Shown here in pieces: positions 1 through 64,000 of a DNA stretch of 64,000 nucleotides. The position numbers and the translations under genes are program-made. The notes beneath the pieces were generated by a model. That model saw only the letters and a list, made by a program, of their open reading frames with translations, was not told the DNA's origin and ran no database searches. Numbering within the stretch: the stretch's first letter is position 1; each line of letters opens with the position of its first letter. This DNA is from Mobula hypostoma (lineage: Eukaryota): contig NC_086108.1 of assembly GCF_963921235.1 (NCBI RefSeq), forward strand, positions 7,936,001-8,000,000. The letters run 5' to 3'.

Positions 1-262
1 CAAGCTAATTAAGGTCTGAGACCTTGGTAAAAGAGCTCAAATCTCTTGGGGTGCCCAAACTTTTGCATGGTGCTCCTTTCCTTTTTTTCACTCTAAAATT
101 GTACAAAACAAAAATAATACACTAATCTTGCTTTAAACATTGAAAAGAATGTTTCATCTTTAACTTTATGAGTTTTGGAGATCAGTTCATCTTCTACTCA
201 CTTAACTATTCACAATATAACAGAAATTTTGACCGGGGTGCCTAAACTTTTGCATACCACTG
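1..262 (+). mobile_element. Tc1-like transposon terminal inverted repeat (IR/DR type), right end
   Basis: Two direct repeats ggggtgcc(c/t)aaacttttgcat at 48-68 and 235-255; ends ...cactg followed by TA (263-264), typical of Tc1 termini. Confidence 0.75.
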
Positions 263-363
263 TATATGAATGACTGCAATGACCTCACTCCTCAACTCCA
301 GAATACACCCCAATATGGTCTTATTGAAAATTCTATTTACATTCTTTCTTGTAAGAATTTATA

Positions 364-1997
364 TTAGGCAGGAAATGGTGTTGGATAGACTGTTGGGTCT
401 GAAGGCTGGTAAGTCCCCGGGACCTGATGGTCTGCATCCCAGGGTACTTAAGGAGGTGGCTTTAGAAATTGTGGATGCCTTGGTAATCATTTTCCAATGT
501 TCTATAGATTCAGGATCAGTTCCTGTGGATTGGAGGGTGGCTAATGTTGTCCCTCTCTTCAAGAAGGGAGGAAGAGAGAAAACAGGGAATTATAGACCAG
601 TTAACCTGACATCGGTGGTGGGAAAGATGCTGGAGTCAATTATAAAAGATGAAATTATGACACATCTGGATAGCAGTAACAGGATCAGTCCGAGTCAGCA
701 TGGATTTACGAAGGGGAAATCATGCCTGACTAATCTTCTGGAATTTTTTGAGGATGTAACTATGAAAATGGACAAGGGAGAGCCAGTGGATGTAGTGTAC
801 CTGGACTTTCAGAAAGCCTTTGATAAAGTCCCACATAGGAGATTAGTGGGCAAAATCAGGGCACATGGTATTGGGGGCAGAGTACTGACATGGACTGAAA
901 ATTGTCTGGCTGACAGAAAACAAAGAGTAGCGATTAACGGGTCCCTTCCCGAATGGCAGGCGGTGACCAGTGGGTTACCACAGGGTTCAGTGCTGGGATC
1001 GCAGCTGTTTACAATATATATTAATGATTTAGATGAGGGAATTAAAAGTAACATTAGCAAATTTGTCAATGACACAAAGCTGGGTGGCAGTGTGAAATGT
1101 GAGGAGGATGTTATGAGAACGCAGGGTAACTTGGACAGGCTGGGTGAGTGGGCAGATGCATGGCAGATGCAGTTTAATGTAGATAAATGTGAGATTATCC
1201 ACTATGGTGGTAAGAACAGGAAGGCAGATTATTATCTAAATGGAGTCAAGTTAGGAAAAGGGGAAGTACAATGAGATCTAGGTGTTCTTGTACATCAGTC
1301 ACTGAAAGCAAGCATGCAAGTACAGCAGGCAGTGAAAAAAGCTAATGGCATGCTGGCCTTCATAACAAGGGGAATTGAGTGTAAGAGCAAAGAGGTCCTT
1401 CTGCAGCTGTACAGGGCCCTGGTGAGACCACAGCTGGAGTACTGTGTGCAGTTTTGGTCTCCAAATTTGAGGAAGGGCATTCTTGCTATTGAGGGAGTGC
1501 AGTGTAGGTTCACAAGGTTAATTCCCAGGATGGCGGGACTGTCATATGTCGAAAGATTGGAGCGACTGGGCTTGTATACTCTGGAATTTAGAAGGCTGAG
1601 AGGGGATCTTATTGAAACATATAAGATTATTAAGGGATTGGACATGCTGGAGGCAGGAAGCATGTTCCTGCTGATGGGTGAGTCCAGAACCAGAGGCCAC
1701 AGTTTAAGAATAAGGGGTAGGCCATTTAGAACGGAGTTGAGGAAAAACTTTTTCACCCAGAGAGTGGTGGATATATGGAATGCTCTGCCCCAGAAGGCTG
1801 TGGAGGCCAAGTCTCTGGATGCTTTCAAGAAAGAGATGGATAGAGCTCTTAAAGATAGTGGAATCAAAGGTTATGGGGAAAAGGCAGGAACTGGATACTG
1901 ATTGTGGATGATCAGCCATGATCACAGTGAATGGCAGTGCTGGCTCGAAGGGCCGAATGGCCTACTCCTGCACCTATTGTCTATTGTCTATTGTCTA
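364..1997 (+). mobile_element. CR1-clade LINE, 5'-truncated; RT ORF2 remnant with 3' UTR and tail
   Basis: ORFs 270-1274 and 1314-1901 give KSPGPDGLHPRVLKE, YLDFQKAFDKV, PQGSVLG, FVND (degenerate FADD), [13 protein letters not shown]; one in-frame TGA at 1272-1274; (ctattgt)n tail. Confidence 0.95.
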
Positions 1998-2119
1998 ATT
2001 GCATTTACTTATATTAGCTTGTGAATGCTGCTGGTCTGATGCTATGTGCCGGAGAGGCTGCTGAAAGTCAGTTTTCATTGCACCCTTCCGTAGGTACAGT
2101 GCAGAATTACTCCTTTCAA

Positions 2120-2560
2120 CATCAGAATCAGAATCAGGTTTAATATCACCAGTGTATGTCGTGAAATGTGTTGTCTTGCAGCAGTAATAATTTCAATTCA
2201 TAATTTAAAAACTATAAATTACAATAAGAAATTTATACATACACACACACACATATACACAGTAAATATTAAGTTAAATTAAATAAATCAAAAAACAGCA
2301 AAAAGTAGTGAGCTAGTGCTCCTGGGTTCGATGTCCTTTCAGAAAATTAGATGGCAGAGGGGAAGAAGCTGTTCCTGAATCGCTGAGTGTGTGCCTTCAG
2401 GCTCCTGACGGTAGCAATGAGAAGAGGGCATGTTCTGGGTGATGGAAAGGGCGGGTAAGTGCTTAATGACTGATGTCGCCGTTTGCAGGCATCGCCTTTT
2501 GAAGACGTTCTCGATGCTGAGGAGGCGAGTGCCGAGATGGAGCTGGCTGAATTTACATCC
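2120..2560 (-). mobile_element. Rex1/Babar-like LINE 3' fragment
   Basis: Minus-strand peptide ...HTQRFRNSFFPSAI and (gattct)n tail read as atcagaatcagaatc on the + strand. Confidence 0.7.
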
Positions 2561-3950
2561 TCCCGCAGCTTTGACCGAGCCTGTGCAGCGGTCACTCCTT
2601 GCCAGCCGACAACGCAAATAGCTAAAACGCTTACTTGACAATCAGCTCGGCTTTGACAAACCAGGACTCGAGCTCAGGGATAAAATAAAGCGGAGGAGCG
2701 GGATGGAATTAAGAGCGAAACGGCACATTAAAAATGATTAGGCGGCGCTTGGGTGGGAGTCGGGAGCTGACTACAGTAGGTGCAACTTCAAAGGCAGGCT
2801 TCACCAGGGCTTTGGCTACCCGACGGCGCGGGAGGGTGTGTGTGGGACTGGGGAGCGTTGCCTGTGCTAGGCAGCTGGTGCATACACGATGGGCCGACTG
2901 GGGTCCTGACCGCCGGGAAATCGGGTCGGGGGTAGCAAGTAGATTAAACAGCGCCAGTGACCCGTTGCTGTATGTAAGCAGTTTGGAGGTTCTCCCCTCC
3001 ACCGCGTGGGGTTCCCCCAGATACCCAACAGATCCTGAAAATGCAGAGCAGAACACACACCACGTACGGGAGGAGCTCAGCAGGTCGGGCAGCGTCTATG
3101 GAAATGAATTCGACGTTTCATCAACCCTTCATCAAGGTAAATGAGTTTCCAACGGGAGCTCCGCTGTTCTTGCATATTCCAAAGACGAATAGGTGGAGGT
3201 GAGTTGAGGGCAGATTACGTTGGCGCTGGAAACATAGCATCCTCGGACTGTGCTGGCCGTTGACGCCAAAAAGACACACATTTCACTGTGCGTGTCACAA
3301 CTAAAACTTATCCTTAAACGACCGAGGTGCAGGTGATGGGGGCGAGAGAGGGCGAACGGGGCATCTGTCAGGAGACAAGAAGCAGGGTACTCGCACAGCC
3401 ACAGGAGACCCAAGTCCCCAATAAATCGTTCTAGTTTCCTTTTACGGCTTCACACACACTGACTGACAAAACTGGAAAGCACGGATAAATAATTTACAAG
3501 ACCGCGTTTATTATCTCCCTTACCTTTATGTAAATGAACGTAGATCCTCTGGATTCCGATCACCGCCCGAGACAGAGCAGTTCGACCAACGTCCAGGCTG
3601 GGAACTTTGGCCTGCCAGCTCGTTTCCATCCGAGACACTCCCTCCCAGAAGAAGGAAGTGCAGCGGGGAAAGGTTTTCAAAAACGAAAAATATATATCGG
3701 GAATCTCAAAGGGGAGGGCTTATAAAATCTATTGGAGGAAGGCAATCCTGATTCCCACCTCCTATCCCTCCCTCAGCTCGAGTCCTGAAGAAGGGGCCTC
3801 GGCTCGAAACGTCGACTGTTTATTCATTTCCGAGGATGCTGCCCGGCCAACTGAGCAGTTTATGTGCGTTGCAGTGGGAGGGAGAGCTTGGCCTCGGCCG
3901 GAGAGGGTTGTGGGGAAGGGGAGGGGAGGACGGAGGGAGGGAATTTGACA
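2560..3950. promoter_or_regulatory. CpG-rich region, candidate promoter/first exon of a minus-strand gene running off the left edge
   Basis: Visibly elevated CpG and GC content; minus-strand donor-like AAG|GTAAGG near 3525 and CAA|GTAAGC near 2636; ETS-like aggaagtg at 3653-3660. No recognisable coding sequence. Confidence 0.3.
3781..3817 (+). ncRNA. Minimal type I hammerhead ribozyme motif in a Penelope-like repeat
   Basis: agtc-CTGAAGA-aggggcctcggctc-GAAAC-GTC-gact: hammerhead core intact, 4-bp stem I, imperfect stem II. Confidence 0.6.
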
Positions 3951-4904
3951 GCTGGGGTCGGATAATTAAATTTGGTGGAGATCTAGAGGTTTTGGGGGTT
4001 GAGGGGTTGGTGGTTGAAGAGGTTTCAAGTGTCACGCCTGAACCACCACACCAGAGGCATGGCTACCGAGGGGAATGAGTGGTCCGAGGGAATTGATTCT
4101 GAGCTCCACAAAATCTCCTGGAATCTGGGCAAACATGGGTAAGGACATCTCTTCCTGATTCCTTCCTCCTATCCCTCCCTCAGCTGACAACTCCATAACG
4201 CATTAGAGCAGAATTAGGCCATTCAACCCATCACGTCTACTCTGCCATTCCATCCTGGCAAATTTATTTTCCCTCCCAACTCCATTCTTCTGCTTTTCCC
4301 CCGTACTGTACTTACTTGCTCCAAGCTCCACCACACTGAATAGCAGCCGGAGAGACCAGGACTCAGAATATCCTCTGGGTGGGGATTATGAACAAGTGGC
4401 TAGTGACTAACCTACATTTCCTGAAGGGAACTGTTGCCGAGGGTTGATGGTGGTTGGGCAGGGATGGACCAGAGGAAGTAATGGATGATCTTCTGTTCAC
4501 CTCCCGACTAACTCCTGTGCAGACGAGAATCTTCTACCTTCCCCTCCCCCTCCCCCATATTGAGTTACCCTCAATGGTGAAGACTTGGGGCAGACCTGAT
4601 GATGGCCTACGGCCTCATGTTGTGGATTATCCCTTGCTCTGAGGTTGTAGCACTCCAGCGGGAGCCATGTTGGCGTGCAGAAGGGTGTGGCACACTTGGT
4701 ACGGACCTGGAGAAGCGACTCATGTCCCACTGTCCCGCTGCATCTAGTTGTGAATGGCAGGAGTACTCACACCACAAGTGGAAGGAGGTTCTGAGAGGTA
4801 CCTCCTCATCCTCAGCCATGGTTTTACCAGAGAAGGAGTGCCAAAAGCCATGCTGGATCATTCACAACTACACACAGTGGTACCTCCCGTCACTAATTAG
4901 TGTT

Positions 4905-5379
4905 CATTGACTGTGTATCCATGGTTTTCTGCTGCTGTAACCCATCCACTTCAATTTCAACGTGTTGTGCATTTAGAGATGCTCTGCACACCACTGTTGT
5001 AACGCCTGCTTATTTGAGTTACCGTCTCCTTCCTGTTATCCTGAACTAATCTGTCCATTCTCCTCTGACCTCTCTCACTAACAAAGTGCTTTTGCCCACA
5101 GAATGATTGTGTTTTTTGTTTCTCACACCATTCTCTGTACATTCTAGAGACTGTTGTGCCTGAAGATCAGCAGTTTCTGAGATACTCAAACCACCCCATC
5201 TGGCACCAGCAGTCATACCACATTCAAAGTCACTTAGATCACATTTCTCTCCCATTCTGACGTTTGGTCTGAACAACAACTGAATCTCTTGACCACGTCT
5301 GCATGTTTTTGTGCATTGAGTTGCTGCCACATGATTGGCTGATTGGAAATTTTCATTAACAAGCAGTGGCCACTGAGTT
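4905..5379 (-). mobile_element. Tc1-like non-autonomous remnant (transposase N-terminus)
   Basis: MGEKCDLSDFECGMTAGARWGGLSISETADL and FVSERGQRRMDRLVQDNRKETVTQI resemble Tc1 paired-like/HTH regions; frameshifted. Confidence 0.75.
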
Positions 5380-8089
5380 ATGTTCAGCCATGTGTCAAGT
5401 GGATGAGCATAAGACCCAAAGACAAAGGGTCAATCATTATAAGACCATAAGAAATAGGAGCGAAATTAGGCTATTCAGCTCATCGAGTCGACTACCAGAC
5501 TCACTGACTTCAGTCTTTGGTCTTCCGGTTTAAACCTTCGTTATCAACCCCTCTGCCTCCTACGTTCCAAGGAATAAATACCTAAACCGTGCAGTCTTCC
5601 CTCTAAGCCAAGTCTTCAGGTGCTGTTGATGTTCTTGTATATTATTGAAGGGTACTTTCTAGTTTAAGCATGCCTTCCTACTTTCAGTTTAAGTTGACGC
5701 TGGTGAATCTTAGCGACTTCTGGCTGGTGACCAATGAAACAATGAAAACAATGAAATACTTTCTTAATCACTCATTTTTCCTGGCAAATGATCCCAGCAA
5801 ACAATAGCCTGTAACTTCCCTTTGGACTTGGAGGCAATTCCACGTGGCAGAGCCAATGTGAAGCGAGGCAGCGGGTCAAGAGCTGAGGCCCTGAGGTTCG
5901 ATCGATTTAAGCGCTGGGCAAAATTGGAAAGGCGGGGTGCAGGCTAATTTGAGGAGGCAGGGTCCAGGACCCAGGGCATATCGAAACGATTACACCCGAT
6001 GTTTGGATGATGAATTAGGCACCAGGCCAGATTGAAGAGGTTAGTGTGTTGAGGCCCAAGGCACAGGATGGGCTGGTTCAGCTTGCTGTTCCACTCTGCA
6101 CTGAACTAAGGGTCTGTGGACTTACTCTCTTTGTAGACTTCTGTTCAGAATGCTATTTATTTGCTTTTTTTTGCACGATTTGTGTTTTTTTTCACTCTCT
6201 GCACATTGGGTGTTTGTTGGTCTTTTATTAATGGGTTAAAAGAATGGACTTCACGGACCGGACCATGACAGTTTTGGGTTTCTTTGTTTAGTGGCAGCAT
6301 GTTAGGAGACAAATCTCAAGGTTGTATAAAGTATACATACCTCGATAATAAGTATAATTTTGAACTTTGCAAACTGTACACAGTACTGCAAGTGCAGCCT
6401 CATCGGCAGCTTCCACAACTGCAATGTAATGTCCCAAATCCTATACTTAGATGATTTCAGAACAGCCCATGAACACTACAGCCTTGTTCTTTTATTTTTG
6501 CGCAATTTATTTATTTTGTCGTTTATAGTAAATTTATTCCTTTTCACTGCACAGCTGCCGCAAAACAACAAATTTCACATCATAGAAGGCCAGTAATAAT
6601 AATAATCCTGATTCTGATTCTGAAAAGTATACACAAGGGTGAGCAGGATGCTATTACAACTCGGGCATCAGGATTCAGAGTTCAATTACGATGCTATCTT
6701 AAGGAATTTGTGTGCCCTTCCTCAGGAACACATGAGCTTTGTCAGGCATGTTGCCACTGACACCCGCAGTCTACACATGCAGGCACCTCCCAGCCAATAG
6801 GATTACCTGCCTCTCATTACAGACTCGTCACCTGCAACCTATTTAATCCCAGTTCCCATCCACAGTCGTTGTACACTCGTCGAAGCAGCTGACTCAACCA
6901 TTTGCTCCTGGCCATCACTCTCCATGTCTAAAGTTTATCTTGTTGCCTGTTGTGCTTGATGTCTGTTCTCTCTTGTTTTGCGCCCGCTCGTGGCTTGATA
7001 TTTTGCAATCTATTTTTTCAGTTATTGTTCACCGCTACTCTGTTTTTGGATCAAGCCTTTTTTTTATATGTCCTTATAGCTTCCTCCGGTTGCCAAAAGT
7101 TTCCTCCCACAGTCCAAAGACATACCAGCTAGTAGGTTAATGTGCCATTGTAAATTGTCCTGTGCTTAGGCTAGTGTTAAATAGGTGGGTTGCTGGGTGG
7201 AGCACCTCAGAGTCACTATCATCGACTCTGCTGCTGGATCTACATAGACTGTGAAAAGGTTTGGCAATTGCGTGCATGAGTTTGCACATTCCAGCTAACC
7301 CGTATTTCATTATGGCATTATTTACGCCTTTCTTTTCATTTTCGTCTTGATCAAGAGCACAGCAATGCTTATTCTCCCTGATTACCCGCATCCTTGTCCT
7401 GGAAAGAGGACGACCGCCTCGACTGATGCTGTAAAGAAGAGCTAGTCATTTAATATTTAGTTACTGTCTCCAGTCACAGTGTTGGCGTTAATTTTCAGTT
7501 TGAGAGTTTTAGGTTAGCGTCAAGTTGGCCTAGCTTTTATTGTATTTCTTTTCCTTTAACCCCTGAAAGTGTTCTCATTAAATTCAGTGACCTGTCGACA
7601 ACCTCAGTGTCCGTCTCTCTCCGCACTTGGCCACATGCAAATGTTTTGACAAGAAAGACCTGTTTTGCGCTGTGTCTCTAGGTAATATTAAAAAAATAAA
7701 TAAAACAAGAACTGGTTGGTCTACGCAGAGCTCTCTTTGTTTCAGAGAAGCGTTATTTTGATAACGTAGGCACTGATATCCTGGTAAAATCACATTGGAA
7801 TTAAGACGAAGTGAATGCCAACTGCCTAACTGGAATAATACCCAATTGCAATTTAACTTCGGTTACACTTGGCCAGGTTTCTTTTATTCAATTGACATTT
7901 ATCAGTAGTAAGTTCATTACAAATTCCACCATTCTCCGCTCTGCTGTCTCTCCACTGATGAGAGACCTGATCTAAAAGATGTTCTGTGTTGGAACATTGA
8001 GATCTAATCTGCATGAGTGCCTCCTGGATCTGCTGTAAATGTCCACAAAGAGTGCCCTAATTCAGAATAAAGATTGCTGGGTAATTCAG

Positions 8090-9098
8090 ACATCAAACTC
8101 AGGAGAAACTCAGTAGGTTAGGCAACATCTATGAGGGAAATGAACAGTCGATGTTTCCGGCCAAGACGCTTCCTCAGGACCAGAAAGGAAGGCGGCAGAA
8201 GCCCAGATGAAGACACGAGGTTCTGAAGATGCTGGAAATCCAGAGCAACACACACAAAGTGCTGGCGGAACTCGGCAGGTCAGGCAGCGTCTACGGAGAG
8301 GAATGAACAGTCAACGTGTCGGACAGAACTGGAAAGAAATTGAGTGGAAGTGAGAATAAGAAGGTGGGGGGGCAGGGGGAAGAGTGCGAGCTGGCAGGTG
8401 ATAGGTGGGACCAGGTGAGGGAGGAGGTGGGTTCGCGGGGGAAGGGATAATGATGTGAGAAACTGAGAGGTGATTGAGAAATTTAACATTTCTTTCTTAA
8501 ATGTGTTTTTTTTAATGATTGCAAGAGTATATTCGACTCCAAAAACTTTGGGTACAACAGATCTACCACATCAGTGAGCTGCTCGTTGATTGGAGGAGCT
8601 GGTAGGGGGCTCGGAGAAGGAGACGCCAGAGGCTGGTGCTGCCCTCCACTGTTCGATCAGTGGGATGACAGGCTGGATAACTGGGAACTGTACCATCAAT
8701 TTGTGGGACATGCTGCCCAGTGTTTTGGACTATATATATATTCTCTTGCATGACTATATTTTCTTTGTTCGCTATTTTGAATGTGCTGTGTATGTTTTGC
8801 ACCTTGGCCCCATAGGAACACTGTTTTGTTCGGTTGTATTCATGTACAGTTGAATGATAATTAAACTTGATTTGATTTGCTAGGTGGAAGAGGTAAAGGA
8901 ATCTGATAGGAGAAGAGCGGGACCATGGGAGAAAGGGAAGGAGGAGGGGCACCAGAGGCATTGACGGGCATGTCATGAAGGCAGAAGAGGACACACAAAA
9001 TGCTGGAGGAACTCAGCAGGTCAGGCAGCGTCTATGGAGGGGAATAAGCAGTGAATGCTTTGGGCTGAGACCCTTCATCAGGACTGGAAAGGAAGGGT
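8090..9098 (-). mobile_element. Penelope-like pseudo-LTR fragments (three partial copies) with degenerate hammerheads
   Basis: Repeated ggaactcagcaggtcaggcagc module; degenerate cores at ~8145-8181 (CTGAGGA..GAAACATC) and ~9051-9086 (CTGATGA, GAAA lost). Confidence 0.6.
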
Positions 9099-9454
9099 AA
9101 TTCTCTGTCAATCATTGCTGAGAAAGTTTATCTAGTCTTTGGCTTGTTTCAAATGTAAGGCGTGTGTGTAATTTGTCGAAGAAATTAAAGAAATATAAAT
9201 CAGTGCATTATTTATCAAAGAAAGAATGATATATTTCTCTAGTGCCTTAAAGCACATTTAAGAATGTCTTGAAATGTTTTATAATTCTCGATGTGCCTGC
9301 GGTGTGATTGCAGATGGAAAGAAGGAAATATGGTGGCTGATTACACAAAAGCTGAAAATTAAAACTTCAACTTTCAAAGTAAATTTATTATCAATGTCAC
9401 CATATACAACCCATTCATTCTCTTGCAGGCATTCACAATAGAACAAAGAAATAC

Positions 9455-9848
9455 ATCCTCCTCATCATTATGTGCCGTGTTGTATGACGTGGGCAATCAC
9501 AGTCTTTGACCATGATTGTTCTTGCCAAATCTTTCTAAAGAAATGGTTTGCCATTGCCTTCTCCTGAGCAGTGTCTTTACAAGATGGGTGACCTCTGCCA
9601 TTATCGATACTCTTCAGAGATTGCCTGCCTGGCGTCAGTGTGTGGTCACATAACCAGGATTTGTGATATACACTGGCTGCTCATACGACCATCCACCACC
9701 TGCCTCCATAGCTTCACGTGACCCTAATTGGGGCGGGGGGGGGAACTAAGCAGGTACTGCACTTTATCCAGGACTGACCTGTAGGTTAGCAGAGAGAAGG
9801 ACTGCCTTACACCTCCTTTAGTAGTGATGTTTCTCCACCCTGCCGCCT
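9455..9848 (-). mobile_element. Non-autonomous RTE-related SINE-like element
   Basis: Same ~400-bp family as 41855-42270 and 47197-47568; contains the RTE-type motif gaaggcaatggcaaacca and an (atg)n tail. Confidence 0.6.
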
Positions 9849-10544
9849 TGGGCAGTGGATACAAAAGTTCTTATGGTCTTCCATCAGTTAACTTTTTCAA
9901 TTTTCTGGGCTGTGCTTTCACTTGAGTTTAGTGGTGTATACTTCTTATCAGAATTGCACATGCTCACGTGGAGTGCTGAGTCCTGTTTTCATGGATAGAA
10001 GTATATCCTGTGAAGTTTTATCTGACTGGTTTGTAAATTTTTTTATGTCTGTTAACTCCTCTTCCTCTTTCTGGCCTTGGAGACGTTGAACTAAGTGCAT
10101 TCGAATATACAGAGTGTTTACAAACATTTCTCATTTCAATTCTCAGCTTTCTTTGTAAATTTTCCAGATCAGTCTTGGACCAAGGTATTATGCCAAAAGA
10201 TGTTAATATAGGTATAGCAAAAGTGTTTATTGCCTTTGTTATATTTTCACTATTGAGCTGTTTGGCAGATTTTCGTAAGCCTTTAAATAAATTCTGTTAG
10301 AAGTTTTCCTTTTATTGCACTATCATCTATTTTCTTGGCTTGCTGATATCCCAGATATTTATATGTCTCATGTTCATCCATCAGTTGTATTGTATCCTGC
10401 TGCTCTGCTTTGTATTCTACTAGCTCTATCGCACCTTTCCTTATGTTTAATGTTCTGTACTTATCTAGTCCAAAGTTCCTGTTCACATCTTTCAAAAATA
10501 GTTCTACTATTTGAATTAATTAATTTAGGTTTACTGATGAAGGA

Positions 10545-11220
10545 TTAGATTAGATTATGAGGACACGCAGTCCTCTTTTATTGTCATTTAGTGCATGCAT
10601 TAAGCAATGATACAATGTTCCTCCAGTATGATATCACAGAAACACAAGACCAAACAAGACTAAAAAAATTGACAAAACCACATAATTATAACATATAGTT
10701 ACAACAGTGCAAAGCAATACCATAATTTGATAAAGAACAGACCATGGACACAGTAAAAAAAAGTCTGAAAGTCTCTCGAAAGTCCCATCATCTCACGCTG
10801 ACGGTAGAAGGAAGGGAAACTCTCTTCCTGCCATGAACCTCCAGTGCCGCAAACTTGCCGATGCAGCACCCTGGAAGCACTGGACCACAGCCGACTCCTG
10901 AGTCTGTCCGAAAACTTCGAGCCTCCGACCAGCCCTCTGACACTGAGCACCATCTCTGTCGAGCGCTTCGACCCCGGCCCCGGCAACAGGCAATAGGCAA
11001 AGCTGAGGACTTGGGGCCTTCCCCTCCGGAGATTCTCGATCGCACAGTAGCAGCAGCAGCGAAGCGGGCATTACAGAAGTTTCCCCAGATGTTCCTCCGT
11101 GCTCTCACGTCTGTCTCCATCAAATCAGGATTGTGCACAGCATCCTACTTACAAATATGATATCATTTCAGAGCGGCCGCGCGTGCTGCGTCGAGTCACC
11201 ATCTTCTCCTCCCCTCCTCA
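10545..11220 (-). mobile_element. GC-rich non-autonomous retroposon inserted in the R4-like RT
   Basis: Begins ggaggagaagatgg on the minus strand, CpG-rich body, ends in a (tctaa)n tail; interrupts the RT just after YMDD. Confidence 0.55.
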
Positions 11221-11316
11221 TATAAGGACAAATCATCCATGTATAGAAAGTGTTTCAAGGTATAATTCATTTGGTTGGTCCTGATATGATACCCTGTTTT
11301 CATCCGATTCAATATA

Positions 11317-13770
11317 TTCTTTTCTTCTTTGGTTGTCCATCGAAATCAGATGACGACGTCCACTCCTTTAATGTTGAGATCTTTGATGACTATACAGTCC
11401 TCTCCTGGACCCCCAAGCTCTATTGCAGGTGAGACATGTATAGAAACATAGAAACATAGAAAATAGGTGCAGGAGTAGGCCATTCGGCCCTTCGAGCCTG
11501 CACCGCCATTTATTATGATCATGGCTGATCATCCAACTCAGAACCCCGCCCCAGCCTTCCCTCCATACCCCCTGACCCCCGTAGCCACAAGGGCCATATC
11601 TAACTCCCCCTTAAATATAGCCAATGAACTGGCCTCAACAGTTTGCTGTGGCAGAGAATTCCACAGATTCACCACTCTCTGTGTGAAGAAGTTTTTCCTA
11701 ATCTCGGTCCTAAAAGGCTTCCCCTCTATCCTCAAACTGTGACCCCTCGTTCTAGACCTCCCCAACATCGGGAACAATCTTCCCGCATCTAGCCTGTCCA
11801 ATCCCTTTAGGATCTTATACGTTTCAATCAGATCCCCCCTCAATCTTCTAAATTCCAACGAGTACAAGCCCAGTTCATCCAGTCTTTCTTCATATGAAAG
11901 ACCTGCCATCCCAGGAATCAATCTGGTGAACCTTCTTTGTACTCCCTCTATGGCAAAGATGTCTTTCCTCAGATTAGGGGACCAAAACTGCTCACAATAC
12001 TCCAGGTGTGGTCTCACCAAGGCCTTGTACAACTGCAGTAGTACCTCCCTGCTCCTGTACTCGAATCCTCTCGCTATAAATGCCAGCATACCGTTCGTAT
12101 ATGTGGTAGTGGGGGCAACCATGGCTGCATTTCTCCTGGCTCTCTTCTGCTGTCTTCTGGTTGTTCTTTCCATCTCCAGAATACAAACCCTGTCCCTACA
12201 CAGCTGTCGCCAAGTGGTACGGTCGGCAGCAACATCCTCCAGGTCCTCAGGTCTGATCTTGCACTTCCTTAAAGCATTCTTCATCTGATCCTTATAGCGC
12301 TTCTTCTGCCCTCCAGCTGAGTGTCGACCATGATGTAGCTGGCCGTATAACACTCTGCAGGGTAGCCGACATGGGGGCATCCTTATCACGTGCCCCAGCC
12401 ACTGCAGCTGACGCTGGGTGATCATGGCCTCAATACTCCTGCAGTTGGTCTTTACAAGTATTTCAGTGTGAGGCACCCGCTCACGCCAGGTAATTCCCAG
12501 GATGCGCTGGAGGCAGCTTATGTGGAAGTGCTCCAAGAACTTGATGTGACGGCTGTAGGTTACCCGAGCTTCACAGCTATAAAGGAGGGTGGTGATACAG
12601 ACCGCTTGGTATACGGCGACCTTTGTGGAGGGACGAAGGCTCCTGTTCTGAAATACTCTACGCTGAAGTCTCCCAAAGGCAGCTGACCTGTTTAATATGG
12701 CTCTCGATGTTGTTGTCAATGCCGCTATCCTCAGAGAGAAAGCTCCCCAGGTATTTGAAAGATGGCACTACTGACAGCTTTTCATCACCAACAGTGAAGG
12801 CTGGTAGAGTGGGTGGGAGACTGGTACTCCATTGGCAAACCACTTCTGTCTCGGTGGTATTGACAGTCAACCCCATCCTGCTGTACGCTCTCACCGCCAC
12901 AGCAAGGACAGTCTGAAGATCCTCCAGAGTATGGGCCACAAGAGCACAGTCGTCTGCATACTGCAGCTCCAGGACCCGCTCTCTACGGAGTTTGGTGGTT
13001 GCGTGGAGCCTCCTGATGTCAAAGAGGCTGCCATCTAATCTGACGTCCACTGCTACACCGCCGCTGTCTTCAATTTCGTTGTGGAGAAGCTTGGTAACAC
13101 ACAAGAGGAAGATGTTAAAGAGCACTGGTGCTAGTACACACCCCTGCCTCACCCCTGTGCATACAGGGAAGGGCTCGGACTCTTGTCCTCCTATGGTCAC
13201 CCGAGCAGTCATCCCATCGTGGAACTGGCGGAAGATGTTAACAAATTTATTGGAACAGCCAAACCTAAGGAGGACCTCCCATAAGAGCTCTCTTTGCACA
13301 GTGTTGAATGCTTTGGAGAGGTCAACAAATGCCATAAACAGGCCCTGATGTTGCTCCCGGCACTTTCCTGAAGCTGCTGGGCTGTGAAGATCATGTCGAT
13401 CGTGCTCCTGTTCTTCCTAAATCCACACTGTGATTCAGCAACATTGACTCGGTGACCAGGAGGTTCTATCAGCTGTCCATTCCCTTAAGAACAACAAGTC
13501 CCCTGGCACTGACAATATCCCTACTGAGTTACTGAAGAACGGAGGGTACATGTGTATGCGCACCCTCTACCAGTACATCACCAAGGCCTGGACTGATGAG
13601 AGCATCCCACAACAATGGAGAAATGCAAACATCGTTGTCATTTATGAGAACAAGGGTGACATGGCTATCTGCAGCAATAGTAGGGGCATATCACTCTGTT
13701 CTGTTGCTGGAAAGGTCCTGGCTAAGGTGATGCTTCAGAGACTCATCAGCAACATCACCAAGTCAATGCA
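11317..13770 (-). mobile_element. RTE-clade LINE (RT plus C-terminal zinc finger), split by a CR1 and carrying an inverted 5' segment
   Basis: AFVDLSKAFNTV, GVRQGCVLAP, LQYADDCAL, FKYLGS, QLQWLGHVIRM; C-terminus YTCLTCNRAWGSRRGLYSHQRSQH at ~11370-11442 with a (gaa)-type tail; upstream RT part on + strand at ~13458-13770. Confidence 0.9.
11443..12096 (-). mobile_element. Young 5'-truncated CR1 LINE inserted into the RTE
   Basis: NGMLAFIARG...RPHLEYCEQFWSP...NFFTQRVV; (ctatgttt)n tail; gtata duplicated at 11438-11442 and 12097-12101. Confidence 0.93.
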
Positions 13771-14276
13771 TTAGATAGCGAGTGGGCTTAGAGGGTCGCC
13801 CTCAAAAATCCCTTTGTTTATTTCAAAGTTTCCAAAATTTTAAAGTTTCAAAGTGCACTTATTATCAAAGAATGTATAAATTATACAACCTTGAGATTTG
13901 TTTGCTTACAGGCAGTCGGTTTATTCTGATAATGAAGGTTATTCTTTTTTGGTTATTAATAGATAGGGTGATCACTGTATACCAATGCTTCATCAGAAGT
14001 TGAAGGAATTTCAAAAGTATTGGGTGCAGTTTGCGTATATCAAGAACTTCTATTAACCATGAGTGTGGGACAGAATCCAATGCTTTTTGGTAGTCAAAAT
14101 AACAGCATGAAAGATTTCTGCTTTTCCGCTGGGCTTTGATTTCAAATTGCAGAATCTATTATCAGTTGTTCTCAACATTCTTTCACACCATTACTTCATG
14201 CTTTCTGCTTTTCTGTAAGTATATTATGATTACTAATTGAGTGGTGATTAGTTGCGAGATACATGACGTTACAGTT

Positions 14277-14623
14277 CTAGATGCAGGAAGATTGTTCCCG
14301 ATGTTGGGGAGGTCTAGAACGAGGGGTCACAGTTTGAGGATAGAGGGGAAGCCTTTTAGGACCGAGGTTAGGAAAAACTTCTTCACACAGAGAGTGGTGA
14401 ATCTGTGGAATTCTCTGCCACAGCAAACTGTTGAGGCCAGTTCATTAGCTATGTTTAAAAGGAAGTTAGATATGGCCCTTGTGGCTACAGGGGTCACGGG
14501 GTATGGAGGGAAGGCTGGGTTCTGAGTTGGATGATCAGCCATGATCATAATAAATGGCGGTGCAGGCTCGAAGGGCCGAATGGCCTACTCCTGCACCTAT
14601 TTTCTATGTTTCTATGTTTCTAT
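14277..14623 (+). mobile_element. CR1 LINE 3' end, near-identical to 11443-11790 in the opposite orientation
   Basis: LDAGRLFPMLGRSRTRGHSLRIEGKPF; same 3' UTR and (ctatgttt)n tail. Confidence 0.92.
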
Positions 14624-15289
14624 ATAGTTTGTAAACAAGTGATAGGGTTTCCCCTTTAGGTAAGAAATGTGACTTAGCTTCTGTCAAAAATCCGAGATCT
14701 TTTTCAAGAGTTTTGAGAAAACAGTTGATACTTATTAATAGATGAAGACAAGTAAATTATTAGACCAAAATTTATGAATATTATCACGGCTGGTACTTTT
14801 CAGTTGTGGGGATTTTTTATAACCACTTTTAGGATATCATTGTAACATCAAGTGTTTGCATTTCTTCAATTGAGTGAGTGTGTTCTTTTATTATTAATAT
14901 TATTATTTTCATTTGTATTTGCACAGTTTGTTGTCTCTTGCACACTGGTTGTTTGTCCGTCCTGTTGGTGCGGTCTTTGTTTCTTGGATTTACTGAGTAT
15001 GCCCGTAAGAAAATGAATCTCAGGGTCGTATGTGGTGACATATAAGTACCCCAATAATAGATTTACTTTGAACTTTGAACAATGCTGTGCTGACCTTTTA
15101 ACATATTCTAAGTTCAACCTAACCCTTCCTTCACGTAGCCCTCCATTTTTTTCCACCCATGTACCTATCCAAGACCAGAAGAGATAGGAGCAGAATTAGG
15201 CCATTCAACCCGTTAAGTCTGCTCTGCAATTTCATCATGGCAGATTTATTATCTGTCTTAATCACATTCTCTTGCCTTTCCCCAGTAAG

Positions 15290-16393
15290 AAAAGATGTCT
15301 ACAAATGGGGAAAACTCAGTTCTGTTGCTACTCTCCATAGGAGTGGGCATCCTGCTAAGATCACACCAAAAGCACAGCATGCAAAGCTTAAGGAGGTGAA
15401 AAAATACTCAAGGGTAACAGCAAAAGACCTGCAGAAACTTCTAGAACTTGCTAAAGTCTCTGTTCATGCGTCCACTATAAGGGAAACACTGAACAGGAAT
15501 GGTGTTCATGGAAGGAAGCCACAGAGGAAACCACTGCTCTCCAAAAAACGAACATTGCTTCACATCTCAAGTTTGCAAAAGACCACCTGGATGTTCTACA
15601 ATGCTTCTGGGACAGTGCCAATGTGCTTTTGGCCTAGATGAGGCAAAAGTTGAACTTTTTGGCAGAAATAAACACCGCTATGTTTGGAGGAAAAAAAGCG
15701 CTGCACGCCAACACCCAAACCTCATCCCATGAAGCTTGGTGTAAGGAGCTTCATAGTTTGGGGCTGCTTTGCTGGACAGCTTGTAATCATTGAGGGAACA
15801 ATGAATTCAAAATTGTATCAAAACATTTTACGGGTGAATGTCAGGGTAGCCGTTCATCAGCTGAAGCTTAGTAGAAGTTGGATAATGCAACAAGACAATG
15901 ATCCGAGAGACAAGGGAATGGTTTAAAAAGAAGAAAATTCATGTTTTGGAATGGTCAAGTCCAAGTCCTGACCTTAATCCTACAGAAAAGTTGTGGAAGG
16001 ACCTGAAGCAAGCAGTTCATGAAAGGAAACCCACCAACATCCCAGAGATGAAACAGTTTTGTAAGGAGGAATGACCTAAAATTCCTCCAAGCCAATGTGC
16101 AGAACTGATCAACAGTTACTAGAAATGGTTGCTTGAGGATATTGCTAAACAAGGGGGTCATGCCAGTTACTGAAAACAAAGGCGCACGTATTTTTTCCAA
16201 CAAATACATGTAATATTGGATAATTTTACTCAATAAATAAATGAAGAAGTACAATGTTTTCTGTGTTATTTATTTAATTTGGTTCTCTTTATCTAGTTTT
16301 AGGACGTATATGAAGATCTGACCACATTTTAGGTCATATTTATGCAGAAATGGAGAGAATTCTACATTGTTCACAAACTTTCTAGCACCACTG
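15290..16393 (+). mobile_element. Tc1-like transposon, 5'-truncated, decayed DD34E-type transposase with right ITR
   Basis: RSGHPAKIT, KPLLSKK, DEAKVELFG, QQDNDP and SPDLNPTEKLW motifs across frameshifts; ends ...cactg at 16393. Confidence 0.9.
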
Positions 16394-16402
16394 CATGTGT
16401 GC

Positions 16403-17636
16403 TACCTTGTTGCATTTCTACAAATTTTGTCTTTAAATCTGCATTGGTCTGGTGTATGTGAGCCTCTGCCGCAATGGTAACACAATTTGTTAAACCAGGC
16501 TGGTTTCTGTTTAGACGATGCAATTTTATTGAGACTTACTTTCATTCCTGATTGTAACTCAGTTATGTCTGTCTGTAGTTTCCATTGAAACAGTGATTTC
16601 AAGTGCTCATTTAAATGTAAGTTGTGCTTTCAGTTTTTGAATGCTTTCTTCCAAGATTCCACAAACAAAACGATCCTTCAATGCATCATTAATCCCATGA
16701 CTGAGCTGGGAATGCTCAGGCAACCTCCTCAATTCAGCCATGCATGCTGAAATGGACATCCCTTTTTAAATTCTAGTTATGAAATCTAAAGCGTTCTGCA
16801 GTCAATAATGACTGGTTCTAAATGTTCCTGCCCTACTTTAACAGTATCAGGAAAGCCCATTTCTGCTGGTTTGGTTTGAGTAGTTAAAATTTGAATTTCA
16901 AATTTTAAAATTTGAAGCAAACCATATGCCTTTAAACCCAATGCACTTAGCAGAATTGGTACTTATTTTTCATTGGTTATTTGCTTCAAAATACTGTTCA
17001 ATTTGCTCAGTATATAAATTCCAGTTATCTGTTGTGCAATCAAATTCTCAATCTTTCCAATATAAACAGTCTTTTATGTTTTTTTATGATTATTATCACC
17101 CGGTGATCACTCTTTAGGAAACCGTGAATTCCTTCTTTCTCTTTATAAACCCATAAAGCCTTCCGTTTTCTGACTTTTTCAAAAACCCGACCGTATCTTC
17201 CCTTCTGAAGAGCATACGCTGTGCTGTTTTTTTCCAAATCTTGACTGTGCCTTCACATGCTGGGCTGTTGTTTGTTTTTTAATTCAACTGTTTCTTGCTG
17301 CGTTTTTTTTTAGCTGGAACACCTTACCGTGCTTTAACAGTGCAGTAGCCTGCTCGGGTTCGTTTTAAAAATACCAAGTCACCAGCGTTATGCTCTGTAA
17401 CTTCAAAACGTTAAACTAATTCAACGAAAGAAAGGGGAGTCCGAGAGGTGGGTCTAAGTTCATGTTTACTTTAAAGAATTTGTGTACATATCACACGGTA
17501 GTGTGAAAATGCATGCAATGCACATAGTTTTGCGGATATTACAGATTACAATGAATAACTTAAATGAACAAGGATGTAATCAAACAATATGTTTACAATA
17601 TTACTCAAATACTACTGAAATATTAAATACACAACA
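16403..17636 (-). mobile_element. Gypsy remnant: ~250-bp LTR (17386-17636) plus decayed gag
   Basis: CCHC knuckle LCYHCGRGSHTPDQC; LTR starts tgttgtgtattt on the minus strand, homologous to the LTRs at ~20350-20578 and 23514-23734. Confidence 0.75.
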
Positions 17637-18181
17637 ATAACCTTTAGAGAATCCTAAACAAGTCCCTTGGCCAAACTCATCCATGCCTGTGTCCCATTGG
17701 CTAGCATATGCTTCATTTCATTAGCTGGAGTCTGAGCTAAATTTGTTACTGAAGTGCTAGACAGATGGAACCACTCCATTTTTTGATTTCCATGGAATTT
17801 TGCTTGGGTCATTACAGCCAGCAGGATCTGGTCCATGGTGATGTGTTTAAACTTCACAGGAGTAGCCTCCAGCTGAGCTTGTTAATATTTTCCAACTGCT
17901 GGGTGGCATTTTGGAATTTGTTGCTGGCTGGGTGACTTCTAGTCTGCACTGAAGTACAAGGTTTGGAAGGTATTTGTCCTCACAGAGCGTGCTGCTGTCA
18001 TCTGGTCTTCTCCTTGTCCCTCTACTGTCTACATGTAACAGGGTGTCGGGGAGTGTGTCTGTGCTGCGGTGGTCAGAGAGATGCTGACAGGAATAGTCTC
18101 ATCACAGAAATACTAACAGGACAAATGGATGAACTCAACAACATTCCCAGCAACCTCAGAAATCTCCAGATTGTGGCCTTG

Positions 18182-19307
18182 GGTTCCACAACACCAGGTT
18201 CAGGAACAGTTATCACCCCACAATCATCAGGCTCCTGAACCAGTGTGGATAACTTCACTCACCACAATGAGCCTCAGGTCCCACACCACCAGGTTCAGGA
18301 ACAGTTATTACCCCTCAACCATCAGGCTCCTGAACCAGTGTGGATAACTTCACTCACCACAATGAGCCTCAGGTCCCACACCACCAGGTTCAGGAACAGT
18401 TATCACCCACAATCATCAGGCTCCTGAACCAGTGTGGATAACTTCACTCACCACAATGAGCCTCAGGATTTGCACCACCAGGTTCAGGAACAGTTATTAC
18501 CCCACAACCATCAGGCTCCTGAACCAGTGTGGATAACTTCACTCACCACAATGAGCCTCAGGTCCCACACCACCAGGTTCAGGAACAGTTATTACCCCAC
18601 AACCATCAGGCTCCTGAACCAGTGTGGATAACTTCACTCACCACAATGAGCCTCAGGTCCCACACCACCAGGTTCAGGAACAGTTATTACCCCAGAACCA
18701 TCAGGCTCCTGAACCAGTGTGGATAACTTCACTCACCACAATGAGCCTCAGGTCCCACACCACCAGGTTCAGGAACAGTTATTACCCCACAACCATCAGG
18801 CTCCTGAACCAGTGTGGATAACTTCACTCACCACAATGAGCCTCAGGATTTGCACCACCAGGTTCAGGAACAGTTATTACCCCACAACCATCAGGCTCCT
18901 GAACCAGTGTGGATAACTTCACTCACCACAATGAGCCTCAGGTCCCACACCACCAGGTTCAGGAACAGTTATTACCCCACAACCATCAGGCTCCTGAACC
19001 AGTGTGGATAACTTCACTCACCACAATGAGCCTCAGGTCCCACACCACCAGGTTCAGGAACAGTTATTACCCCAGAACCATCAGGCTCCTGAACCAGTGT
19101 GGATAACTTCACTCACCACAATGAGCCTCAGGTCCCACACCACCAGGTTCAGGAACAGTTATTACCCCACAACCATCAGGCTCCTGAACCAGTGTGGATA
19201 ACTTCACTCACCACAATGAGCCTCAGGTCCCACACCACCAGGTTCAGGAACAGTTATTACCCCACAACCATCAGGCTCCTGAACCAGTGTGGATAACTTC
19301 ACTCACC
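18182..19307 (+). repeat. Tandem array, 12 x 95-bp unit derived from a Rex1-like LINE 3' end
   Basis: caccaggttcaggaacag recurs at 18192, 18287, 18382, 18476, 18571 ... 19236; the unit encodes SLRSHTTRFRNSYYPTTIRLLN and matches the monomer at ~42640-42725 (minus). Confidence 0.97.
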
Positions 19308-19334
19308 TCAACTCTGAACTGATTCCACAACCTC

Positions 19335-20110
19335 AGAATCAGCTTTACTATCAGGATGTGTTGTGAAATTTATGTGGCAACAGTACATTGCAATACGTAA
19401 TAATAAAAATTGTAAATTACAAGAAGTATATATTTATTTTAAAAATTAAATTAAATAAGTACTGCAAAAAGCAGGAAAAAGTAGTGAGTTAGTGTTGATG
19501 GCATTGGTGTCCTTTCAGGAATCTGATGGTGGAGTGGGAGAGGCTGTTTCTGAGGTTCCCGTACCTCCTCCATGATGGTTGCAATGAGAAGAGGGCAGGT
19601 CCTGAGTAATGAGGACTCTCAGTGAAGGAGTCCACCTTTAAGAAGCCCTGGATGCTGGGGAGGCTGGTGCCCATGATGGAGCCCACTGAATTTACGACTT
19701 CCTGCAGCTTATTTCGATTCTGCACTGTGCCCCCACCCCCCATACCAGACGGTGATGCTGCCAATTAGAATGCTCTCCATGGTGTATCTGTAGAAATTTG
19801 TAGGTGTCTTTGGGACATACCAACTCTCCTCAGACTCCTAATGAAATATAACCCCTTTTGTGCCCTCTTTGTAATGGCATCAATACGTTGGGCCCAGCAT
19901 AGATCCTCATAGATGTTGATACCCAGGAACATGAAGTTGCTCACCATGCTTACCCTTTCCACTTGTAATCCTTCGATAAAACTGATATGTGTTCCCTCGT
20001 TTTACCATTTCTGAAGACCACAGTCAATTCTGTGGTCTTCCTGATGATGAGTGCAAGGTTGTTGCCGTAACACCACTCAACCAGCAGATCAATCTCCCTC
20101 CAGTACACCT
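19335..20110 (-). mobile_element. Rex1/Babar-like LINE 3' part
   Basis: NFMFLGINIYEDLCWAQRIDAITKRAQKGLYFIRSLRR and downstream ORF2 remnants. Confidence 0.8.
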
Positions 20111-20349
20111 ACAGACTCACTTTCAGGGACTCATTACAACTCATATTTATTTTATTTAGAGGTTCAGCCTGGTAACGGGCCTTCCTGGCTTCTCAAGACC
20201 CAATTACACTCGTGACCAATTAACCTACTAGCCCGCACATCTTTGGAAGGTAGTAGGAAACACGAGCACCCAGAGAAAAGCCACACAGTCATGGGGAGAA
20301 CGTACAATCTCCTTGAGGACAGCAGCGCAATTGCACCTGGGTCACCATC

Positions 20350-23300
20350 ACTGTAACTCCAAAACAAAACCCTAATTGAAAGGGAAGCAAGGGGGCTGGG
20401 AATGCAAATCTGACCCTGATTTTACTCTAAGTGAGGCACATAGGTATGATGTGGCCATGTGATGGGGTGTGCTATTTACATGCCTTTACAAATAACCCAC
20501 AGTGCGTTATGTAAATATCAAATGGTGCTTAATCAAATGATATGTTTACAGTTTTACTCAAATAATAAATACACAACACTCCTCCCTGCTTTGCTATGAA
20601 TTCCAACTCAACAAACAATCCATCCGCAGGATTCAGTTCAGATCTTTGAAGTGTTATTAAAACTCATTTTGTGGAATGAATGAGACAGCCGAGCCAGCAT
20701 TCAGATCTATTTTAATTTATTTGCTGTTCACTTCTCATGCTAGTCTATTGTTAGCTTTATGTAAATCTCAACATTACCCAGTCCTGCATCATTCTAATCA
20801 TTATCAGATTTTTTATCAACAGCATGAAGATTGCTGCTCTTTTTGAAACTAAAACTCGACTTTTTTATCTTCTTCTCTTCCCTGTGGAGTCCATTAATTT
20901 TTGAGTACGTAACATGCTCTTTGTATGTGTTCTACTTTGTTGCATTTTCTGCAAGTTTCGCCTTTGAACTTCGGTCTAGTGAATGTAAGCATCTGCCGCA
21001 GAAGTAACACAGTTTGCTTGGCCAGGCAGGATTCTGTTTAGACGCTGCAATTTTGTTTGTGCTCTTTTTCATTCTTGACTGAAACTCAATTGTGTCCATG
21101 GCTGCTGTTTCCATTGACACAGCTATTTCAACCACTCTTTTAAATGTGAGTTGTGCTTCATTTAGGAGCTGTTTTTTGAATGCTTTCTTGCAAGATTCCA
21201 CACGCCAAACTATCTCTTGGTACATCATTAAGCCCATCTCTGAACAGGCAATGCTCAGACAATCTCTTTAATTCAGCCTTGTACTCTGAAATGGACTCCG
21301 TTCCCTTTGATTCCACTTATGATATCTAAAGCATTTTGCAATCATCAATGACTTCAGCTCTAAACGTTCTTGCATTAATTTCATGCTATCAGCAAAGCTC
21401 ATTTTGGCTGGTTTGCCCGGTGGCAGTTAAACTTCTAAGCAAACTGTATAGTCTTCCACTTAATGCACTCAGCAAACAGGCACTTGCTTCTTACTGACCA
21501 TTTCATTTGCTTCAAAATACTGTCAGGTTTGTTCTGTATACAGCAGCCAATTATCTCTTGTGCATTCAAACACGTCTATCTTTCTGGTGTAGCCAAGTAT
21601 TTTGGCATTTTTTTTAAAAAAATGATCATTACTATTGCATAGTACCCAATGTTTATGAACCTGCAAATTTGTCTGATTCTTGTCTCTTCAAAACTTAAAT
21701 GTCTTCTCCTCTTGTGAAGAAAGTGAGCTGTTAAAAAACTTCAGTGTCTCGCGATGCTTTTTAAAAACTCAAATATCTCGCTGTGCTTCAACAGGTAGGT
21801 AGCCACCTTGAGTTTGTTTACAAGACCATAAGACTGAAAGATATAGGAGCAGAATTAGGCCATTTGACCCATTGTGTCTGCTCCGCCATTTCATCATGTC
21901 TGATGCAATTTTCTTCTCAGCCCATTCTTCTGCCTTCTCCCCATATTCCTTCGTGCTCTGGCTAATTAAGAATCTATCAACCACTGCCTTAAGTATACAT
22001 AAAGATGGCCTCCACAGTTGCCTTTGGCAAGGAATTCCACAGATTCACCACTCTCTGGCTAAAGAAATTCCTCCTCATCCTATTCTAAATGACCTCTCTA
22101 CTCTGAGGCTGTGTCCTCTGATCTTAGACTCTCCCACCAAGCTCTTCACATCCACATTATTAAGGACTTTCACCATTCGATAGGTTTCAATGAGGTTACC
22201 CTTCATTCTTCTGAATTCTAGTGAGTTCAGGGCTAGAGCCATCAAACACTCCTTGTATCACAAGCTGTTCAATCCTGGAAACATTTTCATGAACCTTTGA
22301 ATCCTTTCCAGTTTCAGCACATCCTTTCTAAGATTATGGGCCCAAGCCTGCTCTCAGTACTCCAAGTGCAAGTGAGGTCTCTCCAGTGCTTTGTAAAGAA
22401 TCAACATTAATTACATCCTTGCTTTTATATTCTAGTCCTCTTGAAGTGAATGCTAAGATTACATTTGCCTTCCTTGCCGCAGACTCAACCTGCAAATGAA
22501 CCTTCATGGAATCTTGCACAAGCACTTCCAAGACCCCTTCCACCACAGTTTTTTGTGTTTTCTTTCCATTTAGAAAATAGTCAACATTTTCATTCCTTCT
22601 ACCAAAGTGCATGACCATACACTTCCCAACACTGTATTCCATCTGCCACTTCTTTGCCCATTCTCCTAATCTGTCTAAGTCTTCTGTAGCCTCTCTACTT
22701 CCTCAAAACTACTTGCCCCTCCGCCTACTTCGGTATTGTCTGCGAACTTTTCCACAAAGCCATCAATTCCATCATCCAAATCATTGACATATGATGTAAA
22801 AAGAATCGGTCTCAACATAGACCCCTGTGGAACACCCCTAGTCACTAGCAGCCAACCAGAAAAGGCTCCCTTTATTCACACTCTTTGCCTCCTGCCAATC
22901 AGCCACTGCTTTATCCATACTAGAATCTTTTCTGTCATACCGTAAACTCATAGCTTGTTAAGCAGCCTCATGTGTGGCACCTTGTCAAAGCCCTTCTGAA
23001 AATCCAAATACACAACATCGAGCAATTCTCTTTTGTCTATCCTGCTTTTTATTTCTTCAAAGAATTCAATCAGGTTTGTCAGGCAAGATTTTCTCTTGAG
23101 GAAACCATGCTGACTATGGCCTATTTTATCATGTGCCTCCAAGTACCCCAAAACTACATCCTTAACAATCGACTCCAACATCTTCACAACGACTGAGGTC
23201 AGACTAACTGGCCGATAATTTACTTTGTTCTGCCTCTCTCCCTTCCTGAAGAGTGGAGTGACATTTGCAATTCTTCAGTCCTCCGGAACCATGAAAGATC

Positions 23301-23734
23301 ATTACTAGTGCCTTGGCAAACTCTCCAGCCACCTCTTTCAGAACCCTGGGGTGTACACCATCTTACTGACTGACCGTACGGACCTTCAGACCTTTCAGTT
23401 TCCCAAGTACCTTCTCCCTAGTAATGGCAACTTTACTCACTCCTGCCCCGGTACTCTCAAACTTCCGGCATACTGCTTGTGCCCCCCACAGTATCTTACC
23501 TCCTCGTCGCCACTGTAAGATTTCTGTAAGCCCAAAACATAAAACTAATAGAAAAGAAAACAAGGGAGCCATGAATGTGAGTCTAACTTTGTTTTTACTT
23601 TAAGCAAGGTGCGCGTGTATGACATGGCGGTGTATTGACGGGTGCTATTTATCCACAATGCATTCTGTAAGTAAGAAAGAATGCTTAATCAAATAATATA
23701 TTTAGAATATTACTGAAATATTAAATACACAACA
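20350..23734 (-). mobile_element. Internally deleted Gypsy element (LTR-gag-LTR), interrupted by a CR1
   Basis: 5' LTR 23514-23734; PBS tggcgacgagga (23501-23512, complementary to the tRNA-Ser(GCU) 3' end); gag knuckle LCYFCGRCLHS; PPT aaagcagggaggag before the 3' LTR (~20350-20578); no pol seen. Confidence 0.75.
21820..23480 (-). mobile_element. Decayed CR1 LINE (RT to 3' end)
   Basis: QHGFLKRKSCLTNL, YLDFQKGFDKVPH, CR1 3' UTR with cttatggt-type tail. Confidence 0.9.
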
Positions 23735-24136
23735 GCTCCGTCACCAGATTCTGTGTGGGAATAGGCCTTACATTACTTGTCTGGCAGACGATGTTTCCTT
23801 CACCGACTTGCCCCCAGCCACATCCACTCCGAAATTCAATATGCACAAAGTGACGAATAATCTGCTGGAGTCGGTCACGGGTCGAGCAGCATCTGTCTTT
23901 CTCACTGATGTAGTAGCTTTGGGAGGATGCCTATTGCCAAAATAAAAGCTCAAAGTCTTTGGCCTGTGGGGATTTCCAGAGTGCTGTGTGGATAATGAGG
24001 TTATTTACAGTGGATAATCTGGTTATACGTTGAAAATTACCATTCATTCAGTTCCTAGAATCAGTGCAAGACGGAGCAAGGTCCAATGCTGGTTGGAGAC
24101 AAATACTGACCCCAGGCCAGAGGGGAGAGTTTTGCT

Positions 24137-24935
24137 AACACAAGACATTCTGCAGATGCTGGGAATCCAGAGCAATACACACAAAATGCTGGAAGAACTC
24201 AGCAGGTTAGGCAGCATCTGTGGAGGGGAATAATAGTAGATTTTTCAGGTAGAGACCCTTCATCAGGACTGGTAAGGATGGAAAGAGGTTCTAGAATAAG
24301 AAGTTGGGGGAGTGGAACAAGTACAAGCCGACAGGTGACAGGCGAGACCAAGTGAGGGGGTAAGTTGGGTAGGGGAGGGAGGATGGTGGAAAGTGACAGG
24401 TGGAAAAGGCAAAGGGCTGAACAAGGAGTATTCTGACAGGAAGGGAGAGTGGACTTTGAGGAAAGGGAAGGAGGAGGGGAACCAGAGGGAGGTGATGGGC
24501 AGTAGAGGTGAAGAAAAGGATTGAGAGGGGAACCAGAATGGGGAATGGAGAAATAAAGAAGAAAGCGGGGGACAAATCAAAGTCGGAGGGTACCTAGGTG
24601 GAATTTGAGGTGTTGCTTCTCCAACCTGAGAGTGGTTCATCGTGACCATAGACAAACTTGTCGCAATGGCAGTGGGAAGTTCAATTGAAATGGGTGGCCA
24701 CCTGGAGATCCCACCTTTAGTGGTGGATGAAGTGAAGGTGCTCGATAAAGCAGTCCCCCCAGTACGTCAGGTCTCACCAGTGCAGAGGAGGCCGCACTGG
24801 GAGTACCGCATAAAAAAGGTGACCCGGCATACCCACAGGTGAAGTGTTGCCTTAACTGGATGGACTGTTTGGGGCCCTGAATGGTGGCATGGTAGGAGGT
24901 GAAGAGACGGGTTTAGCACTTGTCCCACTTGCAAG
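24137..24935 (-). mobile_element. Penelope-like element 3' part (GIY-YIG remnant plus pseudo-LTR)
   Basis: Remnant ...RYSQCGLLCTGET resembling the PLE GIY-YIG CSRCGLLYIGET; CT-rich 3' region; degenerate hammerhead CTGATGA at ~24260-24266. Confidence 0.75.
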
Positions 24936-25524
24936 AAGAATTTCCCTGTTCTTCTCAAGTCTCGGCATAGGACTGTATATCTACCAGAAACAGCATGTGA
25001 GGCCTAAAGGTTGGCCGTTTCTCCCTTGAGGGACTGCACTTTGTCATCTAGCCTGCAGATTGGCATTTGAAGTTGGCAAGTCCTGAAGTCGAGGCCCAAT
25101 CATTAAAGCCCTTGGGTTGGCGTGTCTGATGTCGTAGGCCCGATGTTTGGGGGTCTGTGCACCCACCGGAGGCTGGTGGGCAGAAGCAGCCTACGCTGGG
25201 GTTTGAGGCCTGTCTGTCTATGTGTGGTTGGGTGCGTGGGAGCAACAAAAGAGGCTTTTTATGCTGTTATTGTTGTGTTGTTGTTGTTTGTGTTTTTCCG
25301 GTGAACACTGGAATGTGTGGCGACACTTGTGGGCTGCCCCCCAGCATGTCCTTAGATTGTGCTGGTTGTTAACGCAAATGACGTATTACACTGTATGTTT
25401 CAACGGACACAATAAATAAAACCATAAGAGATAGGAGCAGAATTAGGCATTCAGTCCATTGTGTCTGCTCCTCCATTTCATGATGGCTGACCCACTCTTT
25501 TCTCAACCTCAGTCTCCTGCCGAA

Positions 25525-26630
25525 CATAAGAAGATAAGAAATAGGAGCAGGAGTAGGCCATCCAGCCCATCGAACCTGCCCCGCCATTCAATAAGATCAT
25601 GGCTGATCTGTCCGTAAACTCAGCTCCGTCTACCTGACTTTTCCCCATAACTCTTATGTGGTGTCTGAAAAGAGGATGCTGTCCAAGTTGCATGCCATCT
25701 TGGTCAATGTCTCCCATCCAGTACATAATGTACAGGGTGGGCACAGGAGTACATTCACCCAGAGACTCATTCCACCAAGATGCAACACTGAGCGTCATAG
25801 GAAGTCATTCCTGCCTGTGGCCATCAAACTTTACAACTCCTCCCTTGGAGGGTCAGACACCCTGAGCCAATAGGCTGGTCCTGGACTTATTTCATAATTT
25901 ACTGGCATAATTTACATATTACCATTTAACTATTTATGGTTTTATTACTATTTATTATTTAAGGTGCAACTGTAATGAAAACCAATTTCCCCCGGGATCA
26001 ATAAAGTATGACTATGACTATGACTATGACTTAATTCCCCTACCATGTAAAAATCTATCTAACTTTATTTTAAATATATTTAGTGAAGAAGCCTCAACTG
26101 CTTCCCTGAGCAGAGAATTCCACAGATTCGCCACTCTCTGGGAAAAACAGTTTCTCCTCATCTCTGTCCTAAATCTTCTCCCCTGAATGTTGAGGTAATG
26201 TCCCCTAGTTCTAGTCTCACCTACCAATGGAAACAACTTTCCTACTTCTATCTTATCTATCCCTTTCAAAATTTTTTATGTTTCTATAAGATCCGCTTTC
26301 ATTCTTCTGAATTCCAGAGAGTATAGTCCCAGGCAACTCAATCTCTCCTCATAGGTTAACCCCTTCATCCCTGGAATCAACCTGGTGAACCTCCTCTGCA
26401 CTGCCTCCAAAGCCAGTATATCCTTCCTCAAGTATGGAGACCAGAACTGCACACAGTACTCCAGGTGCAGCCTCACCAGTACTCTGTATATTTGCAGCAT
26501 GACCTCCCTGCTCTTGAATTCAATCCCTCTAGCAATGAAGGCCAACATTCATTTGCCTTCTTAATAACCTGTTGTACCTGCCAGTCAGCTTTCTGTGATT
26601 CATGAACAAGCACTCCCAAGTTCCTCTGCA
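25525..26630 (-). mobile_element. CR1 LINE 3' part containing a nested Rex1-like 3' fragment (25657-26030, + strand, (atgact)n tail)
   Basis: ORFs 26276-26548 and 26024-26269 are the CR1 C-terminus; the insert encodes RLIPPRCNTERHRKSFLPVAIKLYN. Confidence 0.85.
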
Positions 26631-26640
26631 CAACAGCATG

Positions 26641-27165
26641 CTGCAATCTTTCCCATAACTTTCATGCCCTGACTAATCAAAAATGTATGAACCTTGGCCT
26701 TAAATACATCCAATGACTTGGCTTCCACAGCCAACTGTGACAACGCATTACACAGATTCACCACTCTCTGGTTAAATAAATTCCTCCTCATCTTCGTTCT
26801 AAATAGACGTCCCTCTATTGTGAGGCTGTGCCCTCTGGTCCTAGACTCCCCCCACCATAGGGAACATCCTCTCCACATCCACTCTATTGAGGGCTTTCAG
26901 CATTTGATGAGATCCCCGCTCATTCTTCTGAATTCCAGTGAGTACAGGCCCAGAGCCATGAAACACTCCTCCTATGATAAAGCTTTCAATCCCAGACTCA
27001 TTCTTGTGAACTTCCTCTGAAGTCTCTCCAATGACAGCACATCATCTCTTAGATACGGGGCTCACAATACTCCAAGTGAGGCCTCACCAGTGCCTTATAA
27101 AACCTCAATATTATGTCATTGCTTTTATGTTCCAGTCCTCTTGAAATGAATGCTAACATCACATT
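26641..27165 (-). mobile_element. CR1 LINE 3' fragment
   Basis: MLAFISRGLEHKS...RPHLEYCE and ESRTRGHSL...FNQRVVNL remnants. Confidence 0.8.
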
Positions 27166-27189
27166 TGAGCAAATCTGATTCCGATTCCT

Positions 27190-27422
27190 AAACACGAGGA
27201 AATCTGCAGATGCTGGAATTTCAAGCAACATATATAAAAGTTGCTGGTGAACGCAGCAGGCCAGGCAGCATCTCTAGGAAGAGGTACAGTCGATGTTTCA
27301 GGCCGAGAAGGGTCTTGAAATGATGAAATGACGCAGTGTCTCAGCCCGAAACGTCGACTGTACCTCTTCCTAGACATGCTGCCTGGCCTGCTGTGTTCAC
27401 CAGCACTTTTATGTGTGTTGCT
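27190..27422. mobile_element. Fold-back Penelope pseudo-LTR insertion with TSD
   Basis: Inverted arms (ggccaggcagcatctctaggaagaggtacagtcga / tcgactgtacctcttcctagacatgctgcctggcc) around broken hammerhead halves; tgattccgattcct duplicated at 27176-27189 and 27423-27436. Confidence 0.8.
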
Positions 27423-27672
27423 TGATTCCGATTCCTTTCTGATTGTGGGGAAGAACTCCAGCTATCGGCTCTGATGCAGGGACCAAAACAATAGGATTCA
27501 CACTTGTAAGTCAGGCAGCACCTGTGGAAGGGAATAAGCATTCGATACTTCAGGTTCAGACCCTCCGTCAGGACATTTCCTCTCCATAGATGCTGCCCGA
27601 CCCACTGAGTTCCTCCAGCATTTTGTGTGTGTGTTGTTCTGGATTTCCAGCATCTGCAAAATCTCTCCTGTT

Positions 27673-29835
27673 TCAGAATCAGAATCGGGTTTAATATCAC
27701 TGGCCGGCATGTATCGTGAAATGTGTTGTCTTTGCGGCAGCAATACATAATAATAGAAGAAACCTGTGAATTACAGGAATACTGTTGTTACGTACCCCGT
27801 AACTGGGTTGCCAAACCAGCAGAAATGGATCACTCAGTTGGAGTCTGGAGTACTAGAACTAAGAAAGTTTTATTAAAGAAACAAGCAACACAGTAATCGA
27901 AAGGATAATAAATGCAACAGTTCAGCGATGATAAACACACATGTGCACAGAATTAAGATAACAGCATCAATCAAGCTCTATCGTTGTCTAGGGGTAAATG
28001 ACCAAATTTCAAAGTGACTCAAAGTTCAGTCCAGTTTAGTAGTTCAGTTCGCAGTAATCGTTGCCATGACGATGGACAACGTGGGGGGAGAGAGAGAGAG
28101 AACAGGAACAACTGATCATTCAGACACGGCTTCACTCACAGACCGGCGATATGGCTCACAAGCAGCTTTTGGGCAGGTCCTTGGTGATGTCACCTGAGGT
28201 CACCGACTGTGACCCCTCCTCCAGATGCGGTCGATCCTCTGCAGTGAACCCGGCACCCAGGCAAGGGCGGACACACACCGGGTTCCCGCTGATCGTACCT
28301 TTCCACCCTGGTCGTTGTCTGATACTTCTCACCGACTCGTGAGAGGCGTACCGCTTCCAGGGTCTCGTTACCTCGGGTGGCGTGTGTGTTGCCTTAGCGA
28401 ACCTGTCCCTTTTTATCCCCCTGCTGGGGTATCACCTATCCATCACTTCAAACAGTTCAAGGTTCAAAGGGGGGAGCCGCTCCAGACAGCTCTCTCTCCC
28501 CCGTCCCTTCATCACACATCTCCAGACGCTGCTCCATTGTTCCTTATCTCTCCTTCCCCTGAGGGCAGGTGGCAGACCACTTGCTGATGTCACTGATGCT
28601 AACCCAGGCCAGCAAACATCTTAATTTTATGTGTATTCTCATCACACTGTATATATATTAGATAGTTAAATGAATAAGTAGTGCACATATAGAAATAAAA
28701 AAAAGTAGTGAGGTAGTGTTCATAGGTTCATTGTCCATTCAGAAATCTGATGGCAGAGAGGAAGAATCTGTTCCTGAGTTGTTGAGTGTGTGTCTTCAGG
28801 CTCCTGTACCTCCTCCCTGATGGTGGCAATGAGAACAAGGTGAGAAGGCAGGGCCTGGGTGGTGGGGCTTCTTAATGATGGCTGCCACCTTTCTGAGGTA
28901 TCGCTCATAGAAACATAGAAAACCTACAGCCCACAAAGCTGTGCCAAACATGTCCTTACCTTAGAAATTACCTAGGGTTACCGATAGCCCTCTATTTTTC
29001 TGAGCTCCATGTACCTATCTTAAAAGACCCAATCATATCTGCCTCCACCACCGCCGCCGGCAGCCCATTCCACACACTCACCACTCTCTGTGTAAAAAAC
29101 TTACCCCTGACATCTCCTCTGTACCTACATCCAAACACCTTAAAACTGTGCTCTCTCATGCTAGCCATTTCAGCCCTGGGAAAAAGCCTCTGACTATCCA
29201 CACGATCAATGCCTCTTATCATCCTATACGCCTCTATCAGGTCACCTCTCATCCTCCGCCGCTCCAAGGAGAAAAGGCTGAGTTCACTCAACCTATTCTC
29301 ATAAGGCATGCTCCCCAATCCAGGCAACATCCTTGTAAATCTCCTCTGCACCCTTTCTATGGTTTCCACATCCTTCCTGTGGTGAGGCGACCAGAACTGA
29401 GCACAGTACTCCAGGTGGGATCTGACCAGGGTCCTATCTAGCTCCTTGAAGATGTCCTGGATTCTACGGAGGCTAGTGCCTATGATGGAGCTGCCTAAGT
29501 TTACAACTCTCTGCACCTTATTTTGATCCTGTGCAGCAGATCATCCCCCACCCCCCCCCCGCCACCCACTCCCGCCACAGGACGGTGATGCAGCCTGTTA
29601 GAATGCTCTCCATGCTGCATCTGAAAAAGTTTGCAAATGTCTTTGGTGACATATGAAATCTCCTCAAACTCCTATTGAAATATAGCCGCTGTCATGCCTT
29701 CTTTGTAGCTGCATCGATATGTTGGGCCCAGGATAGATCCTCAGAGATCTTGACACCCAGGAACTTGAAATTGCTCACTCTCTCCACTTCTGACCCCTGA
29801 ATGAGGACTGGTATGTGTTCCCTCATCTTATCCTT
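27673..29835 (-). mobile_element. Rex1/Babar-like LINE hosting a solo LTR and a CR1 (28907-29437)
   Basis: (gattct)n tail at 27673; ORF2 remnants at 28720-28908 and 29440-29830; nested CR1 with RSHLEYCAQFWSP and (ctatgttt) tail. Confidence 0.8.
27786..28646 (-). mobile_element. Solo LTR, 861 bp
   Basis: tgttacg...atcaca termini; 4-bp TSD ctgt (27782-27785 and 28647-28650); minus-strand gataaaa and aataaa signals; CpG-rich. Confidence 0.85.
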
Positions 29836-30191
29836 TCTGTATTACATCTTACCCTTTCTGTATTATATCTTACCCATTCTGTATTACATTCTGTATTACA
29901 TCTTACCCATTCTGTATTACATCTCACCCATTCTGTATTACATTCTGTATTACATCTTACCCTTTCTGTATTACATCTCACCCATTCTGTATTACATTCT
30001 GTATTACATCTTACCCTTTCTGTATTACATCTCACCCATTCTGTATTACATTCTGTATTACATCTTACCCATTCTGTATTACATCTCACCCATTCTGTAT
30101 TACATTCTGTATTACATCTTACCCATTCTGTATTACATCTCACCCATTCTGTATTACATTCTGTATTACATCTTACCGCTTCTGTATTACA
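29824..30191. repeat. Compound minisatellite, 21+21+12 = 54-bp period
   Basis: ttctgtattacatct(t/c)accc(a/t) 21-mers alternate with ttctgtattaca 12-mers. Confidence 0.95.
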
Positions 30192-31324
30192 TTTGGTTCC
30201 AGACTGGGTTCCTCACCATTGCCCCCCCTCCTGTCAGTCCCGGAGAGAATAAGGTGGTTGCATAGAACAGTACAACACAGCAACAGGCCCTTTGGCCCAT
30301 CTTTTCCATGCTGTACATGATGCCTAATAATTCTGCCTGCACAAGATCCATATTCATGTGGACACTGAAAGCCCCTTGAATCTGTGGAATTTGTCGCCAC
30401 AGGCAGCCAAGTCACTGGGTGCACTTAAGGCCAAGAGTGATAGGTTCTTTAGTGCACGAAGGTGTTTCGAGACAGATATTTCAGATAAAAACAATGGTGC
30501 ATGTGCACCAACTTTAACCGGCTGCTCACGAGTGCATGTACAAGTATATCATAACATCCCCCTTCTTATCGAAACAAAGAAAAGGAACAATTGTATTAAC
30601 AATTAATTTCTCTGAAGTCTGCTTTCCAGTGTATTTTCATGGAACTAACTTTCAAAGCATTCATTAATCATGCTTTACGCCTCCTATGACTGTCACAAAT
30701 ACATACCACTCATTATTTCTGTTTGTATGAACATATATACAAAATATAAAACATACTAAAATTCAACTTTCACTTCAAACTACAAACTACACAACATCAA
30801 ATTGGACACGGTCCTTCTTTGAGTATAAACATGACATTAAAATGCCAAATAGTGTCACAGACTTATTGTTCAATTGTTCATGCAATTATTCAATGTGGGA
30901 CAAAGTCTTCTAGATATTGTGGCCTTTTCACTGTGCAGCCATAACGAGTTTTTACTGTTTTGTCTGAGTCCTGTTGTTTGTTATTTGCATCTTTCAACAC
31001 TTGTGTTAGTGTTTGTGTTGTGTCATTAGCCTCTGCTAGCGTTCGGCTGTGTGCATTTGATGCGGTAGACACACTGTGGTCATTGATCCCGGTTGATTGA
31101 CCGGGTTTTGCCTGTTCATAGTGATTAGCTTTTCAGGCGGATCCTCAGCCGTCTTTCGTAGGTGTATGCGATTACGTCGGTAGGTCCCAGAAGGGGTTTG
31201 AACTACCTATGAACACTCATCAAGGCGCCGACACACAATTGCTTTCTCCCAATTCTTTGTACCTTGCACCAGGGGCTGCATGTGCACGGTATCCCTTTCG
31301 TCGAGTGGGGCAAGATCTTTGGCT

Positions 31325-31544
31325 ACACACATCAAAGTTGCTGGTGCATGCAGCAGGCCAGGCAGCATCTCTAGGAAGAGGTACAGTCGACGTTTCGGGC
31401 CAAGACCCTTCGTCAGGACTGTACCCGAAACGTCGACTGTACCTCTTCCTAGAGATGCTGCCTGGCCTGCTGCGTTCACCAGCAACTTTGATGTGTGTTG
31501 TTTGAATTTCCAGCATCTGCAGATGTCCTCGTGTTTGCGTTTTT
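31325..31544. mobile_element. Fold-back Penelope pseudo-LTR insertion in the Gypsy integrase region, 13-bp TSD
   Basis: aagatctttggct at 31312-31324 and 31545-31557; inverted arms centred near 31410-31425. Confidence 0.88.
31381..31424 (-). ncRNA. Intact minimal type I hammerhead ribozyme
   Basis: Minus strand gtacagtc-CTGACGA-a-gggt-cttg-gccc-GAAAC-GTC-gactgtac: perfect 8-bp stem I, 4-bp stem II, palindromic minimal stem III; predicted cleavage after GUC (between 31389 and 31388). Confidence 0.85.
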
Positions 31545-34413
31545 AAGATCTTTGGCTGACTTGTTCTAATTGTCGGCCTGCTGCGGGACGCGTTGTTTCA
31601 TACACTCGCGTTCGGGTACAGCTCTGGGTTCCAGTAAGCTCGCCGTTGTAGGCAGGAGTGTGGCCCTTGCCAAGGTGTGTTGCGATGGTCTAGAAGTGCG
31701 AGGTCGGTTTGTTGCTCTTTGTGAGGATCCGCTTCGCAGTTTTAACTGCTGATCCAGCTTTTCCATTCGCTCTGCTGTTTCCGGGGCTGCTGCACAACTG
31801 CTCAAAATCCCATTCTCGTGCAAATCGCTGACGAGTGTTGTGGCCCATTCTCACTAACCACTTGTGTTGGGCTACCATATCTCGCAAAACGAGCCTTCAA
31901 TTTGCGAATAACAGAGGCGCTGGTCGTATCGCAAAGAAGATCTACCTCGAAGAAATTGCTGTAGTAATCAATGGGGACGAGTTACTCTTTTCCCGCGAAT
32001 GTAAACAGGTTATTCCCACGGCCGAGCAGGTACCTCATGACTCATAAGCGATTCTTTCTGCTGACTCATTTCGTATGTGCGACAAATATCACATGTAGCA
32101 ATATATTGCTTGATGTCGCTGCTCATGCCCGGCCAAAAAGAGATTGGCGTGCGCGTCTGAGGCTTCCTTCTACGCCCAAGTGTGACGAATGAATTCTTTC
32201 CTTCATTTGCTTTGGCTCACTTTGCGGAATGATGACACGCTCACCTTTGAAGATGAAGCCGTGCGGGCTCAGCCCTATAGCTATAGTAAGGTGTGAGTTG
32301 CTCTGGTAGCGCGTCACGTTTGCTCGGCCATCCACTGATGATTACGCGTTTCAACGTCTGTAGTGTGTCATCTTTCGCTGTTTCTATGCGAATCTGCTCC
32401 AGACGCTCATCGCGGATTGACAGGTGCCATAGCATGTTGACTTTGTCGAAGCTGTTCTCCTGGCCTGGAGGACCGCTAACTGCTTGCGATAACGTATCCG
32501 CGAGGTGCATGAGCTTTCCTTGACAGTAGGTGATGTTGAAGTCATAGCCCTGCAGGTGAAGAAGCATTCCCTGTAGGCGTTTTGGCACCTTCACCGACGG
32601 CTTCTTAACTATCATCTCGAGCAGTTTGTGATCACTGAGTGTTCTCGTGAAGCAGCCAAAAGTGTATTGATGAAAACGCTGAAGTGTGAAAACGATTGTG
32701 AGCATTTCCTTTTCGGTCGCTGCGTAACGCGTTCCTGTGTCTGTTAGTGCTCTGCTTGCATATGCGATCGGACGTCCATTCTGGAGGAGTGCTGCCCCTA
32801 GGCCTTTGTTGCTGGCGTTACACTGGATGGTCAGCTCTTCCTTAGAATTGTAGTATGCTAACACCGGTGCTCCGCATACCATCCGCTTGATGTTGGAGAC
32901 AGCGTTTTGCTGCTCAGCTGACCACTCCCATGCTAAATCTGGCTTTGTCAGCTGTCTTATTGGCTCAAGGGTATCTGAGAGACTTGGTAGAAAACGGCTC
33001 AGGTAGTTGACAAATCCAATCAATCGCTGCACTCCCTGCACATCCTTAGGTACTGGCATGTTGAGAACGTCAGCGACCTTTTTAGCATCAGGCTGAAGTC
33101 CCTCACTTGTGATGAGATGCCCCAAAAACGTTATCTGTCGCTCTGAAGACAGATTTGTTCTTGTTGAGCCTGATATGCTGCCCTGCACAACGCTGTAATA
33201 GCTACTCAAGTTTCCCATCGTGATCGGCGATTGCCTTTTCCTGCGTTTCCCCTTTTCCGTACACCAGTATGTCGTCTGAGACGCAGATCACTCCCGGTAG
33301 TCCTTCCAGCGCCTGATGCAGCCTGCGCTGGAAGATCTCTGATGAAACGCTGGTTCCAAACAGGAGTCTGAGCCATCTATACCGCCCGAAAGGTGTGTTG
33401 AAAGTGGTGAGCACGCTTGATTCACTGTCCAATTTCACTTGCCAGAATGCAGAACTCCTGTCAAGCTTGCTGAAAACCATAGCCTGGTGAAGATCTGGCA
33501 AAATGTCCTCTATCACTGGGAGGGGGCAGTGTTCTCTCCTCAGCGCTTTGCTCAATGGTCGAGGGTCAATGCATATACAAAGATTGCCGTTTTTCTCTGC
33601 GACCACTAACTGGCTAAGCCACCTTGAAGGTTCATGGACCGGAGCTATCACCTTGTGGTCTACCAGTTGATCAAGCTCAGCTTTCGCTTCCCGCTTCATA
33701 GTGTGAGGTAGACGTCGTGGGGGTAACACTGTGGGTTGAACTTCCTCATCAATCTGCAGGCGGGCTGCACCCGGAAGCTCCCCGGGCGCATCATCGAACA
33801 CCTCTGCATAGCGTTCTTCTGGTGTGCATTGTTTTTCTTTAAGTGTAGATGCATGCACCCTGCGAAAGTTGTCACCATTGACCGTAATCAGCTACATTTG
33901 CTGGCTGGCCCTGCTTCCCCAGCAATGGTGTGAAGTCGTCAGTGACCACGACAAATTCGACAGAATACTTGCAGTTCGTCATGGGGTCACCCAATTTCAC
34001 TCTGCACATCCATTCTGCATCCATGGTGGTCTTGTTCCACATCATCAGCTTTTTTGTGCATTGTCTTAGTGTGTGGTCTACTCCCTCCATGTATTTGTGG
34101 GGTAAAATGTTAATGCTCGCCCCGCTGTCGACTTGGAAGTCTATTGGCTTTCCAGTGATGAGCATCTGTGTGAATACGTCATCGCTTGTCTTCAAACTGT
34201 TGAGCACCAGTGTGACATTGTCGATAAACTCGGTGCTGCTGTCCCTGTTGGATTGGTGATCGCTTTGTGCTTCCACCCCATGCACGGGCTTCTGCTTGCA
34301 TACCTCTGCAAAGTGATTTCGAATGCCACACACCTGTCTGTATGCTGGGCATTGTTGCTTGTCTCTTGCATGTTCCGTGCCACAGTACTTGCAAGGGTTC
34401 ACTTTGCTTCTGT

Positions 34414-35634
34414 TGTCATGGTCTGGTCCATGAAATCCGCATTCCGGTCCACGGTCCGGTCCATGTTCCTTATTCCAGTTTTTCCAGTTTTCCCCAGTTT
34501 CTGTTGAGGCAGCTGATTCTCGTTTGAGCTGGCTTCATAAATAGCTTCAGGATTCAGCCTCTGGCTGCTGGATTGTTCTGTCCATACCCCCTGTCTGAAT
34601 CCAATCCAATCAAATCCCATCCAATCCCATCCCTTCCCTTCCCTCGCCTCGTCTTGCCTCGCATGTAACCCTTGCCTGCACTGCTGTCAAGTTCAATTGC
34701 TGGAGCAAGATAAGGAACTGTCTATTGTTGTTTTGAACTGTCTCTGTGTGCTTGCCTTCGCTAGGTAGGTCTGTCCGTTTGCTGCTACCTAGTATTGAGA
34801 ACCATCTCTGTGTCCATGTCTTCGCTAGGTAGGTCCAGCCATTTGCCACTGCCTTGTGTTGGGAACCATCTTGTCATATTCTGCATTCTGTGTAATGAGT
34901 CCCGGCCCTATGCCCTATATCCAAGGAGGGGTCCTGGCTCCGTGTTCCATGTTCCTGTCTCTCCCTCAACCAAGGCTCTGTGTTCCTGTCTCTCCCTTGA
35001 CCTAGTCAAGGCTTCGAGGTCTCGTCCAGTCCTAGCCACGATCCAAGAACCTTATCCTGTCTAAGCCATGGCTTTGTGTTCTCGTCTTGTCCATGTGTCT
35101 CACCCAGCCCAGAGTACCTTGCCCAGCCCAGTGCAGAGTTCCCTTGTCCTGTCCAGGAGTCTCACATCCAGTCCTGTTGCCTCTCCTCATCTTGTAGCCA
35201 CGTCTTGTCCTCGCCTAGTTCTGGAGTCCAAGCCCCAGTCAAGTCCCAGATTCTGGGTCCTTGTCCAGTCTCTGGCTCGGAGTCCATACCCAAGCCTCAA
35301 AGTACCCTATCCTCGAAGAACCCAAGCCTCGTCATGCCTTTGCCTAGATCCGGGGTCTGAGCCCGAGTCAAGACCCAGGTTTTGGGTCCTTATCCAGTCT
35401 CTGGCTCGGAGTCCAAGTCCAGGCTCCTAGTTCCAAGTTCCATGTCCTGGTTCCGCTATCCTAGTCAAGTTCTAGCCCAGGCCCTGTATCCTTGTCTCGT
35501 CCAGGGCCTGTGTCATGTCCAGAGTCCTTTCTTCCCCACTTTCCTTGCTTTCTTGACTAACCTAGTCCTGTTCCTTGTCCTTCAGTGTCTGTGTCTTGCA
35601 TTTGGGTCCACCTCCCAGTGCCCCCACTATGACA
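34414..35634 (+). mobile_element. Solo LTR nested in Gypsy gag (1221 bp)
   Basis: tgtcat...atgaca termini, 5-bp TSD tctgt; removing it restores gag ...LNSHR-SKVNPCKYC in frame. Confidence 0.88.
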
Positions 35635-37209
35635 TCTGTGGCTGTTCAAGGTGCCTTTTGCCCTGGCTCCACCACTAGCACTAGCCTTCTGTCCAGGATG
35701 CTTTGAACCTTTCTTGCTAGTGCGAGGTTTAATCTTATGGACAGTAGCGGACCTGCTGTCTGCAGCTGTACTGAATGCTCGTAGGTGTGATTCAGCCATT
35801 TCTGTGCTTTCACAGATGTCAATGCAGTCACTGAGCAATAGCCTTCTCTCTTGTAACTGACGTTTCTGCTTTGGGAGACGTTAATACCCATATGATCTTG
35901 TCTCTCAACAGACTGTCTGACATACACAAGCAAAAATTACATGTCTTTGCAAGAGATCTAAGGCTGGCAAGAAACTATTCAAAGGTCTCACCTTGTTCTT
36001 GTTGCTGCTTGTTGAACAAGTACCGTTCATAAGTCTCATTTTTCTCACCAATAACATATCTGTCAAATGCAGCTAAAACCTTTCTGAGGTCTTGGCCTTC
36101 AGCCTCATCTGCGAATGCTAAACTGTGGTAGACCTCAAGTCCTGATGGTCCAATTGTCTGTAAAAATAATGCCATCTGGTGTGCTGGAACTTGTTTGGGC
36201 AGCTGTGCTACGATGCTGTAGTTAGTCCACATCTGCCACCATGTCTTCCATCGGTCTATCACTCTGCAGTTGACCGTCACGGCCGGTGGCCAGCGGATGC
36301 CGCTGACTGGGGGAGGACTTCTGCCCCGACCATGGTTCCCCGGCACGGGGTCGCCCGCGGGTGCTGGGTGCCACTGAGATTCTGCTGTCTCACCTCCAGG
36401 CATTGCTACTGCACCCGTCTCTATTTGTGGCCGGCTCCTCGTCTCGGTCGACATTTTTACTCTTACACTCACCCTCCGATGTTTCAGAGTTGTGCTATTA
36501 CCATGCTGCCAACTGCAAGTTGACAACATTGGGCGCTGCGGTTGAAAAAAGCAATTTTCCGAGCCCCACCGCTGCCACCATGTTTTGAGACAGAGTTTTC
36601 AGATAAAAACAACAGCGCATGCGCACCAACTTTATTCGTCTGCTCACGAGTGCATGTACAAGTATAGCATAACAAAGGGATATGTTTACATCTTACCAAA
36701 TCAGGGAAGATTGTGCTGGGGAGCGGGGAGAGGCAGATGGCAAGTGTCACCACAATTTTGGCACCAACCAAGCATGTCCACAACTCACTAACCCTAATCC
36801 GTACATCTTTGGAATGTGGGAGGGAACGGGAGTATCCGGAGGCAACCCGAAGGGTCAGGGGGAAAACGTACAAACTCTCTACAGCCGGCAGCAGGAATTG
36901 AACCTCGACGTTACAACTGCTGTCGTAAATTGTTATGCTCTTTGTGTGTAGATTTTCATTGATTCCATTGTATTTCCTTGTTCTTCTGTGAATGCCTGCA
37001 GGAAAATGAATCTCAGGGTTGTATTTGGTGACACAATGTACTTTGATAATAAATTTGAAGTTTGAACTACTACGTTACCATGCCTCCCCATAAATTTATT
37101 ACTTCGCTGCAGGATGAAGAACCCCTGCTTGTCCTAACTCCTCCATTAGCTCAAGCCCTCCTGTGCAGACAACATTCCTACGAATGGTACATTATTTAGT
37201 TACATCCTT

Positions 37210-37835
37210 AGCAATTCAAAATTCAAAGTAAATTTATTATCGAAGTATATTTATATCACCATACGCAACCCTGAATCATTTTCCTGTGGGCAAACTCAAT
37301 AAATCTATAGAATGGTAACCATAGCAGAATCAGTGAAAGATTGCCTAACTGGGGCGTTCAACCAGAGTGCAGATGACAGCAAAAATAAAGAAATAATATT
37401 CATAAATAAATAAGCAATAAATATTGAGAACATAGGAAATATTGGGTCCTTGAAAATGAGCCCACTGGTTGCAGGACCATTTCAATGATGAGGCAAGTGA
37501 AGTTGTTCCTTTGATTCAACAGCCTGATGGCTGAGGGGTAATAACTTTTCCTGAATCTGGTGGTGTGAGTCCTGAGGCTCCTGTGTCTTTATCGTCATGG
37601 CAGCAGTGAGAAGAGAGCGTGACCTGAGTGCTGGGGATCACTAATAATGGATGTTGCTTTCCTGGGACAGTGTACGGTGTAGATGTGCTCAGAGGTAGGA
37701 CGGGCTTTCACCATGACGGACTGGGCTGTATCTACTACCTTTTGTAAGATTTTCTGTTCAAGGGCATTGATGCTTCCATACCAGGCTGTGATGCAGCCAG
37801 TCAATACACTCTCCACTACACCCCCACAGAAGTTT
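37210..37835 (-). mobile_element. Rex1/Babar-like LINE 3' part (mirror copy ~57808-58433)
   Basis: ESVLTGCITAWYGS...HSGHALFSLLP and 3' UTR with tttgaa tail. Confidence 0.8.
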
Positions 37836-38736
37836 CACACAATTCACACAATGCCAAGTGTCAGGAGTATCCTGACCTACTTATCCATCAGTCTGTCAGC
37901 ACTTGATAAACACAATCGGTTTTTCGGTTCCAGTCGTCAAACAGTGAAACACGAAGGAATATGCTGAAAGATTATTCCGACCAAGAGGTCACACTGTCTG
38001 TCCCTGACTCCCCCTGGCAAAGACTTCCTCTCTAAACTGGAATTCATCGCCATGGACGGCTGTGGAGGCCAAGTCATTGGGTATATTTAAAGCAGAGGCT
38101 GAGAGTTTCTTGATCAGTCAGGGTGTCAAAGGCTATGAGGAGAAAGCAAGAGAATGGGGCTGAGAGGCAAAATAAATCAGCCAGGATGGAATGGCAGAGC
38201 AGATGAAATAGCCAAATTTTGCTCCTATGGCTCTCTTTAAACAGAGAATGGTGAAACTGTGGAATCCTTTGTCCCAGGCAGCTATGGAGGCCAAGTCGAT
38301 ATGCATATACATGGCAGAGATTGATATATTCTTGATTGGTCAGGGCATGAAGGGATACGGGGAGAAGGCAGGAGATCGGGGCTGAGAGGGAAATGGATCA
38401 GTCATGATGAAATGGCAGAGCAGACTCGATGGGCCAAATGCCTAATTCTGCTTCTATATCTCATGGTCTTATGGAAACAGGAATAATGGGGAGGAGCTAT
38501 CTGAGAGAAAGGTAGGGTGGTGGTACTGTTATTACCTTGGATTTCCATATCATCCTTGCTCTGTCACAAAATAAAGCACAATTTCAATCCACAGAAGAAC
38601 AGCTCATTCCCAACCAGAAGTTCTCAATGTTCTTCAAAACGAGTCAGTATTTTGGAGAGACTATCAATACTTTACTCAAACTCTACCATTGGAAGACAAA
38701 CAACGAAGGTCAGCTGATCAACCAATCCCAATCCCA

Positions 38737-39626
38737 AACACGAGAAGTTCTGGAGATGCTGGAAATCCAGAGGGATGTGCACAAAATGCTGAAGGATCTC
38801 TGCAGGCCGGGCTGCATCCATGGAAATGAATATAGCAATCGACATTTTGGGCTAGGAAGACACCAGAATTAAAAGATAGGGGATGGGGAAGGAGGATAGC
38901 TAGAAGCTGATAGGTGAAACCATTTGGGTGGGAAAGGTCGAGGGATGGAGAGGAAGGAATCTGATAGGGGAGGAGAGTGTTTCATTGGAGAAAGGGATGG
39001 AGGGGAGGACCCAGGGGGAGGTGATAGGCAGGTGAGAAGAGGTAAGGGGCCAGAGTGGGGAATAGAAGAAGAGGGGAAGGGGAGGGATTTCTTTTTATCA
39101 GAAGGAGAAATCGATATTCGTGCCATCAAGTTGGAGACTACTCAGATGGCCTCATTTTGGCACAAGAGTGGGCTACGTTGGAGCAGGAATGGGAATTGAA
39201 ATTAAAATATTTGGCTTTTGGCAGATGGAGCAGGGGTACTCAATGAAGCTGTCCCTCAACTTATGACGGGTCTCACAAATGTAGAGGAGGCCACGTTGGG
39301 AGCACTGGACACAATAGACAACCCCAGCAGGTGCGCTCCTGTTGCCTCACCTGGAAGGACCATTTGGGGCACTGAACAGAGGTGAATTGGGAGATGTAGC
39401 ATTGTGACCACTTGCAGGGGTAAGCGCTGGGAGGGAGATGAGTGGGGAGGGCTGAATGGGCAAGGGAATAAAGGAGGTAGTGATCCCTGCAGAGAATGGA
39501 GAGATGTGGGGCGGAGGGGGAGGGGGAGGTAAGATGTGTTCAGTGGTGCGATCCTGCTGAGGATGATGGAAGTTGTGGAGGATGATGTGTTGGATGTGGC
39601 AGGTCATGGGGTGGTAGGTTGAGACA
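38737..39626 (-). mobile_element. Penelope-like element 3' part, truncated at the duplication breakpoint
   Basis: GIY-YIG remnant GVVYCVQCSQRGLLYICETR; pseudo-LTR module at ~38740-38855; the longer copy is at ~55945-56906. Confidence 0.8.
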
Positions 39627-39847
39627 TTTTTACTCTTACACTCACCCTCCGATGTTTCAGAGTTGTGCTATTACCATGCTGCCAACTGCAAGTTGACAAC
39701 ATCGGGCGCTGCGGTTGAAAAAAGCAATTTTCCGAGCCCCACCGCTGCCACCATGTTTCGAGATAGATATTTCAGATAAAAACAATGGCGCATGCGCACC
39801 AACTTTAATCATCTGCTCATGAATGCATGCACAAGTATAGCATAACA
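39623..39847 (-). mobile_element. Third copy of the 94-bp Gypsy LTR (39754-39847) with PBS and 5' leader
   Basis: Matches 36450-36674; followed by aagg and the continuation of the CR1 3' end that was interrupted at 30462. Confidence 0.92.
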
Positions 39848-40959
39848 AAGGGATACGGGGAGAAGGCAGGAGAATTGGGGCTGAGAGGGAAATGGATCAG
39901 CCATGATGAAATGGTGGAGCAGACTCGATGGGCCAAATGGCCTAATTCTGCTCCTATATCTTATGGTCTCTTGAGAGCCACATTGTATCCAGTTTCCCAC
40001 CAACTCTTGCAGCGTGTTACAGGCATGTAGCATGCTCTGTGGGGGAAAAAATCTCCTTTAAACATTCAGCCTCTCCCCTTAAATCAATACCTTGTAGTTT
40101 GACATTCGTACAATGCAGAAAAAATTATGATTAACTACCCTATGTCTCTCATAACTTTTGTACACTTCTACCTCCCCACAACCTTTGATGCCTCAGAGAA
40201 AACAACCCCATGTTTGTCCAGCCTTTCCTTATGGTAGAGTCATAGAGACGTAGTAAACTACAGTAATGAAACATGATTTATGATGGCTAATGTGCCAAAA
40301 GCTCTCCTATCTGCCTGCGATGCCACTTTCAATGAATTATGGGCCTGTATTCCCAGATCCCTTTGTTCTATTGCATTCCCCAGTGCCCTACCGTTCACTG
40401 CATAAGACCTACTCTGGTTGGTCCTACCAAAGTGCAACACCTCCTACTTGTCTGCATTAAATTCCATGTGACCATTAAAAAGCCTCTTGAAAGCCACTAT
40501 TGTATTCATTCTCACTAGGGTGTACAGGCACATCGCATGCTTTGTGTGGGGAAAAAAATCATCTTCAAACCTCCACCCCCCCTCACCTTAAACCTATACC
40601 ATAAGACCATAAGACAAAGGAGCAGAAGTTGGCCATTCGGCCTATCGAGTCTGCTCCGCCATTTTATCATGAGCTGATCCATTCTCCCATTTAGTCCCAC
40701 TCCCCCTTCTTCTATTTGATACTTCTACGAAGGAAAAAATATTTTGATTAACTGTCCTCTCATAATCTTGTAAACTTCTATCTCCTCTCAGCCTCTGACA
40801 CTTCAGAGAAAACAGCCCTTGCTGTCTAGACCTTCCCCGTGGCTCATACTCTCTAATCCAGGCAGCATCCTGGTGAACCTCTTCTGCCTCCCGGGGCAAC
40901 GTGGTATCATTGAGGTCAGCTTTATAACACCAGTGATCAGAGATTCAGGTTCAATTTAG

Positions 40960-41445
40960 TTTTATTTTATTTCGAGATACAGCACAGTAACAAGCCATTT
41001 GCGCCCATTGAACCCTCGTGACTAATCAACCTCCTCACCTGTGGGCCTTTGGACCGTGGCAGGAAACGAGAGCACCTGGAGGACACCCACGTGGTCATGA
41101 GGAGAACATACAGAACTCTTCGCAGACAGCAGCGGAATGGAACCTGGCTCATTGGTGCTTTAATAGTGTTACGCTAACCACTACACTTCCCCGCCCGCCT
41201 ACCTCTGCCGCAGTCTGTCAGTTCTCACCCTGACAGTGCGTGTTTCTTATAGGTGCTCCAGTTTCCTCACACATTCAAAATGTTCGGGTTAGGGTTAGTG
41301 AGTTACGGACATCTTGTGTCGGAGCCAGAAACATTGATACTTGCAGGCTGCCACCAGCAAGTTCTCAGTCTGCGTTAATCATTGTGCAAATGACACATTT
41401 CACTGTACATTTTGATGTACACATGACAAATAAAGCTAATCTCGT
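40960..41445. mobile_element. Two tRNA-derived V-domain SINE fragments in opposite orientation
   Basis: Core ggtgctcc(a/g)gtttcctc..ac..tc.aaa on minus (~40975-41190) and plus (~41200-41445) strands. Confidence 0.6.
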
Positions 41446-41854
41446 TCATCTCTGCTCTCACTTTCTCCAAAGCATGCACATCGTCCCTGTAATGGGGCGA
41501 GCCAAACTGAACACAATACTTCCAATGTAGCCCAAACCTACATTTGATACAGTTACGTCAAGTCTTCCTGACTCCTAATCAATGTCCCAGTTGTCCTATC
41601 ACAAGCAGAAAAATAAATTAGGCCCAGATCCTTTGGATTTTATGGGAGGAGGCGTGCTGTCAGTGAAACACAGATCCTGAGGAAACATGGCGGGGCAGAT
41701 GTTGAGATGTTTCCACCATCGGGAGAGTCTTATACAATGGATGAAGTTACAAGGTCAGAAGGGAGGACTAAAACCTGGGGTCCAAAAGAACGTTGTGTCA
41801 CAAAGCACCAAACTCAAAGTATTATCTTATTATGCACCTGCTATGGTATACTTG

Positions 41855-42270
41855 GGTGGCGGGGTGGAAATGCATCTCTACCAAAGGAGGTGCAAGGCGC
41901 TCCTCCCCTCTGTTAGCCTGCAGGTCACCCTTGGGCAAGGAATCAGCTTAGACTCCCCGACCAGGGTCAAGTGAAGCCATGGGAGCAGGTGGTGGATGGT
42001 TGTACGAGAAGCCAGTGCATATCACAAGTCCTGGTTATGTGACCACTGACGCCAGGCAGACAATCTCTGAAGAGAATTGATAATGGCTTGGGGGGAGGGG
42101 TGTTGCGGGGTGTGGGGGGAATCACCTGTCTTGTAAAAACCCTGCCTAGAAGAAGGCAATGGCAAACCATGTTGGTAGAAAAATTTGCCCAGAGCAATAA
42201 TGCTCATGCAAAGACCATGATTGCCCGCATCATATGACATGGCATATAATGATGATGATGATGATGATGA
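41855..42270 (+). mobile_element. Non-autonomous RTE-related SINE-like element
   Basis: gaagaaggcaatggcaaacca motif and (atg)n tail; paralogous to 9455-9848 and 47197-47568. Confidence 0.65.
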
Positions 42271-42439
42271 ATTTTTCAATCTGCCAAGATAAAGAAGCTG
42301 CAGGGGTTCAGCTACAGAATGCACTGCTGTTTCTGCCTACACTTGTAACAGCATCTCCCAAAGCTGCAACCTCTCCTACTGAAAACAGCAGAGTCATGGG
42401 AACATCACTCTCCAACTCACACAATAAATAACTCTATAC

Positions 42440-43000
42440 TAACTTCAGATTCATTTTCTTGAGGACATTTACAGGAAAATAAAGAAATACAAAAGAATTT
42501 ATGAAATCTATAAATCAAGACTGACAAACAATGTGCAGAAGAAGAAAAATTGTGCAAATAAATACATAAATAATGCTGAGAACGAGAGTTGTCAAGCCCT
42601 TGAAAGTGAGCCTGTAGGTTGTGAAATCAATTCAGAGTTGAGTGAAGTTATCCACACTGGTTCAGGAGCCTGATGGTTGTGGGGTAATAACAGTTCCTGA
42701 ACCTGGTGGTGTGGGACCTGAGGCTTCAGTATCTCCTGCCTGATGGTAGTAGCGAGAAGAGAGCATAGTTGGATGGTGGAGAGTCCTTGATGATGGATGC
42801 TGCTTTTTTGTGGCTCATTGCAGATGTGTTCAATGGTGGGGAGGGCTTTTCCTATGATGTGCTGGGCTGCATCCACCAATTTCGATAGCCTTTTCCATTT
42901 CTGGACATTGGTGTTTCCATACCAGGCTGGGATGAAACCAATTAGGATGCTCTCCACTGTGCAACAATAGAAGTTTGTCAAAGTTTTAGGTGGCACACCC
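42440..43000 (-). mobile_element. Rex1/Babar-like LINE 3' part (monomeric relative of the 95-bp array)
   Basis: KTLTNFYCCTVESILIGFIPAWYG...; contains a single copy of the array unit. Confidence 0.82.
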
Positions 43001-43660
43001 AAAGGGTGCTGGATCTCTGGGCCTCTCCCTGTGAGCCCTAGGGTGCTCCTGTTCCTTCCCACATCCCAAACACATGCAGGACTGAAGAGTAACTTGCCTC
43101 TGTAAGTTTCCCCAGGTGTGTGTGGGTGAGAGGCGGAATCTGGAAATGTGGGGGATCGGTGCTAATGGGTGGTTGGTGGCTAGTATGGGAGGTGTGCCAA
43201 AGGGCCTGTTTCTGTGCTCTTTGTAAAACTGGGCACAGATCTCCTTGTCCTGCCCCTCATTCTCTTCCCCTCTCACTGCCCTCTTTCTCTCCCACTCTTC
43301 CAGATTCTCCCCTCCACCATCAGACAGGGGCTAAACCCACCCACAGGGTCCTACCCCCTCCCCACTTATTGCCCTCATCAGGAGAAGTCAGAGCGCCTCT
43401 CCTGGAGGAGCCTGAGACCCTGAGCTGAACCAAAGCCCCCACACCCACCCCCCCATGCCTGCAGACTAGGGGCGATCAGAGGTAGAGTGGAAGGGCAATG
43501 CTCAGAGTCAAGGTCGGTGGGTCGAGGGCAGAAAGCCAACACAAGAACAGAACACTTAAGCTGATCTGAAATTTGACGGAAACAGGTTTGAATTTGATTT
43601 CTTGCTCCCATGCCCATAACGGACACATGGTCTGGTGTAGAGGACTTCGCCTCATATCCC

Positions 43661-43792
43661 TCAGATTGTGTTCTGGTTGGTGTTGACGGGCGCCGCTCTC
43701 CGGGCCAAATAGCCAGCATGGTTGACCCCGTTCCTCTGCTCTGTCTCTTGGTAGCCCCTCCTCATCGTTGTTGTCAGGTAATCGAATAAATT
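43661..43792 (-). CDS. GbX: Globin X terminal coding exon (exon 5): NLFDYLTTTMRRGYQETEQRNGVNHAGYLARRAAPVNTNQNTI*
   Basis: Branch point/acceptor ctaactgctgcttctttgcgtacag; phase 0; open 132 bp to TGA; H-helix pattern xLFxYxTxxMxxG plus C-terminal extension as in vertebrate GbX; splices in frame to the upstream exon. Confidence 0.85.
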   Translation of the reverse strand, partial: NLFDYLTTTMRRGYQETEQRNGVNHAGYLARRAAPVNTNQNTI

Positions 43793-43911
43793 CTGTACGC
43801 AAAGAAGCAGCAGTTAGACCGTATCCGGGGAAGAATTCACCCCTCCAGTCCCACTCTCTTCCCCCCCAATACCCCTCCGAAACCCATTTCCTCATCCCAC
43901 CCACCCTAAAG

Positions 43912-44552
43912 TCTGTGGTGAGGAAGGCAAATGCAACGTTAACATTCATTTCGAGAGGACAAGAATATAAAAGCAAGGATGTAATGTTGAGGCTTTATAA
44001 AGCACTGGTGGTGCCTCACTTGGAGTTTTGTGAGCCGTTTTGGGCCCCTTATCTTAGAAAGGATGTGCTGAAACTGGGAGGGTTCAAAGGAGATTCACAA
44101 AGATGATTCCAGGTTTGAATGGCTTGTCACATGAAGAGCGTCTGATGGTTCTGGAATTCAGAAGAATGAGGGGTGACCTCATTGAAACCTACAGAGTGGT
44201 AAAAGGCCTTGATAGAATGGATGTGAAGAGGATGTTTTCTAAAGTGGCAGAGTCTGGACCAGAGGAAACAGCCTTTGAATAAAGGATTGTTCTTTTGGTA
44301 TAGTGATAAGGAGGAATTTCTTTAGCCAGAAAGTGGTGAATCTGTGGAATTTGTTGCTACAGGCAGCTGTGGAGGCCAAGTTATTGGGTATATTTAAGGC
44401 AGAGGTTGACAGATTCTTGATTGGTTGGGGCAGGAAGGGGTACAGGAGTAGAGGGGGGCAGGAGTTTGGTGCTGAGAGAGAAATTGGATCAGCCATGATG
44501 AAATGGCAGAGAAGACTCGATGGACCAAAAGGCCTAATTCTGCTCCTATATC
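43912..44552 (+). mobile_element. CR1 LINE 3' part (GbX last intron)
   Basis: KANATLTFISRG...PHLEFCEPFWAP and [15 protein letters not shown]1 3' UTR. Confidence 0.88.
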
Positions 44553-45812
44553 TCAGCAAGGACCTGGACCCATTGCAATTTGCCTATTGCCACAATAGGC
44601 CAATGGCAGACACAATCTCAATGGCTCTTCACAAGGCCTTAGACCACCTGGACGACACAAACACCTATGTCAGGATGCTGTTCATCGACTATAGCTCAGC
44701 ATTTAATACCATCATTCCCACAATCCTGATTGAGAAGTTACAGAACCTGGGCCTCTGTACCTCCATCTGCAATTGGATCTTTGACTTCCTAACCGGAAGA
44801 CCACAATCTGTGCGGATTGGTGATAACATCTCCTCCTCGCTGGTAATCAACACTGGCGCACCTCAGGGGTGTGTGCTTAGCTCCCTGCTTTACTCTCTCT
44901 ATACCCATGACTGTGTGGCTAGGCATAGCTCAAATACCGTCTATAAATTTGTTGATGATACAACCATTGTTAGTAGAATCTCAGGTGGTGACGAGAGCAT
45001 GTACAAGAGTGAGATATGCCAACTAGTGAAGTGGTGCCACAGTAACAACCTGGCACTCAACATCAGTAAGATGAACGAGCTGATTGTGGACTTCAGGAAG
45101 GGTAAGACGAAGGAACACATACCAATCCTCATAGAGGGATCTGTAGAGGAGAGAGTGAGCAGCTTCAAGTTCCTGGGTGTCAAGATCTCTGAGGATCTAA
45201 CTTGGTCCCAACACATCGATGTAGTTATAAAGAAGGCAAGACATCGACTATACATCATTAGGAGTTTGATGAGATTTGGCATGTCAACAAATACACTCAA
45301 AAACTTATATAGATGTACCGTGGAGAGCATTCTGACAGGCTGCATCACTGTCTGGTATGGAGGGGCTACTGCACAGGACCGAAAGAAGCTGTAGAGGGTT
45401 GTAAATTTAGTCGGCTCCATCTTGGGTACTAGCCTACAAAGTACCCAGGACATCTTCAAGGAGCGGTGTCTCAGAAAGGCAGCGTCTATTATTAAGGACC
45501 TCCAGCACCCAGGGCATGTCCTTTTCTGCAGGAGGTACAGGAGCCTGATAGGCACACACTCGGCGATTCAGGAACAGCTTCTTCCCCTCTGCCATCCGAT
45601 TCCTAAATGGACATTGAACCCATGAACACTCCCTCAATTTTTAATATATATTATGTTTTTGCATGATTTTTAATCTATTCAATATATGTATACTGTAATT
45701 TATTTATTATTATTATTTTTTCTCTTCTATATTATGTATTGCATTGAACTGCTGCTGCTAAGTTAACAAATTTCATGACACATGCCGGTGAAAATAAACC
45801 TGATTCTGATCT
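44553..45812 (+). mobile_element. Rex1/Babar LINE RT to 3' end
   Basis: [45 protein letters not shown]; ends aataaacctgattctgat. Confidence 0.93.
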
Positions 45813-46039
45813 TATGGTGTATTCCCCACCCCACCTCCTCTGCAGCAGCTACACCTTCCCCAACACCCTCCATGGACTTTGTCTACATCAGGAAAGGACC
45901 CCTCCCACCCCATTAATTCAAAACCCCTTCCCAATGGGAAGAGGGTACAATAGGTTGAGAATATGTTCCGTCAGGCTCAAGGGTAGCTTCTACCCTGCTG
46001 CCGGCAAGCTCACGAACAGATCTCCCTCTGTGCATACAT

Positions 46040-46735
46040 GGTTCCTCCGTAAGTGCACCAAGACCTGGGAGTTCACATCATGGACGACCTCACCTGGTCC
46101 CTCAAAATCATCTCCCTGAACAAGAGGAACAGCATTGCCTTCACTTCCTGAGGAGATTTGGCAAGGTTCCCCCACTCCATCTTGACTGAATTTTACAGGA
46201 GCACCATTGAGAGCATCCTGACAAGCTACATTTCTATCTGGTCTGGGGGCGGAAGAGCATCAGACCGGAAGTCTCTACAAAGGACTGTGAGAACGGCTAT
46301 GAGGATCATAGGGGTCTCCCTACCATCCGTTGGGGACATTTATCAGGAGCACTGCCTATTATCAATGATCCCACCCATCCATCCAGCATCTTCTGGCACT
46401 CTACCATCAGGTACGAGACTCTGATGCATAAAGACAAGAACGGTCAGGATGGGGAGCAGTTTCTTCCTTCAGGCCGTTAGGCTTCTGAACTCCCTGCCAC
46501 ATCAAGTTCGAAGTGTCACCGGATAATTTGTACTGTACCATATAATCTTTAATTTATGTACTTTACTTTGTTTATTTATGTGTAATTCATCTGTAGATGT
46601 AATTCTTACTTTCCTAAGTTATTGTGTGTTATGTGTAATACTGTGCTTTACACCCTGGTTTGGAGAAACGTTGTCTTGTTTGATGGTATACATGTATATA
46701 GTTAAATGACAATAAACTTGACTTGACTTGACTTG
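46040..46735 (+). mobile_element. Rex1-like LINE 3' part with (acttg)n tail
   Basis: EFYRSTIESILTSYISIW; aataaacttgacttgacttgac. Confidence 0.8.
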
Positions 46736-46859
46736 AGATCACTCATATGTTACGAGATATACTCTTGAATTCAGTCTATCTCATTGGGACACTTGCACCT
46801 TATTGTCTGCACTGCACTTTCACCGGTATTCATGACAGTGTTGTCATATCGTCTGGTTT

Positions 46860-47680
46860 GGAGGGGCCATTGCAGAAAGCTGCAGAGTGTTGTAAACTCA
46901 GTCAGCTCCACCATGGGCACCAGTCTCCCCAGGATCGAGGACACCTTCAAAGGGGGGTGCCTCAAGAAAGTGACATCTATTGTTCAGGACCCCAATAGTC
47001 AGAACGTGGCCTCTTCTCATTGCTACCATAACGGAGGAGGTTCAGGAACCTGAAGACATTCTCTCAATGTCCTAGGAACAGTTTCTTCCCCTCTGCCAAC
47101 AGATTCCTGAATGGACAACGAAACCATGAACACTACCTCCCCGGCTTTGCTTTCTTTTTGCTCTACTTATTTAATTTATATATCTACTTCTTATTTGGGT
47201 GGCGGCATGGAGATACATCTCTGCCAAAGGAGGTGTAAGGTACTTCTTCTCTCCGTTCGTTTGCAAGTCACCTTTGGGCAAGATGTAGCACCTGCTTAAC
47301 CCCTCCCCCCAGCCCGATCAAGTTGAAGCCATGGGATGGTGTTGGATGGTCGTACGAACAGCTGGTGCACCTCGCAAGTCCTGGTTATGTGACCACTGGC
47401 ACCAGGCAGGCAATCCCTGAAGGGTATTAATGGGCTGGGGTCACCCGTCTTGTAAGTATACTGCCCAGAAGAAGCCAATGGCAAACCACTTCGCCAGGAA
47501 AATTTGACAAGAACAATCATGGTCAAAGACCATGATTGTCCACATCATACGGCACAGCAATGATGATGTTATTTCTCATTATAATTTATAGAATACTTTA
47601 TGTATTGCACTGTACATTTGCCACAAAATAACTAATTTTATGACATATCTCAGTGATAATAAACCTGATTCTGGTTCTGG
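46860..47680 (+). mobile_element. Rex1-like 3' fragment with a nested RTE-related SINE-like element (47197-47568)
   Basis: RKLQSVVNSVSSTMGTSLP; tail aataaacctgattctggttctgg; the insert carries caatggcaaaccacttc. Confidence 0.7.
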
Positions 47681-48406
47681 TCCTGAGGCTGCTGAGTTCC
47701 TCCAGCAGACTGTGGGTTCCTCCAGGTTTCAGTATCCGCATTCTCTTGTGTCTCCTCTTGAAATATATCATCGTCCTTTCATTGTCGCCGGGTCCAAATC
47801 CTGGAACCACCACCTCCCCACTCCCCAATAGCACTGTGGGAGAATCTTCACCAGGACGGAAGTGGTTCAAGGACATGGCTCACCCACCAAACAACCCCCC
47901 GCCCCCCCAGCCCACCTTCCCAAGGGAGGAAGGGATAGACTTAGATAGAGTGGATGTGGAGAGGATGTTTCTCCCAGTAGCAGAGTCGAGAACAAAGAGG
48001 GTATAGCCTCAGAATAGAGGGACGTCCATTTAGAACAGAGATGAGGAGGAATTTCTTTAGCAAGAGCTTGGTGAATCGGTGGAGGCCAAGTCAGTGGGTA
48101 TTTTTTAAATGGAGGCTTGATTAGCCAGGGTGTCAAAGGTTACAGGGAAAAGGCAGGAGAATGGAGTTGAGAGGGATAATAAATCAGCCATGATGGAATG
48201 GTGGAGTGGACACAGTGGGCTGAATTGCTTAATTCTGCTCCTATATCTTATGGATTAGGGGTCTGAAAGGCTAATATTCTCCATACATAATGGGGAGAGC
48301 CAGAGAAGTTGAGCTAAGTGCAAGATCAGATCTGATTATCCATGATTTCATTAAATGGTAGGCAGGTCTGAGGACCGATATAGGTTGTGCTCTTGTTTAC
48401 CCCTAC

Positions 48407-48487
48407 CTTCCAGGCTTCTTCCACCTCTGGGGTCCATTTTTCCTTCAGAATTGGCTTCACGACTGCAATGAACTGCACTCCAACGTA
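48407..48487 (-). CDS. GbX: Globin X internal exon (exon 4): YVGVQFIAVVKPILKEKWTPEVEEAWK
   Basis: 81-bp exon between acceptor gtgttttctctgcag and donor gtaggg, phase 0-0; closely matches the GbX G-H helix sequence (YVG.EF..V.PILK..WTPE.EEAWK) and the GbX intron positions G7.0 and H10.0. Confidence 0.92.
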
Positions 48488-48679
48488 CTGCAGAGAAAAC
48501 ACAGGGCAATGTCGTTACTCGACACGTCTCCTCGCCACACCTGAAGTAAGATGAGAATGATCCAACGTCCAACCACTCCTTACACTCACGCACCCTGGTG
48601 TCAAACCCTCCGGTCCTTCTTATAGTGAGGAATGCATCATGTGCTCCATCCTCCCAGTGTAGAATGTACATGGGTCAGT

Positions 48680-49125
48680 GTTAACACCTTGTATTCTGTC
48701 TAGGTAGCCTCTAACCTGATGGCATGAATATTGATTTCTCTTTCTGGTTAAAAAAAAATCCCTACCCGCTTCCTCTATTCCCTTCTCTGGCCTTTTGCCA
48801 CTTCTCATCTGCTGATCACCTCTTGGGTCCTCTACTCCTGCCCTTTCTACCATGGTCCACTCTCCTCTCCTATCTGATTCCTTCCTCTCCAGCCTTTTAC
48901 CTTTCCCACCCACCTGGCTTCACCCATCACCTTCCAGCTAGCCTCATTCCCCCACCTCCCACCTTTTTATTCTGGCATCTTTTCTCTTTCCTTTTCGGTC
49001 CTGATAAAGGATCTCATCCTGTCTATTTATTTCCATAGATGCTGCCTGACCTGTTGAGTTCCTCCACAGTGTGTGTGTGTGTGTGTGTGTCTTTGGATTT
49101 CCAGCATCTACAGATTCTCCTGTGT
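48680..49125 (+). mobile_element. Penelope-like 3' region/pseudo-LTR, degenerate
   Basis: CT-rich region homologous to ~56500-56900; decayed core tcctgataaagg; atagatgctgcctgacc module. Confidence 0.65.
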
Positions 49126-49678
49126 TGGTGCTAATTTCAGTTAATCCTTCGTTTCAGTTCTGTTTCCACTTACAGGGACCTGGGTTCCTTTAAACCAATA
49201 TTGCTGCTTGGATAATTCACTATCCACAGAACAGCACAGTACAGGCCTTTCATCCCATGATGTTGTGCAGACCTTTTAACTTACTTCAAGATCAGGGAGA
49301 TGGGTTTCAAGGAAAGATGTATAAGATCAACCTACCCCTTCCATCCTGCATAGCCCTCCATTTTCTATCGTCCATGTGGTAGATGATAGATAGGTAGATA
49401 ATTTATTGATCCCAAAGGAAATTAGTGTCACAGTGGCATTACAAGTGCACAGATATATTAGAAGAGAAAGAATAAAAAGTAAGTTACCACAAACAGTCTA
49501 ACAGGAGGGAGTCATCACTTGCCCGGCTATAGGTTGACTCAATATAGAGCCTAATGGTCAAGGGTAAGAATGACCTCCTACAGCACTCTTTGGAGCAGTG
49601 CAGTTGTCTTAGTCTATTACTAAAAGTGCTCCTCTGTTCAGCCAAGGTGGCATGCAGAGGGTGAGAAATATTGTCCAG

Positions 49679-49907
49679 TGTGGTAAACCATATATATGTT
49701 GTTACTGGGTTACCTGTCTGGACATGCCTGGACACGCCCCTCTGCTGACTGCTCCTGTGGCTCCTCCCACAGATCCCTGAATAAAGGCGATTGCGCCATT
49801 GCTCCTCCTCGCAGTCCAGGCATGGTGGAGGTCACATTTTACTGCTAATAAAAGCCTTTCAGTATTTACTCTACTTCCAGTCTTTTGGAGTTATTGATGG
49901 TGCATCA
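49679..49907 (+). mobile_element. Small solo LTR (229 bp) inserted in a Rex1-like fragment (~49380-50020, minus)
   Basis: TG...CA ends, internal aataaa, 5-bp TSD tccag at 49674-49678 and 49908-49912. Confidence 0.8.
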
Positions 49908-50019
49908 TCCAGAACTGCATGATTTTCCGTGGGGTTCCTTGTTCTACTGCAGCCTCCCGCGTGACCTGTCTGACTCCTGTAACAGAGCTAGCCTTTCTAA
50001 TCAGTTTGTTGAGTCCCGA

Positions 50020-51790
50020 ATCAGTTTCTTAAATGTCCCGAATGTATCTGCCTTTATCACCATCCCTGGCAGGGTGTTCCACGCACTCACCACTCTCTCC
50101 ATGGTAAACCTACTTCTGACCTCGTCCTATACTTTCCTCTAAACACCTTAAAGTTAGTCCTTCTTGTATCAGCCATTTCGACCCTGGGGAAAAAAATTCT
50201 GACTCTCCACTCTATCTGCCTCTTATCGTCTTGTACACCTCTATTGAGTCACCTCTCAACCTCCTTCACTGCAAAGGGAAAAGCTCTGGCTCACTCAACC
50301 TATCCTCATAAGACATGCTCTCTAATAAGCATATACTGTATAACAATTACAGCACGGAAACAGGCCATCTCGGCCCTTCTAGTCCGTGCCGAACTCTTAC
50401 ACTCATCTAGTCCCACCGACCTGCACTCAGCCCATAACCCTCCATTCCTTTCCTGTCCATATAACTATCCAATTTAACTTTAAACGATAACATCAAACCT
50501 GCCTCAACCACTTCTGCTGGAAGCTCGTTCCACACAGCTACCACTCTCTGAGTAAAGAAGTTCCCCCTCATGTTACCCCTAAGCTTTTGCCCTTTAACTC
50601 TCAACTCAAGTCCTCTTGTTTGAATCTCCCTCACTCTCAATGGAAAAAGCCTATCCACGTCAACTCTATCTATCCCCTTCATAATTTTAAATACCTCTAT
50701 CAAGTCCCCCCTCAACCTTCTACGCTCCAAAGAATAAAAACCCAACTTGTTCAACCTTTCTCTGTAACTTAGGAGATGAAACCCAGGTAACATTCTAGTA
50801 AATCTTCTCTGTACTCTCTCTATTTTGTTGACATCTTTCCTATAATTCGGTGACCAAAACTGTACACAGTACTCCAAATTTGGCCTCACCAATGCCTAGT
50901 ACAATTTCAACATTACATCCCAACTCCTATACTCAATGCTCTGATTTATAAAGGCCAGCATACCAAAAGCTTTCTTCACCACCCTATCCACATGAAATTC
51001 CACCTTCAGGGAACTATGCACCATTATTCCTAGATCCCTCTGTTCTACTGCATTCTTCAATGCCCTACCATTTACCATGTATGTCCTATTTTGATTAGTC
51101 CTACCAAAATGTAGCACCTCACATTTATCAGCATTAAACTCCATCTGCCATCTTTCAGCCCAAACTGGCCTAAATCTCTCTGCAAGCTTTGAAAACCTAC
51201 TTCATTATCCACAACTCCACCTATCTTAGTATCATCTGCATACTTACTCATCCAATTTACCACCCCATCATCCAGATCATTAATGTATATGACAAATAAC
51301 ATTGGACCCAGTACAGAGCTCTGAGGCACACCACTAGTCACCGGCCTCCAATCTGACAAACAGTTATCCACCACTGGCATCTCCCATCCAGCCACTGCTG
51401 AATTCATTTTACTACTTCAATACTAATACCTAACAATTGAACCTTCCTAACCAACCTTCCGTGTGGGACCTTAACAAAGACCTTACTGAAGTCCATATAG
51501 ACAACATCCACTGCTTTACCTTCGTCAACTTTCCTAGTAACCTCTTCAAAAAATTCAAGAGGATTTGTCAATCATGACTAATCCAGGCAGCATCCTGGTA
51601 AATCTCCTCTGCACCCTCTTCAAAGCTTCCACATCCTTCCAATAATGAGGCGACCAGAACTGAACACAATACTCCAAGTGTGACCTAACCAGTCTTATAG
51701 AGCTATAACACTGCGGCTCTTGAACTCATTTCCCCTACTAATGAAGGTCAACACATCACATACCATCTTAACCACCCTCTCAACTGCTCT
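50020..51790 (-). mobile_element. Nested CR1 LINEs: young copy ~50335-51578 inside an older CR1
   Basis: [24 protein letters not shown]; the host CR1 resumes at taatccaggcagc (51579). Confidence 0.88.
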
Positions 51791-52390
51791 AGGTGTGTAG
51801 TGGAGAGTATATTGACTGACTGCATCACAGCCTGATACGGAAACACCAATGCCCTTGAATGGAGAATCGTACAAAAATGAATGGATTCAGCCCAGCATAT
51901 CCTGGGCAAAACCCTCCCAACCATTGAGCACATCTACATGAAACACCCCTGCAGCTTCCATCAGCAGGGACCCCCACCACACAGGACATGCTCTTTTTTC
52001 ACTGCTCTCATCAGGAAGAAGGTGCAGGACCCTCAGGACTCACACCACTAGGTTCAGGAATGGTTATCACCCCTCAACCATCAGGGTCTTGAACCAAAGG
52101 GATAACTTCACTTTCCCCATCATTGAAATGTTCCCATAACTACTGGATTCATGTTCAAGCACTCTTCATCTCATGTTCTCAATATTTATTGCTTACTTAC
52201 TATGATTAATATTCGTATTTTTTTTTGTATTTACAGTTTGTTATCTTCTGAACTCTGGTTGAATACCCTAGTTTGTGTGGTCTTTCATTAATCCTGTTAA
52301 TCTATAGATTTATATGCCCACAAGACAATGAACCACAGGGTTGTATATGGTGACTTATATGTACTTTGATAATAAATTTACTTGGAACTT
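51790..52390 (+). mobile_element. Rex1-like LINE 3' part
   Basis: gtggagagtatattgact...caccactaggttcaggaa...; 3' UTR ending aataaatttacttggaacttt. Confidence 0.75.
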
Positions 52391-53203
52391 TATAGGTTAA
52401 AATGAAAACAGAGAGCTGAGGAGATTCCTAACAGAAGTTTGTAAAGCTGGAACACACATCGACAGGGTTGACATTCAGAAATGTTTCTGATATGCTGCCA
52501 GAGTTTGAGGTGGAATTTGATAGGATCGTGGTGATTAGGAGTCATTTAGGCAGCTACAGGAACATGCAGAGAATGGAGGGATTATGGAGAGCCTGCAGGC
52601 AAAAAACGTGTGAAATTAATTTGGCATTGTTCTGTCCTGTGCTGTACTATTACAGAGTCACCGAGGTATATTTAAAACAGATGATTTTTTACAAGAACAT
52701 TAAGATTTTTTTTAAAGATTAGCTTCATTTGTCACACATATACCAAAACATAAACGAGGATTGTTCAGAGTAAGCACACAAGTGTCATCATGCTTCCAAA
52801 GCAAACGTTGCATGCCCAAAATTCACTAACCCAACCGGTATGCCTTTGGAATATGGGAGGAAAGCAGAGCACCTGGGGGAAACATAGAAACATAGAAAAA
52901 CCTACAGCACAATACAGGCCCTTCGGCCCACGATGCTGTGCCGAACATGTCCCTACCTTAGAGCTACCCAGGCTTTACCCATAGCCCTCTATTTTTCTAA
53001 GCTCCATGCAGCAAACCCGCATGGTCACGGGGAGAATGTATAAACTCCTTACAGACAGCAGTGAGAATCGATCCTCCATTGGTAGGTTCTTGATTAGTAG
53101 GGGTGTCATAGGTTACGGACAGAAGCAGGAGAATGGGGTTGAGAGAGAAACATAAGTCAGCCATGACTGAATGGCGAAGACTCAATTGGCCGAATAGTCT
53201 AAA

Positions 53204-53577
53204 CTGGGGTTCCCAACCTTCTAAAGAAATTCATATTATTATTTATTTATTGAGATACAGTGTAGAATAGGCTCTTCCAGCCCTTCGAGCCTCACCGCCC
53301 AGCAATTCCCCAATTTAATCGGAACCTAATCAGGGGGCAATTTACAATGACCTATTAGCCAACCAGCTGGTATGGCTTTGGACTGTGGGGGAAACCGGAG
53401 CACCCGCAGGAAACCCACACAATCACGGGGAGAACGCACAAACTCATTACAGGCAGTGATGGGAATTGAGCCCGGGTCTCCGGTACTGTAAAACGTTGTG
53501 CTAACCACTACACTACCATGCCATGGACCTCTACCATTAACCAAAGGGGTCCTCGGACCCCAAGCTGGGAACCCCTG
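53204..53577. mobile_element. hAT-like MITE containing a tRNA-derived V-SINE (~53245-53524, minus)
   Basis: Imperfect TIRs ggggttcccaacctt / aagctgggaacccctg, imperfect 8-bp TSD gtctaaac/gtcgaaat; the SINE has A-box tggtagtgtagtgg, B-box gggctcaattccc and the V core. Confidence 0.55.
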
Positions 53578-53767
53578 GTCGAAATCTATTTGCTGTCTTA
53601 TGGTCTAACGCGATAGTTGCTCGTGCATGTTTCCTTATGGTCCTATGGAGTTATAGAATAATAGTGCACAGAACAGGCTGTCCAGACCTACTCATCCATG
53701 CCAACCAAACTACCCCGCTAAGCTAGTCCTAATTGCCTGTGTTCGGCCCAAATACCTCTAAATTTTC

Positions 53768-54380
53768 AGTTGAAAAGTCAGGAGGTTATGTTGCAAATTT
53801 ATAAAACTCTGATTAGGCCACATCTGGAGTATTGCATGCAGTTCTGTTTGTCCCACTAGAGGAAGGATGTTGAGGCTTTGGAGAGGATGCAGAAGAGGTT
53901 CACCAGGATGCTTCCTGGTTTAGAGGGCATGTCCTTTCACGGGAGGCTGGATAAACTTGGGTTGTTTTCTCTGGAGTGTCGGAGGCTGACGGGATATCTG
54001 ATAGAGGTTTATAAGATTGTGAGAGGTATAGATAGAGTGGACAGAGTATCGGCTTCCCAGGGTAAAAATGTCTAATACCAGAGGGCATGCATTGAAGGTG
54101 AGAGGGGGTGGGTTAAGGGGTTGTGAGGGGTAAATTTTTCACTCAGAGAGTGGTGGATATCTGGAATGCACTGCCTGGTATGCTGGTAGAGGCAAATACA
54201 TTAGGGGCTTTTCAAGGCATTTAGACAGGCACATGGATGTAAGAAAGATGGGGGGATGTGGACAAGGTGTAGGTGGGATGGATTAGTATTTGGGTGCTTT
54301 CGATTTGCCTTTTATTAGGTTTGGCACAACAATGTGGGCTGAATGGCCTGTTCCTGTACAGTACTGCTGTATGCTCTGTG
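53768..54380 (+). mobile_element. CR1 LINE 3' part
   Basis: [24 protein letters not shown]... Confidence 0.85.
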
Positions 54381-54659
54381 TCCTGATTACCATACGGTGA
54401 GAGTCGTTAGGAGAGGCGAGCATGCCGGGAGCCGGGAGGAACTCTTGCTTTAACATAGTGGAATGAGATTTTTCATAAAACTACCAATTCCCACAGCTAT
54501 CTTGACTGTATCTCTTCCCACCCTGTTTCCTGTAAAAATGCTATTCCCTTTTCTCAGTTCCTTCATTGCTGAGCATCTGTTCCCAGGATTGGGCTTTCCT
54601 TTCCAGGACATTAGAGATGTCCTCCTTCTTCAAAGAACAAGTTTTCCCTTCCTCAACCC

Positions 54660-55946
54660 AAATATAACCATATAACAATCACAGCACGGAAACAGGCCAT
54701 CTCGGCCCTTCTACTCCGTGCCGAACGCTTACTCTCACCTAGTCCCACCGACCTGCATTCAGCTCACAACCCTCCATTCCTTTCCTGTCCATATATCTAT
54801 CCAATTTAACTTTAAATGACAACATCGAACCCACCTCAACCACTTCTGCTGGAAGCTCATTCCACACAGCTACCACTCTCTGAGTAAAGAAGTTCCCCCT
54901 CATGTTACCCCTAAACTTTTGCCCTTTAACTCTCAACTCATGTCCTCTTGTTTGAATCTCCCCCACTCTCAATGGAAAAAGCCTATCCATGTCAACTCTA
55001 TCTATCCCCCTCATAATTTTAAATACCTCTATCAAGTCCCCCCTCAACCTTCTACACTCCAAAGAATAAAGACCCAACTTGTTCAACCTTTCTCTGTAAC
55101 TTAGGTGATGAAACCCAGGCAATAAACAGTAGGCAAATAATATTCAGAACTGAAGTCCATGAAAGTGAGTTCACAGCCATGAGGCCAGTCCTCGCTGCAG
55201 CCGATCTAGGAGACTGTTAATTGATCAGCACAGGTCCTTAGTTCTCGGCCTGGTACCCCATCTAGGCTGGATATTTTCAGTGGATCCACCCTCCTGAAGG
55301 ATGTTCTCACGTCGAGCTCAGAGACTGAAATCACAGGGTTGTCAGGGTTTGGTAGTTTGTGAAGGCTCCTCCATGTTTTGATGGTCAAAGCGAGCAGAGA
55401 AGACACTGAGCTCATCTGGAACCAAAGCCTGGTTGTCACCTGTGTCACTTGATTCCACTTTGTAAGAGGTAATAGTATTCAAGCTCCTGCCACAGCTATC
55501 GAGCAGCATTCAGTGAGTCAAGTTTGGTCCAGAATCGCCACTTCACATGTGAGCTGGCTTTCCAGAGATTGTAACCATATAAAATATAACCATATAACAA
55601 TTACAGCACGGAAACAGGCCATCTCAGCCCTTCTAGTCCATGCCGAACTCTTACTCTCACCTAGTCCCACCGACTTGCACTCAGCCCATAACCCTCCATT
55701 CTTTTCCTATCCAATTTAACTTTAACCAACAACATGGAACCTGCCTCAACCACTTCTGCTGGAAGCTCGTTCCACACAGCTACCACTCTCTGAGTAAAGA
55801 AGTTCCCCCTCATGTTACCCCTAAACTTTTGCCCTTTAACTCTCAACTCATGTCCTCTTGTTTGAATCTCCCCCATTCTCAATGGAAAAAGCCTATCCAC
55901 GTCATCTCTATCTATCCCCCTCATAATTTTAAATACCTCTATCAAA
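54660..55946 (-). mobile_element. Two young CR1 3' ends (~54660-55120 and ~55575-55946) flanking a Rex1 fragment
   Basis: Near-identical to ~50340-50790; (atatggtt)-type tails. Confidence 0.85.
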
Positions 55947-56016
55947 TCTCCTCCATTCCCCGGATATCCATGCTTACCCCATCTTCCCACCATATTAGCT
56001 GTGATAGAGTTCCTCT

Positions 56017-59000
56017 TGTCTCAACCTACCACCCCATGACCTGCCACATCCAACACATCATCCTCCACAACTTCCATCATCCTCAGCAGGATCGCACCAC
56101 TGAACACATCTTACCTCCCCCTCCCCCTCCGCCCCACATCTCTCCATTCTCTGCAGGGATCACTACCTCCTTTATTCCCTTGCCCATTCAGCCCTCCCCA
56201 CTCATCTCCCTCCCAGCGCTTACCCCTGCAAGTGGTCACAATGCTACATCTCCCAATTCACCTCTGTTCAGTGCCCCAAATGGTCCTTCCAGGTGAGGCA
56301 ACAGGAGCGCACCTGCTGGGGTTGTCTATTGTGTCCAGTGCTCCCAACGTGGCCTCCTCTACATTTGTGAGACCCGTCATAAGTTGAGGGACAGCTTCAT
56401 TGAGTACCCCTGCTCCATCTGCCAAAAGCCAAATATTTTAATTTCAATTCCCATTCCTGCTCCAACGTAGCCCACTCTTGTGCCAAAATGAGGCCATCTG
56501 AGTAGTCTCCAACTTGATGGCACGAATATCGATTTCTCCTTCTGATAAAAAGAAATCCCTCCCCTTCCCCTCTTCTTCTATTCCCCACTCTGGCCCCTTA
56601 CCTCTTCTCACCTGCCTATCACCTCCCCCTGGGTCCTCCCCTCCATCCCTTTCTCCAATGAAACACTCTCCTCCCCTATCAGATTCCTTCCTCTCCATCC
56701 CTCGACCTTTCCCACCCAAATGGTTTCACCTATCAGCTTCTAGCTATCCTCCTTCCCCATCCCCTATCTTTTAATTCTGGTGTCTTCCTAGCCCAAAATG
56801 TCGATTGCTATATTCATTTCCATGGATGCAGCCCGGCCTGCAGAGATCCTTCAGCATTTTGTGCACATCCCTCTGGATTTCCAGCATCTCCAGAACTTCT
56901 CGTGTTTGGGATTGGGATTGGTTGATCAGCTGACCTTCGTTGTTTGTCTTCCAATGGTAGAGTTTGAGTAAAGTATTGATAGTCTCTCCAAAATACTGAC
57001 TCGTTTTGAAGAACATTGAGAACTTCTGGTTGGGAATGAGCTGTTCTTCTGTGGATTGAAATTGTGCTTTATTTTGTGACAGAGCAAGGATGATATGGAA
57101 ATCCAAGGTAATAACAGTACCACCACCCTACCTTTCTCTCAGATAGCTCCTCCCCATTATTCCTGTTTCCATAAGACCATGAGATATAGAAGCAGAATTA
57201 GGCATTTGGCCCATCGAGTCTGCTCTGCCATTTCATCATGACTGATCCATTTCCCTCTCAGCCCCGATCTCCTGCCTTCTCCCCGTATCCCTTCATGCCC
57301 TGACCAATCAAGAATATATCAATCTCTGCCATGTATATGCATATCGACTTGGCCTCCATAGCTGCCTGGGACAAAGGATTCCACAGTTTCACCATTCTCT
57401 GTTTAAAGAGAGCCATAGGAGCAAAATTTGGCTATTTCATCTGCTCTGCCATTCCATCCTGGCTGATTTATTTTGCCTCTCAGCCCCATTCTCTTGCTTT
57501 CTCCTCATAGCCTTTGACACCCTGACTGATCAAGAAACTCTCAGCCTCTGCTTTAAATATACCCAATGACTTGGCCTCCACAGCCGTCCATGGCGATGAA
57601 TTCCAGTTTAGAGAGGAAGTCTTTGCCAGGGGGAGTCAGGGACAGACAGTGTGACCTCTTGGTCGGAATAATCTTTCAGCATATTCCTTCGTGTTTCACT
57701 GTTTGACGACTGGAACCGAAAAACCGATTGTGTTTATCAAGTGCTGACAGACTGATGGATAAGTAGGTCAGGATACTCCTGACACTTGGCATTGTGTGAA
57801 TTGTGTGAAACTTCTGTGGGGGTGTAGTGGAGAGTGTATTGACTGGCTGCATCACAGCCTGGTATGGAAGCATCAATGCCCTTGAACAGAAAATCTTACA
57901 AAAGGTAGTAGATACAGCCCAGTCCGTCATGGTGAAAGCCCGTCCTACCTCTGAGCACATCTACACCGTACACTGTCCCAGGAAAGCAACATCCATTATT
58001 AGTGATCCCCAGCACTCAGGTCACGCTCTCTTCTCACTGCTGCCATGACGATAAAGACACAGGAGCCTCAGGACTCACACCACCAGATTCAGGAAAAGTT
58101 ATTACCCCTCAGCCATCAGGCTGTTGAATCAAAGGAACAACTTCACTTGCCTCATCATTGAAATGGTCCTGCAACCAGTGGGCTCATTTTCAAGGACCCA
58201 ATATTTCCTATGTTCTCAATATTTATTGCTTATTTATTTATGAATATTATTTCTTTATTTTTGCTGTCATCTGCACTCTGGTTGAACGCCCCAGTTAGGC
58301 AATCTTTCACTGATTCTGCTATGGTTACCATTCTATAGATTTATTGAGTTTGCCCACAGGAAAATGATTCAGGGTTGCGTATGGTGATATAAATATACTT
58401 CGATAATAAATTTACTTTGAATTTTGAATTGCTAAGGATGTAACTAAATAATGTACCATTCGTAGGAATGTTGTCTGCACAGGAGGGCTTGAGCTAACGG
58501 AGGAGTTAGGACAAGCAGGGGTTCTTCATCCTGCAGCGAAGTAATAAATTTATGGGGAGGCATGGTAACGTAGTAGTTCAAACTTCAAATTTATTATCAA
58601 AGTACATTGTGTCACCAAATACAACCCTGAGATTCATTTTCCTGCAGGCATTCACAGAAGAACAAGGAAATACAATGGAATCAATGAAAATCTACACACA
58701 AAGAGCATAACAATTTACGACAGCAGTTGTAACGTCGAGGTTCAATTCCTGCTGCCGGCTGTAGAGAGTTTGTACGTTTTCCCCCTGACCCTTCGGGTTG
58801 CCTCCGGATACTCCCGTTCCCTCCCACATTCCAAAGATGTACGGATTAGGGTTAGTGAGTTGTGGACATGCTTGGTTGGTGCCAAAATTGTGGTGACACT
58901 TGCCATCTGCCTCTCCCCGCTCCCCAGCACAATCTTCCCTGATTTGGTAAGATGTAAACATATCCCTTTGTTATGCTATACTTGTACATGCACTCGTGAG

Positions 59001-62000
59001 CAGACGAATAAAGTTGGTGCGCATGCGCTGTTGTTTTTATCTGAAAACTCTGTCTCAAAACATGGTGGCAGCGGTGGGGCTCGGAAAATTGCTTTTTTCA
59101 ACCGCAGCGCCCAATGTTGTCAACTTGCAGTTGGCAGCATGGTAATAGCACAACTCTGAAACATCGGAGGGTGAGTGTAAGAGTAAAAATGTCGACCGAG
59201 ACGAGGAGCCGGCCACAAATAGAGACGGGTGCAGTAGCAATGCCTGGAGGTGAGACAGCAGAATCTCAGTGGCACCCAGCACCCGCAGGCGACCCCGTGC
59301 CGGGGAACCATGGTCGGGGCAGAAGTCCTCCCCCAGTCAGCGGCATCCGCTGGCCACCGGCCGTGACGGTCAACTGCAGAGTGATAGACCGATGGAAGAC
59401 ATGGTGGCAGATGTGGACTAACTACAGCATCGTAGCACAGCTGCCCAAACAAGTTCCAGCACACCAGATGGCATTATTTTTACAGACAATTGGACCATCA
59501 GGACTTGAGGTCTACCACAGTTTAGCATTCGCAGATGAGGCTGAAGGCCAAGACCTCAGAAAGGTTTTAGCTGCATTTGACAGATATGTTATTGGTGAGA
59601 AAAATGAGACTTATGAACGGTACTTGTTCAACAAGCAGCAACAAGAACAAGGTGAGACCTTTGAATAGTTTCTTGCCAGCCTTAGATCTCTTGCAAAGAC
59701 ATGTAATTTTTGCTTGTGTATGTCAGACAGTCTGTTGAGAGACAAGATCATATGGGTATTAACGTCTCCCAAAGCAGAAACGTCAGTTACAAGAGAGAAG
59801 GCTATTGCTCAGTGACTGCATTGACATCTGTGAAAGCACAGAAATGGCTGAATCACACCTACGAGCATTCAGTACAGCTGCAGACAGCAGGTCCGCTACT
59901 GTCCATAAGATTAAACCTCGCACTAGCAAGAAAGGTTCAAAGCATCCTGGACAGAAGGCTAGTGCTAGTGGTGGAGCCAGGGCAAAAGGCACCTTGAACA
60001 GCCACAGATGTCATAGTGGGGGCACTGGGAGGTGGACCCAAATGCAAGACACAGACACTGAAGGACAAGGAACAGGACTAGGTTAGTCAAGAAAGCAAGG
60101 AAAGTGGGGAAGAAAGGACTCTGGACATGACACAGGCCCTGGACGAGACAAGGATACAGGGCCTGGGCTAGAACTTGACTAGGATAGCGGAACCAGGACA
60201 TGGAACTTGGAACTAGGAGCCTGGACTTGGACTCCGAGCCAGAGACTGGATAAGGACCCAAAACCTGGGTCTTGACTCGGGCTCAGACCCCGGATCTAGG
60301 CAAAGGCATGACGAGGCTTGGGTTCTTCGAGGATAGAGTACTTTGAGGCTTGGGTATGGACTCCGAGCCAGAGACTGGACAAGGACCCAGAATCTGGGAC
60401 TTGACTGGGGCTTGGACTCCAGAACTAGGCGAGGACAAGACTTGGCTACAAGATGAGGAGAGGCAACAGGACTGGATGTGAGACTCCTGGACAGGACAAG
60501 GGAACTCTGCACTGGGCTGGGCAAGGTACTCTGGGCTGGGTGAGACACATGGACAAGACGAGAACACAAAGCCATGGCTTAGACAGGATAAGGTTCTTGG
60601 ATCGTGGCTAGGACTGGACGAGACCTCGAAGCCTTGACTAGGTCAAGGGAGAGACAGGAACGCAGAGCCTTGGTCGAGGGAGAGACAGGAACATGGAACA
60701 CAGAGCCAAGACCCCTCCTTGGATATAGAGCATAGGGCCGGGACTCATTACACAGAATGCAGAATATGACAAGATGGTTCCCAACACAAGGCAGTGGCAA
60801 ATGGCTGGACCTACCTAGCGAAGACATGGACACAGAGATGGTTCTCAATACTAGGTAGCAGCAAATGGACAGACCTACCTAGCGAAGGCAAGCACACAGA
60901 GACAGTTCAAAACAACAATAGACAGTTCCTTATCTTGCTCCAGCAATTGAACTTGACAGCAGTGCAGGCAAGGGTTACATGCGAGGCAAGACGAGGCAAG
61001 GCGAGGTGAGGCGAGGGAAGGGAAGGGAAGGGAAGGGAAGGGATGGGATGGGATGGGATGGGATGGGATTGGATGGGATTTGATTGGATTGGATTCAGAC
61101 AGGGGGTATGGACAGAACAATCCAGCAGCCAGAGGCTGAATCCTGAAGCTATTTATGAAGCCAGCTCAAACGAGAATCAGCTGCCTCAACAGAAACTGGG
61201 GAAAACTGGAAAAACTGGAATAAGGAACATGGACCGGACCGTGGACCGGAATGCGGATTTCATGGACCAGACCATGACAACAGAAGCAAAGTGAACCCTT
61301 GCAAGTACTGTTGCACGGAACATGCAAGAGACAAGCAACAATGCCCAGCATACAGACAGGTGTGTGGCATTCGAAATCACTTTGCAGAGGTATGAAAGCA
61401 GAAGCCCGTGCATGGGGTGGAAGCACAAAGCGATGACCAATCCAACAGGGACAGCAGCACCGAGTTTATCGACAATGTCACACTGGTGGTCAACAGTTTG
61501 AAGACAAGCGATGACGTATTCACACAGATGCTCATCACTGGAAAGCCAATAGACTTCCAAGTCGACAGCGGGGCGAGCATTAACATTTTACCCCACAAAT
61601 ACATGGAGGGAGTAGACCACACACTAAGACAATGCACAAAAAAGCTGATGATGTGGAACAAGACCACCATGGATGCAGAATGGATGTGCAGAGTGAAATT
61701 GGGTGACCCCATGACGAACTGCAAGTATTCTGTCGAATTTGTCGTGGTCACTGACGACTTCACACCATTGCTGGGAAGCAGGGCCAGCCAGCAAATGTAG
61801 CTGATTACGGTCAATGGTGACAACTTTCGCAGGGTGCATGCATCTACACTTAAAGAAAAACAATGCACACCAGAAGAACGCTATGCAGAGGTGTTCGATG
61901 ATGCGCCCGGGGAGCTTCCGGGTGCAGCCCGCCTGCAGATTGATGAGGAAGTTCAACCCACAGTGTTACCCCCACGACGTCTACCTCACACTATGAAGCG

Positions 62001-63793
62001 GGAAGCGAAAGCTGAGCTTGATCAACTGGTAGACCACAAGGTGATAGCTCCGGTCCATGAACCTTCAAGGTGGCTTAGCCAGTTAGTGGTCGCAGAGAAA
62101 AACGGCAATCTTTGTATATGCATTGACCCTCGACCATTGAGCAAAGCGCTGAGGAGAGAACACTGCCCCCTCCCAGTGATAGAGGACATTTTGCCAGATC
62201 TTCACCAGGCTATGGTTTTCAGCAAGCTTGACAGGAGTTCTGCATTCTGGCAAGTGAAATTGGACAGTGAATCAAGCGTGCTCACCACTTTCAACACACC
62301 TTTCGGGCGGTATAGATGGCTCAGACTCCTGTTTGGAACCAGCGTTTCATCAGAGATCTTCCAGCGCAGGCTGCATCAGGCGCTGGAAGGACTACTGGGA
62401 GTGATCTGCGTCTCAGACGACATACTGGTGTACGGAAAAGGGGAAACGCAGGAAAAGGCAATCGCCGATCACGATGGGAAACTTGAGTAGCTATTACAGC
62501 GTTGTGCAGGGCAGCATATCAGGCTCAACAAGAACAAATCTGTCTTCAGAGCGACAGATAACGTTTTTGGGGCATCTCATCACAAGTGAGGGACTTCAGC
62601 CTGATGCTAGAAAGGTCGCTGACGTTCTCAACATGCCAGTACCTAAGGATGTGCAGGGAGTGCAGCGATTGATTGGATTTGTCAACTACCTGAGCCGTTT
62701 TCTACCAAGTCTCTCAGATACCCTTGAGCCAATAAGACAGCTGACAAAGCCAGATTTAGCATGGGAGTGGTCAGCTGAGCAGCAAAACGCTGTCTCCAAC
62801 ATCAAGCGGATGGTATGCGGAGCACCGGTGTTAGCATACTACAATTCTAAGGAAGAGCTGACCATCCAGTGTAACGCCAGCAACAAAGGCCTAGGGGCAG
62901 CACTCCTCCAGAATGGACGTCCGATCGCATATGCAAGCAGAGCACTAACAGACACAGGAACGCGTTACGCAGCGACCGAAAAGGAAATGCTCACAATCGT
63001 TTTCACACTTGAGCGTTTTCATCAATACACTTTTGGCTGCTTCACGAGAACACTCAGTGATCACAAACTGCTCGAGATGATAGTTAAGAAGCCGTTGGTG
63101 AAGGTGCCAAAACGCCTACAGGGAATGCTTCTTCACCTGCAGGGCTATGACTTCAACATCACCTACTGTCAAGGAAAGCTCATGCACCTCGCGGATACGT
63201 TATCGCAAGCAGTTAGCGGTCCTCCAGGCCAGGAGAACAGCTTCGACAAAGTCAACATGCTATGGCACCTGTCAATCCGCGATGAGCGTCTGGAGCAGAT
63301 TCGCATAGAAACAGCGAAAGATGACACACTACAGACGTTGAAACGCGTAATCATCAGTGGATGGCCGAGCAAACGTGACGCGCTACCAGAGCAACTCACA
63401 CCTTACTATAGCTATAGGGCTGAGCCCGCACGGCTTCATCTTCAAAGGTGAGCGTGTCATCATTCCGCAAAGTGAGCCAAAGCAAATGAAGGAAAGAATT
63501 CATTCGTCACACTTGGGCGTAGAAGGAAGCCTCAGACGCGCACGCCAATCTCTTTTTGGCCGGGCATGAGCAGCGACATCAAGCAATATATTGCTACATG
63601 TGATATTTGTCGCACATACGAAATGAGTCAGCAGAAAGAATCGCTTATGAGTCATGAGGTACCTACTCGGCCGTGGGAATGACCTGTTTACATTCGCGGG
63701 AAAAGAGTAACTCGTCCCCATTGATTACTACAGCAATTTCTTCGAGGTAGATCTTCTTTGTGATACGACCAGCGCAGCGTAGCCCAACACAAG
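56017..63793. repeat. Right arm of the inverted duplication (within the GbX intron upstream of exon 4)
   Basis: Reverse complement of 31861-39626; 50 bp longer in a pentanucleotide tract (~60980-61095), one 1-bp indel and a ~40-bp deletion near 63775. Confidence 0.97.
58969..63793 (+). mobile_element. Mag-like Gypsy, inverted DNA-level copy (LTR 58969-59062, PBS 59063-59078, nested solo LTR 60009-61279)
   Basis: Same gag/PR/RT/RNase H ORFs and the same nested LTR with acaga TSD; interrupted in integrase by a CR1. Confidence 0.93.
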
Positions 63794-64000
63794 GCAGAGT
63801 ACAAAGTAAATGGCAGGATACTTGGTAGTGTGGAGGAGCAGTGGGATCTGGGGGTACATGTCCACAGATCCCTGAAAGTTGCCTCACAGGTGGATAGGGT
63901 AGTTAAGAAAGCTTATGGGGTGTTAGCTTTCATAAGTCGAGGGATAGAGTTTAAGAGTCGCGATGCAATGATGCAGCTCTATCAAACTCTGGTTAGGCCA
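63794..64000 (+). mobile_element. CR1 LINE fragment running off the window
   Basis: EYKVNGRILGSVEEQWDLGVHVHRSLKVASQVDRVVKKAYGVLAFISRGIEF. Confidence 0.88.

What the first reader, a model, noticed from the sequence alone, without database searches (positions are those of the whole stretch)
31861..63793. Globin X 3' exons sit in a potentially flippable 16.4-kb cassette between ~7.8-kb near-identical inverted arms
Seen: arms 31861-39626 and 56017-63793 are reverse complements, and the spacer 39627-56016 holds GbX exons 4-5 on the minus strand. I found no exons 1-3 in the window on either strand, so they probably lie to the right and the right arm is intronic. Established: long, highly identical inverted repeats are substrates for intrachromatid recombination that inverts the spacer. 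Inference: a crossover between the arms would detach the G/H-helix exons from the rest of GbX, giving a recurrent, TE-built on/off structural allele. The spacer orientation may be polymorphic or somatically variable.
Basis: partly seen in the sequence, partly recalled or inferred. Interest (0 to 1): 0.75.

Follow-up and report, generated by a model that had tools for sequence, protein, structure and literature searches.

The report
Young inverted duplication around globin X
In a devil-ray genome the last two coding exons of globin X lie between two nearly identical 7.8-kb mirror-image stretches that likely grew when DNA repair copied sequence back and forth between remnants of a dead retrotransposon, a layout that would let rare inversions break the gene, although no inverted copy was seen.

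Summary
Arms 31861-39626 and 56017-63793 align with 21 substitutions and 3 indels over 7.7 kb. The spacer holds globin X exons 4-5, 70/70 aa identical to a full-length Mobula hypostoma RefSeq protein; exons 1-3 are absent from the window. Short-read contig depths fit the assembly (host part of the arm 1.5-2.3x single-copy DNA in three runs of one sample, about 1x in a sister species), so an assembly artefact is unlikely.

The arms are not two insertions. Their outer 4.6 kb is a decayed Ty3/Gypsy interior, native on the left. Their inner 3.2 kb (LTR plus host DNA) is native on the right and ten times less diverged. Each foreign end is a microhomology junction. Best reading: two reciprocal repair-copying events, each started in homology and ended by microhomology, enlarged the repeat, as in human inverted-repeat CNVs. 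The layout resembles F8 intron 22: a crossover would give a null allele, perhaps at 1e-5 to 1e-4 per generation (human rates). No flipped allele was seen or testable, and nothing points to a switch. The scan noted similar transposon-primed inverted duplications elsewhere in this genome.

The parts
31861..39626 (.). Left arm (7,766 bp): Gypsy interior G + leader/LTR l2 + host block H
56017..63793 (.). Right arm (7,777 bp), reverse complement of the left arm; most likely in GbX intron 3 (inferred)
39627..56016 (.). Spacer, 16,390 bp, in the gene's working orientation
48407..48487 (-). GbX exon 4 (27 codons, AG acceptor, GT donor)
43661..43792 (-). GbX exon 5 coding part (43 codons + stop); an RNA-type contig starts its match exactly at 43792
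   Evidence: (record 24)
8177..8290 (-). Alternative last exon of annotated isoform X2 (38/38 aa), beyond the left arm, AG acceptor, repeat-derived
30463..30556 (-). 3' LTR (94 bp, TG..CA) of the left Ty3/Gypsy element, with a purine tract beside it and AAGG target duplication at 30459-30462
30557..36449 (-). Decayed Gypsy interior: gag-like start at about 36454, protease, RT, RNase H, integrase pieces; broken by frame changes and insertions. Only 31861-36449 is in the arm
   Evidence: Pfam; ORFs
34414..35634 (.). Nested TG..CA insertion with 5-bp target duplication (solo-LTR-like), in both arms, absent from other family copies
   Evidence: (joint 34408-35635)
36450..36674 (-). l2: leader (36450-36580) and 5' LTR (36581-36674, AATAAA at 36636); mirror copy at 59193-58969
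36675..39626 (.). H: 2,952 bp of host DNA (repeat fragments and unique stretches), foreign here; native copy at 56017-58968
39623..39626 (.). Left inner junction: 4-bp microhomology (GACA) between the end of H and the gag start of l1
39623..39847 (-). l1: leader and the element's own 5' LTR (39754-39847); AAGG duplication at 39848-39851, then the interrupted LINE 3' end resumes
63776..63793 (.). Right outer junction: 41-bp deletion with 3 inserted bases, 15-bp templated piece, and about 3 bases shared with a cut LINE RT fragment that continues to 64000

Best explanation
This is a real, young inverted segmental duplication around globin X exons 4-5 that likely grew in two reciprocal repair-copying steps between remnants of one dead Ty3/Gypsy element, and it would work as a rare gene-breaking inversion site, not as a switch. 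Shown: one Gypsy insertion 3' of the gene (target duplication AAGG at 30459-30462 and 39848-39851) is now interrupted by 3.2 kb (l2 + H) whose native place is the right arm, while the right arm's Gypsy part is a cut copy of the left one. Inferred step 1: a break at the intronic LTR/leader remnant used the left element as template, copied about 4.6 kb and ended by microhomology at 63793 (0.44% diverged now). Inferred step 2, later: synthesis running through the left element switched to the right copy by homology, copied l2 and H, and came back by the 4-bp GACA microhomology at 39623 (0.03% diverged). Inferred consequence: a crossover between the arms would invert exons 4-5 and give a globin without G and H helices, at a mutation-like rate, and such alleles would likely be removed by selection.
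For: Reciprocal native ends: left flank of the 3' LTR and right flank of l1 are adjacent parts of one LINE 3' end, within about 10 bp on other copies, and share AAGG; integrase pieces continue left of 31861. Protein homologues run across the right inner junction (DRVPL|VxTYHP) but not the left: 18 of 32 hits had the anchor motif and all 18 scored higher with the right-side upstream residues (mean BLOSUM 21.8 vs -7.7). Two ages: 20 substitutions in 4,533 bp of G against 1 in 3,177 bp of l2+H (p = 0.0005); 2,481 bp without a substitution (p = 0.006). Copying after decay: of the 23 shown places inside G where other family contigs differ from the left arm, 22 are the same in both arms, and both arms carry the nested insertion. 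Real in DNA: H contigs 1.46x (X1) and 2.31x (X3) the spacer contigs, 1.79x pooled, 0.93x in organism B; in X2 the l1 junction, H, l2-type leader and shared leader stand at 17.5, 33.9, 35.1 and 53.5, i.e. 1:1.9:2.0:3.1 as assembled. Mechanism has precedent: first switch at inverted repeats, second by microhomology (PMC6902434, passages); long-tract conversion ended by microhomology joining (PMC5104497, abstract).
Against: No listed contig bridges the left inner junction 39626/39627 in any of the 4 runs (32 of 9,292 pieces were shown), so its reality rests on depth. The tool warns that contig depth is no copy number; X1 alone gives 1.46x, which would fit a heterozygote; the X2 baseline is one 94-bp contig. 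X1-X4 are one sample and may be the assembled animal. One X5 contig joins gag straight to l1 without H (record 21). The three LTRs differ equally (10-11 of 94), and l2 shares 8 flank bases with l1, so the origin of l2 (old copy or second insertion) is unexplained. Substitutions in G are clustered (scan p 0.01-0.04 over five window sizes, not corrected), which allows patchy conversion instead of one copying step. The homologue search used the right-side query and so favours it. Depth over G could not be read because family copies swamp it.
Confidence: 0.7

Rival explanations
1. One reading: the spacer flips often enough to be a polymorphic or somatically variable on/off allele of GbX.
For: Arms 7.7 kb, 99.7% identical outside indels, 16.4 kb apart. 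In humans recurrence rises with the repeat/inversion size ratio (PMC7263195, passages); the ratio here is 0.47. An F8 inversion has been seen as somatic mosaicism (PMC3211038 section 7).
Against: No flipped allele seen. The flip would break a gene kept as a single copy in all cartilaginous fishes surveyed (bioRxiv 2025.09.19.677436, passages). Predicted human rates are 0.9-7.4e-5 per generation, and in Y palindrome P6 conversion is common but only 3 inversions were found in 378 chromosomes (PMC3723533, abstract). The second arm end is very young, so no evolved role is expected.
Confidence: 0.06
2. Assembly artefact: the left l2+H block is a false duplication made by joining two haplotypes of a heterozygous inversion between G and its mirror copy.
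For: l2+H is almost identical to its twin (1 in 3,177), as alleles or co-polished copies would be. No listed contig bridges 39626/39627, and an X5 contig shows gag joined to l1.
Against: That model predicts H:l2:l1:leader of 1:1:1:2; X2 shows 1.9:2.0:1:3.1 and X1+X3 show H at 1.79x. No N at the junction.
Confidence: 0.07
3. One old inverted duplication, or a second old insertion, whose arms are kept alike only by ongoing gene conversion, strongest next to the spacer.
For: Clustered substitutions in G and a long identical inner tract; l2 as old as the other LTRs, with 8 shared flank bases; multi-kb tracts are known.
Against: H is single-copy by depth in organism B, which differs by only about 2% (64 letters in about 3.1 kb of 8 pieces, counted by hand). 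H interrupts the left element between gag and its own 5' LTR. l1 and l2 LTRs remain 11 of 94 different. This reading can hold for G but not for H.
Confidence: 0.1
4. One staggered-break inversion inverted the spacer and duplicated the whole arm at both ends.
For: One native and one foreign end on each arm is the pattern such events leave (established knowledge, recalled).
Against: It would give one age along the arm (rejected, p = 0.0005), would put l1 far from and opposite to its own 3' LTR and target duplication, and would need exons 4-5 to have faced the other way before, against full-length orthologues and the X2 exon at 8290 on the same strand.
Confidence: 0.04
5. Two independent young Gypsy insertions in opposite orientation.
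For: 60% of the arm is one Gypsy family.
Against: Shared nested insertion and 22 of 23 shared private letters, LTRs 11-12% diverged, and 2,952 bp of non-Gypsy DNA in both arms.
Confidence: 0.01

Closest known systems
F8 intron 22 inversion (int22h-1 vs int22h-2/-3), haemophilia A (PMC3211038, section 7 and passages read)
   Same: One long repeat inside an intron, an inverted copy outside the gene, near-identity (9.5 kb at 99.9% there; 7.7 kb at 99.7% here); exact homologous exchange would split the gene.
   Different: Here the distance is 16 kb (0.6 Mb for F8, search listing of PMC4705535), the repeat is a young Gypsy-plus-host copy, and no inverted allele has been observed.
Inverted-repeat-initiated CNVs: DUP-NML-INV/DUP and DUP-TRP/INV-DUP at PLP1/MECP2 (PMC6902434, passages read)
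   Same: First template switch at inverted repeats (LCR, LINE or Alu), second by microhomology; templated short pieces at junctions.
   Different: Here there appear to be two such events in opposite directions and of different age, each lengthening the repeat; sizes are kb, not hundreds of kb; germline and apparently homozygous in one animal.
Long-tract gene conversion with non-canonical termination (PMC5104497, abstract read)
   Same: Several kb copied by homologous recombination, ended by microhomology joining or inserted bases, complex breakpoints.
   Different: Shown there in a sister-chromatid reporter in mammalian cells; here ectopic, inverted and natural.
Human polymorphic inversions between inverted repeats (PMC3961182, PMC7263195, passages) and Y palindrome P6 (PMC3723533, abstract)
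   Same: Repeat size, identity and spacer are in range; conversion and rare crossover expected.
   Different: Those are defined by both orientations being found; most leave genes whole.
Break-driven expansion of the plastid inverted repeat (Goulding model as cited in PMC2275221, passages)
   Same: An inverted repeat grows into single-copy DNA by break repair from the other arm.
   Different: Organelle DNA with constant arm homogenisation; here nuclear and seeded by a retrotransposon.

Membership tests
Globin X (GbX1 of batoids) | Orthology by sequence to annotated GbX | tested here: met
   70/70 aa to M. hypostoma X1, 67/70 to M. birostris, 60/70 and 61/70 to two stingrays. GbX1 vs GbX2 taken, not tested by tree or synteny.
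Globin X (GbX1 of batoids) | Exons 1-3 collinear upstream on the same strand | not testable with these tools
   No genome held; absent from the window; inferred from the full-length RefSeq model.
Ty3/Gypsy LTR retrotransposon | Domain order protease-RT-RNase H-integrase | tested here: met
   Pfam: aspartyl protease (weak, E 5e-4), RVT_1, RT_RNaseH_2, Integrase_H2C2, rve (weak, E 0.06) in that order on the minus strand.
Ty3/Gypsy LTR retrotransposon | TG..CA LTRs, primer site after the 5' LTR, purine tract, short target duplication | tested here: met
   94-bp LTRs, TGG start after l1 and l2, purine tract at the 3' LTR, AAGG duplication. The tRNA was not identified by a call.
Ty3/Gypsy LTR retrotransposon | RT tree placement (vs BEL/Pao) | not tested
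   Family label rests on Pfam models and domain order.
Real inverted segmental duplication | Over 1 kb, over 90% identical, includes non-element DNA, doubled depth | tested here: met
   one sample only.
Real inverted segmental duplication | Both junctions bridged by single molecules | tested here: inconclusive
Inverted-repeat-initiated, microhomology-ended CNV | One end in pre-existing inverted homology, the other at microhomology or templated insertion | tested here: met
   GACA at 39623-39626; about 3 shared bases, 15-bp piece and 41-bp deletion at 63776-63793.
Recurrent polymorphic inversion (F8 int22h type) | Long, highly identical inverted repeats, one intragenic | tested here: met
   intronic position inferred.
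Recurrent polymorphic inversion (F8 int22h type) | Both orientations observed | not testable with these tools
   Only short-read contigs were offered; a flip makes no new junction.
Programmed invertible switch | Short recombinase sites and a dedicated invertase | tested here: inconclusive
   None among the long ORFs scanned (8 of 57 ORFs against Pfam); arms are kb-long copies, not short sites.

The most novel reading that the evidence does not exclude
The repeat is a ratchet caught in action: reciprocal copying lengthened it from a 0.2-kb LTR pair to 7.7 kb within one species, the last step still segregates, and it gave GbX both recurrent flipped null alleles and an extended 3' UTR, ending at the copied LTR's AATAAA, that is a 3-kb perfect antisense of its own intron 3 and tunes the gene through double-stranded RNA.
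Probability: 0.08. Interest if true: 0.6.

Novelty: new member of a known kind. Interest (0 to 1): 0.3.

Why it matters
It is a readable natural record of how an inversion-prone repeat is born: two datable copying steps, both likely younger than the split from a sister species, turned retrotransposon debris into an F8-like trap around a single-copy gene. It predicts a low load of GbX null alleles in this ray and offers a locus to measure conversion against crossover in a cartilaginous fish. It does not show new machinery or a regulated switch.

Tried and rejected
No whole genome is held, so exons 1-3 and other copies of the LTR family could not be located. No listed run is on record as RNA: no RNA holder listed. 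X5 and X10 are RNA only by guess. X10 covers 20 of 30 bins of 39001-39900 and none of its listed pieces informs the junction. X5 has no cover at 39601-39622; a hole proves nothing. Whether organism B has the Gypsy insertion or the intronic copy could not be read from X6 and X7. Splicing as the source of the X5 gag-l1 join was rejected: no AG|GT or AG|GC in the 80-bp shared leader. No A-to-G differences in the two X5 contigs over H, which does not exclude editing. No second in-window copy spans the right inner junction at DNA or protein level, hence the library search. Pfam named no retroelement domain in 6 of the 32 homologues, so 'Penelope-like' for that element, and 'CR1' for the LINE pieces, are recalled labels. 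Earlier findings: none near this place, none by LTR sequence. Literature: 'globin X' + 'inversion' + 'inverted repeat' gave 0 papers; 'Mobula' + 'genome' + 'globin' gave 2 listings, neither about this locus by title or abstract start; PMC13023373 and all supplements were not read and may list this gene. A search for GbX knockouts gave nothing usable in its listing, so the cost of a null is unknown.
Full report
Observation. The inverted match is there: 31917-39626 against 63775-56017, 21 substitutions and 3 indels in 7,760 columns. In the spacer, exon 4 (48487-48407) and exon 5 (43792-43661) have canonical splice sites and give 70 of 70 residues of the C-terminus of Mobula hypostoma x globin X1 (P0021); M. 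birostris gives 67 of 70. The 38-residue tail of isoform X2 is also in the window, at 8290-8177. So the window agrees with that species' annotated gene. Ten globin X proteins find no exon 1-3 in the window. As the model is full length, exons 1-3 most likely lie to the right and the right arm is in intron 3; this is inference, since no genome is held.

Anatomy of an arm. From outside in: 4.6 kb of a decayed Ty3/Gypsy interior (G; protease, RT, RNase H and integrase pieces by Pfam), a leader and 5' LTR (l2, 36450-36674), and 2,952 bp of host DNA (H), 64% of which matches other repeats in the window. The window holds four copies of the 94-bp LTR: 30463, 36581, 39754 and the mirror at 59062. The three distinct ones differ from each other at 10-11 of 94 places, so the insertion is old.

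Which end is native. The left element's 3' LTR is preceded by AAGG and the first part of a LINE 3' end. The rest of that LINE end follows not l2 but the third LTR, l1, again after AAGG at 39848. So the original element ran from 30463 to 39847, and l2+H was put into it between gag and l1, with a 4-bp overlap (GACA) at the gag start codon. H is native on the right: the retroelement protein frame that crosses 56016/56017 reads DRVPL|VSTYHP, and 18 of 32 library homologues that carry the anchor motif all match the right-side upstream residues better than the left-side ones; 14 lacked the motif and were dropped, and the query was the right side. At the outer end the roles swap: integrase continues left of 31861, while the right arm stops at a scar (41-bp deletion, 3 inserted bases, 15-bp piece, about 3 shared bases) and joins the middle of a LINE RT.

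Two ages. G has 20 substitutions in 4,533 bp (0.44%), l2+H has 1 in 3,177 (0.03%); p = 0.0005. Both arms share a nested 1.2-kb insertion and 22 of the 23 shown places where other family copies differ (one search shows 40 of 381 rows; compared). G was therefore copied after it decayed. Organism B differs by about 2% in the 8 pieces shown (counted by hand), so both steps look younger than that split, unless conversion has reset the clock. Clustering of the substitutions in G (p 0.01-0.04, uncorrected) hints at some conversion.

Real or artefact. In sample S1, exact unique contigs in H have depth 24-28 (X1) and 26-27 (X3) against means of 18.1 and 11.5 for 7 spacer contigs each: 1.46x, 2.31x, 1.79x pooled. 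In organism B the ratio is 0.93. In X2 the l1 junction contig, H, the l2-type leader and the leader shared by all three copies stand at 1: 1.9: 2.0: 3.1, the counts of the assembly. A false duplication at a heterozygous inversion predicts 1: 1: 1: 2. Limits: the tool warns against reading depth as copy number, S1 is one animal and may be the assembled one, and no listed piece bridges 39626/39627.

A second animal. X5 (sample S2, RNA by guess) has a 1,619-nt contig whose last 1,010 nt match 43792-42783 and whose first 609 do not continue into the intron; 525 coding nt precede exon 5, so this fits spliced mRNA. Exact contigs continue at depth 163-300 to 40858, then 52, 32, 45, 42 and 35 across l1 and H, while bins over G in 32128-34005 and 35884-36509 stay at 2-4. 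That fits read-through into the left arm better than intron signal, but contigs give neither strand nor level. One contig joins 76 nt of gag straight to l1. It is either the older allele without l2+H, or a graph chimera after a pruned edge; cover of gag stops after those 76 nt, which favours the chimera. I cannot decide, so whether the second step segregates is open.

How it works. Most likely each step began by homology between the inverted Gypsy remnants, ran past the end of homology, and finished by microhomology. The origin of l2, as old as the other LTRs and sharing 8 flank bases with l1, is unexplained. The result is the F8 intron-22 layout (PMC3211038, section 7). A crossover would invert exons 4-5 and leave a globin without its last two helices. 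Human estimates for such inversions are 0.9-7.4e-5 per generation (PMC7263195, passages), and palindrome arms convert far more often than they cross over (PMC3723533, abstract). GbX is single-copy in all cartilaginous fishes surveyed (bioRxiv 2025.09.19.677436, passages), so flips would be load, not a setting. No flip was seen and none could have been with these data.

Verdict. Real, young and well explained by known repair chemistry: a new member of a known kind. I found no paper on this locus. The scan has noted similar transposon-primed inverted duplications on other DNA of this genome (unchecked). What lifts it a little is the legible two-step growth and the gene it traps. Interest 0.3.

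Noticed in passing
window 8177-8290 (-): Annotated GbX isoform X2 skips exon 5 and ends in a repeat-derived exon 40 kb beyond exon 4, so if real its pre-mRNA spans both arms; the product would lack the H helix.
   Followed up: partly
window 36636, 39809, 40971 (-): Poly(A) signals: AATAAA in LTR l2, ATTAAA in l1, AATAAA at 40971 near where X5 depth falls; the copied LTR may end an extended GbX 3' UTR.
   Followed up: partly
window 36675-36682 and 39848-39855: l2 and l1 are followed by the same 8 bases although only l1 continues into the LINE: an old copy of l1 with flank, or a target preference.
   Followed up: partly
window 18182-19311: Tandem array of 11.9 copies of a 95-bp unit, 96% alike, resembling a LINE 3' end.
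   Followed up: no
window 29835-30192: 54-bp tandem array (6.6 copies, 97%) just left of the Gypsy 3' LTR.
   Followed up: no
window 50339-50790, 54660-55122, 55582-55951: Three young LINE 3' fragments in the same orientation inside the spacer, 91-95% alike; possible deletion substrates in intron 3.
   Followed up: no
window 11439-11792 and 14277-14624: 354-bp inverted pair, 95.8% alike, 2.5 kb apart around a LINE RT fragment.
   Followed up: no
window 27221-27425 and 31322-31536: Palindromic element of about 200 bp; a relative is inserted in the Gypsy integrase region.
   Followed up: no
window 15123-15641 (+): Tc1/Tc3-type transposase fragment (PF01498).
   Followed up: no
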